From the IMG/VR virus record IMGVR_UViG_3300031998_000024, positions 32,001 to 96,000 of that record: DNA of 64,000 nt; one strand, given 5' to 3'. This DNA comes from a virus (Duplodnaviria; Caudoviricetes). This document shows, piece by piece, positions 1 to 64,000 of this stretch; position 1 is the first letter of the stretch; every line of letters begins with the position of its first letter. The position numbers and the translations under genes were made by a program. The notes beneath the pieces are model-generated. The model did not search any database and was not told the origin of the DNA. It was given only the letters and a program-made list of their open reading frames with translations.

Positions 1-1
1 T

Positions 2-1084
2 ATGATGACTCGTTTTAATACTAACGATTCTGGTCCAAGAACAACAAGTATTGAAGCAATGAGAAATCAATTTATAGGAATGGGTGGATTGTACATAGAT
101 GGTTTTAATGCAGATTCAGAAGGGTTAAATCTTTATAATTTAGGATACACTGGAGCGGAATTTGCTCAGCAAGCAGCGAGAAGGATTAAACAGCGTGGGT
201 TTGCTCGTAATGGAGATATGTATAAAAACGCTTTATATGCTGATGCTCTTGAGAGGATTTTATCATTAAACGGAGGTGCGTTAGGTGAATTAAGTCGTTA
301 CGATAGATTTGGTAGAAATGAAGCAAATCAAGATTTTGCTAATTTAGCGTTTACTCTTGCTGGAATGGGTACCATTGGAATGCGTGAAGGCGGTTTTTGG
401 CGTTCTGATGAGTATTTAGGATATATGACTCAATTAACAGGTTCTCAGCGTTCAACATTTTTAACAACCGATAATGCAAGGGCTGGTCGTCAAATAGCAA
501 CTGGTCAATCTATTTTTGGAGATAGATTTGGTCAGGAAGCGATACAAGGTATTCAAGCGATAAATCAACAGGTTCAAAATCCTGGCGGTGGATTTGCAAA
601 AACTCTTTTATATGATGTAATTCAAGAATTACATCCAGATGCTCGTGGTGATATTGCTAAAATAAAGAAATATCAGTATTCCGATGAACCTGGTGTTCAA
701 GATGAAATACAACAAGCGTTTGCTAAAAGAGTTGCTTCAATTTATGGCGATGAGACCACAACTTCAGGATTTCTTGCATTTCAAGAAATTTATGGAATAG
801 AGAATCCAAATGTTCTTAATCCATTAGTTGGTCAAATGGTACGCGGAGGAGGTCTTGAAGCAAAAGGGTTGCAAACAGCTAATGTAGAACAACTTGTTCA
901 AGAATTAAAAAATAGTTACACACCCAAAGTATCAGAACAATTGAATATTGCATCTGACCAAGAAATGCAAAGAATATATAATGAAAGAGAAGACCTTTCA
1001 AAAATTGCTTCTAATTTATATAATCTTTTGAAAGACGATATTTCTATAACATTAAGGGGTGCATTAGAAGTTTTGAAAAAGTAA
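2..1084 (+). CDS. tail tape measure protein, C-terminal part (runs in from window edge)
   Basis: Gly/Ala/Gln-rich helical sequence directly upstream of the baseplate cluster; 5' end truncated. Confidence 0.55.
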   Translation: MMTRFNTNDSGPRTTSIEAMRNQFIGMGGLYIDGFNADSEGLNLYNLGYTGAEFAQQAARRIKQRGFARNGDMYKNALYADALERILSLNGGALGELSRYDRFGRNEANQDFANLAFTLAGMGTIGMREGGFWRSDEYLGYMTQLTGSQRSTFLTTDNARAGRQIATGQSIFGDRFGQEAIQGIQAINQQVQNPGGGFAKTLLYDVIQELHPDARGDIAKIKKYQYSDEPGVQDEIQQAFAKRVASIYGDETTTSGFLAFQEIYGIENPNVLNPLVGQMVRGGGLEAKGLQTANVEQLVQELKNSYTPKVSEQLNIASDQEMQRIYNEREDLSKIASNLYNLLKDDISITLRGALEVLKK

Positions 1085-1085
1085 T

Positions 1086-2378
1086 ATGGAAACATTCAAA
1101 CTGTATCATAATAATCCTAATATAAAGACACTAAGTGAGTTTTGTGAAAAACAAAGGATTTTTTTTGATGACGAAAATTCTCAAGTTGCTGATAAATACA
1201 CTCTTCAGAATTTCTTTGATGATAATAAGCAAAGAATTTTTGAACAGATGGGTATGGTTGAAAGAATCAATTACATTAAAGATAATAATTTGAATAAAAA
1301 GGTTGTTGATTTAGAGCCTGATGATTTGAATATTGATATGACCATACCTTGTCCGATGACTTTGGTTATTCCTAAGCGTTTGGTTACATACACGCTATCT
1401 GTAAAACATAGTACATTTCAAGAACAAGTTTCCGATATTGCGGCATTTGAAGATGCTCATATAAAGAGTGTTTTCAATGAGGATGATTTGAAATTTCTAT
1501 TCGATTACAGAAAAGAAAAGGCTGAGTGTAGTGTAATAGGATTCTTTAAGACAATATATTACAATAAGGTTGAAACTTCATATCGTAACGGATTATATGA
1601 TTCAACTCCTAAATTCAAATCAAATTTCATAGATATATCAAAATTCGTTTATTCATTAACAACAAGCGTTAGTGCTCAAGGAGGTTCTTTTAGTTTTTCG
1701 TTGCCTCATATTCCTATGTATCATAATAAATGGGAATATGATAAAGACATCAATAGCGATATTCTTCTTGATAATAGCGATTTCAATGTTTTTAGTGCAT
1801 CAGATGAACAATATCCTGTTGTTAAATCTTCATTAAAAACAATGGATTATTTCAATTGGTTAATATCGCCAAATGATTTGATTCTTTTGTCATTTGATAA
1901 AATATCTGAAGAGAGTGTAACGGATGATATGATTGGCAGAAATTCATTTGATATGATTGGGTTGGTTGAAAGTGTAAATGTTACAAGAGATTCTCAAGGT
2001 AATGTAACAGTTCAGGTTACTGGTAAAGATTTAATGAAACTTTTAACAGATGACTGTTCTATATTTTTCCCGAATGCTACTGCTGTTAATCAAGGTAATT
2101 TCTTTGATAATACAGAAGGTGCTTTGAATAATGGCGATATAGGTGGCGTCATTTATGTAAACGGCGAAATAGTTAATGATGATGATATGTTAAGAATGCC
2201 GTGTACACATTCTATTAGATTATTTATGGAAGAGTGTAATGGTTTTACGATAGATTATATTTTGAAGGTGGTTATTAGTGAATTAGCCAATATTCAAATT
2301 TGTCCTTCAGAAATATTTTCATCTTGGTTTGATAGAACAACATTCAATTATTTGAAACCTAAACAAGAAAATAGTTAA
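1086..2378 (+). CDS. baseplate hub / tail-associated protein
   Basis: Follows tape measure; hub-like strands (SLTTSVSAQGGSFSFSL, MIGLVESVNV...VTGKDLMKLL). Confidence 0.55.
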   Translation: METFKLYHNNPNIKTLSEFCEKQRIFFDDENSQVADKYTLQNFFDDNKQRIFEQMGMVERINYIKDNNLNKKVVDLEPDDLNIDMTIPCPMTLVIPKRLVTYTLSVKHSTFQEQVSDIAAFEDAHIKSVFNEDDLKFLFDYRKEKAECSVIGFFKTIYYNKVETSYRNGLYDSTPKFKSNFIDISKFVYSLTTSVSAQGGSFSFSLPHIPMYHNKWEYDKDINSDILLDNSDFNVFSASDEQYPVVKSSLKTMDYFNWLISPNDLILLSFDKISEESVTDDMIGRNSFDMIGLVESVNVTRDSQGNVTVQVTGKDLMKLLTDDCSIFFPNATAVNQGNFFDNTEGALNNGDIGGVIYVNGEIVNDDDMLRMPCTHSIRLFMEECNGFTIDYILKVVISELANIQICPSEIFSSWFDRTTFNYLKPKQENS

Positions 2379-2380
2379 GT

Positions 2381-4240
2381 ATGAAAACACCGATTATAAA
2401 AAGAGGTTGGTTAGGTGGATTAAATACATTACCTATAAGTTCACCATTTGGACCAAGAAAACAGCCAACCGCTGGTGCGTCAACTAATCATAAGGGAATA
2501 GATATAGCGGTTGGTGTTGGTACATCAATCAAGGCTCCATTTTCGGGTACGCTAATTTGTAAGGGGGTTGATAGCGGTGGTGGATTGTATTGTGTATTAC
2601 GCAGCGGAAATCTTGAATTAAGATTTATGCATTTGTCTCAATGTATATTAGGAGCATCTGCTGGAGCAACTACCGCTGTTGTTGAAGGTACTGTTATAGG
2701 AAAAACTGGAGGTAAGAAGGGTGATAAATATGCTGGTGTTTCAACTGGTCCACATCTTCATTTTGAATATCGTTGGAGTGAAAGTAGGAATTGGAGTTAT
2801 AAAGACGCTTTGAATCCTGCTCGTTTTCTTGCCGATAAACTTGTTAGCAAAAGTGGTAATATTATATCAAACGGATTACCTACTCAATTTGACAAAGTAA
2901 CTGGAGAAGAAATAAGTTATGAAGTTGGCGATACGAGGCCAATGATAATGACGACTTATTCAGTAGCAGAGGCAGTTCAGGATGAGCAATTCAATTCTGC
3001 TTACGAAACGGATGATGATGCTACAGAGGAATATATTGATGACCAACAGCAGGAAATGGATGCCAATGAAGAATATGCTAAGGGTATTTGGCAAATTATT
3101 AAACTTGCTGTTGATGGTAGTGTCGCAGATTTGACTTTATACGATGCTACTGTTTCCACGCAAACTGGTGCTATGATAGGATTTTTTAATAAGGCTTGTC
3201 AGCAACCGCTTGCAGAATTTTCAGGAGATACATTTGGCGATAAATATTTCTTTTTGATTCGCAGACCTCCTTTTGATAGAACAGGAATGTTAAAGGCTTT
3301 AAGTTCTCAAAGATTACTTGACACCGATTTGAATGGATTAGAATCTGAATTAAATGAAATGAAAGATTTTTCTATTAAAATGCAAAATAGTGAAGAATTA
3401 TCGAATAATCAAGATTATTTGAGAAAACTTGAGCGTTGGCGTACTGAATACGGGTTTGGTGATAAATACTTAACAAGAATGAATATCATAGAGAATATAA
3501 TTCCAGATATTCAAAAAAGTCGTGGTATTTATACAATTTTAAGTAATGAAATAGTTAATTCAGACATAAATTTCAATAATCAAAACATATATTCTTGGTA
3601 TCAGTATTATCCTCAATTTGAATGTCCTGGTGATGATATGGAATACATGGTTCCAGCCGTATTTTTTCCTGAATACGCGGCAATTTGGGGTAGTAAGTCT
3701 TTACAACTTCAAAGTCAATATCGTTCAATGCGTGGTAACGGATTTCGTGATGATGTTCAAAATAATGTTTCTAATGAGGTTGCTGATAAAACTTGTTTAT
3801 CTGTTCTTGATGATTTGAAATACATAATTGAAAGTAATGCGTATGCTCCATTTGTTCGTCAAGGTACGCTTACTATAAAGGGTTCAAGACGAATTAAAAG
3901 AGGTACATTTATTCAAGTACAAATTGAAGCGGGTGTTGATGAAATTTTTTATGTAGAATCAGTTAGTCAAAATTATGATTTGAACGGAAATCAGGTTTCA
4001 AGAACAACAACATTGCAATTATCTCACGGAATGGTTAAAAAGTTCGTTGAAAGTTCTAATAAAAAGAATGCTGAAGTATCGTATTTCAACATCATTGATT
4101 TTACTGGTTATGCTAAAAATCGTTCAAGCGTAAATATAACCAATTGGCGTGATGCTATATCAAAATGGAAGGTTAATAGAAATATTTTCAAATTTTTCTT
4201 GCGTCGTCAACAATTTATTTTACCAAATTACGATAAATAA
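2381..4240 (+). CDS. baseplate hub / tail lysin with N-terminal M23 peptidase
   Basis: M23 motifs ISSPFGPR, HKGID (HxxxD), FMHL, STGPHLHFE (HxH); C-terminal hub-like GTLTIKG...FYVESVSQNY. Confidence 0.8.
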   Translation: MKTPIIKRGWLGGLNTLPISSPFGPRKQPTAGASTNHKGIDIAVGVGTSIKAPFSGTLICKGVDSGGGLYCVLRSGNLELRFMHLSQCILGASAGATTAVVEGTVIGKTGGKKGDKYAGVSTGPHLHFEYRWSESRNWSYKDALNPARFLADKLVSKSGNIISNGLPTQFDKVTGEEISYEVGDTRPMIMTTYSVAEAVQDEQFNSAYETDDDATEEYIDDQQQEMDANEEYAKGIWQIIKLAVDGSVADLTLYDATVSTQTGAMIGFFNKACQQPLAEFSGDTFGDKYFFLIRRPPFDRTGMLKALSSQRLLDTDLNGLESELNEMKDFSIKMQNSEELSNNQDYLRKLERWRTEYGFGDKYLTRMNIIENIIPDIQKSRGIYTILSNEIVNSDINFNNQNIYSWYQYYPQFECPGDDMEYMVPAVFFPEYAAIWGSKSLQLQSQYRSMRGNGFRDDVQNNVSNEVADKTCLSVLDDLKYIIESNAYAPFVRQGTLTIKGSRRIKRGTFIQVQIEAGVDEIFYVESVSQNYDLNGNQVSRTTTLQLSHGMVKKFVESSNKKNAEVSYFNIIDFTGYAKNRSSVNITNWRDAISKWKVNRNIFKFFLRRQQFILPNYDK

Positions 4241-4242
4241 TC

Positions 4243-5301
4243 ATGGGTTGGTTTGAAAAAAATTACGGAAATAAAAACGGAGTAGGTACTGGCGGTGTAG
4301 GTTATGTTGTTATACCAGCAAATGTTACCGAAATAGGAAAATATGTTCAGCAATGTTATCGTTCTAATGAGATAACAATATCAGGTGAAGGTTATGGAGT
4401 AATGTCTCATGTTAAGGTTGCTGATGGCGTAATGCCTAAAATTATGTTTCCTAATAACGAAAAAGGAAAGGGAAGTTTAGTTGTTTGGGTTAGAGAATCG
4501 TTTTACAATAGACCCATTGTTGTAGCAACACTTTCTGATAATAATACTCCAACTATTCAAGGTGCTGGTCAACAATCGCAGCGTCAAGATTATATGGGTG
4601 TTTCAACAGAAGTCCTTACTGACGCTGTAAATGCTATTATTCAGATTTACGCTTGCGGTAATGTAAATAGACCTGGTCATGTAGTAATTAAGGCTGCTGG
4701 TAGCGATGAAGATGAGGTAGAAATTCAAGCAGGCAAGAAAATTAAGCATATTAGCAAGGAGTTTAATGTTGAATCTACAGAATCCTTCACTGTAACTATT
4801 CACAATGGGGAGCAACCGATTATAACGATTGAAGGCGATGAAGATAAACTACACTTTGTTGATTATAACGGCAATGAGATTTCTATAAACAATAAAGAGG
4901 ATGAAGAGCAGGATATAAAGAAAAATATAGAAATCAAGGATACATTTGGTCGAAAATTCTTTTTTGACGATGAACAAGCTGAAATAACAGACCAATTTGA
5001 CCATAAGATAGTTTTCAACGAAGATGAGGCTCACTATACTGATAAATTTGATAACGAAGCGATTTTTAATGAAGATAATATTCAATTTAAGTGCGCTAAG
5101 TTTAATGTTGGTGATGGGAATGAGCCTATGGTTTTAGGCGATACTTTGAAGGGGTTGTTGGAAGATTTGATATCAGCGATAAATGCTATAACAGTACCAA
5201 CCGCATATGGACCAAGCGGAATGCCGTTAAATTCTGCTCAATTTACTGCTATAAATAGTAGGTTGAGAACAATGTTGTCTGAATTGTCTAACACAGACTA
5301 A
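4243..5301 (+). CDS. baseplate central spike (gpV/gp5-like)
   Basis: N-terminal OB-like region, beta-helix-type repeats (ITDQFDHKIVFNE / YTDKFDNEAIFNE), C-terminal EPMVLGDTL...TAYGPSG. Confidence 0.6.
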   Translation: MGWFEKNYGNKNGVGTGGVGYVVIPANVTEIGKYVQQCYRSNEITISGEGYGVMSHVKVADGVMPKIMFPNNEKGKGSLVVWVRESFYNRPIVVATLSDNNTPTIQGAGQQSQRQDYMGVSTEVLTDAVNAIIQIYACGNVNRPGHVVIKAAGSDEDEVEIQAGKKIKHISKEFNVESTESFTVTIHNGEQPIITIEGDEDKLHFVDYNGNEISINNKEDEEQDIKKNIEIKDTFGRKFFFDDEQAEITDQFDHKIVFNEDEAHYTDKFDNEAIFNEDNIQFKCAKFNVGDGNEPMVLGDTLKGLLEDLISAINAITVPTAYGPSGMPLNSAQFTAINSRLRTMLSELSNTD

Positions 5302-5336
5302 TTTATCATATATAAGATGTTAAAATAAAATATGGT

Positions 5337-6098
5337 ATGGCTGTTTTACCGAAAAATTATTGGACAAGTCAATTAACCAATGTATCTAAACAGATTGTCG
5401 ATGCTGGTCTTAGTATCGGCAAGGCTGCTTTACATTGTTGGATGCCTGATGATATTGAGTATTATCTTTGTGCATTAGAACTTGTTGATTGTAAAGATGA
5501 AAGGATAGGATTTCTTTCATTTTCAGTTATGCCTGAACAAATTGTTGAAAGTTTTTCGCCAATCCATACAATGATTAAAACTCATAATGGAGTGGTTACA
5601 ACCATAAATGATTCGTTTTCACCAGTAGATATAAACATAACTGGAACATTTGGTCGCAAGTTTAGATTGTTATTGGATTATAAAGACCCTAATAATAGTG
5701 CTTCATTAGGTGCTAAGGCTAATATAACTACTTTGAATTTTGGAGAAATTGCTGGAGTTAGTACGGGTGTTAAAAGCGGTTATGGTATGACAAAAGTTCT
5801 TGAGCATATTTTGAAACACACTACTTCAGTTGATAATAACGGAAAGCCGTTTTATTTGAAGTTTTTCAATTATTCGTTGAACACAGCGTATATTGTTGAT
5901 GTAGTGAATTATAGTTTTTCACAAAGTATGGCTAATAACTGTATGTGGAATTATGCTATATCGTTAAGAGCAGTTGCGCCGTTAAGACATGAGGGTGATA
6001 CATCTAATAAGTTAAAGCGTTTGTTACCGAATGTTGCCGCTAATTCAATTGCTAATGGTATAACAAACATACTTACTGGTATGATGAATTTCTATTAA
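5337..6098 (+). CDS. virion baseplate/tail structural protein
   Basis: Position in baseplate operon; FSVMPEQI...INITGTFG resembles tube-initiator-like proteins. Confidence 0.45.
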   Translation: MAVLPKNYWTSQLTNVSKQIVDAGLSIGKAALHCWMPDDIEYYLCALELVDCKDERIGFLSFSVMPEQIVESFSPIHTMIKTHNGVVTTINDSFSPVDINITGTFGRKFRLLLDYKDPNNSASLGAKANITTLNFGEIAGVSTGVKSGYGMTKVLEHILKHTTSVDNNGKPFYLKFFNYSLNTAYIVDVVNYSFSQSMANNCMWNYAISLRAVAPLRHEGDTSNKLKRLLPNVAANSIANGITNILTGMMNFY

Positions 6099-6110
6099 AA
6101 AGATTGCCGT

Positions 6111-7019
6111 ATGATTTCAGATATTGCTAATAAGTTTCAAGAGATAACGAAATTTAATTTGTATTCGTATTTTGAAGATTACGCAAATTTTATGCGTAAT
6201 CAATATCCAAGCGTGCGTGCATATTTCGCTGGAAATTCTGAATCAATTGATGCGTCTTATATGGATATGCTTAGTTCGCTTTCAAGCCGTAGTGATGATT
6301 TGTTGAAACTTTTTAGCGCGTTTGGTCCCAAATTAAGCAATGTTGGGTATTGGGAATTGCAGATTTATTGCCAGGATTTGAATGATACGATAAAGAAGGT
6401 TGAAAAACTACCTAAATATTTGCGTACATCTAAGACACCAAGAGGTTATAAGCCTTATGTTCAGGTGAATTTTAATGTTGGTGGTTTAAGGGATTTTCGT
6501 GATATTGCAAGTCGTATCAATTCAGACGAAATAACAGAAGAGAGTTTGATTTTGGGGAATGATTTTGAGGAGGAGGATTATGAAATTGATACTTTAACAA
6601 ACGCTATGGCGTTTTATCAGAACAACCGCGATGTAGTTGTTCAAACTATTCTTGAAGAGCCTGTTGATAGTAAGGTTTATGGTAGGGATATAAATAGAGT
6701 GATAAAATTTGTTTATAATGATTTGGATGTTGTTAAGTATGAAGATAATATCACTCAAAAGGTGGAAATACTATGTGAATTAGTTAGGGGTAGTGTTCCC
6801 GAAATGCCTAAATTTGGACGCAAAAACATTAGTGGTAATAATTTCGGGGCATATAATTATCCTGAGTTGGCGAGAGAAATTCAAGGTGTTTTTCTTCAAG
6901 ATGACCTTTTTGATAGCGTTGAGATTGAAAATATACGAATTGAGAATGGCGATGTTTACATCACGCTCAATATTAGAACAAAGTACATTTACACTATAAA
7001 AAAGACATTAGTGATATGA
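6111..7019 (+). CDS. baseplate wedge protein with C-terminal gp25-like domain
   Basis: GSVPEMPKFG...QDDLFDSVEI; immediately upstream of baseplate J. Confidence 0.6.
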   Translation: MISDIANKFQEITKFNLYSYFEDYANFMRNQYPSVRAYFAGNSESIDASYMDMLSSLSSRSDDLLKLFSAFGPKLSNVGYWELQIYCQDLNDTIKKVEKLPKYLRTSKTPRGYKPYVQVNFNVGGLRDFRDIASRINSDEITEESLILGNDFEEEDYEIDTLTNAMAFYQNNRDVVVQTILEEPVDSKVYGRDINRVIKFVYNDLDVVKYEDNITQKVEILCELVRGSVPEMPKFGRKNISGNNFGAYNYPELAREIQGVFLQDDLFDSVEIENIRIENGDVYITLNIRTKYIYTIKKTLVI

Positions 7020-8236
7020 TAACTAAAATTACATCTGTTGATAATTTGAAGCAGATATTTGCTGAGATTCTACTAAATAAAACCGATGAAATCAGCGATA
7101 TTAGCAATGAAAGTGTTTTGAACGGAGTTGCTTATGGATGCGCTAAACTTGCTCAAAGGTTGTTAGTGAATCAAGGTGTTGTAGAAGGTCATTTATTTCC
7201 AGATACAGCATATGGCGAATATCTTGACGAAATAGCGAAATCACGTGGTATAGCACCGCGTTTTACATCGTTTGGTTCTACTACATATGTAAGGGTTCAA
7301 GCCGATAGCGGAACAGTTTATCCAATTGGTACTATGTTTTTATCATCCAATGGTATTCAGTTCGTTTCAACTGAAAATTATACTGTTGGAATTGATGGAT
7401 ACGGATTTATTAAGGTTAATAGTATTCAAACTGGTTCTGCTTCTAATGTTGATGCACTAACAATCAATATGATTTCAGGTACTGCTCCAACTGGACATAT
7501 AGCGTGTACTAATGATTTCGCTGCAACTGGCGGTCGGGATAATGAAAGTGATGACGATTTCCGTATAAGGATAAAGGCTTCAGTAAATCAATTGGCGAGA
7601 AACACAATGTCTTATTTGGAGCAGATTTTTATGAAGATAAATAAGAAGGTTTTGCGTTTACATCGTGGCGGTACTGATGAGAATGGTAGAATAACACTTA
7701 TTGTCGTTTCAGTTAATGGTCAGGATTTTACTCAAGCTGAATTTGATGAAATTTTATCTCAGGCTGAAGAGTTCTTATCATTAAATGAAATAACGCGTGA
7801 AACAGTTAGCGGATTTCCGATTAAGTTGGTTAATCCTGATTGGTATCCAGTTGATATAGATTTCCGTTGCGATGTTGACCCAGCGTATGACCAATCTATG
7901 GTGCGTAGAAATATGCAACTTGCTGTTTCAAAATTATTTGATTATCGTTATTGGGGTGTAAATGAAAAAGTTGAGTGGGAAAATATTTTGTATGCTATAA
8001 GAAATGCTGACGGAGTTCGTTATGTTGCTGATGCTTACTTTTTACCGCAGGGTGATATCAATATGACTAATTTCCGTTTACCGCGTGTAAGAGGTTTTGT
8101 TGTTAGGGATTTAGACGGAGGTGTTTTATACGATAATCATAATTATAGTGTAATTGGAAGATTTACTTATACAGATTATTTCTTTCCAAACACGCCTGAT
8201 TTGAATTTTCAACAATCTGTAATCAGTAGTATATGA
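7016..8236 (+). CDS. baseplate J-like protein
   Basis: TAYGEYLDEIA..RGI.R and ATGGRDNESDDDFRIRI signatures. Confidence 0.9.
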   Translation: MITKITSVDNLKQIFAEILLNKTDEISDISNESVLNGVAYGCAKLAQRLLVNQGVVEGHLFPDTAYGEYLDEIAKSRGIAPRFTSFGSTTYVRVQADSGTVYPIGTMFLSSNGIQFVSTENYTVGIDGYGFIKVNSIQTGSASNVDALTINMISGTAPTGHIACTNDFAATGGRDNESDDDFRIRIKASVNQLARNTMSYLEQIFMKINKKVLRLHRGGTDENGRITLIVVSVNGQDFTQAEFDEILSQAEEFLSLNEITRETVSGFPIKLVNPDWYPVDIDFRCDVDPAYDQSMVRRNMQLAVSKLFDYRYWGVNEKVEWENILYAIRNADGVRYVADAYFLPQGDINMTNFRLPRVRGFVVRDLDGGVLYDNHNYSVIGRFTYTDYFFPNTPDLNFQQSVISSI

Positions 8237-8598
8237 GTGAGAGATATTGTCCAATAGTGGAAAATGAAAAAATGTCTGCTGAAGATGCTCCAGCACCAGT
8301 TGGAACACCTTGTACTATTGTATTAAAATCAGCATATGATGATGATGGGATTAAGATAAAGCCGACTATAATGGAGGCTGAAATTATCGGTATAGAAGCA
8401 CCCGTTGATACATCGTCAGGAGTTTATTATAACGGAGTTCTTGGTGGTCAAGGTGACTTGATGATATTCCATAACGACGATGCTGGAGATAATACAGCAA
8501 AAATGAACAACGATGGTGAGTTAGAAATATCTACTATTAATGATGAATCATCAAGATACAGTAAAGATGGCTTAGATTTGATTTATGATGGAGAATAG
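8233..8598 (+). CDS. hypothetical virion protein
   Basis: Translationally coupled within baseplate operon. Confidence 0.5.
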   Translation: MSERYCPIVENEKMSAEDAPAPVGTPCTIVLKSAYDDDGIKIKPTIMEAEIIGIEAPVDTSSGVYYNGVLGGQGDLMIFHNDDAGDNTAKMNNDGELEISTINDESSRYSKDGLDLIYDGE

Positions 8599-10300
8599 TA
8601 ATTACTTATATGACGACAGGGATTCTTTAATCCTTCAAATGCGCCCTAATAATAGAGGCAGTTATACAATCAATTCAATAGAATTTACATTTGATGGTTT
8701 TGCTGGCGATGTAAATATTGATATTTATTTCGGCTGTCTTGAAAACGGAATAATTGAATCAGATTGGGAATATGTAGGAACAGCATCAGCCGATTCCTAT
8801 ACTGTTAATACAGCGTATGATGTTCCCCGTTCAGCAGTTTTTCAGATAAAGTTTGTTCGTATAGGTAATGGCGATGAGATAGAATTTAAGCAAGCGGATA
8901 TTGATGCTACATTCTTTACTACTGCTAAACAAACTCCAACGCTTAATGAGTCGATTTTTGCTAATCTTAATGATGATGTTGAAACCGATATTCTTGAAAA
9001 CAATTTATTCAAAAAGTTATATTTACGCGGCATAGTACCAGATTACATTAAAAGAGCCGCTAATTTATCAAAGAAAGAAGATAAAGATTACATAGCAATG
9101 TTTTCAACTGTTGCTCGTTTCTTTACTTTGATAATAAGATTTTTCAAGCGTTGGGAACATATAATTGATGATGAAGAAATGCTAAAAGAGGTTTTGCGTA
9201 ACAATTCGATTCAGTTCAATGAAACGCAAATAACTCTTGCTGAATTACAGTCGCTTGTTCAGAATCTTTATAACGAGATAGCAAAAAGAGGTACACCTGA
9301 AATTTTCCGCAGAATAGGAGAAACAAGACCTGATGGAACAGTTGTAACAGAAAATGGTGAATTTATGCGTATGATTAATGCTGATGCTGCTACCGAAATT
9401 CTCATGGAGACAATACCTCATCAGGAATTAGGTTGGTGCACAGATAGGTCGTCACCGCTTTATAGGGGTATTCCGAATGATTGTTTGGATTTAGATAAAA
9501 TGAATTATTCAAACAAGAAGTCGCATAAATTTACTAATGCTGATGATTACAATAAAATTCTGAAGTTTGGTAATTACACGCTTGTTGATGATAATACTGT
9601 AAGAGGCGAAGGTCAGGTAATTAGATTCACTAATGAAAGCGGAATTGGTAGGTCAAGTTCATCTTCATCATTTGATAAGATTAGAGATTATGTTATTAAT
9701 GTTGACGCTTGTATGGATTATGAAATTGTCGCTGGAATAAGAGTTGTAAGTACTGGTGGAGTAGGCGAAACAAATAAACTTTACGCTTCAGTTGAAGGAT
9801 TCAATATTAATGGTATAAAGTTACCCGATGCATTTGTTTCATATGATAAATCTACTGTTTTTGAAGATTTCTTTGATGATGGTGTAAAACTGTCTAAGTT
9901 TGTTCCAGGACATTATTATTACATAAGATTTATTATAAGGGCTTATGCTTCTGAGGCTACAACCGATGAAGATGGTAAATTGAATATAGGGTATGGTCAT
10001 CATCTTTGCTTCAATAATGCGTTTGTTCGTTATATTTTACCAACTATAAGGATTGATGGTGGTTCGATAAATGTTTGTAATTATCATATTAGACCCTTAG
10101 TGCGTGGAACAAATATCGGTAAGATAATAGGAGAACAATTTGAAAATTGTTTTAGTCTTGGTTTTGTTCAGGCTTGTAAATTTTTCCATCTTTATTTGCG
10201 TAGTCGTAATAAAACAATGTCGCAAAAGGATGTCGCTGAGTTTATTGACCGATATTTATTAACATATAGCAGTGCAAGTTTATTAACATTCATAGAATAA
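8585..10300 (+). CDS. baseplate wedge protein (gpI-like region)
   Basis: Downstream of baseplate J; LYNEIAKRGT resembles the gpI KGT motif. Confidence 0.5.
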   Translation: MMENSNYLYDDRDSLILQMRPNNRGSYTINSIEFTFDGFAGDVNIDIYFGCLENGIIESDWEYVGTASADSYTVNTAYDVPRSAVFQIKFVRIGNGDEIEFKQADIDATFFTTAKQTPTLNESIFANLNDDVETDILENNLFKKLYLRGIVPDYIKRAANLSKKEDKDYIAMFSTVARFFTLIIRFFKRWEHIIDDEEMLKEVLRNNSIQFNETQITLAELQSLVQNLYNEIAKRGTPEIFRRIGETRPDGTVVTENGEFMRMINADAATEILMETIPHQELGWCTDRSSPLYRGIPNDCLDLDKMNYSNKKSHKFTNADDYNKILKFGNYTLVDDNTVRGEGQVIRFTNESGIGRSSSSSSFDKIRDYVINVDACMDYEIVAGIRVVSTGGVGETNKLYASVEGFNINGIKLPDAFVSYDKSTVFEDFFDDGVKLSKFVPGHYYYIRFIIRAYASEATTDEDGKLNIGYGHHLCFNNAFVRYILPTIRIDGGSINVCNYHIRPLVRGTNIGKIIGEQFENCFSLGFVQACKFFHLYLRSRNKTMSQKDVAEFIDRYLLTYSSASLLTFIE

Positions 10301-10312
10301 AATTTCAAATCA

Positions 10313-11767
10313 ATGGAAGTAAGAATAAGTAACAACTTGTTTCTTGGCGTTGCTGAGTTAAACAGATTGAAAAAATCCCTTGGTGAAGAGGGTTGGAAGA
10401 GGTTTATTCGTAACTTCATCCGAAAATACGGAATCATCCGAAATAATGATAATACTAATTTCTTGCCAATTAAGAAATCGGGTGTTGATGAGGTTTTGAC
10501 TATTCAGCCTGGTATAGCGTTTGATGCTGATATGAACGCTATTATCATAGATACACCAATAGATATATCATTGCCAAGTTCTATGTTATCGGGTGATAAC
10601 AAATATTGGATAGTTATTAGATATGGTTCAACACATAATGAAGTCGGAACAGTTTCTGTTAATTCAACTGGAGCATTGACTGGTACTGGTACAAAATTCT
10701 TAGAAGTGTTAAGAGGTCAGCCTGATTTTCCGACTAAGGTGAAATTTGATTCTCAAGTCAATCTTGGCACTTATGAAGTCATAAGTGTTGCTTCAGATAA
10801 TTCCGCTATTATTGCTGGTTCATTTACTCAAGAGAGTGATTTGAAATATAGCGTTGTTGGTACATTTACACCTGGTTTTATACCTAATCCTGAAGATGCT
10901 CAAATTTACGAATACGATTCTTATGAAATTTCTGTTGTTACAGCAACGGCAATGCCCATGTCGGTGCCTGTAGGTTACGACTTTGTAATCTGCGCTGTCA
11001 GTTACATAAAAGGCGTTATGAACATTGAGGATTACCGTTTAATGTTTATGTTAAATGAACCATATGAATTATCTGATGAGAATATGATTGCTTTATCGGT
11101 TAATCCGTTGGTCACATTGGTAAATGAAAATGTAGTTGATGTGAATGAAAAGGGTATAATGGTAGAATTGTTAATGGAGCATGGATTTGCAATAACAAGT
11201 TTCGATTTATTAGCAACCACGGCTGGTTATACATTTACCATAAATCAAGGCGGTTGTAATTATATAGATACATCGTCAACGATACCTAACGGAATATTTA
11301 AGGGTTGGTGGATATTGAATAGGAATAATATGAAATATTGTGAAGTCTCTGATTCTGTCAATAATGTTTTATACATTACCGATATTGTTCCAGAGGCTGT
11401 TCAAGATGCTGCAAATATTGTTCTTATTCCGCCATTCAATGAAATAGAGTATCGTGTTGCCGTTTCTAATAATGTCACCATTCCATCAGAGCCGTATTAT
11501 GTACGCTGTTCCGCTGAAAACATTAAGAATAGAATTATGATACCAATCTTTTGGAAGAGTGTGAAAAATAGTGTTTATGCTAACACAATTACATTAACAT
11601 TGAGTTATCGTATGATTGGTTTTGGTAAAGACAAATATCCGTTTAATCCGTTTAATCAAGCAACATATACAGACCATGAAGGCACTGTTTTGTCAATAGC
11701 AAGTAGTTCTATTCAAATCAATGTTACTGAACTGAAACCTATCGCAACTCAGCATAATTATTCATAA
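10313..11767 (+). CDS. baseplate/tail structural protein
   Basis: LTIQPGIAFD, LTGTGTKF motifs; operon context. Confidence 0.45.
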   Translation: MEVRISNNLFLGVAELNRLKKSLGEEGWKRFIRNFIRKYGIIRNNDNTNFLPIKKSGVDEVLTIQPGIAFDADMNAIIIDTPIDISLPSSMLSGDNKYWIVIRYGSTHNEVGTVSVNSTGALTGTGTKFLEVLRGQPDFPTKVKFDSQVNLGTYEVISVASDNSAIIAGSFTQESDLKYSVVGTFTPGFIPNPEDAQIYEYDSYEISVVTATAMPMSVPVGYDFVICAVSYIKGVMNIEDYRLMFMLNEPYELSDENMIALSVNPLVTLVNENVVDVNEKGIMVELLMEHGFAITSFDLLATTAGYTFTINQGGCNYIDTSSTIPNGIFKGWWILNRNNMKYCEVSDSVNNVLYITDIVPEAVQDAANIVLIPPFNEIEYRVAVSNNVTIPSEPYYVRCSAENIKNRIMIPIFWKSVKNSVYANTITLTLSYRMIGFGKDKYPFNPFNQATYTDHEGTVLSIASSSIQINVTELKPIATQHNYS

Positions 11768-11784
11768 AAATAGGAGATTGTAAA

Positions 11785-12630
11785 ATGATGTTGTATTTAA
11801 CAGGTGCTTCTGTTTCGTTGTCTAAATCCAGCGATGCACCTCAAACTGATGTTCAAAAATCGCTTGGCGGTTACATAAGTTCTTCAGTGGTACCTAATGG
11901 TGCTATCAATTCATTATTTGATATGATTTCGTTAAACACTTTGAAGAATAGAACAAAGGAAATCATAGCAGTTGGGTTGATAAACAAATTAGATATTAAG
12001 GTTACTAATGTTGAAGTTAAGATGGTAACTAAACCTAATTTTGTTGGAAAATTTAAGGTAGCCGCTGTTTCTGTTGATGATGATTATCTTATGGAGCATA
12101 TTGATAATCGTTATGCTGAACCTATTCAGGCTGAATTTCATGATATTGATTTTTATCGTGCAAGTGTTATTGCTGAAATCTTAAATCCTGCTGTTGCTGG
12201 AGAGGTTATTGATTTTGACCCGTTCCGAGTTACCGCAATTGTTACTGAAAGTGGTATGAAAGGAACAATGTATGCTATTTTGAAAGCATTTTCAGAGGAT
12301 GCTAATTATTTAGCAAACAAATTATCTGAAAATGAATTTGAGATAATTTGCAGAAATTACGATACTATTGATACACCTATTCAGTGTGAAGCGTTTGGAA
12401 CAGATTCTTGTAAAATAGAGTTCAAAGACCTTTATCGTAATCAAAAAGATAATACTGCTCTTGTAGCCGATGTTTTGAATCCTAATGAAGCAATCGGTAT
12501 ATGGATTCAGCGTTCAATTGAACCTCAAAATATAAGTAATGAGGAATTGATAAGAATGTATAATGAGGGGGTAAAATCTGAACAAGTTGAAGAGGTTGAA
12601 TTTTTAGTTAGTTACGAAACAAAAGAATAA
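11785..12630 (+). CDS. virion structural protein
   Basis: SLGGYISSS...LFD and IGIWIQR motifs typical of myovirus tail proteins; context. Confidence 0.45.
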   Translation: MMLYLTGASVSLSKSSDAPQTDVQKSLGGYISSSVVPNGAINSLFDMISLNTLKNRTKEIIAVGLINKLDIKVTNVEVKMVTKPNFVGKFKVAAVSVDDDYLMEHIDNRYAEPIQAEFHDIDFYRASVIAEILNPAVAGEVIDFDPFRVTAIVTESGMKGTMYAILKAFSEDANYLANKLSENEFEIICRNYDTIDTPIQCEAFGTDSCKIEFKDLYRNQKDNTALVADVLNPNEAIGIWIQRSIEPQNISNEELIRMYNEGVKSEQVEEVEFLVSYETKE

Positions 12631-12663
12631 TATCAGTTATAGTCTATTAAAATTCAAAAAATT

Positions 12664-13269
12664 ATGGTTACACTTGAAGAAGTTTTCAGAAAGTCACAAG
12701 ACAATCTTACAAAGTCATTCGATGCAGAGAAATTCTCATCAGACATCGAAAATCTATCAAAGGCAGAAACAGAGCAATTGTTAGGTCAAATCCAAGCCGA
12801 AATCCTCAAAGGCGGCGATTACAACACGCTCACCGAAATGCGCAACATCGCATTAGGTAATATAGAGAAAGCAAGAAGCGGAGTTTATGCCGATACTCCA
12901 GAGAATCGCAAACTTGGTCGCGTAGGTCAACAGTATGGCGGCAAGGGCAGTCGCGGAGGTCAGCAAGAAGATGATGAAACAGTTAAGCAGAAAATAAATC
13001 AACGCAAGAAGAATTATTTCATCAAAACAATGAGGGATGATGGTTGTAATAAAGATGATGAAATGTTTATTTCCAGACATGAGGATAGTTTCAAAGATGT
13101 TTTGAAGAAATACGGATGGGATGGTTGGGATGATTTTTATGAAAGTGACGATTGGGATTGGAATAATGATAAGGATATTAAGAAATTTAATAAGATTTTC
13201 TTTGAATGCGTTAAGCAAATTCCAGCATCAGCGTTTGGAAAACTTTATGATGATAAACATTTCAAATAA
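12664..13269 (+). CDS. putative internal head protein (propeptide + GVYADTPENRKLGRVG tag + variable C-terminus)
   Basis: Five hydrophobic-x-K-[ASG] motifs in first 70 aa; 27-aa module shared with 13743..14669. Confidence 0.5.
   Translation: MVTLEEVFRKSQDNLTKSFDAEKFSSDIENLSKAETEQLLGQIQAEILKGGDYNTLTEMRNIALGNIEKARSGVYADTPENRKLGRVGQQYGGKGSRGGQQEDDETVKQKINQRKKNYFIKTMRDDGCNKDDEMFISRHEDSFKDVLKKYGWDGWDDFYESDDWDWNNDKDIKKFNKIFFECVKQIPASAFGKLYDDKHFK
12880..12960 (+). repeat. 81-nt coding module, copy 1 (GVYADTPENRKLGRVGQQYGGKGSRGG)
   Basis: 26 of 27 aa identical to the module at 14067..14147. Confidence 0.9.
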
Positions 13270-13286
13270 AGCAACACTTAATAATT

Positions 13287-13730
13287 ATGACTGCCCAACC
13301 AAGTTCAAATCAAGGATATGTTCCGCGCACTTATGACCAAGTTGTTGCTATAATTAATGAAACGCTTACTGGTCGTGAGGATGGTCACGAGATATTACCT
13401 GAAGAACATGAAAGTATGGCGAGAGCGATACTTGATTATGCTCGTTCAACTCAAACCAGCGGTTCATGTCCGTTAATGGGATTTGCCGATACAAAAACAG
13501 TTCCGCAGGTAACTAATGCTATGCGTTGTTTTTATGTTTCATTGGTTGGTAATAATCAAACAATGACATTTTCTAATTTTAGGGATAATTTAGGCAATTC
13601 TATAGAAGTTGATACCGATGAATTTGAAATTAAAATCGTTATCCTAATGTGGAATACATCATATTGGGAAGCGATGGAAACATCTTTGGATTTTGCTGAC
13701 TTGATAAGATTAAATATTGAAAATTCATAA
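13287..13730 (+). CDS. hypothetical (probable virion) protein
   Basis: ORF with A-rich start context in structural region. Confidence 0.5.
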   Translation: MTAQPSSNQGYVPRTYDQVVAIINETLTGREDGHEILPEEHESMARAILDYARSTQTSGSCPLMGFADTKTVPQVTNAMRCFYVSLVGNNQTMTFSNFRDNLGNSIEVDTDEFEIKIVILMWNTSYWEAMETSLDFADLIRLNIENS

Positions 13731-13742
13731 ACACATTACAAA

Positions 13743-14669
13743 ATGGATAAGCAACAATATGTTAGCGTAGGCAACATCATCGAACAAGAGCGTTTGCGCC
13801 GTCAGGCTCAAATTTCTAAGGGTATTCAATCAAACCCGATAGACCATATTGAAAAAGCCTACAATGAAGATTTCGGTGGAAATCTTGAAAAGGGATTTGA
13901 AGATGAAAATTTAATTCGCTTTGCCAGCGATATTTCTGAATTCAATAAAGCAGAAACGGAATTTGCTCTTCATAAGATTCAGCGTCAAATGAATGCTGAC
14001 CCTGAAAGTGAACTTTTGAAATCAATGCGTACTATTGCTCTTAATCATATCAATGATATTGAGAAGGGTGTTTACGCTGATACTCCAGAGAATCGCAAAC
14101 TTGGAAGAGTTGGTAAGCAATACGGAGGTAAGGGTAGCCGTGGCGGTAAGGTTCATGAAACACAATGGGAACAAGCCGCTAAATGGGATGATGCTTATGA
14201 ACAGCATTATAAGGAAAAACATCTTATGATTGATTCAAGCGGTTATCCTGCTAATAATCACCCCAAGGTTGAGCGTTTGAGAGTTATTAGCCTGAAGGGT
14301 GATAAAGCAACTCCTGAAGAGAAAAAGGAAGCAAAGGAAATTCAGGATGAAATTAAGAAGCAAACTGAAGCCTTCAAGGAAAGTGCAAAAGATTATGGTT
14401 TGAGACAAATATCTAAGACCGCTGAATCTTTTAGTAAGTATGGTCCAAGAGTTGGTGTAAACAAGATGTCTAAAAAGATGTTGGATAAGGTTGGCGCCAA
14501 TTTCGGAGTTACTTATAGCAAGGGTGATTACAATGTTGAGGCTATGTGCTATAAGGATAATGATGGTAGCGAGGTTTGGTCTGTCTATGAAGATAAAGAG
14601 GGTGGTAAGGATAAAGAGTTTGATAACGAGAAAGATGCTGTGAAATTTTTTGGTAAGTTGATAGTTTGA
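13743..14669 (+). CDS. putative internal head protein, paralogous N-terminus to 12664..13269
   Basis: Six hydrophobic-x-K-[ASG] motifs in first 110 aa, then the shared tag. Confidence 0.5.
   Translation: MDKQQYVSVGNIIEQERLRRQAQISKGIQSNPIDHIEKAYNEDFGGNLEKGFEDENLIRFASDISEFNKAETEFALHKIQRQMNADPESELLKSMRTIALNHINDIEKGVYADTPENRKLGRVGKQYGGKGSRGGKVHETQWEQAAKWDDAYEQHYKEKHLMIDSSGYPANNHPKVERLRVISLKGDKATPEEKKEAKEIQDEIKKQTEAFKESAKDYGLRQISKTAESFSKYGPRVGVNKMSKKMLDKVGANFGVTYSKGDYNVEAMCYKDNDGSEVWSVYEDKEGGKDKEFDNEKDAVKFFGKLIV
14067..14147 (+). repeat. 81-nt coding module, copy 2
   Basis: GVYADTPENRKLGRVGKQYGGKGSRGG. Confidence 0.9.
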
Positions 14670-14699
14670 TTAGTTAGTAATCCTGTTATGTATGGCATT

Positions 14700-14727
14700 A
14701 GTCCAACTCTTCACGGGTTGGACTTTT
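14700..14727 (+). terminator. intrinsic terminator
   Basis: AGTCCAAC/GTTGGACT stem followed by T-run. Confidence 0.7.
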
Positions 14728-14776
14728 GTTATCAGGTATTAAAGTAAAAAGAAGTTTAATTAAACAAGTTTGAATT

Positions 14777-15040
14777 ATGAAATCAATGAATGTTCCAGCG
14801 TCATCCCAACAGATTGCTTGTTTAGGATTTGGTAAGAATTTTTCATCAGCTGGTAAGTTACCTGAAGAGGTTAGCGGATATATACGAGTAAAGAATGTTG
14901 GAGCAACGCTTGGTCATATTCGTATTTATGGCGCTGATGGTGATGGTATGGCTTTTTCTCCTGATGAAACAGAATACCTTTATATCAATGAAGGTGAATC
15001 TGTTGAAATCGTTGATGGTTCTTTCAATATAATGTTCTAA
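14777..15040 (+). CDS. small hypothetical (beta-rich, possibly virion) protein
   Basis: ORF with A-rich start context. Confidence 0.55.
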   Translation: MKSMNVPASSQQIACLGFGKNFSSAGKLPEEVSGYIRVKNVGATLGHIRIYGADGDGMAFSPDETEYLYINEGESVEIVDGSFNIMF

Positions 15041-15051
15041 TTTCTGAAATT

Positions 15052-15366
15052 ATGTTATCATCTTTTATTGGTAGATTCGGAAAATTCGGCAATCTTCTGC
15101 GTAGAGTGTTTGCTGATGGTAGTGGTACGGATGAATCAATTGTTACTGTTAAAGATGGTAATAATAATGTTCTTGCAGATACCGCTATACAGATAAAAAG
15201 AGGTTCATATACTTATACATCCGTTACAGATTCTAATGGTCAGGCTACATTAGTAGGTGCTTTGGGAGTATCTTATGTTGTAACGCTTGCTAAGGCTGAT
15301 ATAGAACAGTATGAAATCAACGGTTGGATATTTACCACTCCATCTGATTTTCAATATCCGCAATAG
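15052..15366 (+). CDS. small Ig/prealbumin-like protein; possibly extends to 15447 past a TAG
   Basis: VTVKDGNNNVL...TDSNGQATL motif. Confidence 0.55.
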   Translation: MLSSFIGRFGKFGNLLRRVFADGSGTDESIVTVKDGNNNVLADTAIQIKRGSYTYTSVTDSNGQATLVGALGVSYVVTLAKADIEQYEINGWIFTTPSDFQYPQ

Positions 15367-15483
15367 AATAAGGAAACTTGGGATGGCATGTATTCAGATA
15401 CAGACCCGCGAATGTATGTAAATACTTGGGATGGCGAAAACGCTTAATAAGGTTGGATTTTAGGATTTGGTTAATATTTAGTG

Positions 15484-15513
15484 AGGAAGGGCTGAAAAGC
15501 CCTTCCTTTTTTT
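15484..15513 (+). terminator. intrinsic terminator
   Basis: AGGAAGGGCT-GAAA-AGCCCTTCCT plus T6. Confidence 0.9.
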
Positions 15514-15573
15514 ATCAATAAAACGCAGCAAAGTTTTTTACTTCAAGAAATGAACTTTGTAAAAATCTAAATC

Positions 15574-16353
15574 ATGGAAATTGAAAAAGTATTAGACAAG
15601 TTGCGTAAATTACAAAGGTTGTATAATAGCGCAACAAAAATCAACAACGAAGGTGAAGCCGCTGCCGCTGCTGAAATGATTCAGAGGTTGCTTATTAAGT
15701 ACAACTTAACAATGGAAGAAGTTGGTACAGATGAGCAAAAGAAATCAGCTAACGAAATAAAGGAATGCATAGTATCAGGATTCACTCATACATCAATTGG
15801 CGGTGTTTGGGAATATCGGTTATGGAATTGTTTGTGTAAACATAATTTCTGTCGTTGTTATATGTATGGTAATTCATACAAACGCTTAATTCTTTTAGGT
15901 AACAGTGAGAATATTGAGGTTGTTAAATGGATGTTTAATATGCTTTCAGAGCGTTTTGTTCATTTTTCATCCGAACAATTCAAAAAGTATAAGGAAACTG
16001 ATGAATATATTTTCGCTGTTCGTAAGTGTTCAAAAGACCGTTATCAACGCGGTTATTTAATTGGAGCAGTGGATGGTTTGAATAGAAAACTTACTGAAAT
16101 CGCTGAGCGTAATAAAAAGCAGGAGCCTGAATTATCTGCTAAGATTACAGCGTTGACGATTCGCAATGATGGCGCGATTACGGATTATGTTCATGATAAA
16201 TGGGGTGGTGTTAGAACAGTAAAAACGAATTTCACCGCTGGTATTCGTGATAGTCGTGAAAGAGGTTATCGTGATGGCTATAATACAGATATAAATAAAC
16301 CGATACAAGAAAATCATAAGCGTGCCGCTTCAACTGTTAAATTACTGGGTTAG
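15574..16353 (+). CDS. DUF2786-family protein
   Basis: N-terminal KVLDKLRKL...NEGEAAAAAEMIQRLLIKYNL pattern; C-terminal RGYRDG. Confidence 0.75.
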   Translation: MEIEKVLDKLRKLQRLYNSATKINNEGEAAAAAEMIQRLLIKYNLTMEEVGTDEQKKSANEIKECIVSGFTHTSIGGVWEYRLWNCLCKHNFCRCYMYGNSYKRLILLGNSENIEVVKWMFNMLSERFVHFSSEQFKKYKETDEYIFAVRKCSKDRYQRGYLIGAVDGLNRKLTEIAERNKKQEPELSAKITALTIRNDGAITDYVHDKWGGVRTVKTNFTAGIRDSRERGYRDGYNTDINKPIQENHKRAASTVKLLG

Positions 16354-16380
16354 ACTTTAATAAGGGTTATTTATTGACGG

Positions 16381-16418
16381 ACTATGGGTGACCTTCACAG
16401 GTCGCTCATAGTTTTTTT
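16381..16418 (+). terminator. intrinsic terminator
   Basis: ACTATGGGTGACCT/AGGTCGCTCATAGT stem plus T-run. Confidence 0.8.
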
Positions 16419-16527
16419 ATAGTAGGAATTAAAAATAAATAGTGAAATATGGATAAATTTGTTATATAAAATCGCTGGAATATAATATTCAACAGCTATT
16501 AGTTTTATGAATTAAGTAATTTAATTA

Positions 16528-17427
16528 ATGATTGGAATAATTTATAAATATAGTATTTTAGGAGGTTGTAAGTATTATGGACATCATCCATTTTATGTCG
16601 GTCAACATTGGGAAAGAAATAGTTTAGATGAATTCTTATCAGTTGATGCTGTTTATATTGGAAGTGGCAAAAATTGGTTGAAATTCATTGAAGAATTAAG
16701 GATAAAATATCCGTTTAAGTGGCGATATTTAATTAAGCGTGAAGTTCTATATGCCAAAGAGGATATTTCTCAAAAAGCATTAGATGCTCTTGAACAACAT
16801 TTTATTAAGAAAGAGAAAGCGCATTATTCATATAGATTAGGCGGTTGTAACATCTTATGGGGCACCGCTAATGAGTTCGGTTCAGGAAGTCCGATGAAAG
16901 ACCCGAATATTGCCGATAAAGTTATTAAACAGCTTTTAGGCAGAAAGGGTGCTAAAAGGTCTGAAATAGGTAAAAGGAATATGAGTATTGCCGCTAAAAA
17001 ATCTTGGACTGGAAAAAATGGAGAGTTGAGGAGAAAAAACTTATCGCAAAAAATGAAAGAATATTGCTCAAGACAAGATGTTAAAGAAAAGAGGTCAAAA
17101 ATAAACAAGGGAAAAACATTTTCAGAAGAGCATAGGAGGCATATATCAGAAAATCATGCTGATTTTAAGGGAGAAAAACATCCAATATATGGTAAGCATT
17201 TATCTGAAGAGACGAGAAGAAAAATAAGCAATGCTAATAAAGGAAGAAAGGTGTCTGAAGAGACGAGAAGAAAAATGTCTGAAAGTAAAAAGGAGTATTT
17301 CAAGACTCATAAAGCCCATAATGCTGGTAAGGTTGGGATATTTCATCATTCTGAAGAGACGAAAAGAATTTTATCGCAGAAACATTTAATCATAAATGCA
17401 AATAAATGTAAAAATGAAAAAAAATAA
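16528..17427 (+). mobile_element. free-standing GIY-YIG homing endonuclease with NUMOD3 repeats
   Basis: GIIY...YVGQH...YIGSG catalytic domain; repeated SEETRRKIS/SEETRRKMS and GEKHPIYGKH. Confidence 0.85.
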
Positions 17428-18412
17428 CATTTTGGTGGACGGCAATTTTTGCATACATAAAGCATTCGCAGTTTGGTCAACTTATTATCAAGATGCTAAA
17501 AAAACACAAGAAGAAAACGAACAGTTAATAATCAAAGCATTACTTGATAAAGAAAAAAGACAAATTTTTCTGCGTAAAGTTATCATTGACCTATGTTTCT
17601 CAGTTCGGAAATTTAGTGAGAAGCCTGATAGTTTGGTTGTAGTCATTGATTCACACTCCTGGAGATATAAGTTCTATGACAATTATAAATATGCCCTTAC
17701 GCGTGTGAATGCATCGTATTATCAAGAATTTTGTAATATGATAGATTATGTTGAAGAGTTCTTTACAAAGAAGGGTTTAATCGTTAGCCGCGTTCCAGGT
17801 GCTGAAGGTGATGATTTGCTTTATCTTTGGAGTATATACTTCAATCAAGTTTTGGATGAGCCTTGTATTATCATTACTGGTGATTCCGATATAAGACAAA
17901 TCATGAATTCAAACATAGCAATTTTCAACAATAATTCAAAGAATCTACATCTTTACTGTACTCCAGATAGAGAGGTGTATTGGAATGAGAGAATGGAATC
18001 AGATGTTATGGTTGAACCAACAGTTCCGTTTGAGGTTGTTTTATATAAAACATTGATGGGTGATAAATCTGATAATATACCTAAGATTAAAAACGGAATT
18101 GGTGATGTTGGTTTTCGTAAATTCATTAATTCAATAACTCCATACACTAAACCACAAGAAGGAACAACTCTTACAGCAATGGCTATGTGGATTGCTGATA
18201 GGTTTTCAAAATTTGCTAAGTTAGATTATGAAGATACGCTTGGTAAGGTTTTATTTAATTTGAAAATGACTTGGTTGAATCTTGAAACATATAATGGTAT
18301 CAATGAAGAGTTGTTGCATAAGATGTTGAACGATATAAAGAACAAGAAAAACAATTACAGTTATAAGAAGTCATACACATTGGAAGATTTCTATGGTATG
18401 ATGATAAAATAA
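17414..18412 (+). CDS. 5'-3' exonuclease / RNase H (FEN family)
   Basis: ILVDGN, EGDD, TGDSD, GDKSDNIP..GIG motifs; probable start MKKNN (ORF track starts at 17396). Confidence 0.9.
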   Translation: MKKNNILVDGNFCIHKAFAVWSTYYQDAKKTQEENEQLIIKALLDKEKRQIFLRKVIIDLCFSVRKFSEKPDSLVVVIDSHSWRYKFYDNYKYALTRVNASYYQEFCNMIDYVEEFFTKKGLIVSRVPGAEGDDLLYLWSIYFNQVLDEPCIIITGDSDIRQIMNSNIAIFNNNSKNLHLYCTPDREVYWNERMESDVMVEPTVPFEVVLYKTLMGDKSDNIPKIKNGIGDVGFRKFINSITPYTKPQEGTTLTAMAMWIADRFSKFAKLDYEDTLGKVLFNLKMTWLNLETYNGINEELLHKMLNDIKNKKNNYSYKKSYTLEDFYGMMIK

Positions 18413-18433
18413 CTTAATTAAAAATTTTGAATT

Positions 18434-19369
18434 ATGAGCAAAGATTTAAGCGTTACCGATGCTTTTCAGAAGCATCTTGCCCAAAGAAGGGCAAACATTA
18501 TTAGAATGTTCAACAATCCTGAAGATGCTGTTGGCATTAGTAAAGCCGAAGAAAATGACGACTTTGAAGAAGATGACGACAAGATGAAGAAGGGTTGTGG
18601 TGACGGCAAAGAAATTGAAAAAGAAAATCCTGAAGAAACTGAAATGGAAAATGAGGATTCTGAAGAGGATGAAGATGAGAAGACAGATGCTGAAAAGGCT
18701 GAGTTAATTGACCTGATTGGCGTGGAACAATTGGATGTTTGGAAGGCTGAAATTGATGAATTGGCTACTAATTACGATTCTTTCAATGAAACCGAAAAGG
18801 CTGAAAAGATGCAAGCAATTGATACTGAAATCAATGGTTTCGCTGAAGTTTCAGGCTTAGAAAAATCCGATATTCTGTATGCTTTAAGCGGTTATGATAC
18901 CAAGTTTAAGTTCCGCAAGACTGGTAAGGAAATTAAGGAACAAATCAACACCGCTGTTATTCCTGGTCTTAATGCTAAACTTGCTACTGCGAAAACTGAG
19001 GCTGAAAATTTGTTGAAGGAATGCGGTGATGCTCCTACTCATGATGTTCCAGAGTATTGGACTGGTGAACTGCATATTGAAATGCCTTATAAGTATTACG
19101 AATGGGATGAAACAAGGGTTCCTGAAAATAATCCTTCTATCAGCGTTGTTGCTTCATTCTCACCCGATTCTTATAAGCAGCGTTGTTGTAAGAATGCTCC
19201 TGCTTCTCCTGAAGAGGCTGAGATGCGTTGCAAGTATAATGAACAGATTCGTAAGATTTGTAATATCACAACCGATATTAAGGCTTGCGAAATTGTGTCC
19301 AAGAATTTGAAAGATAGCGAGGGTGTTGAACTTAATGTTCGTCAATTGCTTGCTTTCAAGTTCGTTTAA
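18434..19369 (+). CDS. acidic putative internal head / scaffold-like protein
   Basis: Acidic N-half with repeated ISKA, MKKG, AEKA, VWKA, TEKA, LEKS. Confidence 0.4.
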   Translation: MSKDLSVTDAFQKHLAQRRANIIRMFNNPEDAVGISKAEENDDFEEDDDKMKKGCGDGKEIEKENPEETEMENEDSEEDEDEKTDAEKAELIDLIGVEQLDVWKAEIDELATNYDSFNETEKAEKMQAIDTEINGFAEVSGLEKSDILYALSGYDTKFKFRKTGKEIKEQINTAVIPGLNAKLATAKTEAENLLKECGDAPTHDVPEYWTGELHIEMPYKYYEWDETRVPENNPSISVVASFSPDSYKQRCCKNAPASPEEAEMRCKYNEQIRKICNITTDIKACEIVSKNLKDSEGVELNVRQLLAFKFV

Positions 19370-19403
19370 TCAGAAACATTCTTGTAATTTTTCATTTTTT
19401 TTA

Positions 19404-19441
19404 TTTGGCCGCTTATAGCAATATTGGCGGTCAAAGTTTTT
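19404..19441 (+). terminator. intrinsic terminator
   Basis: TTTGGCCGC/GCGGTCAAA stem plus T-run. Confidence 0.65.
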
Positions 19442-19475
19442 ATAGCATAGTTTCTTATTATATAAGATTAATGCT

Positions 19476-19781
19476 ATGGATAATCCCTGGAGATATTTTA
19501 AGATAGGTGATGTTGTTACTAATGAAACAAGTTTCGGGAAGAAAAAACGTTTTGTTATTATATCAATGCGCGGAAATTCATATTGTCCGTTAATTGATGT
19601 TCATCCTATCTTCAAAGAAAAAGTTGTTTGCACATTTATACCATCTTTAATGAAATTGGTTGATAGTCCTAACAGACCATTCAGACGATTGAAAAGGGAT
19701 GTTTTATTGAAAGTAAACAAGAAGGGGAATGTTGAAGCAAAACGAGAAATAACAATGAGATTATACAATAAAGAATTTTAA
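19476..19781 (+). CDS. hypothetical protein
   Basis: ORF coupled to next gene. Confidence 0.55.
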   Translation: MDNPWRYFKIGDVVTNETSFGKKKRFVIISMRGNSYCPLIDVHPIFKEKVVCTFIPSLMKLVDSPNRPFRRLKRDVLLKVNKKGNVEAKREITMRLYNKEF

Positions 19782-19782
19782 T

Positions 19783-20913
19783 ATGGCTACTACAAAAATG
19801 TTTGCAAATTGGTCGTTTTTTAATCAGTTACCTGACGACAGTATTGATGTTCATGAAGAAAACAAACGCTTATTCTTTTGGCTAATGCATGAAAGAATGT
19901 GTATTTGGAAGCGGAGGTTTGTTGATAAACAAGAAAGACCTTGGACAAAAAATGAGATTTTGAGAGATTATAAATTCACTAATATTTATCGTGAATTAGA
20001 TAGAAATAGTCAATGGCAAATTAAAAACATTTTGCTTGATGATTCTCTTAGTTTAAGAAATCTGATTTGGAAGTTGATGGTTTTCCGTTTCTTTAATAGT
20101 CCTGAAACATTTACATTTGAACCTAAAAACGCTAATGGTATTCAAGGTGATTTGTTTGGAGAGCCTGTGAAAAGCGGATTGAAGCAAGTTCAGAATCCCA
20201 ATGAATTGATTTCTGCTAAGCGTTGGAAAAATGGAATACCTGATTATGATGAATACGATGAAGATGAATTTAGCCGCTTTATTGCAGGCATACGGAGCAC
20301 TGGTCAGAATCCTTATACCACCGCTTATTTAATTAACAGTCAAGCAACCCCAGGACAACCACGAGATTATTGCTACACGCGTGTAGTTATTCCTGAATTA
20401 CATCGTCGCCTTCCTGATTTAATTAAGACTGTGTTAAAAGCGGAAAATCCTGAAGATATTATTTCATTCTTGACTAAGATGCCCGCTGTTGCAGATTTTA
20501 TTGCACATGAATTTTATCAAGATTTTACATATATTCCGCGTTACACGAATAGGAAATTTATGAAATTTGACCAAAACGATTATACTAATGTTGGTCCAGG
20601 TGCGAGCGTTGGAATAAGATTGATTTATCCTTCATTACCAAATATAAAGGAACAAAAGAAGGGCATATATTGGTTACGCGATGAAGCTGAAAAGCAGTTA
20701 AGTGATATTGCTAAGGAAAAGGGTGAACCGATGTATTATCTTGATTGGGATAAGAATAAGCGTGAGTATGTATTTTCCGATTATTGTAACATTACTCTTC
20801 ATCAGATTGAAATGTGGTTATGTGAGTTCCAAAAATATTGGAAGATGACTATAAAAACAGGAAAACAGCGTTCCAAGTTTGAGCCTAAGACAAAAAGTTT
20901 GATTGTTAATTAA
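19783..20913 (+). CDS. aGPT-Pplase1 / 5-hmdU DNA kinase helical-domain family DNA modification enzyme
   Basis: ER..IW..R...PWT.NEIL..YKFTNIYRELDR, FRFFN, NVGPGA..G, IEMWLCEFQKY motifs. Confidence 0.85.
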   Translation: MATTKMFANWSFFNQLPDDSIDVHEENKRLFFWLMHERMCIWKRRFVDKQERPWTKNEILRDYKFTNIYRELDRNSQWQIKNILLDDSLSLRNLIWKLMVFRFFNSPETFTFEPKNANGIQGDLFGEPVKSGLKQVQNPNELISAKRWKNGIPDYDEYDEDEFSRFIAGIRSTGQNPYTTAYLINSQATPGQPRDYCYTRVVIPELHRRLPDLIKTVLKAENPEDIISFLTKMPAVADFIAHEFYQDFTYIPRYTNRKFMKFDQNDYTNVGPGASVGIRLIYPSLPNIKEQKKGIYWLRDEAEKQLSDIAKEKGEPMYYLDWDKNKREYVFSDYCNITLHQIEMWLCEFQKYWKMTIKTGKQRSKFEPKTKSLIVN

Positions 20914-20921
20914 GGTTTGAA

Positions 20922-21263
20922 ATGATAAGTAAGAAATTAAGTGAATTGCCTGAGCAATTAGAATTTGATTACAACTTAGTAAGCATAGAACTTGATACAT
21001 CACCAAATCGGTTAAGATACATATCATCAGCCGATTTGGATGATGCTGTTAGAAAAGATGCTTTTGATTTATTTTATAATAATCTGCGTCAAAATAATGC
21101 TGTTGTAGTTAGTTTTGATAATAATGCTGACATGTATGAATACGGCGATGACGCTTTGGTTATTGTATTGTTTGAGAATGAATCAACTCGTTTTATCATA
21201 TTCGATATTCAAGATGCTAAGAAAATTGAAAACGCTATCTTTTATGCAAAAGAGGAATGTTAG
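20922..21263 (+). CDS. hypothetical protein
   Basis: ORF only. Confidence 0.5.
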   Translation: MISKKLSELPEQLEFDYNLVSIELDTSPNRLRYISSADLDDAVRKDAFDLFYNNLRQNNAVVVSFDNNADMYEYGDDALVIVLFENESTRFIIFDIQDAKKIENAIFYAKEEC

Positions 21264-21313
21264 CAATTATTAAAGAGTAGTAGTAAGAAGTTTAACAAAT
21301 AAATCTATTCATT

Positions 21314-22018
21314 ATGAAAGTTTTTGCAATTCAAATTACATTAAACGGAAATCCTGAAAGTATCTTCATAAAAACCAATGCTGATGCGTCTAAGGTAAAG
21401 AATTTTACAATTATTGATGTAATTAAACCTAACGGAATTGGTGATTTGCCGATACGCGCTGGTTTGGTAATGAATTACTCAGAGTTGCTTGATAAAATCG
21501 CTTTGAGTGATGCTATGGGATTGATTTCTGTTTCTGCCGTTAAGGTTCAAGACGGTGACGATACCGATGTTATTACAAGTGAACTACCTACTATTAAAAC
21601 AGTTACTGTTTCTGTTAGCAATACTGGGGCGATTCTGAAAATAAACGGAAAACGGGTTGTTGGATTGACTTGGGTCGGTTATTTACACGCTGGTGAATCT
21701 GTGACTTATGAGGCTTCAAAGAACGGTTATGTTACACAATCAGACACTTTGACTGTTAGTTCGTCTAACATTACAGAAAGTATTACTTTGGTAGAGTTGA
21801 AACATGTTAGCATTTCTGTTACTAATGAAGGTGCTACTTTGAAAATTGATAATGTAGCGCAAAGCGGTTTAAGTTGGGAGGGTGATGTAGCGGTTGGTGA
21901 TTCTGTTGATTATGAAGCATCACTTGAAGGTTATACGACGCAATCGGGTACTGTGAGCGTTACGGATGCTGCAACTGTTTCAGACCTAACTGTTGAAATA
22001 AAATTAGTTTCTGCGTAA
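21314..22018 (+). CDS. surface/decoration protein with two PEGA/Ig-like repeats
   Basis: Tandem repeats GAILKING...YEASKNGYVTQS and GATLKIDN...YEASLEGYTTQS. Confidence 0.6.
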   Translation: MKVFAIQITLNGNPESIFIKTNADASKVKNFTIIDVIKPNGIGDLPIRAGLVMNYSELLDKIALSDAMGLISVSAVKVQDGDDTDVITSELPTIKTVTVSVSNTGAILKINGKRVVGLTWVGYLHAGESVTYEASKNGYVTQSDTLTVSSSNITESITLVELKHVSISVTNEGATLKIDNVAQSGLSWEGDVAVGDSVDYEASLEGYTTQSGTVSVTDAATVSDLTVEIKLVSA

Positions 22019-22053
22019 ACATACCTTTGTTTGAGAATATTTTTCATTTGATT

Positions 22054-22084
22054 TCGGCAGGGCATTCGTGTTCTGCCGATTTTT
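22054..22084 (+). terminator. intrinsic terminator
   Basis: TCGGCAGGGCA-TTCG-TGTTCTGCCGA plus T-run. Confidence 0.85.
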
Positions 22085-22146
22085 ATTTTTAATAAACAAG
22101 TGTTTCAGATATAAATTGAAAAAGTATAAATAAATAGAATTGTAAA

Positions 22147-23916
22147 ATGCCAAGTTACGCAGACCAATTGAAAGCAGTAGATATGGCTGAGCAGAAACTC
22201 ATGGCTAAGAGATTCCGACTGATAGAAAAAGCAGCTAAATCAGATAATCCAACGGATATGATTATGGCTGCTCAAGTTGTCGATAGGATTCAGAAAAAGT
22301 CGAGTAATGAAGCAAAGGCTTATTTGATAGACCCGTTGCAATTTAGTGCTAATTTAGGGTATAAGGATAAAATCTTTTCACTTACATACACCACTCTCAG
22401 GAGAATGGCGAAAACGCCAATCATAAATTCTATTATCAAAACCCGTAAGAATCAGATAGCAGACTTTGCAGAGCCTCAGGCTGATAGATACAATACAGGT
22501 TTTGTTATCAGAAAGAAACCGATAGGAGGTGTTGAACAAAAGATGGATAATAAGGATAGAAAAATTGCTAATGCTATTACGGATTTTATTCTTAATTGCG
22601 GAGGCAGTAATTCTTGGACGAGTGATGATTTTGATTCCTTTATAAGAAAGATTGTTGAAGATTCCTTAACATTTGACCAAATGACATTTGAATGTATAAG
22701 GAATAGAAGGGGTAAACTTGAATATTTTTTAGCAACCGATGCTTCAACATTCCGAATTGCTGAAAGTGCTTTTAGGTCTGATTATGATAATGATTTCTTT
22801 CATAGACTTGGTTCAGGAGTTTACGCTGATGAAAATTTGAATAACTTGAATAAAAAGATAAATGGTTATTATCCTCAATATGTTCAGGTTTATCAAAACG
22901 CGGTTGTTAATGAATTCTATCCTTGGGAATTATGTTTTGGTGTTAGAAATCCATCAACTTGGATAAACGCTAATGGTTACGGATGTAGTGAGTTAGAAGA
23001 TTTGATTAATGTAATTACATCATTACTTTGGGGTGATGAATACAATCGTAGATTCTTCAGTCAAGGTTCAGCACCGAAGGGATTGTTAAGGATTAAGGGA
23101 GGTATGAATGAAAAGGCTATGCAACAATTTAAGCAACAGTGGCAAGCCATGATTTCAGGTGTTATGCAATCTTGGAAAACTCCAGTAGTAGAAGCGGATG
23201 TTGATTGGATAGATTTGCAAAAGAATAACCGCGATATGGAGTACAACTCCTGGATGGAGTATTTGATAAAACTTGCTTGTGCTATCTATTCAATTGACCC
23301 CACGGAAATAGGTTGGGACATTTCACGCTCAGCTGGAAATTCAGGACTTTATGAAGCATCTCAAGCAGAGCGTTTACAACATTCAAAAGACAAGGGGTTG
23401 TATCCTATTTTGAAATTTATCCAAAGAAAACTTAATAAGTATATCGTTGAACAAATCAATCCTGAATATGAATTTGTGTTTATGGGTTTGAATGGTATGA
23501 CGATTGAAAAAGAGTTGGATATGGATATTAAGAAAATCGGTTCATTTGCTACTGTGAATGAAATCCGTGAAAAGTGGGATATGAAGAAGATTGATGATAT
23601 TGGAGATATTATTGAAAATTCAGTTTATTTCCAAGCATATAATCAAAAGAAACAAGCGGAAATGCAACAGCAACAGCAGCAAGGAGGCTTTGGAGGAGGT
23701 TTTGAGGATTACGAAAATGAGGGTGGTGAAGAAGATGATAATTGGAATCCGTTTGAAGATTACGAAAGCAATGACGAGGGTGGTGGAAACGAGAGTGAGG
23801 AACAGCCTTCAGAAGAAAACGAAGAGGGTAATACAGAAAATGAAGAAAAAGCCGTTAGCAATGTTTTCGTAAAGGCTTTTGAAAATTACTTAGAACAAGA
23901 AATAAATAAAGGGTAA
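22147..23916 (+). CDS. portal protein (SPO1/Twort-like)
   Basis: IIKTRKNQI, FIRKIVEDSLTFDQ, YGCSELE, YNRRFFSQGSAPKGLL, DMEY..WMEYLIK...IDPTEIG, SKDKGLYP. Confidence 0.9.
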   Translation: MPSYADQLKAVDMAEQKLMAKRFRLIEKAAKSDNPTDMIMAAQVVDRIQKKSSNEAKAYLIDPLQFSANLGYKDKIFSLTYTTLRRMAKTPIINSIIKTRKNQIADFAEPQADRYNTGFVIRKKPIGGVEQKMDNKDRKIANAITDFILNCGGSNSWTSDDFDSFIRKIVEDSLTFDQMTFECIRNRRGKLEYFLATDASTFRIAESAFRSDYDNDFFHRLGSGVYADENLNNLNKKINGYYPQYVQVYQNAVVNEFYPWELCFGVRNPSTWINANGYGCSELEDLINVITSLLWGDEYNRRFFSQGSAPKGLLRIKGGMNEKAMQQFKQQWQAMISGVMQSWKTPVVEADVDWIDLQKNNRDMEYNSWMEYLIKLACAIYSIDPTEIGWDISRSAGNSGLYEASQAERLQHSKDKGLYPILKFIQRKLNKYIVEQINPEYEFVFMGLNGMTIEKELDMDIKKIGSFATVNEIREKWDMKKIDDIGDIIENSVYFQAYNQKKQAEMQQQQQQGGFGGGFEDYENEGGEEDDNWNPFEDYESNDEGGGNESEEQPSEENEEGNTENEEKAVSNVFVKAFENYLEQEINKG

Positions 23917-23921
23917 AAATT

Positions 23922-25829
23922 ATGCCATTAGGAGAAACTACTAACATAGGACAAATTGCTGCATTATGGATAGCGGCAACTGCTCCTACTAATACAAAAT
24001 TGATTTGGTATGATACGGCGCAAAATATACATCGTATCTATGAAACAACGACTGGTAACTGGATTGCTCTGAATCCTCAGGCTGTTACTAATAGTACCAT
24101 TTCTGCTTTGACTGTTATTGCTCAAGGCACTGGTATTGCAATAGGTAAGTTTTTCTATCTTACTGATGTTGGTACATTAGCGATTGCTTTAACATCTACT
24201 AAGATTTGGTATGTAGATACTCATAGTAATTATATAGTCAACGATTTGGCTGCCGCTATTCAGTATTACATAAATTCCACTAATCTTTATATTGATGGTA
24301 ATGCTGGCGTTTGGAATACATCAACTGGTAGGCTTGAATTTACCTTTACAGAAGAAAATTCATTAAACCAAACAAATGATTATGTTGTTATTAGACGAAA
24401 GAATGGAAGCGTTTGGAGTTGGGTGAAATCAAAGATTTCTAATTTTATTTCAACAGTTGCTAATAATAGCATAATTTGGAATAATGGAATTTATTTTAGT
24501 TTCAGCGCAAACATAAATAGTATCTTGAATCAATCGGGTGGAATTGTGGGTTATGACCAATATCTAACTGATATTCAACTTTTGGTTCAAGATATAAATA
24601 ATGTTGCGTTAGATAACCAAAACTATTTGCAACAAGCCAAGACATATACCGATTCTAAGACTACCGCTGCTGAAATATATGGTAAGGGATTACCTGCTGC
24701 TATTACGCCATCAGCCGTTACTCAGACAGCGCCAGTTGTTGGTTGGAGCATTAATCGTATTCTTCAAGATATTTACGGATGGTTTGGAAATCTGAAGTAT
24801 GCTAATAACATCAATGTTGGTATAAATTTCAATCCAGCTGGTAGTGATGGCAATGTTGACGCTACAGATAGCGTAATGCTTGCTATTCAAAAGTTGGTTA
24901 AGAAGGTCGCTAATTTATACGTTGCTTGTTCAACGGCTGCTCTAAGGTTATCCGCAGGATGGGCTCCATATTCATATTGGGGTACTGTTCCCGATGTTGC
25001 TGCTAATGATACAGTTGATACTGCATTTTCCAAATTAGTTGGAAGAATGAATCAACTTGGTATAATAACTAATGGTGTATTAAAGTCAAGAGAAATACAA
25101 CAAAGTCAATATAATACGCTTTTTGAAATAGAGGCTGGTAGATTAGAAATTGGTGAGGTTGATGACCAAGAAACAGTTAGAGTTTCTTTAAGTAATGACG
25201 GTATTCAAATGGAAGACCATTTTTTAGAACAAGATGATTTAATAATAAAACCAAGAAAAATATCTCAATATAATCATCAAATTGATAATTATTCTCAATA
25301 TTATGATGCTGATTATTTCTTTGGCGCAGAATTTCTTGTAAATGGTGTTGATACAAGTCATTGGAGTCAATCTTCATTTGGAGCGGCATTAGTCGGTATG
25401 ATTACTATTGGAGGATATAGAAAATTATACGGATTATATTCAAATAAAGCGTTATTAAGAAGTTTGCATTTTAAGCAAGCTACATTTACATTTTCAGATA
25501 CAAGTCGTTATTTGTATATGAGTGAAAGTCAATCGTTTGTAAGAGTTGTATCGAGTTATGGATATAGTGGAGTTGCTTATTTGTATTTACCGCCAGTTTC
25601 TGATTCTGATTTTGAAATGGTTTTCTTTGTTTCAGTAGAAGCAAATGGATTAGGATTATATATTCAAGCATCAAGCGGTGCTGAAATAGAAATAGGTAAT
25701 GGTTCAACAGCAGCGTCAATTCAAGGTACTGAAGGTGATTTGTTTATGTTTATATTCAGACCTGGATTCTTTTTCCGTGGATTGCAATATAATGAAGGCA
25801 CCTGGAGTTGTAAATTAATAAATCATTAA
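23922..25829 (+). CDS. tail fibre / receptor-binding-like virion protein
   Basis: APTNTKLIWYDT N-terminus; internal DSVMLAIQKL / DTVDTAFSKL repeats; beta-rich C-terminus. Confidence 0.55.
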   Translation: MPLGETTNIGQIAALWIAATAPTNTKLIWYDTAQNIHRIYETTTGNWIALNPQAVTNSTISALTVIAQGTGIAIGKFFYLTDVGTLAIALTSTKIWYVDTHSNYIVNDLAAAIQYYINSTNLYIDGNAGVWNTSTGRLEFTFTEENSLNQTNDYVVIRRKNGSVWSWVKSKISNFISTVANNSIIWNNGIYFSFSANINSILNQSGGIVGYDQYLTDIQLLVQDINNVALDNQNYLQQAKTYTDSKTTAAEIYGKGLPAAITPSAVTQTAPVVGWSINRILQDIYGWFGNLKYANNINVGINFNPAGSDGNVDATDSVMLAIQKLVKKVANLYVACSTAALRLSAGWAPYSYWGTVPDVAANDTVDTAFSKLVGRMNQLGIITNGVLKSREIQQSQYNTLFEIEAGRLEIGEVDDQETVRVSLSNDGIQMEDHFLEQDDLIIKPRKISQYNHQIDNYSQYYDADYFFGAEFLVNGVDTSHWSQSSFGAALVGMITIGGYRKLYGLYSNKALLRSLHFKQATFTFSDTSRYLYMSESQSFVRVVSSYGYSGVAYLYLPPVSDSDFEMVFFVSVEANGLGLYIQASSGAEIEIGNGSTAASIQGTEGDLFMFIFRPGFFFRGLQYNEGTWSCKLINH

Positions 25830-25841
25830 ATAATTAGAGTT

Positions 25842-26378
25842 ATGAAAGGAAAAATTCAAAACAACGGTATGATTCCGATTGATTATGAATCGGAATTAAA
25901 AGCATTGAATAAACATTACGCTTCAGAAAAACAACAAAATGGAGTTACTGATGATATCATTAATGTAATTCTTTTGAAGGATACAAAAGATTATACCGAT
26001 GAAGAAGTTGTAAAGGTAGCGCGTAGGAAAATCATTGATGATAAGTATAAATCTAAGAAGGCTGAACTTGATTCATTCAAAGAAATTGTTGAAATACCAT
26101 TTGATGGAGAAATTCCTACTGGTTATACATTGGTTGGTAAGTTCAGAGAAAACGGCGATGTGATTGAAAACTACTATGAGTTGGAAAAAGATTTGTTTGG
26201 TATAAATAAAAATATCAAACAGATTGAAAAAGAATTATCTGATGGTGATTATCGTATCATTAAGACCTATGAAGCGAGATTGATGAATCAACCTGACCCG
26301 TATGAAGACATGGAGTTATTCATACAACATCGTAACGAATTGAGACAACAACATGAATATTGGTCAAACATACTTTAA
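25842..26378 (+). CDS. tail fibre-associated (chaperone-like) protein
   Basis: C-terminal ELSDGDYRIIK.YEA...R.ELRQQ motif common downstream of fibre genes. Confidence 0.5.
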   Translation: MKGKIQNNGMIPIDYESELKALNKHYASEKQQNGVTDDIINVILLKDTKDYTDEEVVKVARRKIIDDKYKSKKAELDSFKEIVEIPFDGEIPTGYTLVGKFRENGDVIENYYELEKDLFGINKNIKQIEKELSDGDYRIIKTYEARLMNQPDPYEDMELFIQHRNELRQQHEYWSNIL

Positions 26379-26387
26379 TGAAGGGGT

Positions 26388-26969
26388 TTGATTATGTGTA
26401 AAATTGTATATTTAACAACACGATGTTTTGATGTCGCTGCTAAAAAATTTCGTGAAGCGTTAAAGGATGAGTTGCATAAAAGAGGTGTTGAGGTTGTAAC
26501 TAAATCAAGTTGCTGTCTAAAACAACGATTTTCAAAACATAATACATATGGAATAGCAATTGCGATAGATTTCTTCAGAGATAAAGGAGGCGATGGTTGC
26601 GGATTGACACTTAATCGCAAATGTTCGTTTATTAGTCGTGATTTCGCTTATAATCTCAGTAATGCATTAGATTTACTTACACCTCAGATTCGTTGGCGTG
26701 ATTTCAAATTTGTTGAATCGGATGATAAAGAGTGGTTTAGGTTTTTCAATAAAGTTAGCGCATCAACAAAAACAATAATCTATCTTTGTACCAAAAATAA
26801 TGATTCAGATTGGGAAAGTTATCAATTGGTTTTTGATAAGATAGTTTCTTCATTTACTGATGAAATTATCCGATGTTTGAGAAGCAATTACGATTATAAC
26901 AAGTATCAACAGAGTAGTAAATTAGCTAAATTAAGCGCAAGACGAAGAAATGGAAACAATGAACAGTGA
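26388..26969 (+). CDS. Amidase_3-fold protein lacking catalytic residues
   Basis: Motif pattern matches N-acetylmuramoyl-L-alanine amidase, but Zn ligands and catalytic Glu appear substituted; probable ATG at 26394. Confidence 0.45.
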   Translation: MIMCKIVYLTTRCFDVAAKKFREALKDELHKRGVEVVTKSSCCLKQRFSKHNTYGIAIAIDFFRDKGGDGCGLTLNRKCSFISRDFAYNLSNALDLLTPQIRWRDFKFVESDDKEWFRFFNKVSASTKTIIYLCTKNNDSDWESYQLVFDKIVSSFTDEIIRCLRSNYDYNKYQQSSKLAKLSARRRNGNNEQ

Positions 26970-27450
26970 GTTAATTACAATAATAAGCAGTTTATTTGGC
27001 GTTGGCGGTATAATCTATGGAGTGGTTATGCACTTTGTAGAAAAAAAGAAATATGATGTTGAAGTAAAAGAGAAACAAGCCGATGTAGATGTAAAAACCG
27101 ATGAATTTTGGAAAAATCGTTACGATGTTCTGAATAACGAAATGAAAAGTAAGGATGATTGGTGGAATGAACGATACAATAATCTTTACAATGAAATGCA
27201 ACAAGAACGGAAATTGTCAAACGAGATAGTTTCCAGTTTCCGCAGTGAGTTAAATCAGATTCGTGAAGATTACGAAAGACAGCGTGAAATTGATAAAAAG
27301 AAATACGGAGAATTACTTGACCAATATAACAAATTCAAGGATGAAAGTGCTAAACAGAATAGTGAAAGCATGAAGCGTATAAATCAACTTGAAAACTTGG
27401 TTAGTGAATACGAAAGAAAATTGAAAATAAAGCCAATAGAAAATGAATAA
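26950..27450 (+). CDS. holin-like membrane protein (one TM + coiled coil)
   Basis: LITIISSLFGVGGIIYGVVMHF TM segment, then long coiled coil. Confidence 0.5.
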   Translation: METMNSELITIISSLFGVGGIIYGVVMHFVEKKKYDVEVKEKQADVDVKTDEFWKNRYDVLNNEMKSKDDWWNERYNNLYNEMQQERKLSNEIVSSFRSELNQIREDYERQREIDKKKYGELLDQYNKFKDESAKQNSESMKRINQLENLVSEYERKLKIKPIENE

Positions 27451-28021
27451 AAAGATAACCATATCATTAGCAACCGTAGTAGCATTAGCAATTAGTATGC
27501 TTGTAGGCATTCTTATTGGTAAGGGTTGTGCTGATGTTGTAGAGGTTGAAAAAGAGGTTATAAAAACCGAATGGAAAGAGGCAGAGCCTATTCATGATAC
27601 CATATACGAGCCTAAGCCAGTTACAGTTCATGAAACAGATACTTTCAAACTCATTGTTGAAAAAGAAATCGCTGTGGATACTTCAAAGATTCTTTCAGAC
27701 TATTATCTTATTCGTCAGTATGATTTGAATTTTGGTAATGATACTGTTGGAAAATTCAAAGTTAATTTAGATGTTACACGCAACAGAATTACTAATGTAA
27801 CATCTGAAATTAGACCAATAGTAAAAGTTATTGAAAAAGAGAGGCAAATTGTAAGTATTCCAGCTGTTCAATTTTATGGTATGGTTGGTACATCCGTTGA
27901 TTTGAAGACTAATAAGATTCAATTAGGCGTAGATTTGTATCAAAAATATTTAATAGGAATCAGTGGTTTAAGAATGGATGATAAGTTTGGTTACACAATC
28001 GATGTTGGAATAAAATTTTGA
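27443..28021 (+). CDS. membrane-anchored lysis (spanin-like) protein
   Basis: N-terminal TM; HDTIY/TDT repeats; C-terminal beta strands ending in F; lysis-cassette context. Confidence 0.45.
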   Translation: MNKKITISLATVVALAISMLVGILIGKGCADVVEVEKEVIKTEWKEAEPIHDTIYEPKPVTVHETDTFKLIVEKEIAVDTSKILSDYYLIRQYDLNFGNDTVGKFKVNLDVTRNRITNVTSEIRPIVKVIEKERQIVSIPAVQFYGMVGTSVDLKTNKIQLGVDLYQKYLIGISGLRMDDKFGYTIDVGIKF

Positions 28022-28022
28022 T

Positions 28023-28199
28023 ATGGCTAAACATAATCATGATAAGGATTCTCATTTCATACCAAGTCCGCATAAAGTTGTTACTGGGTATGAAAATGCT
28101 TTTATCAGCGATTGGAATAATACACTTTCAGCCGCTGTTGGCGATGTTTTGAAATATATAGCAAAAGTTACATCTGAAAATATTAAACAAAATGGATGA
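28023..28199 (+). CDS. 58-aa hypothetical protein not in ORF track
   Basis: MAKHNHDKDSHFIPSPHK...ENIKQNG; fills the gap and overlaps the next start. Confidence 0.6.
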   Translation: MAKHNHDKDSHFIPSPHKVVTGYENAFISDWNNTLSAAVGDVLKYIAKVTSENIKQNG

Positions 28200-29355
28200 C
28201 ATTATTAGACAAATACCTATCAGCGATAAAGAGGAGGCTGAATGCATATTAAAGGCAATTGATACCGATATAATGTTTGATGAGTTAATTAAGGCTCATA
28301 ATGTCGGTGATTTATTTTTCCAAAACGGAAAGACCTATGTTTGGACTGAATACGCTCCAGGAAAATTTGATTGGCATGTTTTGAAAAACAATAGAGTTGT
28401 TCGTGGTAGCGGTATCAATGGTCTTCATGGTAAAAAGGCTTTGGAAAAGGCTTTTTCCGATATTGATAAGGGATTTACCGATAAAAGTAAAATGCTGTTG
28501 CGTCGCACTCCTAATAGGCATTGGCGTCTGTTTTACGATGGTGATGATATAGGTATGACGATAGATGGAAGCAGTATAACCGAATCTGAATTGCGTGAAG
28601 CTGATGTTGTTTATCAAGATAAGAAGGTTGTTGATAATTTCGATTCTTTGAAAGATTACATGGAATTTTCAAGTTCTGATGATGTTTATTTCGTTCAGAT
28701 AATTAAGCGTTGGAAAGATAATAAGGATAAACCAGATGCTGATAAATGGAAGGCAGAGGGAAGACAGAAGGGTTCATATCATTCGGGTGCTGAATATTTG
28801 AATTATTGGCTGATACATTCCACTGATGAATTAGAATCTTTGAAAGACGATATTATGAAGGTTTGCGGATACAACAATGCAAGAGCCTACATAACTATCA
28901 ATAGCAGAAAACAGAGTCAAGTAAATCAATACATTGGTCAATTTAAGAGCCGCTTTTCAGACCCGAATGACCCAAGAGTTAAGAATGCTGAAGCGATACT
29001 TTATGGTATGCCTAAGACTGGACCAAATTGGCGCAATGAGCGTTTAAGAGTTTTGCTTGATATAGATACAACGAGTGATAAGATTGTAAACATTAATGGT
29101 AAAACCGTCAATGTTTGGGATGAAACAGAAAGACGATTGAAAGCATTAGGAATTAAGGTGGCTGCTCGTTACGAAACACCTTCAGGTGGTTTACATCTTA
29201 TTCTTAATAATAAGAATAATCGCAACCTTCGTGATTTTTACAGAGGTTTGTCTGATTTTGACGGAGGTAGAAATTTAGGTGTTACCGCTACAGTTCATCC
29301 ATCTGATGATACAAAGATGATTCTTTATTCTAATGTTGATACAGCAGGATATTAA
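28192..29355 (+). CDS. tagged putative head protein with AEP/Prim-Pol-like domain
   Basis: RVLLDID (DxD) and ETPSGGLHLI motifs; N-terminal KAHNVGD...WTEY.PGKFDW tag. Confidence 0.6.
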   Translation: MDDIIRQIPISDKEEAECILKAIDTDIMFDELIKAHNVGDLFFQNGKTYVWTEYAPGKFDWHVLKNNRVVRGSGINGLHGKKALEKAFSDIDKGFTDKSKMLLRRTPNRHWRLFYDGDDIGMTIDGSSITESELREADVVYQDKKVVDNFDSLKDYMEFSSSDDVYFVQIIKRWKDNKDKPDADKWKAEGRQKGSYHSGAEYLNYWLIHSTDELESLKDDIMKVCGYNNARAYITINSRKQSQVNQYIGQFKSRFSDPNDPRVKNAEAILYGMPKTGPNWRNERLRVLLDIDTTSDKIVNINGKTVNVWDETERRLKALGIKVAARYETPSGGLHLILNNKNNRNLRDFYRGLSDFDGGRNLGVTATVHPSDDTKMILYSNVDTAGY

Positions 29356-29366
29356 GATAGTTTGAC

Positions 29367-30836
29367 ATGGTTTTATCTCAAGCACAAATTGATGATATTG
29401 TTGCTATACTTCAGCAACATCAATTAACATTTATCGCTAAACAGTTGGGTGTTAATTATCTATTAGCAACTGATAGGGCTATTCTTGTTGCTCATGGAGT
29501 TGATTTAAGTAAGTTCGCAAATTCTCAAGGAATAATAGAACAAGCGTATTTATTTGGTTTACTTTCACAAGCAATGGATGATAAACGAGCAAAGAATATG
29601 ACTTATGCTCAATTCAAGAAGTTTATCAAGTCAGGTCAGTTTGTTCCGCTTACGGATGAAGAGGAATTTGTGCTTGAGCAAGTTAAAAACCAGTCATACA
29701 ACGACATTAGTGGTTTAGGCAGTAAGATTATACAAGGCACTAAAAATATCGTTGTACGGGCAAATTTAAGAACACAGAATAATATAAGGAATATAATCAA
29801 AAACAAGGCTATTGATGCTGTGAAATTCCGTCAATCTGCTGCAAAAATGGCTTCTGAAATAGGTCATGCTACAGATGATTGGGAAAGAGATTTTTTGAGG
29901 ATTTCCTATTATGTACTTCAGAATGCTTATAATTACGGAAGGGCAAGGTCTATTTACAGAGAACATGGAGAAGATGCTGAAGTTTATTTCGATATCTTAA
30001 AGGGTGCTTGTAAACATTGTCGTGAATTGTATCTAAAAGACCCTGATGATGAAAATAGTGAGCCGATTGTTTTTAAGTTAAAGGATGTTCTTGAAAATGG
30101 AAATAATATTGGTAGAAAAGTAGCAGATTGGTTGCCAACTGTTTCTCCAATACATCCTTATTGTCGTTGTAATATACGATTCAAAGACCCGAATATGGAA
30201 TGGGATGAAGAAACCTTATCATTTACCAAACCAAGGGTCTATAAACCTAAAAATAAAAAGTTACAAGGTGTTAAGTTAGATATTAAGGTAACAAAATCTG
30301 ACGATGACGAATTAAATAAAGAGAGTTTCAAACAGCGTTTAGAAAATGCTAAATCTGAAACAAATACTGAACCAACTGAAGCAGAAATTAAGGCTGGAAA
30401 CTATAAGAAGGGTCATGTATCATTCGGAGGTTATAATTTCGTGATTGAGAATCCAAAGGGAAGTGAAAGAAGCGGAGTTGATAAGGATGGTAAGCGTTGG
30501 AGTATTACGATGAATAATACATATGGATATTTCCTTGGAATAATCGGTAAGGATAAAGACCATATTGATGCGTTTATCAACGATAATGCTGATTTAGATA
30601 ATTTCCGTGGTAAGATTTATGTTATTGACCAGGTTAATAAAGATGGTAGTTTTGATGAACATAAAATAATGTATGGATTTAATTCTATGCGTGAAGCAAA
30701 GGCTGCTTATTTATCAAATTACGAAAAAGGTTGGAAGGGATTAGGTCGTATAACAGCTGCTCCTAAGCCAGTATTTGATAGGTGGATGAAGCGAAGTAAA
30801 AGAAAACTAAAACCATTTAGTTCGTATCAAAGTTAA
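29367..30836 (+). CDS. MuF/SPP1 gp7-like head protein fused to InPase domain
   Basis: ACKHC and PIHPYCRC (MuF); PTEAEIKAGNYKKGH...IENPKGS.RSG...YGY...GKDKDHID...DEHK (InPase of polyvalent proteins). Confidence 0.85.
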   Translation: MVLSQAQIDDIVAILQQHQLTFIAKQLGVNYLLATDRAILVAHGVDLSKFANSQGIIEQAYLFGLLSQAMDDKRAKNMTYAQFKKFIKSGQFVPLTDEEEFVLEQVKNQSYNDISGLGSKIIQGTKNIVVRANLRTQNNIRNIIKNKAIDAVKFRQSAAKMASEIGHATDDWERDFLRISYYVLQNAYNYGRARSIYREHGEDAEVYFDILKGACKHCRELYLKDPDDENSEPIVFKLKDVLENGNNIGRKVADWLPTVSPIHPYCRCNIRFKDPNMEWDEETLSFTKPRVYKPKNKKLQGVKLDIKVTKSDDDELNKESFKQRLENAKSETNTEPTEAEIKAGNYKKGHVSFGGYNFVIENPKGSERSGVDKDGKRWSITMNNTYGYFLGIIGKDKDHIDAFINDNADLDNFRGKIYVIDQVNKDGSFDEHKIMYGFNSMREAKAAYLSNYEKGWKGLGRITAAPKPVFDRWMKRSKRKLKPFSSYQS

Positions 30837-30855
30837 TAATATTGCGAATTGTTAG

Positions 30856-30895
30856 ACGCGGCTACATGCTGAAAGGCGGTAGCCGCATCGTTTTT
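30856..30895 (+). terminator. intrinsic terminator
   Basis: GCGGCTAC/GTAGCCGC stem plus T-run. Confidence 0.7.
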
Positions 30896-30933
30896 ATATA
30901 CATAGTTCTTAAATTAAAGTAATTCATAAAGAC

Positions 30934-31623
30934 ATGAAGAAAAGTAATAAAGAAAAAAGTTATCTGATTATCCAGCCTCATTCTGACGATGCTTTGTTTA
31001 GCGTTGGTCATCTTGTTCTTTCAGAACATAATGTTTCAATTCTTACTGTTGAGAATAATGCTAAAAGAATAAGTGAGGATGAAAAACTTTATCAGTTTAT
31101 CGGAAAAAATTGGAATCATTTAGATGTAGATTTTGATGACCAATCTTTCTATGAGTTTTATAAACATAATAAGGATTTGAACGAAAGTAATGGACATGAT
31201 TTCATGATTTCTTATTTTGGCGAAGAAAAGATGTCTAAAATAAAGAATGCTGTAAATAAGTTTGTTGAAAAATTTGTTTCTCAAAATGAAGATAGTATTA
31301 TTTATTTGCCTTGGGGTATTGGACATCCGTTTCATCTATTTATCAGAATTTGCGTTGAAAGAAAGTTTGCGAATAAAGATGGTGTGAGATTGCGTTTTTA
31401 TCGTGATTTTCCGCATTCATATAAGCGTAGAGCGCAAGCGCAGGTCGCTGAACAACTTCATGATTTTGTATTGTATAAAAGTTATGATGTTAAGGATTTT
31501 GCCGATATTAAATGGGAATTGGCTAAAAAGTTCTATAAGAGTCAAAGTGGTTTGCTTTGGTTTGAACAAGGATATATCAAAAAGAATTTACCTGAAGAAG
31601 TGTATGTGAGAAAACCGAGTTAA
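30934..31623 (+). CDS. PIG-L/LmbE family N-deacetylase
   Basis: IIQPHSDDA, R..ED, PWGIGHPFH, YRDFPH, YKSQ motifs. Confidence 0.85.
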   Translation: MKKSNKEKSYLIIQPHSDDALFSVGHLVLSEHNVSILTVENNAKRISEDEKLYQFIGKNWNHLDVDFDDQSFYEFYKHNKDLNESNGHDFMISYFGEEKMSKIKNAVNKFVEKFVSQNEDSIIYLPWGIGHPFHLFIRICVERKFANKDGVRLRFYRDFPHSYKRRAQAQVAEQLHDFVLYKSYDVKDFADIKWELAKKFYKSQSGLLWFEQGYIKKNLPEEVYVRKPS

Positions 31624-31624
31624 T

Positions 31625-33070
31625 ATGAAAATTTTAATATCATCATTTACGATAGCAAAACAAGGTGGGATAGTTCAATATATCCATTCGATGATTCAAG
31701 CCTTTAAGGAATTGGGTCATGATATAGATATTGTTGAACTTGCTCCTAATCGTATTACAGAAAGTGCATACAAGAGTAAGTTTGAATCCATAAAGAGTGG
31801 GGAATATCAACGCAAGATAGTTCCCCATTCTCAGTCAGGAGGTTACTGCTTTGATGAATCAAGCGGTTATTTTTTCAACACTTATTACGGATATTTTTTG
31901 CCACCGAGTAATAAAATTTGCGTATTTGATTCTGATGCTGTGGAGCGTTGGTATAAACTTGTTTCAGATGTAGATATTATTCTTTGGAATTTTATGCCAA
32001 CTAAAACCCGTGAATGGCAAAAGAAGGGTACAAAATTTGATTATTGGTGGAAGTTTTTTGATTTACCTAAATCTGTTAAGCAGGTTTTTCTTACTCACGA
32101 TGCTTATTTTAATATAAGAGCAAGTAATGTAACTGCATTGAAAAAGAAAATTTTGTTTCTTGGTTGCGCTCATTTAGCCGCTTATCAATGTTGTTCTGAA
32201 ATTGGTATAAGAAGAACATTGTTGTTGAATCCAAGATATATAGAGAAAAACGCAAGTATGCCTGTTGTTTCTTTTAATGACAGAAAAACAGATTTCTTTG
32301 CTGCTCATATGTTTAAGCCTATGAAACATATGGAAGAGTTAATTGCCGCTATTCCGTATGTTAATAAGGGTGATGAAACTTATTCTTGTATGGTTGCTGG
32401 AACTGGCATAGAGTATTCTTACATGACCAGTGAAGATAAAATAAAACCATGTTATTTATGCAGTAAGAAGCGTGACCCTAATTTACCAGATAAACTTGAT
32501 GGTAAAATTAGTTTATGGAATAGAGCCTTAACATTTGGTATGGATTATAGAGGTCAAATGAGCGGTGACGATGTTTATAAACAATTATTGAATACTAAAT
32601 TTGCTATTGACCCATCTTGGGCAACTCACTATGCTCAATATTGTCGTACTCATATAAACGGCTTTATCATTGAGGCTATGATGTTAGGTGCTTATCCTGT
32701 GTTAAGGGATTACAGAGGATTAGATAAAGCAAATAGCAATGTTTATGACCCATTGTTTGAGAGTATTAATGCTGTAATAATTCCGTGGGATGCTACACCT
32801 AAACAATTTGCTAAAATTTTGAAATCCGCTATTGCTGATATGACACCAAAGCGTTTTTTGAGAGAAACGAAAGAAAATTTCCAAATAGTAAACGAATTAT
32901 TTAATGCTCGTAAAAATGCCGAAGAAATAATTAGATTATGTCGCGGAGGTAAACGATTAGTCAAGGCAGAATTGGAAAAAGGTGTTGATTCAGATAATGT
33001 GAAGAAAATATCCGAAGATATTATGACAAATTTCTTTGGAATTGAATTACCAATCAAATGGCAGAATTAG
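31625..33070 (+). CDS. GT-B fold glycosyltransferase
   Basis: MKILI...GGIVQY...LGHDIDIV; THD; FKPMKH; FAIDPS...IIEAMMLGAYPV. Confidence 0.8.
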   Translation: MKILISSFTIAKQGGIVQYIHSMIQAFKELGHDIDIVELAPNRITESAYKSKFESIKSGEYQRKIVPHSQSGGYCFDESSGYFFNTYYGYFLPPSNKICVFDSDAVERWYKLVSDVDIILWNFMPTKTREWQKKGTKFDYWWKFFDLPKSVKQVFLTHDAYFNIRASNVTALKKKILFLGCAHLAAYQCCSEIGIRRTLLLNPRYIEKNASMPVVSFNDRKTDFFAAHMFKPMKHMEELIAAIPYVNKGDETYSCMVAGTGIEYSYMTSEDKIKPCYLCSKKRDPNLPDKLDGKISLWNRALTFGMDYRGQMSGDDVYKQLLNTKFAIDPSWATHYAQYCRTHINGFIIEAMMLGAYPVLRDYRGLDKANSNVYDPLFESINAVIIPWDATPKQFAKILKSAIADMTPKRFLRETKENFQIVNELFNARKNAEEIIRLCRGGKRLVKAELEKGVDSDNVKKISEDIMTNFFGIELPIKWQN

Positions 33071-33129
33071 AATACCATTAACAACTATAATACTATCCAT
33101 ATAGTGTTATAATTCTAATTCTTAATAAT

Positions 33130-35409
33130 ATGACAAAAACAACCAAACAAGTAAAAGTTGGTGATGTTAAGACCGTAAACGATGTGGAATACATTTGTAA
33201 GGGTTTTACATCTAATGGTAAACCAATGTGGCGTAAGAATGAAATTGAAAAGGCTCATAATGTTGGTGATGCACACCCGTCAAAACCTTGGGTGTGGACA
33301 GAATATAAGCCTGGAAAATTTGATTGGCGCCCTGTGAAGAAAAAAGATGGTGATGCCGGCAAGACTGGTGGAGCCGCTACATCTACTCAACAGCAACAAC
33401 CTAAATCGCAAAATCAAGGACAAACTCAACCTTCTACTGACGGTGCTAAGAAGAGTGGAAAACAAACCGCTCAACAGCAACAGCCTAAGAAAATTGATAA
33501 GAAGGTTGAAGATATGACACCCGATGAATTAGCTGAATACGCTAAGGATGCTTCAACTGAGGCTTTGGCTAAGGTTGTTAATGACAAAAACCAAGACAAG
33601 GGATTTCGTCAATTAGCGTTCAATGAATTGAAAAAGCGTGATGATTATGACCCTGAGTCGGTTTTTAGTGAAGATTTGGAAGATGGATTTTTCCCGATTC
33701 GTAAACCCACTATTGAATACAAGAAAAAGAAGCCTGAAATTCCAGTAAATAGTTATCAGATTAAGGATTATGAAACTCAAAGCAATACTGGAAGAATTAA
33801 GGTAGGTATCAATAAAACTCGTGCTAATTACAGAAATCGTACTGATGACCAAATACTTGGTACTTTGAATGATGTTCGTGCCAGGTATCAACTTCGTCAA
33901 CTTGCTTATGAAGAAGCAATGGCGCGTGGTATTCCTGAAGATAAAATTAATGTTCGTGGTACACTTGAATCTTTTTGGAAGGATGTTGCTTATGAAAAGC
34001 AAATGCAGGATGCTAAGTCAAAGCCTCTGAATCCTGAAGAGGGTGCTGAATTGGTGTACGATTGGAAGGGATTGGACCATGAAGCAATTATGCACGATGA
34101 ATTTGATGATGGTGAAGACCCGATATGGCTTGACGACAATTCAGACAAGGTTAAGAGAATATTTCATACCGATACTTTGTCAGGTCGTCAACGCTATGAT
34201 ACATTTAAGGATTATTATCAAAGAAATCCTGACCTTGTTCCGTATTACCTTAATGCTACTCAAAAAGTTGATATGCTTAATGGCGATATGTATGAGTGGG
34301 CAAAGAGCGATGTTTCACCCTTATTCGTATCAGCTGGTGGAGCAGGTGCTGGTAAGACCTATGGTTGGAAAGAGATTGTTGCTAAGCATTTGAATCTACC
34401 TGAATTAAAACCTGGTCAAGACCCGTCTAACGGAGATTGGGGTTATGTAATGCTTTCAAACGAGCAGGCTGAAGATAAGGAGAAATTCACAAGAACGCTT
34501 GCTAAATATAACGGAACATATATTGATTCCAATGGTAATGAGAAACCTCATATCTTAGTTTTCGATGATTCCGATAAATTGCTTATCACTAAATCAAAGG
34601 ATTTGATTGCGTTGATGAAGAAAATCAACGATGGTGAACCAAGCAATCGAATATTTACCAATCCCGATACTGGTCAACAGGAAGTTTGGAGAGGTAAGAT
34701 TATAATCATGACTAATAAGGATTCTGGTAAGTTGCAAGCAGGTAATGAAGATGTTACCGCAATCTTCAGTCGTGGTACTGTTAGCGATATTCGTTTCACC
34801 CGTAATGAAACAATGGAATTACTTGCTAACAGATATATGACTATGGCGTTACCTAAGTGTCAGAATACATTTGAAGAACAGAATTTCACCGATGAAGAGA
34901 TTGAAGATTTCCGTCAGGATATTTACAATTATATGTCTAAACATATTGGTGATGCTGACCCTGCTAAATTCACTCCAAGAGCGTTCTTGAATATTGCAGA
35001 ACATGTTGCTCCAAGATGGAAGGGTTCAAAGGTGATTAGAACTGGTAAGGGTAACATAGGTGTAGATTTGCCGTGGCAAGTAACTGCTCTCAGTATCATT
35101 AAAGCCGAAAACAACGATATTGAAAAGGCTAATGAGGATAGCGAGTTTTCAAACGAAAACATGAAGAAAACAAAAGAGCGTGTTTTGAAGCGTATAGAGC
35201 AAGCCAAGAAGGATGGTTCGTATGAAGCACTTTATGGTATGGAGGCTCAAAATGCTATGTTGTTTGGTGACCCGCGTACTGAAGAAGAAAAGAAAAAGGA
35301 TGAGAAAAAAGAAGCAAAGCAAGACAAGAAAAATAAGAAGGAGGAAACCAAGAAGGGGTTTGATGATGAAATGAGTCTTGCTGAAGCTGAATCGCTTTTA
35401 TTTGGTTAA
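33130..35409 (+). CDS. tagged putative head protein with AAA+ ATPase domain
   Basis: Walker A GGAGAGKT, Walker B ILVFDDSD, sensor-1 IIIMTN, Arg finger AIFSR; N-terminal tag shared with 28192. Confidence 0.75.
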   Translation: MTKTTKQVKVGDVKTVNDVEYICKGFTSNGKPMWRKNEIEKAHNVGDAHPSKPWVWTEYKPGKFDWRPVKKKDGDAGKTGGAATSTQQQQPKSQNQGQTQPSTDGAKKSGKQTAQQQQPKKIDKKVEDMTPDELAEYAKDASTEALAKVVNDKNQDKGFRQLAFNELKKRDDYDPESVFSEDLEDGFFPIRKPTIEYKKKKPEIPVNSYQIKDYETQSNTGRIKVGINKTRANYRNRTDDQILGTLNDVRARYQLRQLAYEEAMARGIPEDKINVRGTLESFWKDVAYEKQMQDAKSKPLNPEEGAELVYDWKGLDHEAIMHDEFDDGEDPIWLDDNSDKVKRIFHTDTLSGRQRYDTFKDYYQRNPDLVPYYLNATQKVDMLNGDMYEWAKSDVSPLFVSAGGAGAGKTYGWKEIVAKHLNLPELKPGQDPSNGDWGYVMLSNEQAEDKEKFTRTLAKYNGTYIDSNGNEKPHILVFDDSDKLLITKSKDLIALMKKINDGEPSNRIFTNPDTGQQEVWRGKIIIMTNKDSGKLQAGNEDVTAIFSRGTVSDIRFTRNETMELLANRYMTMALPKCQNTFEEQNFTDEEIEDFRQDIYNYMSKHIGDADPAKFTPRAFLNIAEHVAPRWKGSKVIRTGKGNIGVDLPWQVTALSIIKAENNDIEKANEDSEFSNENMKKTKERVLKRIEQAKKDGSYEALYGMEAQNAMLFGDPRTEEEKKKDEKKEAKQDKKNKKEETKKGFDDEMSLAEAESLLFG

Positions 35410-35430
35410 TAATTTCAAAAGCCTGAAATT

Positions 35431-37935
35431 ATGAAAAAGAGCAGAAAGGCTTTGGAGACAATTGCCCTTGGATATTCTGAGGGCATTGTCTCTGTTGATA
35501 TTTTGATTAAGGCTTGTAATCATTATAAGTTACAAGAGAATCTTGTTGGTAATTTTGAATATGATAAGAAAGTATCAAAGTCTTTATTTGACCAACTTAA
35601 TGGTGTTAAACCTAATAAAGAATTATTGAAAGCAATAGTTCCTGGTCAAACTAAATATGTTGATGGCGTTCTTTATATTTATTCCGCAACCAAACAAGGT
35701 AGTAAAACCGATTACGGATGGCATGTCGCTCAAAAGTCTAAGGTCGGTAAGGGTTCAACGCTTGATGATAAGGCTGCTAAGGCTGCTGAGAGTGCGGTTA
35801 ATGAATTATTCCCAGTAGATATAGCGAGTGTTACTGAAGTTAAGCGTTTAGGCGGTTCAACAGGTGCTAAACTCGTTAAGGATGTTAAGGGTAATGAATA
35901 TGTAATGAAGCGTGTTGATAAGTCTATAAATCCGAAGGGAAATGCTGAGCATATCCGTTCAGAGTATGTGGCCAATATGCTTTATAACATCTTAGGTCAA
36001 CGCACTCCTGATTATGAACTTTATGATGCTGATACCGATGACCCGAAACTTTTAAGCAGATTTATTCCAGGAACAAGACAGCCTAATAGTAGAGATTTTG
36101 CTAAAATGTCTGAAGGCTTTATAGCAGACATTCTTTTGGCTAACTGGGATGTTTATATGAACGACAATTGCTTAATTGATGCTGGTGGTAATGTAATTAG
36201 GGTTGATAATGGCGGTTGTTTAGCGTTTCGTGCTAAGGGTGAATTAAAGTCGCCTCCGTTTGATGGTGATGTGAATCGTACATACCGAGATATGTTGAAC
36301 TACAACAGTTTGTTAGCAAAATATCTTGTTGACGAAAATGTTGTTCAACAGATTGATAACGCTTTGGCTAAGCGTGATGATATTGTTAATTTCTTGAAAG
36401 AATCGGGGGATGATAATTTAGCAAACATCTTTGGACAGAGAATAGATGGATTGAAAACTATTCGTGACCAAATCAATGCTAATATTGCTCGTAAGGCTGC
36501 CTTGGCCGCTGCTAAAGCAGGTAAGATACCTCCGAGAAAACTCATGCCTAAGCAAGAAATGTATCGTGCCTTAGAGGATGATGAGTTAGAGGATGTTTTC
36601 AATGAAGTTGCTCAGATGTGCGGTGGTCAAAAAGATAGAGCGTTGACTAATACAGATTCAACATTCGGTTGGTCTATATTATCACGGATTTGTCAATTAC
36701 GCGGATTTGATGCGAGACCAAAAGTTGTAACAGAAGCGGATTTTTGGAAAGAGGCTGCTAAGGCTGATTTGCCATTAATGTTAAGAGGTAATGCTTCAGG
36801 TGGCGGTAAAACCGCTGGTGAGTATGCTGATATGTTCCGTTATGACGATGTTTGTTTTTATGGAAAGGCAGGAATTTGGGGACAGGGTATTTATGCCCAT
36901 ACGGATGATAAAAACGACAAATGGATTAGGTATCAATCTAAGGCTGATGACTATGACCGCAAAGATGATGTGAATTTACATTCAACGCAAACTAACTATA
37001 AATCAACTCAAGGATATATTGATGCATTTTCTTATGCTGGTAGTAGCGATGAAGGTGTCTTGAAGATACTTTGGGAAAAGGGAGCGAATGTTGTAAATAT
37101 TGAAGACCTTATAAACGAAATTAAGGCTACACCTCCTCAATTGAAGGATAAAAAATTGTTTGCTACAATTCAATCTTTACAAAAACAGTTGAATACTGTT
37201 AAGAGTGAATGGACAAACGCAAAACTTGCTCTTCAGAATATATCTAAAACTATTCAAGATACAGTGCGTAAGAAAATGCACTATGATGAAGATGCTATTG
37301 CTGAGATGTATGACACAATCGATAATACCGATTGGGGAAATCGTAATGCTCAAGGTAAATTTGATTATCCTTCTTATGATGACTTTGTAGTTGGTAAGAT
37401 GGTTGAGTGGGTTACTAAGAATGGCGGTAAGGCTAAGATTGATAAGGATTTTGTTGTATTTGAAATCAATGGTCAAAGAGAATCAATAGCAAGAGAATCT
37501 TGGGAAAATAACGCTATACGAAGAAAAAGTGCTATCACTTCACCATATCATTATCAAGCAGAATTATTTAAGACCTTTATGGAAACAAACTGTATAGGTA
37601 AAGTTCAAAAGGCTATTGATTTTGCTTTGAGACATTCGACTGATGCTACTGCTAAGGCTCAGGCTGAAGCTGATACCAAAGAAAAGGAATATTACAAGAT
37701 TGACGCTGATTTGAAGCAAGCGATGCAGAACAGTGTTAGTGATTCCTTGTATTCATATATTTATAGCAAAGTTAAAGGATTAGGATTGCGTGATAGCGGC
37801 GACAATATGTCAGTCGTTGGTATTTATGCTGCTATGAAGGGATATGATGGTATCTATATTCACAACGGCAATGATTGGAATCATGGCTTTAATGTGATAT
37901 TGAACAGAAGTAAGGTAATAACATCAATGGAGTAA
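35431..37935 (+). CDS. putative head protein: HipA/PI3K-like kinase + ADP-ribosyltransferase-like domain
   Basis: LGGSTGAKL..YVMK, EYVAN.LY, LANWDV..DN, RVDNG (kinase); LMLRG, GIWGQGIY, GYDGI...VILNRS (ART-like). Confidence 0.65.
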   Translation: MKKSRKALETIALGYSEGIVSVDILIKACNHYKLQENLVGNFEYDKKVSKSLFDQLNGVKPNKELLKAIVPGQTKYVDGVLYIYSATKQGSKTDYGWHVAQKSKVGKGSTLDDKAAKAAESAVNELFPVDIASVTEVKRLGGSTGAKLVKDVKGNEYVMKRVDKSINPKGNAEHIRSEYVANMLYNILGQRTPDYELYDADTDDPKLLSRFIPGTRQPNSRDFAKMSEGFIADILLANWDVYMNDNCLIDAGGNVIRVDNGGCLAFRAKGELKSPPFDGDVNRTYRDMLNYNSLLAKYLVDENVVQQIDNALAKRDDIVNFLKESGDDNLANIFGQRIDGLKTIRDQINANIARKAALAAAKAGKIPPRKLMPKQEMYRALEDDELEDVFNEVAQMCGGQKDRALTNTDSTFGWSILSRICQLRGFDARPKVVTEADFWKEAAKADLPLMLRGNASGGGKTAGEYADMFRYDDVCFYGKAGIWGQGIYAHTDDKNDKWIRYQSKADDYDRKDDVNLHSTQTNYKSTQGYIDAFSYAGSSDEGVLKILWEKGANVVNIEDLINEIKATPPQLKDKKLFATIQSLQKQLNTVKSEWTNAKLALQNISKTIQDTVRKKMHYDEDAIAEMYDTIDNTDWGNRNAQGKFDYPSYDDFVVGKMVEWVTKNGGKAKIDKDFVVFEINGQRESIARESWENNAIRRKSAITSPYHYQAELFKTFMETNCIGKVQKAIDFALRHSTDATAKAQAEADTKEKEYYKIDADLKQAMQNSVSDSLYSYIYSKVKGLGLRDSGDNMSVVGIYAAMKGYDGIYIHNGNDWNHGFNVILNRSKVITSME

Positions 37936-37940
37936 GAATC

Positions 37941-38321
37941 ATGGAAGGCAAGATAAATTTATTTGATGTTCTGAATAATACAATGACTTATATCAGAGCA
38001 AAAAATCCGAGTAATTTGTTGCCATTTAAGGGTGATTTACCTATAATCAAACCTTGGCAAGAGGATTTGTTTAGAGAGGGTACAAACGGAAAACATTGGC
38101 TTGAAGAATGCGATGATTGGATTCAAAGAGTCTTAATCAAGGCTCAGCGTATTGCTGACATTGATAACGGATTTCGTGAGTATCTTTATAACAACGGTAT
38201 TCATCATGAGTATTTCAAAATGAATGGTGAGAAAAAGGTCGTTGAGATAAAAAGATTTCTTGACTCTAATAGTCTTACTATTGATGATTTGATAATTACT
38301 AATGATGATGCAATGGAGTAA
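37941..38321 (+). CDS. hypothetical protein
   Basis: ORF only. Confidence 0.55.
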   Translation: MEGKINLFDVLNNTMTYIRAKNPSNLLPFKGDLPIIKPWQEDLFREGTNGKHWLEECDDWIQRVLIKAQRIADIDNGFREYLYNNGIHHEYFKMNGEKKVVEIKRFLDSNSLTIDDLIITNDDAME

Positions 38322-38347
38322 GTGTTATTCATAATACATTTGTTTTT

Positions 38348-38378
38348 CAGGCTGGGGTGTAAATTCCAGCCTGTTTTT
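38348..38378 (+). terminator. intrinsic terminator
   Basis: CAGGCTGG/CCAGCCTG stem plus T5. Confidence 0.8.
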
Positions 38379-38421
38379 ATTTTATCAGGGTTAATACTTT
38401 AAGCATTAAATCATTATAATT

Positions 38422-38859
38422 ATGTTAAATAGTACAACAATTAAGGTTATTACCGAAGGTCAAAAATTAGAGTATGCTACACCTCAAAGTAGCGGTATGG
38501 ATTTAAGAGCAAACAACGATGAAACAATCATCTTAAAGGTAGGCGAAAGAAAATTGATACCAACTGGTATTAAAGTTCAATTAGCAGAAGGTACTGAAAT
38601 GCAAATACGCAGTCGCAGCGGTTTGGCTTTGAAAAAGGGGATTATTGTTTGGAATGCTCCTGGGACTATTGATGCTGATTATAGGGGTGAAGTTGGCGTA
38701 ATCCTTTATAACGGAGGCGATGAAGATTTTGAAATCAATAAGGGTGATAGGATTGCTCAAGCAGTAGTTGTTCCATATCTTAAAGCATTTGTTAATTATG
38801 TTGACAAATTAGACGATACGCAAAGAGGTGAAGGTGGATTTGGACATACTGGAGTTTGA
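38422..38859 (+). CDS. dut: trimeric dUTPase
   Basis: All five motifs: SGMDL, RSGLA, GTIDADYRGE, GDRIAQ, RGEGGFGHTG. Confidence 0.97.
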   Translation: MLNSTTIKVITEGQKLEYATPQSSGMDLRANNDETIILKVGERKLIPTGIKVQLAEGTEMQIRSRSGLALKKGIIVWNAPGTIDADYRGEVGVILYNGGDEDFEINKGDRIAQAVVVPYLKAFVNYVDKLDDTQRGEGGFGHTGV

Positions 38860-39152
38860 TTATGAATGAACGCGGTTTTGTTTATAAGGTCGTAAAAAAT
38901 ATTGAATCAAAATTTAGCGGTGTAATATCATACGCTTATTTAGATTTCAATATCAACAAAACATATAGATGGTGGTGTGTTTGTATTGATAATTACGAAT
39001 TATATACATCTGCTGAGTTTAGGAATTTCGCAAATAATTGGCAAAAACTATCTAAAAAAATAAACGCAAAAATAGTTTTTGTTTATTGTATTCCGAAAGA
39101 AAAGAAACTGATTGAACTTTCAGAAAATAATAATCTAATCATGAATGTTTGA
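38856..39152 (+). CDS. hypothetical protein
   Basis: ORF; probable ATG at 38862. Confidence 0.5.
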   Translation: MIMNERGFVYKVVKNIESKFSGVISYAYLDFNINKTYRWWCVCIDNYELYTSAEFRNFANNWQKLSKKINAKIVFVYCIPKEKKLIELSENNNLIMNV

Positions 39153-39184
39153 AGTTATCCGTCCATACGACGGATAATTTTTTT
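39153..39184 (+). terminator. intrinsic terminator
   Basis: TTATCCGTC/GACGGATAA stem plus T-run. Confidence 0.8.
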
Positions 39185-39217
39185 GCTAAAATTAAAAATT
39201 TTTTGGCGAAATTTTAT

Positions 39218-39246
39218 TTTGTATTGAATTTTTATCTAATTTTGCA
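39218..39246 (+). promoter_or_regulatory. Bacteroidota-type primary sigma promoter
   Basis: TAATTTTGCA at 39237 matches TAnnTTTG; upstream TTTG at 39218 (spacer 15 nt, shorter than consensus). Confidence 0.6.
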
Positions 39247-39305
39247 TTGAAAAACTCAGCAAAATAAAACTTAGCAAAGTTTATAATATCAAAATAACAA
39301 CGACT

Positions 39306-40791
39306 ATGAAATTCAAACCAAGTAAGTATCAAAGAGTTGTCTATCAATTCATCAAGAGTTGTAAGGGCAATGCGGTTGTAGAAGCTGTTGCAGGCAGCGG
39401 TAAAAGTACAACAATTGTTAATGCAATAGATATTATTCCCGAAGACAAGAAAATATTATTTCTTGCTTTCAATAAAAGCATTGTTACTGAGTTGCAAAAA
39501 GAAAATCGGGAATAAACCTAATTGCGATATTAAGACACTTCACAGTCTTGGAGCAAAACAGTTGATGTATTATCTTCATTCTCAGATTGATGATACAAAA
39601 TATAAATCATACCTAAATAGCGGAATTGAATCTGGTAAGTTCCACATGACCAGTACCGATTTTGGTCCATCTGCAAAAGAAGATTGGAAGCGAAATATTT
39701 TACAGTTGATTGACCTTGGTCGCGTTAATCTTTGCAATGATATAAATGATTTAGATGATGTAGCATTCAAATTTCAAATGTTTATCGTTGATAATGAGTG
39801 TGAAATTGCTTGGAATATTATTCAGTGGGGTAAGACTAACACAAGCATTATAGATTTTACTGATATGATTTATTTACCCGTTGTTTTGGATTTGAGAATG
39901 TGGAAATACGATTGGGTATTTATTGATGAATGTCAGGATTTGAATGCCGCTCAAAGAGAATTGTTTTTGCGCTGTATTAAATCTAAAACTGGTAGATTTA
40001 TTGCTGTAGGCGATAGAATGCAGAGCATTTACGGATTTAGTGGTGCTGATGAAGAGAGTTTCAACAAACTTAGACAATTGCCACATACCGCTAAATTACC
40101 GCTTTCAATCTGTTATCGTTGTGATAAAGATATTATACAATTAGCAAAGCAATATGTTCCTCAAATTGAGGCAAGAGATAATGCTGATAACGGAGTGGTT
40201 GAAATGAATTCTAAGGTAGCGGATGTTAAAGATGGTGATATGATTCTTTGCCGTACTACTGCGCCGCTTGTGAAACTTTGTATTCAATATATTTCGTCAG
40301 GTGTTAAGGCTTATGTGAAGGGTAGAGATATAGGAGTTAATTTAATCAATATGATTAAAAAGACTAATAAGAAAAACATTGCTGACTGCTATTCTTACTT
40401 TGATAAGGAGTTGGAAAAGATTTGTGAAAGGGTTATAAAGAAAACACATTGCACAAGCGAGGAGGCAAAAGATAGCGACATTTACAGAACATATCAAGAT
40501 AAGATTGATGCTATTAATATTCTTTCTGAAGGTTTGACTACATGCGATGAGGTTATGAATCATATTACCGAAATTTTCAAGGATGAAAACGGTCAAGGTA
40601 TTTGCCTCAGCACAATTCATAAGAGTAAGGGTTTGGAAAGCGATAGAGTGTTTGTATTGTGTCCTGAAAAACTGTTTCTGAAAAGTGCTATGAGGATTCC
40701 GTGGCAAGCAGAACAAGAAAAGAATTTAGTATATGTTTGCGTCACAAGAGCGAAGCATTTCTTAGGTTACATATCGGATTTCAAAGCCTAA
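39306..40791 (+). pseudogene. UvrD/Rep-like SF1 helicase interrupted by a 1-nt frameshift (or sequencing error)
   Basis: AVAGSGKS in 39306..39515; IDECQD, VGDRMQSIYGFSGA, STIHKSKGLE, YVCVTRAK in 39463..40791; one extra A in run 39496-39500. Confidence 0.85.
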
Positions 40792-40976
40792 TAAATAAAG
40801 AATGTGGTTGAATCCTTTGTAATATGCTATTAGCAATGTTTTCTACTAAATAGATAATACGGAAGTCAATCACGGGTTAAAAATTGTTTAGCACTAATGT
40901 AATGCTTGATAAATTCTCTGTCTGCCAATTACAAACTTCAAAAATCAACCGAGATATTTATAATTATAAAACTTAA

Positions 40977-41333
40977 TTGATGATGTCACCACAATTAGAA
41001 GCGTATGTTGCACAACAAGAGCAACTTTTTAAGATGAAACAAACAACGCTATCCTTCAAAGAAGCGGATTGGTTCATTAATTTCAATTCATACGATAAAA
41101 CAACAGCATTAGTAATTCCTGGAGCTGATGGAATTGGTGTTATGTTTATCGTTCTTAATGGTAATCATATAGCCGATTTTCAGAAGGTTATTGATGAGTA
41201 TAAGAATTGGAGTGAAGAAATAAACGGATGTTTAGGTGAATGTATTCGTTGGGCAATTAAACAAGATGATATTATCCCACAAAGATGTACCATAGGCGTG
41301 TTTAACCAAAAGATAAAATTTGTTCAAAAATGA
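40977..41333 (+). CDS. hypothetical protein
   Basis: ORF; FNSYDKTTALV...FIVLNGNH. Confidence 0.55.
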   Translation: MMMSPQLEAYVAQQEQLFKMKQTTLSFKEADWFINFNSYDKTTALVIPGADGIGVMFIVLNGNHIADFQKVIDEYKNWSEEINGCLGECIRWAIKQDDIIPQRCTIGVFNQKIKFVQK

Positions 41334-41519
41334 TAAATTCCGAAAACATAGTTTATATAAACGCTTGGGCAATGTGCCAGGATAACAGGGGGTAAACTAC
41401 TCACAACCCAAGCCATCCGTACCATAAGAAAATCATACAATCTTATTGCGTTAGGGGGTAGGGGGTTAAACTCTTGCTTTATCTACATTCCTCCCATAGA
41501 AAATTAAAAAATAAACAAA

Positions 41520-41660
41520 ATGATAGATTTTTTTGGCGCATGTTTGGTAATTTGGTTTGATGAATTGAATTACTACTTTACAAAATACGGCGTTGATACG
41601 CTTGATGCCTTAGATGATTTGCTTTGGTTTACATTCGGAGTTGATTTAATTGTATTGTAA
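41520..41660 (+). CDS. 46-aa hypothetical protein not in ORF track
   Basis: MIDFFGACLVIWFDEL...GVDLIVL; A-rich leader; stop 1 nt before helicase ATG. Confidence 0.5.
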   Translation: MIDFFGACLVIWFDELNYYFTKYGVDTLDALDDLLWFTFGVDLIVL

Positions 41661-41661
41661 T

Positions 41662-43155
41662 ATGATTGATGTTAAGATAAATAGAATAAACAATTTTGTT
41701 TACAGTTTTGCACTTTCAACGCATAATGGAATTAAGGCAATTTCCAGAGCGTTGACTTTCAAGAATCCTAATCCGTATGCTTATCAGCAAACCATTACAA
41801 TGTTCGATAGACAAAAACTTACTTTCAAAATAGGTATGTTTCCAACAGTAATCGAATATTTGAATGATAATAATATTCCTTATGAGGTAGATGATTATGA
41901 TTTTGATTTACCCGATGGAGTTGTTATTGATGATAGGATGAGTGGTAAATACATTCATCAGGCTAAGGCTGTTGAAGCGTTTTACAAGCGTAGATTTGGA
42001 ATTATTCAAGTACCAACGCGTGGTGGAAAAACCTTTATTATGTCTGAGATATTACGAATTTTCTTGGATACAGATGATGGAAACTTTTTGTTTTGCGTTG
42101 ACAATGTTACGCTTTTTAATCAGGCTGTTGATGATATAAAGAAGTTTTTTGAAAGATATGACGGGATTGAAGTTGGTGAAATTAAGGCTGGTCATGTAGA
42201 TACAAGTAAGAGAGTAACTGTTGCTATGATTCAGACTATACAAGCAACCTTTGGTGAGCGTTGTCATGATGCTGTTAAGCAGAGAAATCTAAAAGCGTAT
42301 CTGAAAAATCTCAAGTTTTTATCTGTTGATGAGATACATGATAATGTTTCGGATTCAAAGTTGAAGTTGTATAAGATGTGTAAAAATATTGATTATTTGC
42401 TGCTTCTTTCTGCAACTCCATATAAAAGCGAAACACCGATTCAGAATATCAAATTACAAGAATGGAGTGGTGATATAATCTATACAATTACAGAAGAGGA
42501 ATTGCGTGAGCGTAAAGTGTTGTCTGATTATAAAGTCTTTTTGTTCGCAGTAAATCACAATCAGATTGATTACGATATTGAAGATGATGACTATCAAACT
42601 CTGAGAGATAGGTTGATTTTCAAATCAGATATACGAAATAATGCTTTGATTAACATAATCCGTATTTTGAACAAATTAGAGTTGAAAACGCTTGTGTTGT
42701 TCCAATCTATTGAACATGGAGAAGTTATATCAAAACGGGTTGGTTTTCCGTTTATTTGTGGTAAAAATAGTCAAGCGGAAAGAAATAGGGAAAAGGAAAA
42801 ATTTTTGCATAAGAAACGCGGTGGTATTCTTTTAGCGTCTAACATATTCAAAAAAGGTGTTACGCTGCCTGAATGTGAAGTGATAATAATAGTAGATGAG
42901 GGGTTGGAGGTTTCATCTGTTATTCAGAAAAAAGGTCGTACATTAGGAGTTACTGAAACCAAGGTAAAGAGTTTGGTAATAGATTTCATTGATATTTACG
43001 ATGTATATTTCAGTGAACATTCTGAGAGCCGTTTAGAAACATATGTTAGTGAAATAGGAGAAAAGAATGTTGGTTTGTTAGATGTTACTGATGAGGATTA
43101 CCTATATACATTTGAATGTTGGGTAAGGAAATGGTTTGGCATTAAGTCGCTTTAA
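41662..43155 (+). CDS. SF2 DNA helicase (UvsW-like)
   Basis: PTRGGKT, VDEIH, LSATP, QKKGR motifs (ORF track starts at 41650). Confidence 0.9.
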   Translation: MIDVKINRINNFVYSFALSTHNGIKAISRALTFKNPNPYAYQQTITMFDRQKLTFKIGMFPTVIEYLNDNNIPYEVDDYDFDLPDGVVIDDRMSGKYIHQAKAVEAFYKRRFGIIQVPTRGGKTFIMSEILRIFLDTDDGNFLFCVDNVTLFNQAVDDIKKFFERYDGIEVGEIKAGHVDTSKRVTVAMIQTIQATFGERCHDAVKQRNLKAYLKNLKFLSVDEIHDNVSDSKLKLYKMCKNIDYLLLLSATPYKSETPIQNIKLQEWSGDIIYTITEEELRERKVLSDYKVFLFAVNHNQIDYDIEDDDYQTLRDRLIFKSDIRNNALINIIRILNKLELKTLVLFQSIEHGEVISKRVGFPFICGKNSQAERNREKEKFLHKKRGGILLASNIFKKGVTLPECEVIIIVDEGLEVSSVIQKKGRTLGVTETKVKSLVIDFIDIYDVYFSEHSESRLETYVSEIGEKNVGLLDVTDEDYLYTFECWVRKWFGIKSL

Positions 43156-43766
43156 TGCCCACCGTTATTTACCTTATGACAAGAAGACAATTATACAAGT
43201 TCGCTGTTGATTTATTCATAGAGTTACTTACACAGGTTCAGGGTAAGCGTTCCAAGCCGTATCGTTGTAATGCTAATGATACTAATGCTTGGAACGCTTG
43301 GTGTAAATATTACGATGATAAGGGTGTTGTTATTGGTGAAGAGTTAGTCCGAAAATATATTGAATATGGATTACAATCGTGGTTTAATCCAGATATTCAA
43401 TATACACAACGCATGAATGTTCGTTTTAGTTGGATATTTGGTTCAGCAGCGATACAGCGTTGGAATGCTTTACCTTCTTCAGTTAGACAGTTTTATGTTA
43501 CATCTTCTTTGAAAAAGGATTATGTGATAAAAAGGAAGGTGAAATCCAAGCGTTTAACATCGTTACTATTAAGAGTAAGACCTATTGAAGAAAAGTTTAA
43601 ACACGAGTATTTGAATACAAAAAGAGGTTTGTTATGGTGTAAGGCTAATACAACGCTTTATCTTCATAAAAGTTCTGCTTGTGCTATTTGTGATTATAAG
43701 GATGAATGTAAGGAAATGTTGAAAAATAACATGCCTAATGTTTATCGTTTAAGAGGTTATAAATAA
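43155..43766 (+). CDS. hypothetical replication protein with C-terminal Cys cluster
   Basis: C-x13-CxxC-x5-C; lies between two helicases. Confidence 0.5.
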   Translation: MPTVIYLMTRRQLYKFAVDLFIELLTQVQGKRSKPYRCNANDTNAWNAWCKYYDDKGVVIGEELVRKYIEYGLQSWFNPDIQYTQRMNVRFSWIFGSAAIQRWNALPSSVRQFYVTSSLKKDYVIKRKVKSKRLTSLLLRVRPIEEKFKHEYLNTKRGLLWCKANTTLYLHKSSACAICDYKDECKEMLKNNMPNVYRLRGYK

Positions 43767-43774
43767 GAATTATC

Positions 43775-45157
43775 ATGGCAACAGATAGATTATCGGAAAA
43801 CTTTATTACAGAATTATTTGCTTATGCTTTATCAAGAAAAACTACTTTTGAGATTGTTAAGGCTTATTTGAAATATAGTTACCTTCAACAAGAATCTGAA
43901 AAGAAGTTATGGCAATGGGCAACGCGTCAATTTGATAAAGTCGGTAGAGTTCCGACAATAGGACAGATTCAGCAGGAATTTGTAAAAAACGATAGTGTAT
44001 TAGAATTGATTGCTGATATAGCGGATGTTGAGGTTGATGATAAAGTTGAAGCCCATAATAATATACTTTCAACTTTCCAAGACTATCTTAGACAGATGAA
44101 GTTTTTGGAAAGTAATGATAAGTTGGTTGAAACTTATAATAAGGGTGAAAAAGAAAAGGCATACCGATTGTTTGTAAGTTTGGCTGAGGACTTAGATAAA
44201 TTTTCTATTCTTGATGCATCGTTTGAACCAGTGTTTGGCGGTTTTGATAATCGAATGGCAGAGCGTAGAAATACCGATTACAATTCAACATTCAAAGTTG
44301 CCACTATGATTGATGAATTAGATGAAATTCTTGATGGTGGTGTTGAGAGTAGTGAATATGTACTTTGGATGGGAGCGTCAGGTGCTGGTAAATCTCAATT
44401 GTTAGTACATCTTGGTATAGCGGCAGCGCGTCAGGGTTATCGCGTTGCTCATTTTCAATTAGAAGGTACGAAAAAGCAATGTTTAGATAGATATGATGCC
44501 GCTTGGACTGGTACTTTGTATCGTGATATGAAAGTGGGTGAGGTTGGTAAGAAGAAGGAAAAGGCTTTGAAGCAGATAGTTGAAAAAATGCGGAAGAATG
44601 ATATTTATGTTTCGTCTTGTGAAGATTGGGGTGGTAAAAGTATTGTTGATGTGAGAAGAGAGTTGAAGGATTTGGAAAAGAAGGTTGGTAAGATTCATGT
44701 TATACTTATAGACTATTTGGAGTTGGCTGAATTAGGTGATGGAAAGAATTATGGAGTAGGTGATGAGCGTTTTCGTCAGGAGAAATTAAGTAGGGCTATG
44801 AAAACACTTGCTATGGAATTTAATGCCGTAGTGCATTCAGCAACTCAAACTAATACACCGAGTAAAGAAGAAACTGATGACCCTGAATATGTTTTTTCGC
44901 GTTTTAATCTAAATGAATCAAAGGGTAAGATTAGACCAACCGATGGTTTTATGACTTTGAATGTAACTTCAGATGAACGCGCTGAACAATTTATGCGTAT
45001 CTATGTAGATAAAGCAAGAGAACACGCTGGTGGTCAGATTATACATATTTGTAATAATTTTTCATATTCACGCTTTTACGATAGAGTTAGAACAACACAG
45101 ATTGCCGATGAAGATGGTTGGGATGTTGCCGGCAAGAATAGGGATGATGACGACTAA
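43775..45157 (+). CDS. dnaB: replicative DnaB/gp41-like helicase
   Basis: GASGAGKS, FQLE, ILIDYLE, SATQTN, DKAR motifs. Confidence 0.9.
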   Translation: MATDRLSENFITELFAYALSRKTTFEIVKAYLKYSYLQQESEKKLWQWATRQFDKVGRVPTIGQIQQEFVKNDSVLELIADIADVEVDDKVEAHNNILSTFQDYLRQMKFLESNDKLVETYNKGEKEKAYRLFVSLAEDLDKFSILDASFEPVFGGFDNRMAERRNTDYNSTFKVATMIDELDEILDGGVESSEYVLWMGASGAGKSQLLVHLGIAAARQGYRVAHFQLEGTKKQCLDRYDAAWTGTLYRDMKVGEVGKKKEKALKQIVEKMRKNDIYVSSCEDWGGKSIVDVRRELKDLEKKVGKIHVILIDYLELAELGDGKNYGVGDERFRQEKLSRAMKTLAMEFNAVVHSATQTNTPSKEETDDPEYVFSRFNLNESKGKIRPTDGFMTLNVTSDERAEQFMRIYVDKAREHAGGQIIHICNNFSYSRFYDRVRTTQIADEDGWDVAGKNRDDDD

Positions 45158-45208
45158 AATATTTGAACATGACCTATTCGCGGTTATAAAGAATTAAATT
45201 CTTGCTGT

Positions 45209-45532
45209 ATGATAGGTATTATTTACAAATTTACGATTGTCGCTAAATATAAGATGGATGGTTGTAAGCCGTTCTATATAGGTCAACACTTTGAGAAAAT
45301 AAGTGAAGAATAGAAATTAAAAATATCTCAAGCGCAAAAGGTAGAATTGTTTCAGAGAACAGAATTTTGAGAGGTGAAAAACATCCTATGTATGGTAAAC
45401 ATCGTTCAGAGGAAACAAGGAAAAAGATAGGATTAGGAAATAAGGGTAAGATTGTTTCAGAGGAAACAAGGAGAAAAAATGGCTGAGTCAGCAAGGTTAA
45501 GAGAACAAAGAAAAAGATTGAAAAATGCTTGA
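45209..45532 (+). pseudogene. decayed GIY-YIG/NUMOD3 homing endonuclease
   Basis: MIGIIYKF...PFYIGQHFEK then TAG, frameshifts, then GEKHPMYGKHRSEETRKKIG..NKGKIVSEETRRK; homologous to 16528..17427. Confidence 0.8.
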
Positions 45533-46499
45533 TAATAGAATTTCTGACGCTGATTTGCGTTCTTTATTGAATGTAAAAAAGGAAACGAGAAGTGGGCAAT
45601 ATATAATAGATTTTTGTCCGTTTTGTTCCAAAGCAGAGCATTTTTATATTAACAAGATTACTCAGCGTTGGGATTGTAAGCGTTGTGGTGAGCAAGGTAA
45701 TATTTATAAGTTATTAAAACACTTTGATAAGGTTTATCTTTTGGGTGAACCGAGTGTTAAATATCAAGATGAGATTAAGTCTATAAGAGAAATACAAAGT
45801 GTTGAGAATAGCAATGAAATTGCCCAAATAAAAGAATTGCCTGAAATCCGTATGCCAGCTGGATTTCGGGTTTATTCTTATATTCCTCCATATCTTCAAC
45901 AACGCGGAATAAATATGGAAGATATAAAGCATTGGCGTTTTGGTTCAACTGCTATTGTTTCAAGATATATAAATTATGTTTTAGTACCTATTTATGATAA
46001 TGGAGCAATTAGAGGGTTTATTGGTAGATATGGTAGTAAGAATGTTCCGAGTGATAAATTGCGTTATTCTAATAGTTTGAATACTGATTTTTCTGAATTG
46101 TTATTTGGGTACGATGATATTGTTGAAAATGAAACAGAAGTGGTTGTAATAACAGAGGGGTTGTTTGATGCTATTGCGGTTACTAAGAAATTGAATTTAT
46201 TCTTTGATAATTCTGTTAGGGCGGTTTGTACATTTGGTAAAAAGATTAGTAATGTTCAGATAGCGAAATTAGTTGCTAAAAAAATCCGTAAGGTGATTTT
46301 ACTTTATGATTTTGATGCTGTTAAGGATATAAGGAAATATGGTGTTTTGTTAGATGAATATTTTGATACGAAAATCGCTGTTGCTTTGAATAAAAAAGAT
46401 ATTGACGAATGTAATATTGAAGAAGTTATTGATGTTTTTAAAAACCTTCGTTCAGTTAGGGATTTCAATTCAAGTATAGCAGAAAAGATAAAACACTAA
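45525..46499 (+). CDS. dnaG: DNA primase (Zn finger + TOPRIM)
   Basis: CPFC...H...CKRC; ITEGLFDA; YDFDA. Confidence 0.9.
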   Translation: MLDNRISDADLRSLLNVKKETRSGQYIIDFCPFCSKAEHFYINKITQRWDCKRCGEQGNIYKLLKHFDKVYLLGEPSVKYQDEIKSIREIQSVENSNEIAQIKELPEIRMPAGFRVYSYIPPYLQQRGINMEDIKHWRFGSTAIVSRYINYVLVPIYDNGAIRGFIGRYGSKNVPSDKLRYSNSLNTDFSELLFGYDDIVENETEVVVITEGLFDAIAVTKKLNLFFDNSVRAVCTFGKKISNVQIAKLVAKKIRKVILLYDFDAVKDIRKYGVLLDEYFDTKIAVALNKKDIDECNIEEVIDVFKNLRSVRDFNSSIAEKIKH

Positions 46500-46532
46500 C
46501 ATATATAAAATAAATGTATTTGTAAAATTGTT

Positions 46533-46970
46533 TTGTATATGACCGATAGTGTAAAAAGTCGTGAACTTTCAACCGCTGAATATTTTACTCAAGTTCAAAA
46601 AGAGTATTTAATTGCTTGGTTCCGTTCTAAAATTTATTTCAATCCAAAAAATAAGCGTTATTGGCGTAAGGTGATGTCATTTAAGGCTGAAAAGATTGAA
46701 CAGATAGCGAAACGGAATAATTTGAATTCAATTCTTAATAGTGAAAAGAAGATGTCTGAGTTTCAAGAATCTTTATTTGATTCAAATGGTAAGCCGAAAT
46801 TTGAAATGAATCAAGAGGATTTGAGAAATTATTTTACTATTGGAAACGAATTTTCTTATAACGGTGAAATTTATACACTTGATTTAGTTAATGGCGATGA
46901 ATTAGTGCTGTTAGATTCAGGTGGAGAAAAAATTGTTGTCAATAAAGACGATGTTTGCCGAATTATTTGA
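46533..46970 (+). CDS. hypothetical protein
   Basis: ORF; probable ATG at 46539. Confidence 0.55.
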   Translation: MYMTDSVKSRELSTAEYFTQVQKEYLIAWFRSKIYFNPKNKRYWRKVMSFKAEKIEQIAKRNNLNSILNSEKKMSEFQESLFDSNGKPKFEMNQEDLRNYFTIGNEFSYNGEIYTLDLVNGDELVLLDSGGEKIVVNKDDVCRII

Positions 46971-47107
46971 TGAATTTTTTTATCTTGGTTTGGGTTCAAA
47001 ACCAATCAAAGTTTAGCAAAATAGAGATTGTTTTGCTATAAAATCGTGAAAAATATTGAAAAAATAAAAAAATTTCGTCAAAAACCAAAAATTTTTTGGA
47101 AAAATAT

Positions 47108-47138
47108 TTTGCCGTATTATTTTTTTTCGTAATTTCGC
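47108..47138 (+). promoter_or_regulatory. Bacteroidota-type primary sigma promoter upstream of phage sigma-like gene
   Basis: TTTG-18 nt-TAATTTCGC with A/T-tract upstream. Confidence 0.5.
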
Positions 47139-47174
47139 GGTGTAAATAGTTACGAATCGTAAAATAAGATTGCC

Positions 47175-47816
47175 ATGACGAGTGAAAAAAAGATGTCGGA
47201 TATGCTTTATGAGAGGTACGAATACCTGGCTCATAAGTATGCAAGTAAAATTTTCTCCTATGAAGAATTGGGGATGGAATACGAAGATTTGTTACAAGAA
47301 TTTCGTATCAAGATTTACACTTCAATTAAGGCTTATGCCCGTAGGTGGAAACAGTATCGTGAAACGGGTACGAATAAACCAGTACCGATTAAGTTTTATC
47401 TTGATGCTGCTTGCGGTAATAAAACGAGAGATTTCATGAAGTTGATTTCAAGGGAAAACCATAAGGTTAGAATTGATGATATCAACTTTGATTACGGAAT
47501 CAATCAAGAGAGTAAGGTGAATACATCGCAGAATACCTTTATTGTTAATGGTGTTGATTTATTAGAAGGTTTGACTGGAAAAGAGAGAATGGTGTTTTCA
47601 CTTTATTTGCGCGGTTACAACAAAACTTTTCTTAGCAAAGTTTATTATAGCAAGAAATCAGAAAAGAGAGCAAAAAGAAAAGTGATTGATTCGGGTGATG
47701 AACCCTTTACACCACAAGATATTATCGAAATGCAAAAGGCAAAGTTGATAGCGAAATATGGTGCTGAGTTGAATCAGGCGAATCAAGTTTACACTACTTA
47801 TGACTTTGAAGACTGA
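47175..47816 (+). CDS. phage RNA polymerase sigma-like factor
   Basis: Region-2-like YEYLAHKYA...EYEDLLQEFRIKIY; region-4-like LTGKERMVFSLYLRGY. Confidence 0.65.
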   Translation: MTSEKKMSDMLYERYEYLAHKYASKIFSYEELGMEYEDLLQEFRIKIYTSIKAYARRWKQYRETGTNKPVPIKFYLDAACGNKTRDFMKLISRENHKVRIDDINFDYGINQESKVNTSQNTFIVNGVDLLEGLTGKERMVFSLYLRGYNKTFLSKVYYSKKSEKRAKRKVIDSGDEPFTPQDIIEMQKAKLIAKYGAELNQANQVYTTYDFED

Positions 47817-47857
47817 ATTTAATCAAAATAGTATTAACAACCTAAATTGTAAAAATT

Positions 47858-48835
47858 ATGGCAAAAAAAATTGATGAAGCAACTGCTGAAAGATTGGTTG
47901 CAATTGGTATCAAGGCTAAGAACGAAGATGAAGCACGCGAAAAGATGCTGAAAATCTTGGCTGAAAACGACATTGACGGCATGGAAGAAGAAGACACTGA
48001 GTCTTTGCTTGACATGGTTGAGAGCCTCGTTGACCCTGATGGCGAAATGAGTGAAGAAGAAGAGAACGATGCTTTGGCGCGTGAAATTTCTGATGATGAA
48101 GAGGATGATGATGAGCCGCTTGAGCCTCATGCTGAACCTAAGTCTGCTAAGAAAGCTGAAAAGAAAGCCGAAAAGAAGGCTGACGCTGAACCTAAGTCCG
48201 AAAAGAAAGCCGAAAAGAAGGCTGAAAAGAAAGCCGAAAAGAAGGCTGAGAAGAAAATCGGCAAGCGCGGTTTGAAACTTGACCCTAAGAACAATAAGGA
48301 TGACCGCAAGTTCTTCAAGTTCTTGGAAAAGTTTTTCCCAACTGAACAATACGATTATTGCTGGTTGGCAATGAACGGCGTCACTATCAAGTATAGGGGT
48401 AAAAATAGCAATCATTCAGTCCTTTCACTTGAAGTTTGCACTCAACAGCAGGATGGTAGTATTACCTGTAACATGTATCTTCAGACTTTCACCAAGTCGT
48501 TGGAGCAATTGGATGAGGCTGGCGTGGAATACGCTATTTGCTGGAATGGAGTGCCGTTTGTTCGCACCGTCACCTTTGAAGACATCGAATCAATTATTTC
48601 AGACCTCATTGAACACATGGAAGAGTTCGTGAGTAAGATTGACAAGCGTTTGGGCGACAATCGTAAGAAGATGGAAAAGAGCCTGGACAAGAATACCAAG
48701 GCTGAAAAGAAGTCTGCTAAGAAGGTTGAAGAGCCTGAAGACGATGACGATGAAGAAGAGGATGACGAGGAGGAGGATGATGAGCCTGAAGAGAAGCCCG
48801 CAAAGAAGCAGGTGAAAAAGGGTAGCAAGAAGTAA
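47858..48835 (+). CDS. highly charged protein with acidic tracts and KKAE repeats
   Basis: Composition; codon usage similar to the SSB gene. Confidence 0.7.
   Translation: MAKKIDEATAERLVAIGIKAKNEDEAREKMLKILAENDIDGMEEEDTESLLDMVESLVDPDGEMSEEEENDALAREISDDEEDDDEPLEPHAEPKSAKKAEKKAEKKADAEPKSEKKAEKKAEKKAEKKAEKKIGKRGLKLDPKNNKDDRKFFKFLEKFFPTEQYDYCWLAMNGVTIKYRGKNSNHSVLSLEVCTQQQDGSITCNMYLQTFTKSLEQLDEAGVEYAICWNGVPFVRTVTFEDIESIISDLIEHMEEFVSKIDKRLGDNRKKMEKSLDKNTKAEKKSAKKVEEPEDDDDEEEDDEEEDDEPEEKPAKKQVKKGSKK
48131..48256 (+). repeat. 12-nt coding tandem repeat (KKAE)n
   Basis: gaaaagaa(a/g)gc(c/t) units plus duplicated gctgaacctaagtc. Confidence 0.9.
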
Positions 48836-48858
48836 ATCTTGGTTCAATACTTTCCATT

Positions 48859-48894
48859 GTGAGCGGATTCCAAACGGAGTTCGCTCACTTTTTT
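48859..48894 (+). terminator. intrinsic terminator
   Basis: GTGAGCG/CGCTCAC stem plus T6. Confidence 0.85.
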
Positions 48895-48939
48895 AATCCA
48901 TCGTTTTTAAGAAAAGAATTTAATTAAAAAGAAGTAGAT

Positions 48940-50148
48940 ATGATTGAAAAGAATTTAGAAGTTTTTGAGCCTGAAAATGGGTTTGTTCAAACAGAGAATT
49001 TTGCTAAACAGTATCCAAGAATTAACAATTTTATTCTCAATAACCAAGATGGTTGGGATGAAAGTCGTGATGGTAAGGTTAGAGAAATTTTGGATTTCAA
49101 AACAACGCTGCTTAATCCTTATAAAAGGATGGTTGGTGGACAAAAAAGAAACATTAATGTGTTTTTTCTACTTGCTGAAGCGATGTGGATTTTTGCGGGT
49201 CATAAGGATGTTTCGTTTCTCACAGCATTCAATAAAAAGATGGGCGATTTTTCGGATGACGGTAATGTATTCCACGCGCCATACGGATTCCGTTTGCGTC
49301 ACTGGGGAGTTCGTTCTGAAGACAAATTCGTTGAAGAAAATATGCACATTGCTCAAGGGTATGACCAAATTTCTGATGCGGTAAAGATTTTTCAAAATAA
49401 TCCTAATAGCCGTCAGGTTGTTCTTGCTATTTGGAATCCTGATTTTGACCTTGGTACTATTACTAAGGATATTCCGTGCAACGATATTGTTATAATGAAA
49501 ATCCGTAATGGTAAACTTTATACAACTGTTCAGAATCGTAGTAATGATTTACATTGGGGATTGCCTACTAATATTTTCCAGTTTGGATTTTTGAGCGAGA
49601 TTTTGGCTAATGTTCTTGGTGTTACTCTTGGAACGCAAACACATAATTCTCATAGCCTACATATTTATGATTGGAATCAGATAGCGTTTACAATGCAATC
49701 TGAATACGAAAGCGGTAATCAAACAACGCTTTATGAAATTCCTAATATAGTCGCTATTCCAATGGATATTGATTTCGATAATCAGATTGCTGGAAATAGA
49801 TTGAGGGAGGTTGATATTATGATTGAAAGAATTATATCAAACCTTACCAAAATAATTAATGGCGTAGAGCCTAATGAAGAGGAGGTAGCAGATACGATTA
49901 GTAAGTCAAAATGGTTTACTTGCGTTTATAGGATGCTTGAAATTTATTTGAATTACAAAAAGGATATTGCTAAGGATTTCAGTGCTGAAGAAAAGAAGGA
50001 TTGCGCTAAATTTGCCTTGGATTCTATTTACAGCGTTCTTATAAGTAAAGAAATGGAAAATTGGGATATTGGTACATTAGCGGTTAATTTCTTTGCTCAT
50101 AGAATAGGCGATGAACCAAAACCAGAAATTTTAATTGGTAAGTTATGA
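48940..50148 (+). CDS. thymidylate synthase-family enzyme, probable dUMP hydroxymethylase
   Basis: FSDDG...APYG.R, SRQVV..IW, KDIPCN (catalytic Cys), NRSND..WGLPTN (Asn implies dUMP specificity), SLHIY. Confidence 0.8.
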   Translation: MIEKNLEVFEPENGFVQTENFAKQYPRINNFILNNQDGWDESRDGKVREILDFKTTLLNPYKRMVGGQKRNINVFFLLAEAMWIFAGHKDVSFLTAFNKKMGDFSDDGNVFHAPYGFRLRHWGVRSEDKFVEENMHIAQGYDQISDAVKIFQNNPNSRQVVLAIWNPDFDLGTITKDIPCNDIVIMKIRNGKLYTTVQNRSNDLHWGLPTNIFQFGFLSEILANVLGVTLGTQTHNSHSLHIYDWNQIAFTMQSEYESGNQTTLYEIPNIVAIPMDIDFDNQIAGNRLREVDIMIERIISNLTKIINGVEPNEEEVADTISKSKWFTCVYRMLEIYLNYKKDIAKDFSAEEKKDCAKFALDSIYSVLISKEMENWDIGTLAVNFFAHRIGDEPKPEILIGKL

Positions 50149-51821
50149 TTGACGAAAATCTCAGAAATTGGGTTTCAGATAACAAAATGATAATATCGGA
50201 GTCATCGCAAGGCGATTCCGATATTATTTTGATTGATGGTGTAGGTAAGTTTCTTTATATACATCCATTTGGCGGTAATATTATTGATGAAGATTTCGGG
50301 TTTATAATGTCGGATGAAGAATTTGAATTATGCGACAATAAACAGGTTGATTATATACTATTTGAATTTGGTGGTAAGTTTTATTATTCACCGCTGAAAG
50401 AAGATAGGAGTAAGTACAACGAAATAATTTATAAACCTGAATTCAATGATTTCAAATATCTTGGTAAGTGTTCTGAAGATTTAGTTATGCCGTTTGTTCA
50501 TCTTGGTGTTCACGATGAGTATGAGATGATGAATGGTAGCGGTAATGCTAAATTATGGGCTCAAAAGGCTGCTTTTTTAGGATATAAGGCTTTGGGACTT
50601 TCTGATTGTAATACCTTAGCAGGAACACTTGCGTTTCAGGAGGCTTGCGATAAATATAAATTACAACCAGTTATTGGTGAAACCGTAATTGTTGCTAAAA
50701 ATTATAATCCCGATAGTTCGGTGATGCCTGAAACATTTGAATTGAAGTTATTCGTTACTAATGATGTCGGTTGGAAAAATCTTTTATTTATTAGCAAGGA
50801 AATAAATGTGAAATACAAGGGTTTTATTCCCGATGAAATACTTTTCCAATACGCTGATGGATTAGTGGCAGTAATACCACCCGCAAGTCTTTTTAACAAC
50901 ATTAGTAGTGATATAGATTCTACTAATAAATTGATAAAGTTGTATAAGAAACATTTTGTCGATTTATATTATCAAATTGATACAGTTGAATACAATTCTA
51001 AAACGCTTTTCAAGAAACATCTTTCAGCAATAGATAGATATTTATGCAATTATCGTAAAAAGATAAAGCCGATTGTTATTAATGATTCTTATTATCTTGA
51101 TGCGGAAGAACATGAATTAAAATCTATGTTGAATAAAATTACTGGTAAGGTTAATGCTGAATCTGAAGACCAGTATTTCAAAAGCGTTGGAGATACGCTT
51201 GCTTCATATGACGATTGGTTTGATGATGTAGAGCCTTTATTTGATGCTATTATTGTCGGTATAGAAAACACAAATAAATTAGCAGAACAATGTAATTTCC
51301 GTATCAACAATTCAGATAGAAAAATCCCTAAGTTTGAAGTTGATGACCCTGAAGCGTTTTTCTTTGATGTTCTTCAAAAGGGTATAAATGACAAGTTAGT
51401 TGGCAAGATTCCTGAAAAGGATATGGAGCAATATATGAAAAGAATAGAGTTTGAATGTTCAATCATTGTTCCTAATGATTTGTGTTCATATTTACTTATT
51501 CTTTGGGATATTATTCAGTGGTGTAAATCTGAGGGATATATGGTTGGTCCAGGTCGTGGTTCTGTTTGTGGTTCGTTAGTAGCGTATTGTATGGACATTA
51601 CTCAAGTTGACCCTATTCCGAATGGTTTGTATTTTGAAAGATTTTTGAATATTGCTCGTATAGCAGCACACCATAGTTATACATTAACAATGGAAGATGG
51701 TTCTGAGTATAAGTTTAATGATGGTGACCGTGTTCCGATAGTTGGCGGAGGTTTTGTTGAAGTTTCTAAGGAAACGAATTGGGATGATTTAGATATTGAT
51801 GTTAAGGCAATAGTTTTATAA
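50145..51821 (+). CDS. dnaE: DNA polymerase III alpha, N-terminal fragment (PHP + start of palm)
   Basis: FVHLGVH PHP start; GPGRGSVCGSLVAY..DITQVDP...FERFLN. Confidence 0.92.
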   Translation: MIDENLRNWVSDNKMIISESSQGDSDIILIDGVGKFLYIHPFGGNIIDEDFGFIMSDEEFELCDNKQVDYILFEFGGKFYYSPLKEDRSKYNEIIYKPEFNDFKYLGKCSEDLVMPFVHLGVHDEYEMMNGSGNAKLWAQKAAFLGYKALGLSDCNTLAGTLAFQEACDKYKLQPVIGETVIVAKNYNPDSSVMPETFELKLFVTNDVGWKNLLFISKEINVKYKGFIPDEILFQYADGLVAVIPPASLFNNISSDIDSTNKLIKLYKKHFVDLYYQIDTVEYNSKTLFKKHLSAIDRYLCNYRKKIKPIVINDSYYLDAEEHELKSMLNKITGKVNAESEDQYFKSVGDTLASYDDWFDDVEPLFDAIIVGIENTNKLAEQCNFRINNSDRKIPKFEVDDPEAFFFDVLQKGINDKLVGKIPEKDMEQYMKRIEFECSIIVPNDLCSYLLILWDIIQWCKSEGYMVGPGRGSVCGSLVAYCMDITQVDPIPNGLYFERFLNIARIAAHHSYTLTMEDGSEYKFNDGDRVPIVGGGFVEVSKETNWDDLDIDVKAIVL

Positions 51822-51832
51822 ACATATTTATC

Positions 51833-52564
51833 ATGAATTTTACTTGTTTTAATATGGAGTGGGAGCCTACCATGGAAGGTGGTAGGTTAATACACACAAA
51901 ACAACCTTGGATGTGGTATGACGCAAGTCAAATTTGGGTTAGTGAAAATGAAATGAAGTTATGGGTTGAGAAGAAACCTAATACAATACATCATTGGGAT
52001 GGTAAAACATATAATCCGAAAATTGCGGTTGGAATAGCGAGGTCTGTGAAAACATTCCTTCGCGGTAACTTTTCAGCAGAAATAATGATGCCAAGCGGTA
52101 AAAATCTATGGCCATCGTTTTGGTTAGTTGGAGCAGATAAAGATTGGCCATTATGCGGTGAAATAGATATTGTAGAATCATGGAGTAATCGTTGCAGTAG
52201 TTATTTTAGATTCACTATTCCACAGCCTCCGTATTTAGTGCCATCGTGGAAAACTACTACAAATGTGCATTGGTCTGAGAATGGTGAATATAAATATACT
52301 GGTTCACGGAGTTTGCCGTTAATATTTTCTTTGAAGAATCCAAGTAATACATTTGTTAAATACGAATTGATTTGGGAATCGGATAGAATTTTGTTTTTAG
52401 TTGATGGTAAAACAATTCGTTGTTATGGTTATGATGTAGCGAAACATTTGAGTAATTCACTGCAGAGAGTTATTTTCAATAATTGGGTTCAAGGTGAAGA
52501 TTGTTCGTTAAAACAACCAATGATTATACGGAATTTTAAATATGAACCATTAGTATGTATTTGA
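51833..52564 (+). CDS. glycoside hydrolase family 16 protein
   Basis: WPSFWL...WP.CGEIDIVE (ExDxxE), YELIW...FLVDG. Confidence 0.85.
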   Translation: MNFTCFNMEWEPTMEGGRLIHTKQPWMWYDASQIWVSENEMKLWVEKKPNTIHHWDGKTYNPKIAVGIARSVKTFLRGNFSAEIMMPSGKNLWPSFWLVGADKDWPLCGEIDIVESWSNRCSSYFRFTIPQPPYLVPSWKTTTNVHWSENGEYKYTGSRSLPLIFSLKNPSNTFVKYELIWESDRILFLVDGKTIRCYGYDVAKHLSNSLQRVIFNNWVQGEDCSLKQPMIIRNFKYEPLVCI

Positions 52565-52565
52565 T

Positions 52566-54647
52566 ATGAAAGTTAGGTCTGTAAAGGTTAAAAAATTCTA
52601 TCAAGATACACCCGATATAGATGTCGATTTTGAGCCAGTTGCTCGTGACGCTGTGAAGGATTATATTGTTCGCAAATACGGAAGTGCTTGGTCTTGTAGT
52701 GTATCTACTTACACACGTGTGAAGTTGAAAACCGCCATAAAGGATTTTGGTAAGGTTGAGGGATTGCCGTTTGATTTGACCAATAAGGTTACAAAGGATA
52801 TTGATGACCAAATTGAATACACTTGGGGTGATTTAATAGAATTTGGTTCAAGGTCTAAAACGCTTTATAAATTCATTCAGGAAAATCCTGAAATAATACA
52901 TTTGACCAAATATGCTTTGATGATACCGAAGGCTGAAAGTATTCACCCTTCTGCTTATATAATAGTACCTAAACAAAATTCAGATGGAGAGAAAACCGAT
53001 ATTTTCAATCTAATGCCTATGAAGGAAATTGATGGGCTTTTAGTTTGTGAATGGGAGGGTAAGTACACTGAAAGTTCTTTGTTCTTGAAAGAGGATATTT
53101 TAGGACTATCTCAATTGACTAAGATACACAACATCATGAAGTTAATTGAGAAACATTATGGCACAAAAATAGATGTTACGCAAATTCCGTTTGACGACAA
53201 AGAGGTTTTTAAGTTCTTCAAAAGAGGATGGTGTGAAGATGTATTTCAGTTCGGAACAACTGGTTTGATGGGTTATTGTCGTCAGGTTAAACCAAGTCAA
53301 TTATCGGATTTAATTGCTATGACCGCTTTATTCAGACCTGGTCCAATGGAGAGTAACGCTCATCAAGATTTTGCCGATATTAAGAATGGAAGGAAAAAAC
53401 CTAAATACGATTATGGTATTCAAAATATAACAGAGGAAACATATTCACTTTTGGTGTACCAAGAGCAAATGATGTCTATCATTCACCAGTTAGGAGGGTT
53501 ATCGCTTATTGATGCTGAAAATGCGAGAAAATACATCAAGAAAAAGGCTCATAAGGAATTGAATGAGTTGGGTGATAGATTTATAGCAGGTGCTATTAGC
53601 AATGGATGTCCTGAAAAAGAGGCTAAGAAGATTTGGGATAAGATGAACGCTTTTAGTTCTTACAGTTTCAATAAGAGTCATGCTGCTGCTTATAGTTATA
53701 TTTCATATTGGTCAATGTGGTTTAAGGTTAATTATCCGCTTGAATTTTGGACTGTTTCTTTGAGCGAAAGTAAGGAAACTGAAATACCATATAGATTAGC
53801 TGAAATGAAAAAGGCTGGAGTTGAGGTTGAAGTAAGACCGCCTGATGTTAATTATTCAACCGATTATTTCACTTGTGACCCCAAGGAGCAACGAATATTC
53901 TTCAGTTTGAATAAGATTAAGGGTGTTGGTGATGTAGCGGTTGCTTCATTATTGAAAGAGCGTAACGAACATGGTCAGTTTTTTGATTTCGATGAGTTTC
54001 TTTCAAGAGTTCCTGGTAAGGTGAATAAGACTGTTATCAAGGGTTTGATAGTTGGCGGAGCGTTTGATTTATTGTGTGATATAAAACAACCGCGTGATAG
54101 AAAGAAATTATTAGAGCGTTATTTGATTGATATCAAAAAAGATTCTGAACTACCTGAGCCGTATAATTCACCCGATTCTTTGACTAATGCATTTTGGATT
54201 CAAGAGCAAAAGCGTTTGACTGGTTTTGGTGAAATTGATTACGAAAACTATATAAAGGATTTGATTCCAAATAAGCGGTTTGTAAGTCTTTATGTAGATG
54301 AAAACGAATTTGAAAGAGTTCCTGAAAAGAAGGAGGTTGTACTGGCTGGTAAGTTTTTGTTTTATCGTGAAAGTAATACTAAGAATGGTGTTATGGGTAC
54401 AATACAACTTGATTGTAATAATACCATTATTAATTGCACTATTTGGCCTGATATTTGGCAACTTTATAGGGAAGAAATTGAAGATTACAAGGGTAGGATA
54501 ATAGCATTAAACGGATTCGCTCAGAAGGACAAGTTCAGAAATGAAAAGCGTTTATTTTCAAATGATAGAACAAAAATTTATGTTATTAGTGAGAGTAAGA
54601 CAGCGTTAAATAGATTACAAGAATGGCGTAATTCAAAAAAGATTTAA
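52566..54647 (+). CDS. dnaE: DNA polymerase III alpha, C-terminal fragment
   Basis: PDIDVDF, KEDILGL, VFQF, ALFRPGP, VYQEQMM, YSFNKSHAAAY, OB fold. Confidence 0.95.
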   Translation: MKVRSVKVKKFYQDTPDIDVDFEPVARDAVKDYIVRKYGSAWSCSVSTYTRVKLKTAIKDFGKVEGLPFDLTNKVTKDIDDQIEYTWGDLIEFGSRSKTLYKFIQENPEIIHLTKYALMIPKAESIHPSAYIIVPKQNSDGEKTDIFNLMPMKEIDGLLVCEWEGKYTESSLFLKEDILGLSQLTKIHNIMKLIEKHYGTKIDVTQIPFDDKEVFKFFKRGWCEDVFQFGTTGLMGYCRQVKPSQLSDLIAMTALFRPGPMESNAHQDFADIKNGRKKPKYDYGIQNITEETYSLLVYQEQMMSIIHQLGGLSLIDAENARKYIKKKAHKELNELGDRFIAGAISNGCPEKEAKKIWDKMNAFSSYSFNKSHAAAYSYISYWSMWFKVNYPLEFWTVSLSESKETEIPYRLAEMKKAGVEVEVRPPDVNYSTDYFTCDPKEQRIFFSLNKIKGVGDVAVASLLKERNEHGQFFDFDEFLSRVPGKVNKTVIKGLIVGGAFDLLCDIKQPRDRKKLLERYLIDIKKDSELPEPYNSPDSLTNAFWIQEQKRLTGFGEIDYENYIKDLIPNKRFVSLYVDENEFERVPEKKEVVLAGKFLFYRESNTKNGVMGTIQLDCNNTIINCTIWPDIWQLYREEIEDYKGRIIALNGFAQKDKFRNEKRLFSNDRTKIYVISESKTALNRLQEWRNSKKI

Positions 54648-54651
54648 TATT

Positions 54652-55305
54652 ATGATTGAAAAAATTGTAAATGGTAGTTATCTAAAAAGGATTGATAACA
54701 TTATTCAGTGGCAGGAGCGCGATGTGTTTAACAAAGAGAGTGTTTCTCAGCATTCGTACAAAGTGAGCGTTTTTGTTAGGATTTTATTGGAAGATATTTT
54801 CAATAATCCTGATTGTAGCAAGAATTTTGAAATTCAAAATTTCAAATTAGATTGCGTAACTCATGCGATGTTTCATGATTGGGATGAGGCGATTTTTATG
54901 CGTGATTTATCTCATGCAATTAAGTATAATGATTTCAACGGCAATCAAATTCGTCAGGTTATTGATGATTATGTGAAACACGAATTTGTAAAAGAGTTCG
55001 ATACCTATCAGGATACATGCGCTTATAAAGTGTTAGCACCAGCGGTAGTTTGTTTGAATCCTTGCGTTAAAAAGGTTGTTAAGTTAGGAGATTGGCTTGC
55101 TTTACTTTTTTATTGCAGAAGGGAAATAGCATTAGAAAATGCGAATTTTGAAAAAACATATATGTATTGCCGCCACAGTGTTATTAAAGCAGCGCAAGAT
55201 GTTGTTGAAGTTATAGACCAAAGATTTGGTATTGATGCGAGTAATTTAATTGAAACTATACAAACAATTCTAAAAAGTTCTGTTTATGGAGAAAATGACT
55301 ATTGA
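54652..55305 (+). CDS. HD-domain 5'-deoxynucleotidase (YfbR-like)
   Basis: ESVSQHSY, MFHDWDE..D, VKLGD. Confidence 0.8.
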   Translation: MIEKIVNGSYLKRIDNIIQWQERDVFNKESVSQHSYKVSVFVRILLEDIFNNPDCSKNFEIQNFKLDCVTHAMFHDWDEAIFMRDLSHAIKYNDFNGNQIRQVIDDYVKHEFVKEFDTYQDTCAYKVLAPAVVCLNPCVKKVVKLGDWLALLFYCRREIALENANFEKTYMYCRHSVIKAAQDVVEVIDQRFGIDASNLIETIQTILKSSVYGENDY

Positions 55306-55642
55306 AGAAGTTTCCGCAATGATGACGGAAATAGAGCAAAAAGAGCCGAATGTCGCACAAGCGATAGGAATGGTTGTTAAACACATACACGGCACCTATT
55401 CAGACAAATACGCTAAGGGTCAGGATATGGGTGTTGATACGAAAAAGATGCTTTATCATCCTATTGGCGGTAAATTTATCAACGAATATCAGATTGCCAG
55501 ATATTTACAGCGTTATGTAACTTCAGGAACAAAGAAAAGCGGTTTATTGATTGATTTGATGAAAATGATTCATTATGCCGTATTTGAAATTGTTCGTAGA
55601 ATAAACGCTAATCAACTTGAAATGAATGAACCAGCAAATTAA
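55286..55642 (+). CDS. DUF3310-like protein
   Basis: GTYSDKYA...ARYLQRY...DLMKMIHY pattern. Confidence 0.5.
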   Translation: MEKMTIEEVSAMMTEIEQKEPNVAQAIGMVVKHIHGTYSDKYAKGQDMGVDTKKMLYHPIGGKFINEYQIARYLQRYVTSGTKKSGLLIDLMKMIHYAVFEIVRRINANQLEMNEPAN

Positions 55643-55648
55643 ATCGTT

Positions 55649-56170
55649 ATGGACAAAAAAGTAATTAACATCAACGGTAAGCAGTATGTATTAACAATTG
55701 GTGATTTCGATAAGGAATTAGATATTGAGGACATCTTGAAAATAGATTATTCTAATTTGATTGGTGAACTCGTTACATTTCCTATTATTGAAAATCGTAT
55801 TGGTTTAATGCTTGCCGATGCTGAAAGTAAAGTTTCTGAGGTAAAGTTGAACAGAGACATTCTTGAAGCAAAACTCAAAGAAAAATATGCCTTACAATTA
55901 GCAGATGAAAACGGAGGTAAAAAGCCGACTGTCGATGCTATCAACGCTGCTGTTATGCAGGATAAGGGGTATCAAGCCGTATGTCGTTCTAAGATTGCTG
56001 CGGAAAAAGCAAGAGATTATGCTAATTCTTTGCTTTGGTCTGCTAAATCTAAGTCAAGCAAACTTGAAAAGTTATCCTTAACAATACAAAATCAAGAAGT
56101 TCCTGATGAGTTGTTAGAAGGAAAAATCAACAACATAGTTATTAAGAAAACAAAGAGAGTTATTGATTAA
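55649..56170 (+). CDS. recombination mediator (UvsY-like)
   Basis: Helical; KPTVDAINAAVMQDKGY; upstream of SSB and RecA. Confidence 0.55.
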   Translation: MDKKVININGKQYVLTIGDFDKELDIEDILKIDYSNLIGELVTFPIIENRIGLMLADAESKVSEVKLNRDILEAKLKEKYALQLADENGGKKPTVDAINAAVMQDKGYQAVCRSKIAAEKARDYANSLLWSAKSKSSKLEKLSLTIQNQEVPDELLEGKINNIVIKKTKRVID

Positions 56171-56187
56171 CAAATACCGATTAAATC

Positions 56188-57462
56188 ATGAGTAAAAATT
56201 CACTGAGAGACCAATTCAAACCTACAAGCGTTAAGAGTTTGAAGAGAGTTGCTGAAGAGGATGAAAAGATGTTGGGTATTGGTTCCAACGAATACCTTCA
56301 GCTGGAAGACAAGAAAACAATCAAGATTCGTATTTTCCCTGCTCATCCTGGGGTTGAGTCGTTCTACATTCGTCGTAAGTGTTATTGGCTACCATTCCAG
56401 CGTAATGATGGTGAAATGGGTCGCACGAGCGTCAATGATTCCGTTATCCACGGTGGCACTAAGATGGATTTGATTGACGAATACATGAAGTTTGCCCGTA
56501 AGATTGTTGGCAACGATGCTGATAAGATTGACGCGCTTACTGGCCGTGATGGTCTTACACCTTCTTACAGTTGGATTTGTTATGCTGATAAGGTTCAGCC
56601 TGACACTGAATTGAAGGCTAAATTATGGGAGTTCCGTAAGGTTGTCCGTGATGCTTTGAATCGTTTGACCTTTACTGAAGACGATGATGAGGCTATTGAA
56701 ACTGACCCGTTCACCGATATTGACGAGGGTTTGCCCGTCATGGTGAGTTACAATAAGACACCTAATCGTAAGAAGGGTGAGAATTATTACGATGTAGCAT
56801 TTGCTAAGAAACCTGTTCCAAGACCTTTGAGCGATGCTGAACTTGAATATTTCAGCACTTTGACTCCTTTGAATGAAGTTCTTGGTAAGTATAGCATTAA
56901 TGACTTTGAAAGAGCGTTGGCTGGTCTTCAGATTTTCGATGAGGAAAACGAGATTGGTTTGTTTGACAACGATGATTGGCTTGAAAAGGTTGAAGAAATT
57001 CGTGCTCAGTATGATTCTGACGATAGCGATGAAGAGAAACCTAAGAAGAAGTCTGTGAAAAAGACTGTAAAGAATCAAGACGATGACGATGATGACGAGC
57101 CTGAAGAGAAGCCCGCAAAGAAGTCTAAGAAGCAGGTTGAAGACGATGACGATGAAGATGAAAAGCCGTCAAAGGATTCAGAAGAGGATGAAGAGGATGA
57201 AGACGAAGATGAAAACAACGGTGGTGATTCCGATGATGACGATGAATTTGCAGATATGGACAGAAGCGAGTTGAAGAAGTACATCAAGGAAAAAGGCTTA
57301 GATGTTTCTGTCAAGAAGTCTATGAGCGATGACGATTTGCGTGAAGCCGTTAGAGCCGCAATGAAGGAAAATTCTGACGATGATGAAGACGATTCAGAAG
57401 ATGATGAGCCGAAGTCAAAAGTGTCGTTGGCTGATATTCGTAAAAAATTAGCAAGAAAGTAA
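56188..57462 (+). CDS. single-stranded DNA-binding protein (gp32-like) with long acidic tail
   Basis: IRIFP, DPFTDIDEG, YYDV; acidic tail with a small helical DMDRSELKKYI domain. Confidence 0.75.
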   Translation: MSKNSLRDQFKPTSVKSLKRVAEEDEKMLGIGSNEYLQLEDKKTIKIRIFPAHPGVESFYIRRKCYWLPFQRNDGEMGRTSVNDSVIHGGTKMDLIDEYMKFARKIVGNDADKIDALTGRDGLTPSYSWICYADKVQPDTELKAKLWEFRKVVRDALNRLTFTEDDDEAIETDPFTDIDEGLPVMVSYNKTPNRKKGENYYDVAFAKKPVPRPLSDAELEYFSTLTPLNEVLGKYSINDFERALAGLQIFDEENEIGLFDNDDWLEKVEEIRAQYDSDDSDEEKPKKKSVKKTVKNQDDDDDDEPEEKPAKKSKKQVEDDDDEDEKPSKDSEEDEEDEDEDENNGGDSDDDDEFADMDRSELKKYIKEKGLDVSVKKSMSDDDLREAVRAAMKENSDDDEDDSEDDEPKSKVSLADIRKKLARK

Positions 57463-57496
57463 TTTTAGTTGAACATTGAATTTGTTAATTACTTGT

Positions 57497-57530
57497 ATGG
57501 GGCTGGATTTCGGTTCAGCCCATCGTTTTT
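57497..57530 (+). terminator. intrinsic terminator
   Basis: GGGCTGGA-TTTCGG-TTCAGCCC plus T-run. Confidence 0.75.
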
Positions 57531-57557
57531 ATATAAAAGTATAAATTTCATTATGTT

Positions 57558-58685
57558 ATGGCAAATATTATAGACAAATTAGTGAAAAAATTTGATAGTG
57601 ATAAAATTATCAAATTTTCAGAAAAAGATTCTTTTTCATCAATGCAATCTTGGGCTCATACTGGTTCACCGAGTTTAGATTTCAACCTTTCAACATTCGG
57701 ATTGCCTACTGGCATTGTTGAGATTTCTGGTAATAGTCGTTCAGGTAAAACAACAATAGCATTACAATCAATGGCTAATTTTCAAAAAGAGAATGGCGAT
57801 GATGCTGTATGTGTTATACTATCCAGTGAGAATCGTGATAATAAGGATTACGCAAGGCGTATAGGAGTTAATGTAGATAAGGTGTTAATTGTTAAAATAA
57901 CCTTTGTAGAAGAAATGTTTATGCTTGTAAAACAAATTATTGACGAGGTTAATGATATATATGACGAGCAGGGTAATAAGGGCAAGCCTAAATTTTTCTT
58001 TATATGGGATTCTCTTGGTGCTACATTATCTTTGAATGAAAGAGATACTATGGAGGAAAATGTATCTATGCTGGAAAAGAAAATGCAGAAGGGAGAAACG
58101 CTTGATGAGTTAAAGCACGAGAAAATCGGAGTGTTTGCAAAAGAGGCTAAGAAATTTGCAAAATACATTTTGTCGTTAGCGTATAGCAATATCATACATT
58201 TTGTAATACTTAATCATGTTTATGATACTATTACTGGTATGGGTATTTCAACTAAGAAAAGCACTGGCGGTGAATGGGTTGCTTATATTCCAACGCTTAG
58301 AATTTTGATGCAGATTAAGGGTATGGAAAAAGTTGGTGAAGAGGAGGTTGCTCAAATTAGTAAGGTTAAGGTTGTTAAAAATGATTTTGGCAGCCGTAAA
58401 ACAACCGAAATTCGTATATTGTTAGGAGAGGGTGTGATATTGTCTCAGGATGATATTGATTATGCTTTGGAACATAAGATTCTTCAACTTGAAGGTAAAA
58501 AGAAGGTTACTTTCATGAATGGTAAATTATCATGGAGTTCGCCAAGGGAATTTTTCCAACTTTATTACGATAGAAACAAGTTTTTGAAAGTCCTACATGC
58601 CAAGATTCGTAAATCAATGCAGTCTGATTTGCTTGCTTTGAAGGCTAAGTATAATGAAGAAAACGACATAGAAGATGAAGAGTAA
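57558..58685 (+). CDS. recA: RecA/UvsX recombinase
   Basis: TGSPSLD...GLPTGIVEISGNSRSGKT, IWDSLG, ILNH, KVVKN. Confidence 0.9.
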   Translation: MANIIDKLVKKFDSDKIIKFSEKDSFSSMQSWAHTGSPSLDFNLSTFGLPTGIVEISGNSRSGKTTIALQSMANFQKENGDDAVCVILSSENRDNKDYARRIGVNVDKVLIVKITFVEEMFMLVKQIIDEVNDIYDEQGNKGKPKFFFIWDSLGATLSLNERDTMEENVSMLEKKMQKGETLDELKHEKIGVFAKEAKKFAKYILSLAYSNIIHFVILNHVYDTITGMGISTKKSTGGEWVAYIPTLRILMQIKGMEKVGEEEVAQISKVKVVKNDFGSRKTTEIRILLGEGVILSQDDIDYALEHKILQLEGKKKVTFMNGKLSWSSPREFFQLYYDRNKFLKVLHAKIRKSMQSDLLALKAKYNEENDIEDEE

Positions 58686-59757
58686 TGTATTAAAACCACA
58701 TCCGTTATTTATCTTGTTGAATGATATTCATATAGATAAACAGAAGGGTGAATTAGTTAAAGATATTTTCAACCAAGTTATAAAGATAGCACATGAATAT
58801 GATGTGAATTATCTAATGCTTGGCGGGGATGTTTTTACTAATCGCAGTGGACAGCCGCTTGATTGTTTATCCACATTTCAGGATATTCTTGATACATTAT
58901 CGGATAATAATATATTTACTCATGTAATTCCAGGAAATCATGATAAAACTGACCCTGATGATTATAGGAGTTATGTTGATATTTATCGCGGTAATAAGAA
59001 TTTGAGAATACATCGTGAAGGTGTTAGTATGGTTTTAGGAGGTTGTTGTGTTGCTATGATTCCTTATTTTAGCGAAGAAAAATGGTTGGATGAATTTAAT
59101 AGGGTTCAAGGAATTTCTGAAGCGCAATACATAGATGGTGATTTGAGTAAGGATGCTTTTAGTGTTTTGATTACTCATATGGGGTTTGACGGAGTTCGTA
59201 ATAATGATGGAAGTGAAGTTGTTTCTGATTTGAAACCTTCTTTGTTAGATTTTTATGATAAAGTTTTGGTTGGTCATTATCACAACGCTTCTAAGGTAGG
59301 TAAGAATGTTTATTACACAGGAGCCGCTTATCAGAATGATTTTGGAGAAAATGTTGTTGATAAAGGTTGTACTATTGTATATACAGATGGTACTTTGAAA
59401 TTTATTCCTTTGAAATTTCCAAAACACATTAAACATGTAATAGATGTGAATGATTCAGAGACGCTGAGGAATTTACTTGAGAAATATGAGGGTGAAAAGT
59501 ATGATAAAATAAGGTTTATTTTTCAAGGTAAAAAAGTTGATGCGTCGAAAGTGGATTTATCAGCCATTTCAGCGTTAGGGATTCAATGTAGATTTGAAAG
59601 TATTGAAGAAAAAGAGGCGGTTGATAATTCTGTTGATGAAAACGCTTTGAATTATAATAAGCAAAGTATTACAAAGGACTTTTTGAAGTTCTGTTCTGAG
59701 AATCAAATTAAGGGTGCGTTTATGAAATATGGTTTGAATTTAATAAAGAGTATTTAA
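58675..59757 (+). CDS. sbcD: SbcD/Mre11-like nuclease
   Basis: DIH, GGDVF, GNHD, TH, GHYH metallophosphoesterase motifs. Confidence 0.9.
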   Translation: MKSNVLKPHPLFILLNDIHIDKQKGELVKDIFNQVIKIAHEYDVNYLMLGGDVFTNRSGQPLDCLSTFQDILDTLSDNNIFTHVIPGNHDKTDPDDYRSYVDIYRGNKNLRIHREGVSMVLGGCCVAMIPYFSEEKWLDEFNRVQGISEAQYIDGDLSKDAFSVLITHMGFDGVRNNDGSEVVSDLKPSLLDFYDKVLVGHYHNASKVGKNVYYTGAAYQNDFGENVVDKGCTIVYTDGTLKFIPLKFPKHIKHVIDVNDSETLRNLLEKYEGEKYDKIRFIFQGKKVDASKVDLSAISALGIQCRFESIEEKEAVDNSVDENALNYNKQSITKDFLKFCSENQIKGAFMKYGLNLIKSI

Positions 59758-59758
59758 T

Positions 59759-61624
59759 ATGTGGCAACCGAAATATATACAAATGAGAAACCTATTTGCT
59801 CATGTTGATACAAAATACGAATTTAATCAAAATGTGTGTACTGTTATCTTTGGAGAAAATAGGGATGATGACGATTCAGATAATAATGGCGCTGGTAAGA
59901 GTACCATATTTGAAGCAATAGCAATAGCGTTGACTGGTAAATCTTTGCGTGATATTGATAAGGAGGTTTTTATAAATCGTCATAGCGAAAGTTGTGAGGT
60001 TGAAATGTATCTTGAAAATACTGTTTTGAACAGTACGCTTGGGATAGTTAGAAAATTTTATAGGGGTGGAAAATCCGCTAAGGTAGAAGTGTATGAAGAT
60101 GGTGAACAGAATAAACAACTTGTTAGTGTTAATGACGCTAATGCGAGAATCATTGATTTAATAGGGATAACAAGGGATGATTTACTTAGATACTTTATAA
60201 TAAGCCAAGATAATCGTTATCAATTTTTCACAGCTGGCGATGCTGAAAAAAAGGAGGTTTTGAATCGTATTACTAATGCTGATATGATTAAGTCGATTTT
60301 AGATAAATTGAGTAGCGACAAAAAGCGTTTATCTGCTGATGCAAGCGGTTTTCAAACCGATATTGATAAGTACGAAAGTAAGTTGGAGATTTACCAGGAG
60401 CAAAGAAAAGAAGTGTTTGCAAAAGACAATTCCGATGAAATTAGTAAGAAGCAGAAGCGTATAAAAGAATTGAATGATAAGATTAAGGAAAGTGAAAATA
60501 GTATTACCGATGCTGAAAAGAGGTTGGTGAAATTGCGTAGTTCAGATGATTATAAGTTGATTAGTAATGTTAGCGATGTTTCTGAATTAGAGAATAGGCG
60601 CAAAAATATACGCAATAAAATTAAACAATTGGAAAGCGATGAGAGGGAGGCTGAACAAATAATTGCTAATTTGAAACGAGATTTATCAGGTTCAGTAGAA
60701 TGTCCTGAATGCGGTCATGAATTTATTCCTAAGTCGAATTATGATATGTCGATTGATTCGATGAAGGAAACAATCAAAGAAACTGAATTGAGTTTATCTG
60801 ATATAAAATCTCAAATTTCTGTTCAAAATGATAAGTTGAAGAAGGTGAACGAAAAGATTTCAAAATCAGAAAAAGATAGTGAAACAGCAAGTCGTGCTAA
60901 ATCAAAAGAGCGTTCAATTCAAAGAGAGATTGAAGATTATAGAGGCGAAATAAAGAGTTATCAAGGTAGAATCAAAACGCTTCAATCAGAGATTAAGGAT
61001 TTGAAAGAAAACACTGATTCTGCTAAATTGATAAAAGATTACGATGATAAGATTTCCGCTATTGAAAAAGAGATTGCAGAAAAAAGAGAACAAATGACCG
61101 CTGTATCCAATGAATTAGCAATGGTTGATTATTGGATATATTATATGGGAAGAGCAGGATTTCAAACATATTTAGCAAACAGGGCTGTAAAAATAATTGA
61201 AGGAATAACTAATTCATTTTTGAATCGTTTCCATTCCAGTATGACTGTTGAAGTAAATGGTTTTCGTGTGAATAAGGATGGTACAGTTAGGGATAAAATT
61301 GATGTGATGGCTGTATATAAGGGGATGTATGCTCAAAACTTTATGGGGTATTCTGGCGGTGAAAGAAGTCGTATTTATCTTGCGTCAATATTAGGTATTC
61401 AGCATTTAATCAATCTATCTACAAATGGTAAGGGTTTATCATTATTGCTTCTTGATGAATGTCTGAATAATGTAGATTCAAGAGGGGTTGTTAATATATG
61501 TAATATTCTTAACAATTTAGGTGTTACTATATTGATGATTACTCAGAATATTTCCAACGATGTAAATATCAACAATAAGATATTAGTAGTGCGTGAAGAT
61601 GAGGTTGCGAGGATTGAAAATTAA
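59759..61624 (+). CDS. sbcC: SbcC/Rad50-like ATPase
   Basis: NGAGKS, coiled coil with CPEC zinc hook, YSGGE, LLLDE. Confidence 0.92.
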   Translation: MWQPKYIQMRNLFAHVDTKYEFNQNVCTVIFGENRDDDDSDNNGAGKSTIFEAIAIALTGKSLRDIDKEVFINRHSESCEVEMYLENTVLNSTLGIVRKFYRGGKSAKVEVYEDGEQNKQLVSVNDANARIIDLIGITRDDLLRYFIISQDNRYQFFTAGDAEKKEVLNRITNADMIKSILDKLSSDKKRLSADASGFQTDIDKYESKLEIYQEQRKEVFAKDNSDEISKKQKRIKELNDKIKESENSITDAEKRLVKLRSSDDYKLISNVSDVSELENRRKNIRNKIKQLESDEREAEQIIANLKRDLSGSVECPECGHEFIPKSNYDMSIDSMKETIKETELSLSDIKSQISVQNDKLKKVNEKISKSEKDSETASRAKSKERSIQREIEDYRGEIKSYQGRIKTLQSEIKDLKENTDSAKLIKDYDDKISAIEKEIAEKREQMTAVSNELAMVDYWIYYMGRAGFQTYLANRAVKIIEGITNSFLNRFHSSMTVEVNGFRVNKDGTVRDKIDVMAVYKGMYAQNFMGYSGGERSRIYLASILGIQHLINLSTNGKGLSLLLLDECLNNVDSRGVVNICNILNNLGVTILMITQNISNDVNINNKILVVREDEVARIEN

Positions 61625-61672
61625 ACAACGCAAGGTTTTATATAAGCAACGAATTTTGTAAACTATATAAAA

Positions 61673-62170
61673 ATGGAACAGAAAGACAGAGCAAAGTATT
61701 TTAAGCATCATAAGATTATTGGGATTGACCCTGGTGCTACTGGCGGGATTTCGGTTTATTCTTGCGATTTGAAAAGAATAATTGAAGTCACTAAAATGCC
61801 GTCCACTCCGCAAGAGTTATTATCATTTTTGCGGATTTACAAATTTAATTCTGTGTGTTATTTGGAAAAGGTTCAAGGCATACCTGGCGCTGGTGGAGCA
61901 AGTCAAATGTTTAATTTCGGTAGGGGGTTTGGTCAAATTGAAATGGCTTTGATAGCCAATCAAATTCCGTTTACCGAAGTTATGCCTCAGAAATGGCAAA
62001 AAGAATTGCAACTTGGTCATAAGGGTACAAAGACAAAGAGTCAGTGGAAGAACAAATTAAAAGAAAAGGCTCAACAATGTTATCCGTATCTCAAAAAGAT
62101 TACGCTTGATGTTTCTGACAGTTTGCTTATTGTCGAGTACGGCAGACTAATAGAAAGCAATAAGTTATGA
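61673..62170 (+). CDS. RuvC-like Holliday junction resolvase
   Basis: IGIDPG, YLEKV, FNFGRGFG, PQKWQK, DSLLI. Confidence 0.85.
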   Translation: MEQKDRAKYFKHHKIIGIDPGATGGISVYSCDLKRIIEVTKMPSTPQELLSFLRIYKFNSVCYLEKVQGIPGAGGASQMFNFGRGFGQIEMALIANQIPFTEVMPQKWQKELQLGHKGTKTKSQWKNKLKEKAQQCYPYLKKITLDVSDSLLIVEYGRLIESNKL

Positions 62171-62514
62171 ACAGTTATTACATTTGCAAGAATAAGGATT
62201 GTAAAAATTTCAACGAAAAAGATTATATAACTCATGAGATATTTGTTTATGATGTTGTAGAAGGCAGATTGGTTGGTTTGCATCGTAATTGCGAATGTTG
62301 CGGTGAGGTTAGAGAGTATGTAAATCCTGATGCTGATATACCGCTGTCCGAAAAGAATATAACACTTGGTAAATTTTCTTCAGCATCAAAGGAACAAAAA
62401 GCAGCAATGTTGAAAAAGCGTTCTCATGAACATTTTGAAAAACATGTAAAAGAGCGAAAAGATTATTTGATGAACAAGGTTATTGGCGAAATGAAAGATT
62501 TGGGGAAAAAATGA
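62167..62514 (+). CDS. zinc-ribbon hypothetical protein
   Basis: CKNKDC...CECCG. Confidence 0.55.
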   Translation: MNSYYICKNKDCKNFNEKDYITHEIFVYDVVEGRLVGLHRNCECCGEVREYVNPDADIPLSEKNITLGKFSSASKEQKAAMLKKRSHEHFEKHVKERKDYLMNKVIGEMKDLGKK

Positions 62515-62532
62515 CATAAAGCATGCTTACAT

Positions 62533-63165
62533 ATGGTTAGTTTAGAAAGCCACATCTTTAAGAGGGATTTCAAATACAGACAAAAATTCATCAATGTGTG
62601 CATATTGCGGATAAAATTCGGACACCGCAGCATGCGCACAATTCGAGGTTATAAGATGTACATATTTAAGATGATGCACGATATAGTTAAGAAAAATATC
62701 AATAACTATATCAATTTGCTTACTAATGGAACATCTTGTCGTGAAATTCCTACTCATGATGAAATTTTAGCCGATATTTATGTCATGTTTGACCGTTGCA
62801 TTGATAAATTCAATGTGAAGAAGGGTGCTAAATTTTATTATTATTTCAACAAGTCTATTAGCAGAAACCTTTACAGAGAATATCAAAAGATACAAAAGCG
62901 AACAGCAGCGGATATGGATGAGGATGCTTCTCAAATAAATCATGTGAAGTTACAATACCATTCCCATAATTACGATACTGGTTTGTTGATAGATAGACTT
63001 CATTTCAACGACTTGGAAAGAAGGATATTGGAAAGTAGGTTAAGAGGTCAGCGCATCTCAGAGTTTCTAAAAGAGAATCCCGATGTTAATAATATGCAAT
63101 ATACTTTATCAATGAGGCATATTAAGTCGGTGGTTAATGAAGCAAGGGAAAATGGTACTTGGTAA
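62533..63165 (+). CDS. second sigma-like factor
   Basis: DEILADIYVMFDRCIDKFNVKKGAKFYYY (region 2-like); FNDLERRILESRLRG (region 4-like). Confidence 0.6.
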   Translation: MVSLESHIFKRDFKYRQKFINVCILRIKFGHRSMRTIRGYKMYIFKMMHDIVKKNINNYINLLTNGTSCREIPTHDEILADIYVMFDRCIDKFNVKKGAKFYYYFNKSISRNLYREYQKIQKRTAADMDEDASQINHVKLQYHSHNYDTGLLIDRLHFNDLERRILESRLRGQRISEFLKENPDVNNMQYTLSMRHIKSVVNEARENGTW

Positions 63166-63180
63166 TTAAATTAAATAGAT

Positions 63181-63513
63181 ATGGTTGAAAATCTTTATAA
63201 TCAGCATCAAAAGACTATTGAATCATTAGTCAACGAAGGCTATGTTATTTTGCAAGTCTTCAGTAGAGATAATACATGTTTTTATTTTGCTGTTTTTGAT
63301 TTCAAAGAGAGTTTTTCCAATCCTACTGCTGGCGTTGAATTTAATGCTGTGAGAGGTGTGAATATTACCGACTTTTTGAAAAATCAAAGCGGAAATCCAA
63401 ATGCAATTCAACTTATTTCAAAATTCCAACAATTTATGGAAACCGCTAATGTAGTTCGTTGCGAGTTTTCAAATAAGATGGATTGGTTGAAATGGGGAAG
63501 TGCTGCACGATGA
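63181..63513 (+). CDS. hypothetical protein
   Basis: ORF only. Confidence 0.5.
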   Translation: MVENLYNQHQKTIESLVNEGYVILQVFSRDNTCFYFAVFDFKESFSNPTAGVEFNAVRGVNITDFLKNQSGNPNAIQLISKFQQFMETANVVRCEFSNKMDWLKWGSAAR

Positions 63514-64000
63514 CACCGTCACCATATCAATTAGCAATTTACAACGAGTTTAGTAATACTAACAATAACATAACAATATCGGCTGTTGCTGGTAGTGGTA
63601 AAACGACAGTTTTGCTTGAATTGCTTAAACTTGTTCCAAAAGGCAAAACCGCTTTGTTTCTTGCCTTTAATAATTCCATTGTGGATGAATTGAGGGATAG
63701 GATTAAATTGCGGGATGGCGTTGAGGTTATGACTATACATAGTTATGGATGGCGTTCAATTATGTGTCGCTATGGTAGTCGGGTGAAAATGAATCCTAAT
63801 AAGTCGTTAGGTAAGATTGAGCGTGTTTTGAAGAAATACGAAATCAATCAAAAGAAAAAGGGATGGTTTTTCTACATTATACCAAGGATAATTGATTTGT
63901 TGCGTTGTAATCTACTTGATGCTACAGAAGATAACATTAAGAGCGTTGCTGAATATCATGACCTTCTTGTTGGTGAAATTGAAATAAAGGTTGCTATTGA
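63510..64000 (+). CDS. second UvrD/Rep-like SF1 helicase (partial, runs off window; not in ORF track)
   Basis: MTPSPYQLAIY...SAVAGSGKTT...LFLAFNNSIVDEL...MTIHSYG; paralogous to 39306. Confidence 0.85.
   Translation, partial: MTPSPYQLAIYNEFSNTNNNITISAVAGSGKTTVLLELLKLVPKGKTALFLAFNNSIVDELRDRIKLRDGVEVMTIHSYGWRSIMCRYGSRVKMNPNKSLGKIERVLKKYEINQKKKGWFFYIIPRIIDLLRCNLLDATEDNIKSVAEYHDLLVGEIEIKVAI

Follow-up and report, generated by a model that had tools for sequence, protein, structure and literature searches.

In phage T4, non-structural proteins enter the prohead core by means of an N-terminal leader, which the prohead protease then removes (PMC10052503). The mature forms of the T4 internal proteins and of Alt stay with the DNA and are injected, in the case of Alt according to the passage on it in PMC5512222, and the leader is portable to foreign proteins, as PMC10052503 relates from Mullaney & Black 1996. 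In phiKZ, 201phi2-1 and SPN3US, long multi-site N-terminal propeptides are cut into small fragments by the gp175/gp245 protease at an A/S/G-x-E motif; SPN3US carries multi-site propeptides on its ejection proteins and portal, and in phiKZ-like phages paralogous cargo families share propeptides and the protease also cuts itself (PMC10052503). Polyvalent proteins (Iyer et al. 2017) include InPase in their repertoire, and such fusions are predicted to be packaged and injected (PMC5512222).

The window, the 64,000-nucleotide stretch analysed here, belongs to a phage genome of about 124 kb whose host group is the gut Bacteroidota. The region described is probably the portal-proximal half of a head-morphogenesis block with SPO1/Twort-type head genes, a confidence that extends to the loading mechanism proposed below as a whole. 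Clusters of protease sites occur in about a dozen proteins: the portal, a kinase-like enzyme, an ATPase, a primase-like enzyme and several small unknowns. Because these clusters are conserved and often stand beside a portable tag (tag A or tag B), the proteins are most likely loaded into the head and trimmed inside it.

The protease gene lies elsewhere in the genome and was unseen when the initial annotation was made.

Genome 20213–21775, outside the window: protease-scaffold fusion (PHROG 1028, head maturation protease, E 2e-33).

The protease domain is 33–36% identical to annotated Herelleviridae prohead proteases over about 160 aa; judged by sequence, the genome's own protease is an SPO1/Twort-type (HK97 gp4-like) prohead protease. 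The motif scanned is [ILVFM]-x-K-[ASG], abbreviated h-x-K-[ASG], with the cut after K (marked ↓). The fusion contains 16 sites against 2.5 expected (P about 1e-8). Scaffold site density per 1000 aa is 31 here, 45 in SPO1, 22 in a Kayvirus and 39 in Chryseobacterium phage MA9V-3, over a background of 4–5, and ranges from 23 to 39 in seven relatives, these being only the ones whose fusion ORF was picked out by script. The major capsid protein, also outside the window (PHROG major head protein, E 2e-86), matches SPO1 gp6.1 (PDB 9vel, E 5e-81). The initial annotation had suggested looking there for the same site, and the N-arm indeed carries LNK↓A at residues 30–33, aligned with LNK↓A of SPO1; the aligned position is LNK↓A or LQK↓A here, in SPO1, in DAC16, in MA9V-3 and in the relatives. 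In a Kayvirus, the capsid precursor (5lii) is 463 aa long with VVKS at residues 22–25, and the deposited mature chain (9row), 439 aa long, starts at Ser with an offset of 24. Since this chain begins right after the VVK of VVK↓S, the specificity is fixed, and h-x-K↓[A/S/G] is, on the basis of one deposited mature chain and motif statistics, a genuine cleavage site of the protease family. Glu-cutting of the T4 type (L/I-x-E, gp21-type protease) is ruled out by the SPO1-type protease and by the h-x-E-[ASG] motif, of which there are zero instances in the scaffold fusion and zero in the eight leaders. In SPO1 and a Kayvirus, the same protease and site are present, with site clusters in protease and scaffold only; these two phages have no extra proteins with site clusters and no tag A, so the protease alone does not imply cargo.

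Site clustering had been claimed for eight head-associated proteins, and every motif instance named was found in its ORF. Genome-wide, the motif occurs 5.2 times per 1000 aa, where composition predicts 4.2. Over their first 110 aa, the eight proteins reach 30.7 per 1000 aa compared with 4.0 in all other proteins, and none of nine control motifs (with the order reversed, with R, E or D at P1, with a different P1' class or with shifted spacing) shows such enrichment. As the eight-protein comparison is post hoc, three unbiased tests were added, one of them the site count in the protease-scaffold fusion given above. Across all 146 ORFs, six proteins reach four or more sites within their first 110 aa, compared with an expectation of 0.16 (P about 2e-8); if each group of paralogous leaders is counted as one, four independent leaders remain (P about 2e-5). 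In a genome-wide ortholog test with six relatives, at least two conserved sites are found only in the protease-scaffold, the major capsid protein, the portal and the proteins 18434, 33130 and 35431 (named here by their start positions in the window), and the remaining proteins show conserved sites only singly, no more than the control motif does. Shuffles of their own composition give P <0.003 for 12664 and 13743. Site positions are conserved in six complete relatives and hundreds of metagenomic homologues, with P3, P1 and P1' kept and P2 variable. The clustering in the eight proteins is genuine and far above chance; two members are weaker alone, the InPase fusion, with a partly conserved VTKS linker, and 18434, with few sites.

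Among the eight proteins, tag A is carried by two, both predicted cargo.

12664–13269, plus strand: small protein of 201 aa, consisting of leader, tag A, G/S/R linker and a payload of about 100 aa.
12664–12873, plus strand: its leader (aa 1–70) with five sites, the last being IEK↓A at 12862–12873.
12874–12942, plus strand: its tag A, placed by tag alignments.
13743–14669, plus strand: second tag-A protein, 308 aa, with a six-site leader (aa 1–109) and a payload with no assigned fold.
14058–14069, plus strand: its last leader site, IEK↓G, followed by tag A at 14070–14129.

The leader, tag and payload of 12664 match no Pfam or PHROG family, and 13743 has the highest N-terminal site count in the genome. 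One 95-aa leader is found, at 87–91% DNA identity, on three different payloads, those of 12664 and of two other genes (genome 18192 and 120937). The tag A core, Y-x-D-x-x-x-N-R-x-L-x-R-V-G, is present in six genes of this genome, in five copies in Bacteroides phage DAC16, in 55 IMG/VR loci and in 1,667 protein clusters. A site lies 0–6 residues upstream in 33/33 non-redundant copies from the IMG/VR loci. Among phage-type copies, 117 have a preceding site, and nearly all site-less copies look animal-type; around phage-type tag A, site density is 38 per 1000 upstream and 4 downstream. The same core occurs in animal kinase arrays, where only 4 of 281 copies have the site; the site is therefore not part of the tag's own fold, and the basic activity of tag A is not capsid-specific. 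All ten of the tag-A-bearing complete contigs tested encode the protease-scaffold fusion.

Tag B is a three-strand beta unit with the core W-x-W-T-E-Y-x-P-G-K-F-D-W. A site precedes it in 8/10 copies, the other two having no canonical site. It is found in two putative enzymes of the window.

28192–29355, plus strand: tag-B protein of 387 aa with a putative primase-like (AEP-like) core at about aa 148–387.
Sites of 28192, plus strand: aa 19–22 and aa 32–35 (LIK↓A, 28285–28296), from the motif scan.
28297–28377, plus strand: its tag B, a three-strand beta unit.
33130–35409, plus strand: putative P-loop/AAA+-like ATPase of 759 aa, from Walker motifs and weak RFC matches.
33244–33255, plus strand: its IEK↓A site, followed by tag B at 33256–33330.
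34336–34359, plus strand: its Walker A motif, GGAGAGKT, at residue 403.
35095–35130, plus strand: its C-terminal pair of sites, ahead of a K/E-rich tail.

The initial annotation placed a site directly before a tag in five proteins, and this arrangement is recovered: the tag is A in 12664 and 13743 and B in 28192 and 33130, and 35431 has a beta unit resembling tag B. Of the 27 sequences of the 28192 family (non-redundant at 80%), all have the site before tag B and 20 have the site at position 21. The AF2 model of 28192 (pLDDT 76) has no significant Foldseek match; its best VIA match is RepB' primase (Z 7.6, model residues 148–387), followed by other AEP primases at Z 4.7–5.5. Together with the invariant residues D290 and D292 (DxD) and G332-G333-L334-H335 (GGLH), this gives weak support to an AEP-like fold. 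In the 33130 family, all 46 non-redundant sequences have the site before tag B, and the two C-terminal sites are kept in 44/46 and 38/46. The protein has an hhhhDD motif, RFC subunits are matched at E 0.1 only and one homologue is flagged PF00004; the putative AAA+ label rests on the Walker motifs and these weak RFC matches. In the 33130 ortholog of one relative (G001), tag A near the C-terminal end takes the place of the N-terminal tag B.

The kinase-like protein follows directly downstream.

35431–37935, plus strand: protein of 834 aa with an N-region, a kinase-like domain and a C-terminal half.
35431–35754, plus strand: propeptide-like N-region (aa 1–108) with four helices, a tag-B-like beta unit, a disordered linker and five sites.
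35788–36495, plus strand: protein-kinase-like domain (about aa 120–355), from AF2 and structure comparison.

In the AF2 model of 35431 (pLDDT 86), VIA aligns the domain with CtkA (Z 13.2, 196 aligned residues, rmsd 3.6), CotH (12.1), PI4KIIa (12.0) and actin-fragmin kinase (11.2), and Foldseek gives E about 1e-4. Residues G142, S143, T144, K160, E178, D240, N244, D245, N246, D259, N260 and G261 are invariant in 63 sequences. Model and conservation together support a bilobal kinase-like fold at aa ~120–355, with a glycine loop, a Lys and catalytic and metal-binding Asp/Asn residues. Among 118 homologues, 113 retain the site at 27, 117 that at 50 and all 118 that at 67, with P2 variable; within the family, the first 115 aa have 41 sites per 1000 and the remainder of the protein 4.9. 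The well-conserved helices of aa 1–68 are modelled at pLDDT about 80, and such leader helices may form a functional domain rather than a disposable propeptide. A search of the C-terminal half for an ART domain gives no Pfam match and no PDB profile match, and this half does not resemble the ART end of the Jeremy protein; structural leads from the Atlas are weak.

The remaining proteins of the set are the portal, 18434 and an InPase fusion, with a neighbour that serves as an internal negative control.

18434–19369, plus strand: protein with an acidic N-extension (~aa 1–146, three to four sites) and a conserved C-terminal part of ~170 aa.
22147–23916, plus strand: portal protein (Pfam Phage_portal).
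22222–22233 and 23866–23877, plus strand: N-terminal IEK↓A and C-terminal FVK↓A of the portal, from the motif scan.
23922–25829, plus strand: protein of 635 aa, encoded just after the portal, with weak head-fibre/connector matches.
29367–30836, plus strand: head-block protein fused to InPase (Pfam and PHROG).
30288–30299, plus strand: its linker site V-T-K↓S, from the motif scan.
30381–30791, plus strand: its InPase domain, residues 339–475 (PF18823, E 3e-49).

The portal has a site near residue 25 and another 8–19 residues before its end in 7/7 genomes, and the portals of SPO1, Kayvirus, DAC16 and MA9V-3 also have N-terminal sites. The negative control, 23922, has no leader sites. The C-terminal part of 18434 matches DUF1351 weakly; its orthologs in the six relatives are alignable in this part only, and each N-extension contains 2–7 sites. 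For the InPase part of 29367, PHROG matches include DarB-like and minor head proteins. The N-terminal 310 aa occur in orthologs as standalone proteins or in other fusions. PF04233 (MuF) has no match anywhere in the genome, Pfam and PHROGs are silent on residues 1–308, and MuF is hinted at only by the gene's location behind the portal and by a Cys/His motif recognised by eye. Of the enzyme labels first proposed, the kinase-like fold and InPase hold up, AAA+ and AEP-like are motif-based and weak, respectively, ART-like was not found and MuF has no HMM support.

In the present genome, the head block is split, with the portal half apart from the protease and capsid half. In two relatives (G001, G008), it is one contiguous block in the order portal, tag-A and tag-B genes, InPase-fusion homologue, ATPase, kinase-like protein, protease-scaffold and capsid protein; the cargo genes of the relatives thus lie between the portal and the protease-capsid genes, and the counterpart of 35431 is directly upstream of the protease gene. 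Both the relatives and DAC16 have a homologue of 18434 within their head block. The block also contains interspersed DNA-modification genes that have no site clusters, so that position alone is no proof of cargo status.

The sites, their enrichment and conservation, the linkage to the protease family and the synteny are read here as follows. The prohead protease, being fused to the scaffold, would be built into the procapsid core, cutting after Lys in hydrophobic-x-K↓[A/S/G]. Proteins bound for the procapsid would bear N-terminal, sometimes C-terminal, extensions packed with sites; the predicted set comprises the portal, the kinase-like, P-loop ATPase and primase-like proteins, 18434 and at least six small tag-A proteins genome-wide, and in most of them the last site abuts tag A or tag B. 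The extension, the tag or both would draw the protein into the assembling core, whichever of them is the targeting element. The protease would then actually cleave scaffold and leaders, shredding them into small peptides that exit the shell, and mature cargo, usually with the tag at its new N-terminus, would be retained with the DNA in the virion and probably expelled into the host at infection, where it may act in host takeover or anti-defence. For head cargo, a large ATPase and a primase-like enzyme would be out of the ordinary. There is good in silico support for the core of the initial annotation, a modular propeptide-tag-cargo system read by an SPO1/Twort-type protease that cuts between Lys and a following small residue.

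The same proteins could be real protease substrates but act as assembly factors (core- or scaffold-like proteins, portal-vertex chaperones or DNA-modification helpers) that are destroyed or stay in the head, with no injected arsenal. The leaders are scaffold-like in composition and site density, several payloads are small with no recognisable fold, the 18434-like and tag-A genes always lie within the head block, and ejection itself is inferred. Such a role is nevertheless unlikely, given the enzyme-like payload folds with invariant catalytic-type residues (kinase-like, P-loop ATPase, InPase), the rapid turnover of payloads on a constant leader, typical of host-directed or anti-defence proteins, and the recurrence of the kinase-like domain in giant ART-bearing proteins (1,200–2,250 aa) of cultured phages.

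It is very improbable that the clusters are a by-product of leader or tag composition and not cleavage sites. The leaders do form helices with a high content of K, E and A, and the site adjoining tag A could belong to a longer conserved motif; however, the control motifs of like composition are not enriched, the own-composition shuffles argue against chance in 12664 and 13743, P2 varies freely beside fixed P3, P1 and P1', animal tag-A copies are without the site, and the same motif is the capsid maturation point at which the mature Kayvirus chain starts. Equally slight is the chance of cytoplasmic processing late in infection, switching proteins on or off with no packaging: the 33130 C-terminal pair and the InPase linker flank C-terminal or internal segments and could separate domains, but the protease is fused to scaffold in the whole lineage, prohead proteases of this type, like those of HK97 and T4, act inside assembled procapsids, and the cargo genes of relatives stand between portal and protease. 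Loading into the head followed by trimming is the preferred reading.

If head loading is true, protease-coupled loading, known from T4 and the phiKZ-like giants, would also operate with a third protease and specificity class unrelated to theirs, and in a large phage family of gut and rumen Bacteroidota that has hardly been studied. It yields a simple rule for predicting capsid cargo: a terminal segment with at least two conserved h-x-K-[ASG] sites, in many cases with tag A or B after them. Cargo proteins predicted in this way are candidates for a part in early host takeover or in countering host defence. Two short portable modules that lack a Pfam model are named, one of them in >1,600 protein clusters, and a practical route for loading foreign proteins into Bacteroides phage capsids is suggested. 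Trypsin cuts after Lys, and ordinary tryptic proteomics is for this reason blind to these cuts. More tentatively, and with the odds against it, tags A and B may be portable docking peptides for a fixed partner inside the procapsid (scaffold-protease, capsid inner face or portal), forming with the adjoining K↓A/S/G site a universal load-and-trim cassette that swaps injected payloads by recombination across the large Bacteroidota-phage family; tag A would then be an ancient protein-binding peptide, also found in tandem on invertebrate protein kinases.

Compared with T4, the proposed system shares leader-guided prohead entry followed by leader removal by the prohead protease. Unlike T4, which cuts after Glu (L/I-x-E) and has leaders of about 10–20 aa with one site, the cut here would be after Lys, and the leaders are 30–110 aa long with 2–6 sites and a tag module that would be retained; the protease, unlike gp21, is SPO1/HK97-like and fused to the scaffold. 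With the phiKZ-like phages, which have giant T=27 capsids with an inner body, it shares multi-site propeptides, including on the portal, and propeptides common to paralogous cargo, but the protease family and P1 residue differ, and the short portable tag beside the last site is a feature of the present system, none being described for phiKZ-like phages in PMC10052503. As in polyvalent proteins, InPase is fused to a head-block protein beside the portal; in contrast to polyvalent proteins, where such domains are strung along a single giant chain, most effector-like domains here occupy polypeptides of their own that each bear a leader or tag, and processing is assigned to the prohead protease instead of an embedded peptidase, Pfam MuF having no match. 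The cargo-loading peptides of encapsulins offer an analogy only, that of a short portable end peptide that would dock diverse cargo inside an HK97-fold shell; they involve no protease step, no sequence similarity is claimed, and shell binding by tags A and B would be hypothetical. The Herelleviridae (SPO1, Twort/K-like) have a homologous protease, scaffold, capsid protein and portal and the same h-x-K↓S/A on the capsid N-arm, repeated through the scaffold; relative to SPO1 and a Kayvirus, the cargo leaders and the tags seem to have been added in the branch of Bacteroidota phages.

The window covers bases 32001-96000 of a complete phage genome of 123,871 bp, with 34% G+C and nearly all genes on one strand. 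An exact 127-bp direct terminal repeat lies at genome 1-127 and 123745-123871, and the record is complete, the genome probably being circularly closed or terminally redundant. By the portal and capsid genes, the nearest cultured relatives are the DAC16-group Bacteroides phages and Chryseobacterium phage MA9V-3; SPO1-like Bacillus phages come next. Tandem repeats with a 54-bp period and about 90-97% identity occupy genome 474-958; this coding region belongs to an ORF (111-1178) with a DUF7666 domain, outside the window. A 5-hmdU DNA kinase, a thymidylate-synthase-like enzyme, a dUTPase and a radical SAM/SPASM enzyme are encoded at dispersed places in the genome, partly within the head block (window 19783-20913, 30934-33070, 38422-38859 and 48940-50148; genome 19092-20084), and taken together suggest hypermodified thymidine in the DNA. 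The genes in the region of the finding are as follows, single coordinates being the window start of each ORF.

12664 and 13743, + strand: two small unknown proteins
16528-17427: NUMOD3-motif protein, probable homing endonuclease, directly before the flap nuclease gene
following the NUMOD3-motif gene: flap nuclease gene
18434, + strand: 18434 protein
also in the region: 5-hmdU DNA kinase gene
22147, + strand: portal
23922, + strand: 635-aa protein without sites
also in the region: several small proteins
28192, + strand: 28192 protein (primase-like)
29367, + strand: protein fused to an InPase domain
30934 and 31625: two further genes, between 29367 and 33130
33130, + strand: 33130 protein (ATPase)
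35431, + strand: 35431 protein

The decisive context for the finding lies outside the window, in the protease-scaffold and capsid genes. Genome 20213-21775 encodes a 520-aa protein. Residues 1 to ~165 form a head maturation protease (PHROG 1028, E 2e-33) that shares 33-36% identity with the prohead proteases annotated for Herelleviridae of Staphylococcus, Bacillus, Listeria and Enterococcus; the remainder is acidic, helical and scaffold-like. The major head protein (genome 21806-23290; PHROG 752, E 2e-86) matches SPO1 gp6.1 (PDB 9vel) at E 5e-81 and the capsid protein of phage 812 at E 4e-20. In the protease-scaffold fusion, the motif [ILVFM]-x-K-[ASG], with a predicted cut after Lys and hereafter called the site, occurs 16 times, against 2.5 expected from the protein's own composition (P ~1e-8). 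The capsid protein, in which the same site had been anticipated, carries it as LNKA (residues 30-33) where its sequence aligns with LNKA of SPO1.

The cleavage of capsid precursors at Lys-Ser/Ala bonds, attributed by the initial annotation to SPO1/Twort-like prohead proteases, holds for this lineage, since the mature Kayvirus chain and the scaffold site counts agree. A Kayvirus capsid precursor has VVKS at residues 22-25; the precursor comprises 463 aa (PDB 5lii) and the mature chain 439 aa (9row), its first residue being the Ser that follows the VVK Lys, an offset of 24 residues calculated from the alignments. The SPO1 scaffold contains 11 sites in 244 aa, all with Ser after Lys, the Kayvirus protein between the protease and capsid genes 7 in 316 aa, and the MA9V-3 protease-scaffold 21 in 532 aa. 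Among metagenomic relatives, the density in the fusion is 23-39 per 1000 in the seven of ten whose fusion ORF was picked automatically, and P2 is without clear preference at 98 pooled scaffold sites. An explicit statement of the Herelleviridae cleavage site was not found in a literature search.

Within the window, sites had been reported to cluster in terminal or linker segments of eight head-associated proteins, and every one of those listed is present in the sequence. Over their first 110 residues, these proteins hold 30.7 sites per 1000, versus 4.0 in all other proteins. Because the eight had been chosen by eye, an unbiased scan was run: at least four sites fall within the first 110 residues in 6 of 146 ORFs, against 0.16 expected. 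The window contains four of the six, namely 13743, 35431, 12664 and 28192, and two lie outside it (genome 18192 and 120937). Genome-wide, the motif is not enriched (5.2 per 1000 aa versus 4.2 expected), and nine related control motifs are flat, with no comparable enrichment.

Orthologs were compared in six complete relatives whose protease is 40-65% identical. The portal has a site near residue 25 and another 8-19 residues from the C-end in all seven genomes; four to five N-terminal sites stand in register in the 35431 orthologs, and those of 33130 retain the N-terminal site and a C-terminal pair. The N-extensions of the 18434 orthologs are unalignable, yet each holds 2-7 sites. No conserved sites were found in the 23922 protein among these relatives. 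Two or more conserved sites occur genome-wide only in the protease-scaffold (9), the capsid protein (2), the portal (2), 18434 (2), 33130 (2) and 35431 (3). Ten more conserved sites occur singly, in enzymes of replication, a number in line with the eleven singletons of a control motif. Larger families confirm the positional conservation. The three core sites of 35431 are kept in 113, 117 and 118 of 118 homologues, with eight or more different residues at P2 of one of them, and across the family sites number 41 per 1000 up to residue 115 versus 4.9 beyond. A site precedes tag B (a portable module described below) in 27/27 non-redundant sequences of the 28192 family and in 46/46 of the 33130 family, whose C-terminal pair is kept in 44/46 and 38/46.

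In two relatives, G001 and G008, the genes form one uninterrupted head block: an 18434-like gene, hmdU kinase, portal, a 23922-like gene, small proteins, a tag-A gene, a tag-B gene, a homologue of the N-part of the InPase fusion, deacetylase- and transferase-like genes, the ATPase, the kinase-like protein, small proteins, protease-scaffold and capsid protein. This order places the named proteins in the head module itself, beyond mere adjacency. Here, the part with the protease, capsid and tail genes lies ~30 kb upstream instead. Compared with G001 and G008, the block is split (genome 20213-44630 apart from window 12664-37935), the protease-scaffold, capsid, tail and baseplate genes being displaced upstream of the portal-to-kinase-like part.

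Two portable modules accompany the sites. Tag A, with the core Y-x-D-x-x-x-N-R-x-L-x-R-V-G (for example, window 12883-12942), occurs in six genes of the phage, of which the window contains two. Three tag-A genes with unrelated payloads have a common 95-aa leader (the site-rich N-terminal extension) at 87-91% DNA identity, including ~48 bases upstream of the start; inspection by eye for a shared promoter upstream of cargo and head genes yielded only the repeat-derived likeness of these leader copies. A pattern scan of IMG/VR located tag A at 55 loci, where a site ends 0-6 residues before it in 33/33 non-redundant copies, usually with a second site ~15 residues further upstream; the protease-scaffold fusion is encoded in 10/10 complete tag-A contigs tested. 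DAC16 has tag A five times; SPO1, a Kayvirus and MA9V-3 lack it. Tag B has the core W-x-W-T-E-Y-x-P-G-K-F-D-W, is predicted from structure models to be a three-strand beta unit, and is preceded by a site in 8/10 copies from seven genomes. A different small unit, G-G-R-x-Y-I...D-G-W-K-Y, is present in MA9V-3 (L008; ORFs at locus 3379, 6371 and 14001): on an ATPase, twice on a 520-aa protein, and, directly following an IEK|S site, as the C-terminal end of a Nudix hydrolase. It is possibly a third such tag.

A tag-A profile search of 1.84 billion representatives gave 1,667 clusters in two classes. Phage-type proteins carry one to three copies and payloads that include NUDIX and Zeta-toxin domains; a site precedes 117 of their tag-A copies, nearly all site-less copies look animal-type, and sites number 38 per 1000 upstream of the tag and 4 downstream. 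Tandem-array proteins, with named examples from the snail Biomphalaria pfeifferi and the starfish Acanthaster planci, have up to 13 copies joined by Ser-rich linkers ahead of a protein kinase domain, and a site in only 4/281 copies. This split means that the site is not part of tag A's own structure, the site-less animal copies ruling it out as an intrinsic element; as read from sequence, the site accompanies tag A where a predicted Lys-specific protease is encoded. No Pfam model covers the tag-A core. Searches of Pfam and PHROGs with the leaders, the tags and the small payloads gave nothing usable at E values as high as 5, no known family being found for the small tag-A payloads, and tblastn against cultured phages returned no match to the tag-A leader. 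A literature search on the core retrieved unrelated papers only, with none on the animal-kinase arrays.

The enzyme labels initially given to the cargo fared unevenly. InPase is unambiguous in 29367, whereas its MuF label is backed by no model, the MuF Pfam model giving no match. For 35431, a model built from 63 sequences (pLDDT 86) opens at the N-terminus with four helices, continues with a small beta unit and a disordered linker that holds the fifth site, and leads into a predicted protein-kinase-like domain whose fold matches CtkA (Z 13.2), then CotH, PI4KIIa and actin-fragmin kinase, in agreement with the kinase label. Homologues of this domain are found in 1,213- and 2,253-aa proteins of cultured Pseudomonas phage Jeremy (L136, locus 5066-8707) and Escherichia phage ECML-606-1 (L137, locus 1988-8749), which end in an ADP-ribosyltransferase exoenzyme domain; in 35431 itself no such domain was found, a PDB profile search included. 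33130 has Walker A and B motifs and weak similarity to RFC, which make it a candidate AAA+ protein, and tblastn against cultured phages found no match to this ATPase. The model of 28192 (pLDDT 76) gave nothing significant in Foldseek; VIA-align placed the RepB' primase first (Z 7.6) and other AEP primases lower, and two AEP-type motifs are invariant, which hints at an AEP-like protein. PDB profile searches with 35431, 33130 and 28192 gave no usable sequence-level matches.

Taken together, the named proteins are likely to be prohead protease substrates located inside the head. This is the most economical reading: a protease active only within the procapsid would have its substrates there too. 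That the motif clusters are a composition artefact is unlikely, the control motifs and shuffles having ruled out composition as their cause. Processing in the cytoplasm is likewise unlikely. The end extensions would act like scaffold, having the same site density and a helical character, and would probably be shredded and expelled, the mature parts remaining with the DNA in the head. The leading alternative casts part or all of this set as assembly helpers. A putative role as effectors ejected into the host is plausible because of the enzyme-like folds and the fast turnover of payloads on constant leaders. Concerning the tags, the predicted cut retains an N-terminal tag on the mature protein and would remove a C-terminal one, as in an IMG/VR protein ending in tag A and the MA9V-3 Nudix protein with its tag-B-like end. 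Site first and tag second is the constant feature across these placements, an order that hints at a unit for docking to, or recognition by, the protease-scaffold or the shell.

The principle of protease-coupled head loading is already known. A literature search found no description of four features: reliance on the SPO1-type, Lys-specific protease class for such loading, portable cassettes that pair a site with a tag, the broad distribution of these cassettes among uncultivated phages of Bacteroidota, and a tag-A peptide common to phages and animal kinases. SPO1 and a Kayvirus differ from the present phage in that no non-scaffold protein has a site cluster. The head-internal reading agrees with the predicted packaging of InPase fusions (PMC5512222). 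It resembles T4 in the targeting sequence, the internal proteins and Alt, and SPN3US/phiKZ, whose ejection proteins and portal bear long propeptides with multiple sites (PMC10052503).

Follow-up and report, generated by a model that had tools for sequence, protein, structure and literature searches.

A conserved kinase and ART-like protein as a candidate packaged dual effector of a large tailed phage

The protein P0001, read from ATG to stop as a single ORF of 834 codons on the plus strand of the window (by which we mean the whole 64,000-nucleotide stretch of phage DNA analysed here), is a two-domain protein of a large, unstudied family, in which a CtkA-like atypical protein kinase is followed by what is most likely a divergent member of the ADP-ribosyltransferase (ART) superfamily. 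Our preferred reading, to which we give a probability of roughly one half, is that P0001 is a packaged and injected effector of a tailed phage, joining a kinase to an ART of the H-Y-D type. Under this reading, the portal-side block of head genes would have P0001 as the last of its large genes to be transcribed; the protein would be packed into the capsid, possibly by way of an N-terminal region whose small beta module recurs in two neighbouring proteins, and, having entered the cell with the DNA, would modify host proteins by both phosphorylation and ADP-ribosylation at an early stage of infection. A long insert within the ART-like domain would supply target recognition or docking, and the product of the small gene 37941 would serve as a cognate inhibitor or chaperone while the effector is being synthesised; the kinds of target and the part played by the small gene are inferences. 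The source is probably a large tailed phage of about 124 kb with a host among the gut Bacteroidota, its 124-kb genome having terminal repeats and a DNA polymerase gene of its own.

The architecture is far beyond what chance could produce, since 185 homologues were found at E ≤ 0.001 and conservation extends over the full length of the protein: the best 120 of the 185 are nearly all full-length and 39–68% identical, many of them coming from phage contigs of 90–126 kb, and domain HMMs built for this analysis recovered the complete architecture in 136 proteins. In a 60-sequence alignment reaching down to 22% identity, K160, E178, D240, R452, Y488, D806, N825 and R826 are invariant. AlphaFold2 (AF2) gave models with a pLDDT of 87.8 for the whole protein and 93.7 for residues 395–834. 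Every motif quoted in a preliminary description of this DNA could be located in the translation, those of the kinase at 140–146 (LGGSTGA), 157–160 (YVMK), 237–241 (ANWDV), 244–246 (NDN) and 258–261 (VDNG), and those of the ART-like part at 449–453 (LMLRG), 481–490 (GIWGQGIYAH), 804–808 (GYDGI) and 822–827 (VILNRS). The parts of the gene and its nearest neighbours are listed in Table 1.

Table 1. Features of the P0001 gene and its surroundings (positions within the window)
Feature	Positions	Strand	Basis or description
Whole gene P0001, kinase and ART-like	35431..37935	+	ORF; end-to-end conservation in homologues; AF2 pLDDT 87.8
N-terminal region, aa 1–125, candidate shared tag	35431..35805	+	Three helices, then small beta module (secondary structure)
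Small beta module, aa 64–104	35620..35742	+	Follows invariant K67-A68
Atypical protein-kinase-like domain, aa 129–354	35815..36492	+	Gly loop 140–146, K160, E178, D240, N244-D245-N246, D259-N260-G261
Helical linker, aa 355–409	36493..36657	+	Invariant R369, M377, Y378; AF2 secondary structure
ART-like domain, N-terminal part, aa 410–572	36658..37146	+	hhalign to P0185 repeat 2; collinear with ART-PolyVal
Insert of ~220 aa inside ART-like domain, aa 573–794	37147..37812	+	Two long helical hairpins and a helix/three-stranded sheet unit (AF2)
ART-like domain, C-terminal part, aa 795–834	37813..37932	+	Helix ending KGYDGI (D806), then three strands including FNVILNRS
P-loop protein, 759 aa (GGAGAGKT, VFDDSD), same candidate N-terminal beta tag	33130..35409	+	Homologue immediately upstream in L003, E 1e-32
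Small downstream gene, 126 aa	37941..38321	+	5 nt past P0001 stop; homologues directly downstream in L003, L005, L006
Terminator-like hairpin, 11 bp stem and T-run	38348..38383	+	Closes transcription unit before dUTPase and replication genes

The kinase is the firmer of the two assignments. Residues 129–354 form a compact CtkA-like atypical protein kinase with a complete set of ATP-binding and phosphotransfer residues (K160, E178, D240, N246 and D259). The model has the bilobal fold of the PKL superfamily, and the motifs of that superfamily, GGSTGA at 141–146 together with the lysine, glutamate and aspartate and the two Asp/Asn clusters of Table 1, are invariant or nearly so in our alignments A1, A2 and A4, the catalytic residues being invariant both in the P0001 family and in 50 multidomain relatives; the kinase proposed in the preliminary description is borne out in fold and motifs alike. 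Searched alone, the domain has 5442 relatives at E ≤ 0.001 in a representative library. P0001 gave no match to Pfam HipA_C or HipA_2 at E ≤ 0.1 and falls short of their curated cut-offs; sub-threshold matches occur in 13 of 32 and 6 of 32 family members, respectively (best E 0.0078 and 0.0014). Kinase-PolyVal (PF18762) was considered and rejected, there being no hmmscan match and no candidate genome-wide at E ≤ 10, and the P0001 kinase belongs to a different family. The closest solved structure is that of CtkA (JHP0940), the Ser/Thr kinase carried on the tfs3 ICE of Helicobacter pylori, with which identity is only 16% and a sequence-profile match is not detectable. CtkA, which phosphorylates proteins on Ser/Thr and is exported by a mobile element (PMC5536186), has a single domain and is delivered by type IV secretion, whereas P0001 is multidomain and encoded in a phage head module.

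Residues 410–572 and 795–834 are most likely, judging by profile comparisons, the two parts of one divergent domain that belongs to the ART superfamily and is of ART-PolyVal (H-Y-D) type. The first part holds RGFDARP (424–430), R452 in strand 1, Y488 (GIYAH) in strand 2, an A..YA helix and two more strands (3 and 4); in the second, G797, A800, G804, D806, N825 and R826 are invariant in 165–166 of 166 family matches. This core was matched by hhalign to the second repeat of P0185 over the whole split domain (probability 98.5%, E 3e-15), and the P0185 repeats in turn match ART-PolyVal-like domains at E 1.3e-4 over 145 columns and classical ARTs at E 2e-3; the Pfam ART-PolyVal model finds P0185 at E 2.3e-5, its 25.6 bits lying below the cut-off of 31.2. 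Compared directly with ART-PolyVal, profile to profile, the core gave a weak (E 0.011) and collinear alignment, pairing R452 with the His, Y488 with the Tyr/Phe and D806 with the Asp of the H-Y-D triad; the invariant Y488 and D806 thus take the places of the strand-2 aromatic and of the GYDG Asp, with alignment support that is weak in the direct comparison and moderate by way of P0185. Where ART-PolyVal has a His in strand 1, P0001 has R452, and since Arg also stands there in 2 of 12 ART-PolyVal-like domains, we regard it as a variant rather than the loss of a basic residue. The nearest named clusters of the ESM Atlas to the 410–572 part were ART-PolyVal (0.86, 0.86 and 0.84), Arr-ms (0.82) and PARP (0.82), the language-model neighbours of the domain being ART-superfamily families throughout, and the order of secondary-structure elements in the AF2 model fits the ART fold.

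Several other searches were silent. Pfam, PHROGs and NCBIfam gave nothing useful for the C-terminal domain, nor did sequence and profile searches of the PDB or a tblastn search of cultured phages with the C-terminal half; the curated cut-off of the ART-PolyVal Pfam model (PF18760) is not reached, and P0001, its genome and 32 family members lack even a weak match to it. For the P0185 repeat and for P0266, next to no free-standing relatives could be found. A fold search had been suggested as a check on each domain; for the C-terminal model (residues 395–834), Foldseek against the PDB and VIA-align, both in a wide and in a second look, gave lists filled by coiled-coil matches to residues 572–769, so that the insert occupied every list and no solved ART structure was recovered. 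The ART-like elements that the preliminary description had seen at the C-terminus are upheld by sequence profiles and not by a fold match. The only two papers in the literature searched that mention ART-PolyVal do not, judging by their titles, deal with its function, and its activity appears untested.

The same description, which took Alt-like R-S-E ARTs as its comparison, had noted that a canonical catalytic Glu was not obvious and had doubted the ART activity on that ground. The observation stands, as both the STS and the ExE of the R-S-E ARTs are absent: R452 supplies the Arg, but Y-A-H (488–490) stands in place of STS and G-F-N (819–821) in place of ExE. Membership of the R-S-E group (Alt/VIP2, C3, iota) was dismissed, hhalign of the core against 30 classical ARTs giving a probability of 0.6%. 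The doubt is largely resolved, however, because R452, Y488 and D806 match the H-Y-D triad and a "missing" Glu is then what one would expect: in this clade the GYDG Asp is used, and it is the sole conserved acidic residue of the ART-PolyVal-like alignment. We accordingly revised a reading of the domain as a dead ART, which had been based on the non-acidic N821, and suppose that it acts as a transferase. That the catalytic acidic position lies instead in the register of N821 is a minority alternative. In this classical Glu register, Asn stands in P0001 but Glu in three of the four P0185 repeats; E, D and Q are absent from the eight residues most often seen at position 821, which cover 150 of the 166 matches, and at most one further match (P0066) may have Q.

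It is nevertheless conceivable, though we think it unlikely, that only the kinase is enzymatic and that the ART-derived domain, devoid of transferase activity, has become a sensor of NAD+ or ADP-ribose, or forms with its insert a target-binding or assembly module. The composition of position 821, set against the Glu of the P0185 repeats, the replacement of STS, the lack of a match to Pfam ART models and the chance that an insert of 220 residues disrupts the active-site loop would all fit such a loss. On the other hand, the three residues that remain invariant down to 22% identity are exactly those on the triad positions, such strict conservation being commoner in catalytic sites than in scaffolds, and inserts at the same site are common in ART-PolyVal domains.

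The insert itself, announced beforehand as a stretch of more than 200 residues with long helices ahead of the final strands, appears as such in the AF2 model and, in structure searches, resembles nothing more specific than generic coiled coils. ART-PolyVal domains in L007, L014, L045, L046 and L047 carry inserts of 62–110 residues at the same site, that of P0001 being the longest among those compared. In classical ARTs, the target-recognition (ARTT) loop is located just before the region of the catalytic acidic residue; the insert holds the corresponding position, the loop region before the catalytic Asp, and we therefore propose for it a part in target recognition or docking. Besides the insert site, P0001 has in common with the ART-PolyVal/Tox-ART-HYD2 clade the [HR]G of strand 1, the aromatic residue of strand 2, the A..Y helix, the GYDG Asp and the terminal strands; it differs in its strand-1 Arg and in the characteristic RGFDARP helix ahead of the domain.

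A kinase followed by an ART is a recurrent arrangement. Of 99 other proteins bearing the kinase, 24 have a classical ART, placed after the kinase in 23; P0140, a protein of 3416 residues, contains five tandem kinase–ART cassettes. In giant phage proteins such as the latter and a 2253-residue protein of Escherichia phage ECML-606-1, a kinase of the same family is followed, 24–470 residues on, by a C-terminal ART of the Alt/VIP2 type, a canonical R-S-E enzyme matched by Pfam ADPrib_exo_Tox, whereas the slot is taken in P0001 by an H-Y-D type with a large insert. Precedents with an ART-PolyVal or a split ART-like domain are P0174 (kinase and Pfam ART-PolyVal domain), an ORF of L007 with the kinase at 64–276 and then a split ART-PolyVal domain, and gp67 of Gordonia phage GodonK, which is encoded directly after the portal gene and unites the kinase with the same split ART-like domain. 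Going beyond our main reading, one may speculate that the kinase and the ART form one coupled two-step unit, for example priming each other on the same target or phosphorylating a group derived from NAD+ or ADP-ribose. We hold this to be doubtful, yet it would explain why ARTs of two evolutionarily distinct clades follow the kinase in one and the same order and why a single protein has five copies of the pair; were it true, a cassette of kinase and ART packaged by a phage would represent a novel type of chemistry for modifying the host.

Of 50 multidomain relatives, 30 have the same kinase joined to a Phage_Mu_F domain (24) or to portal domains (6), and it is from these fusions and from the head-module position of the gene that we infer injection, packaging and injection of P0001 both being plausible. 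P0001 unites two unrelated effector domains, a kinase and an ART-like one, in a virion and packaging gene context, and is as such a candidate polyvalent protein. In polyvalent and MuF-fused virion effectors, unrelated enzymatic domains are joined in one polypeptide encoded with head genes, the ART being the commonest module; toxin-bearing MuF genes usually precede a small ORF, and the MuF toxins described come almost all from temperate phages (Iyer et al. 2017, PMC5512222; Jamet et al. 2017, PMC5576092). P0001 resembles them in its joined enzymatic domains, its head-gene context and the small ORF downstream, but no MuF, portal or metallopeptidase domain was found in it (nor Phage_Mu_F in its family), its kinase is not Kinase-PolyVal, and it is encoded by a 124-kb genome with its own DNA polymerase. 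Functional analogies are offered by T4 Alt, a packaged ART that is injected with the DNA and modifies the host RNA polymerase and other proteins, and by T7 gp0.7, a host-shutoff kinase that phosphorylates host translation factors (PMC5512222). Homology to either was not detected; Alt is an R-S-E ART with the STS and ExE that P0001 lacks, gp0.7 is made early and not packaged, and neither combines both activities. HopAG1, considered as a possible kinase/ART/Nudix precedent, was dropped as a literature search gave no usable support.

P0001 presents itself as a compact, stand-alone and highly conserved kinase-then-ART cassette. As it is compact and conserved, and as both the CtkA-like kinase family and the ART-PolyVal clade seemingly have no biochemistry yet in phages, it is a tractable entry point, and its study could show if an enzyme that modifies proteins in two ways is injected by the phages of gut Bacteroidota, and if its two activities cooperate. 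Effectors packaged in the head decide the first minutes of an infection and, T4 Alt apart, few have to our knowledge been investigated.

A different view of the genomic context is that P0001 is not packaged at all and acts late in the infected cell, for instance on phage or host proteins while virions are assembled, or else that it takes part in nucleotide or DNA modification together with its deacetylase-like, glycosyltransferase-like and P-loop neighbours. The gene indeed follows a PIG-L-like and GT-B-like pair and the P-loop gene, hypermodification markers occur in relatives (such as HMUDK_hel in L004), both the kinase-like and the ART superfamilies include enzymes acting on small molecules or DNA, and P0001 is free of MuF and portal domains. 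Yet L006 keeps the trio of P-loop gene, P0001 homologue and small gene with no deacetylase/glycosyltransferase pair adjacent, and the frequent MuF and portal fusions of the kinase, as well as the export of CtkA as a protein kinase, also point away from such a role; we think it improbable. That P0001 is a structural minor head protein with vestigial enzyme-like domains, as its head-module location, long coiled-coil insert and weak Pfam matches to scaffold-like and coiled-coil families might suggest, is very hard to reconcile with kinase catalytic residues and an ART triad that are all invariant within sequence otherwise at 22–45% identity.

The packaged-effector reading draws further on the genes around P0001. 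In its N-terminal region, K67, A68, P71, G72 and W97 are invariant in the alignment, and residues 64–126 resemble residues 31–91 of ORF 28192 (pairwise E 2e-5), also found by the family tag HMM when the 707 ORFs of the genome were searched (E 0.007); a copy in ORF 33130 was recovered by jackhmmer. The similarity is modest, and a beta module common to the three proteins is a candidate only. L005 and L006 have like-sized genes at the position of the P-loop gene, the protein of L006 having both tag and P-loop. The homologues of gene 37941 in L003, L005 and L006 (E 1e-15, 24–40% identity) have a KKPSNL.PF.G motif, and the gene has no family match in Pfam, PHROGs or NCBIfam; it is a conserved partner gene, and its product is a candidate for an immunity, chaperone or regulatory role. 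ORF 10313–11767, considered as the capsid gene, proved not to be it; that gene lies outside the window, at genome position 21806–23275. Its distance of 45 kb upstream of P0001, and the replication module that adjoins the P0001 gene in this genome, speak against the packaged-effector reading. The P0001 gene lies downstream of the portal gene here; in relatives, genes of the P0001 type are located between the portal and major capsid genes.

We place P0001, the 834-aa kinase and ADP-ribosyltransferase (ART)-like protein, in a large family of phage proteins. The motifs quoted in the preliminary description were all found in it, each at its expected position. The protein had no significant match in Pfam, PHROGs or NCBIfam, and searching the PDB by sequence and by profile found nothing relevant. 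A homology search gave 185 homologues (E <= 0.001), the best 120 of which are nearly all full-length, with 39-68% identity and many from contigs of 90-126 kb; with purpose-built domain HMMs, the complete five-part architecture was recovered in 136 fetched proteins. An exhaustive profile search returned 5442 proteins at E <= 0.001, the majority matching only at profile positions ~130-345, the kinase. The source record, a complete viral genome, is 123,871 bp long, carries 127-bp terminal repeats and has a G+C content of 36%; its portal protein is nearest to those of Chryseobacterium phage MA9V-3 and Bacteroides thetaiotaomicron DAC phages, then SPO1-like phages, and this affinity would make a Bacteroidota host plausible. 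The genome also has a 2142-codon open frame outside the window (genome position 7662-14087, + strand).

Residues 129-354 almost certainly form a kinase fold. The AlphaFold2 model, built on a 60-sequence alignment, has a mean pLDDT of 87.8, and Foldseek found only kinases in the PDB. The Gly-rich loop (141-146), K160, E178, D240, N244-D245-N246 and D259-N260-G261 are fully or almost fully conserved across the P0001 family and 50 unrelated multidomain proteins with only the kinase domain in common; given these catalytic motifs and the exclusively kinase matches, we predict that the domain is very probably active. It had been called HipA/PI3K-like: the kinase fold and motifs stand, but the matches to HipA were all sub-threshold. 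Kinase-PolyVal of Pfam, considered as its family, gave no match and was ruled out. The gene for the Ser/Thr kinase CtkA lies on tfs3, an integrative conjugative element whose own secretion system likely takes CtkA as a substrate (PMC5536186), so that the nearest solved relative is likewise a kinase delivered by a mobile element.

Sequence comparisons lead us to assign residues 410-572 and 795-834 to the ART superfamily, with a probability of roughly 0.8. Without its insert, the entire core can be aligned with one P0185 repeat (hhalign probability 98.5%, E 3e-15); P0185 is a 1423-aa protein in which four core-like repeats precede a classical ADPrib_exo_Tox domain. Pfam ART-PolyVal falls under the cut-off on P0185 (E 2.3e-5). 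In P0174, the same kinase is accompanied by an ART-PolyVal domain that is significant in Pfam. From 48 viral loci related to P0174, 12 non-redundant domains were aligned, and these conserve, in order, [HR]G on strand 1 (Arg in 2 of the 12), an aromatic residue then T/S on strand 2, an A..Y helix, a variable insert, G[YH]DG and a terminal Q.KSA. The GYDG Asp is the only conserved acidic residue, which identifies it as the Asp of the H-Y-D triad reported for the ART-PolyVal clade by Iyer et al. (PMC5512222). Across 145 columns the P0185 repeats match this set with E 1.3e-4; their match to classical ARTs (E 2e-3) covers the N-terminal half. For the P0001 family itself the match to the set is weak (E 0.011-0.017), and the two align collinearly, R452 falling on the His, Y488 on the aromatic position and D806 on the Asp; dozens of family members gave sub-threshold matches in the same two registers. 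The language-model neighbours of residues 405-575 were ART-PolyVal (0.86, 0.86, 0.84), Arr-ms and PARP clusters, which by the tool's calibration are leads only.

The ART-like elements noted earlier are thus upheld by the comparisons with P0185 and ART-PolyVal, but not as a likeness to the classical, Alt-like R-S-E clade, whose STS and ExE correspond to Y-A-H and G-F-N. The canonical catalytic Glu, described as not obvious, is indeed absent by the standard of R-S-E toxins; the worry arose because the domain was compared with these, and the H-Y-D clade does without that Glu. A minority reading would put the catalytic position at the equivalent of residue 821, where a Glu precedes the "VVLLNRG" strand in three of four P0185 repeats; in the P0001 family, the eight commonest residues at 821, covering 150 of 166 sequences, include no acidic one. 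We put activity of the ART domain at even odds.

A second model, of residues 395-834 (pLDDT 93.7), runs through a strand, a helix, a strand ending at R452-G453, a helix, a strand with Y488, the helix of the A..YA motif, two strands, a helix and the insert, followed by a helix ending in K-G-Y-D806 and three strands, and this modelled order fits an ART core. In fold searches with this model, matches of the helical insert occupied every list. The insert of more than 200 aa with long helical segments, already recognized in the preliminary description, spans residues 573-794, modelled by AlphaFold2 as a pair of long helical hairpins with a small unit of helix and sheet; its structural matches showed only generic coiled-coil resemblance. 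Insertions are evidently tolerated at this site, where five ART-PolyVal-like domains have 62-110 additional residues; the P0001 family has the longest insert among those compared.

Among 50 multidomain proteins with this kinase, Phage_Mu_F is present in 24, a Pfam ART in 14 and a portal domain in 6. By iterative search, a classical ART occurs in 24 of 99 kinase-bearing proteins outside the P0001 family, C-terminal to the kinase in all but one of the 24 (23/24) and usually at the extreme C-terminus. P0140, a metagenomic protein of 3416 aa, has five tandem cassettes of this kinase followed by a classical R-S-E ART, and a 2253-aa protein from Escherichia phage ECML-606-1 pairs the kinase (~1685-1867) with an R-S-E ART (~2087-2232). 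In an ORF of locus L007, the kinase (64-276) is followed 62 residues further on by a split ART-PolyVal domain. Gordonia phage GodonK gp67 (locus L001; 1479 aa, recorded as hypothetical), encoded directly 3' of the portal gene, has both this kinase (94-247) and the same split ART-like domain as P0001 (1093-1180 and a C-terminal AGYDGY), the halves ~240 residues apart; around residue 580 it also shows a ParB-like 'DGHHR' motif. ARTs from two distinct clades are thus found at one and the same position after this kinase, which speaks for a functional rather than an accidental pairing.

Features of the gene block in the window
Feature	Position	Strand	Remarks
Portal	22147		Several small genes next
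ORF 28192	28192-29355	+	N-terminal beta module resembling that of P0001
InPase-domain protein, 489 aa	29367-30836	+	C-terminal 135 residues match Pfam InPase, E 3e-49
Deacetylase-like and glycosyltransferase-like pair	30934-31623, 31625-33070	+	Weak Pfam matches: Glycos_transf_1, Glyco_transf_4, E ~0.04
P-loop protein, 759 aa	33130-35409	+	Walker A GGAGAGKT, Walker B-like VFDDSD, Q-rich low-complexity stretch
Kinase-ART gene	35431-37935	+	ATG-to-stop ORF, 834 codons
Terminator-like hairpin	38348-38383	+	Strong hairpin (38348-38373): 11-bp stem, 6 G-C pairs; T-run
Promoter-like site	38391-38420		After the hairpin

The genes lie in the order of the table, with a 126-aa gene after the kinase-ART gene, and the hairpin then marks the boundary between this head/effector block and a replication block of dUTPase and replication genes. 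The capsid gene (genome position 21806-23275) is 45 kb upstream of the kinase-ART gene. InPase domains are typical of polyvalent and minor-head proteins, and the 29367 product is therefore likely a second packaged enzyme of the block. The P-loop gene, which had no family match, the kinase-ART gene and the small gene are kept as a trio in three related loci (L003, L005 and L006), followed there by a GH108 lysin and an SU10-type capsid gene; in the distant relative L004, the kinase-ART gene is located between portal and capsid genes. The small downstream proteins are mutually homologous (E 1e-15, alignment A5). Between L005 and the window, identity is 46% for the kinase-ART protein and 40% for the small protein, vs 68% for the glycosyltransferase-like neighbour, which would fit faster evolution of effector and partner.

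After K67-A68, P0001 has a beta module resembling the N-terminus of ORF 28192 (E 2e-5; family HMM E 0.007). Jackhmmer from ORF 28192 found ORF 33130, whose N-terminal module reads 'EKA..VGD..W.WTEYKPGKFDW', as well as a third one outside the window (genome 106360-107142). A small Trp-containing beta module is common to otherwise unrelated proteins, clearer in the 33130 and 106360 copies and more diverged in P0001; a shared packaging or docking tag is a reasonable but unproven reading of it.

We consider it somewhat probable that the kinase-ART protein is packaged and injected. It would be made late, alongside head proteins, probably enter the capsid and probably be delivered with the DNA, whereupon the kinase would phosphorylate and the ART domain ADP-ribosylate host proteins; the helical insert may help target recognition or docking, and the small downstream protein may restrain or chaperone the effector inside the producing cell. 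T4 Alt and T7 gp0.7 serve as analogies at the level of function. The whole account of the protein comes from computation. The packaged-effector concept is already known: polyvalent effectors are rich in ARTs (Iyer et al. 2017, PMC5512222), and MuF toxins are followed by small ORFs (Jamet et al. 2017, PMC5576092). Four features appear undescribed in the literature consulted: the CtkA-like kinases as a family of modules linked to MuF or portal domains, the fixed order in which they are paired with ARTs from two clades, the R-Y-D variant interrupted by a 220-residue insert, and the stand-alone kinase-ART form with conserved flanking partners.

Elsewhere in the window, the DNA polymerase is apparently split between ORFs of 558 aa (50145-51821, +) and 693 aa (52566-54647, +), corresponding to positions 40-440 and 440-1087 of phrog_405; the 243-aa ORF between them (51833-52564, +) may be a mobile endonuclease or other intervening element.
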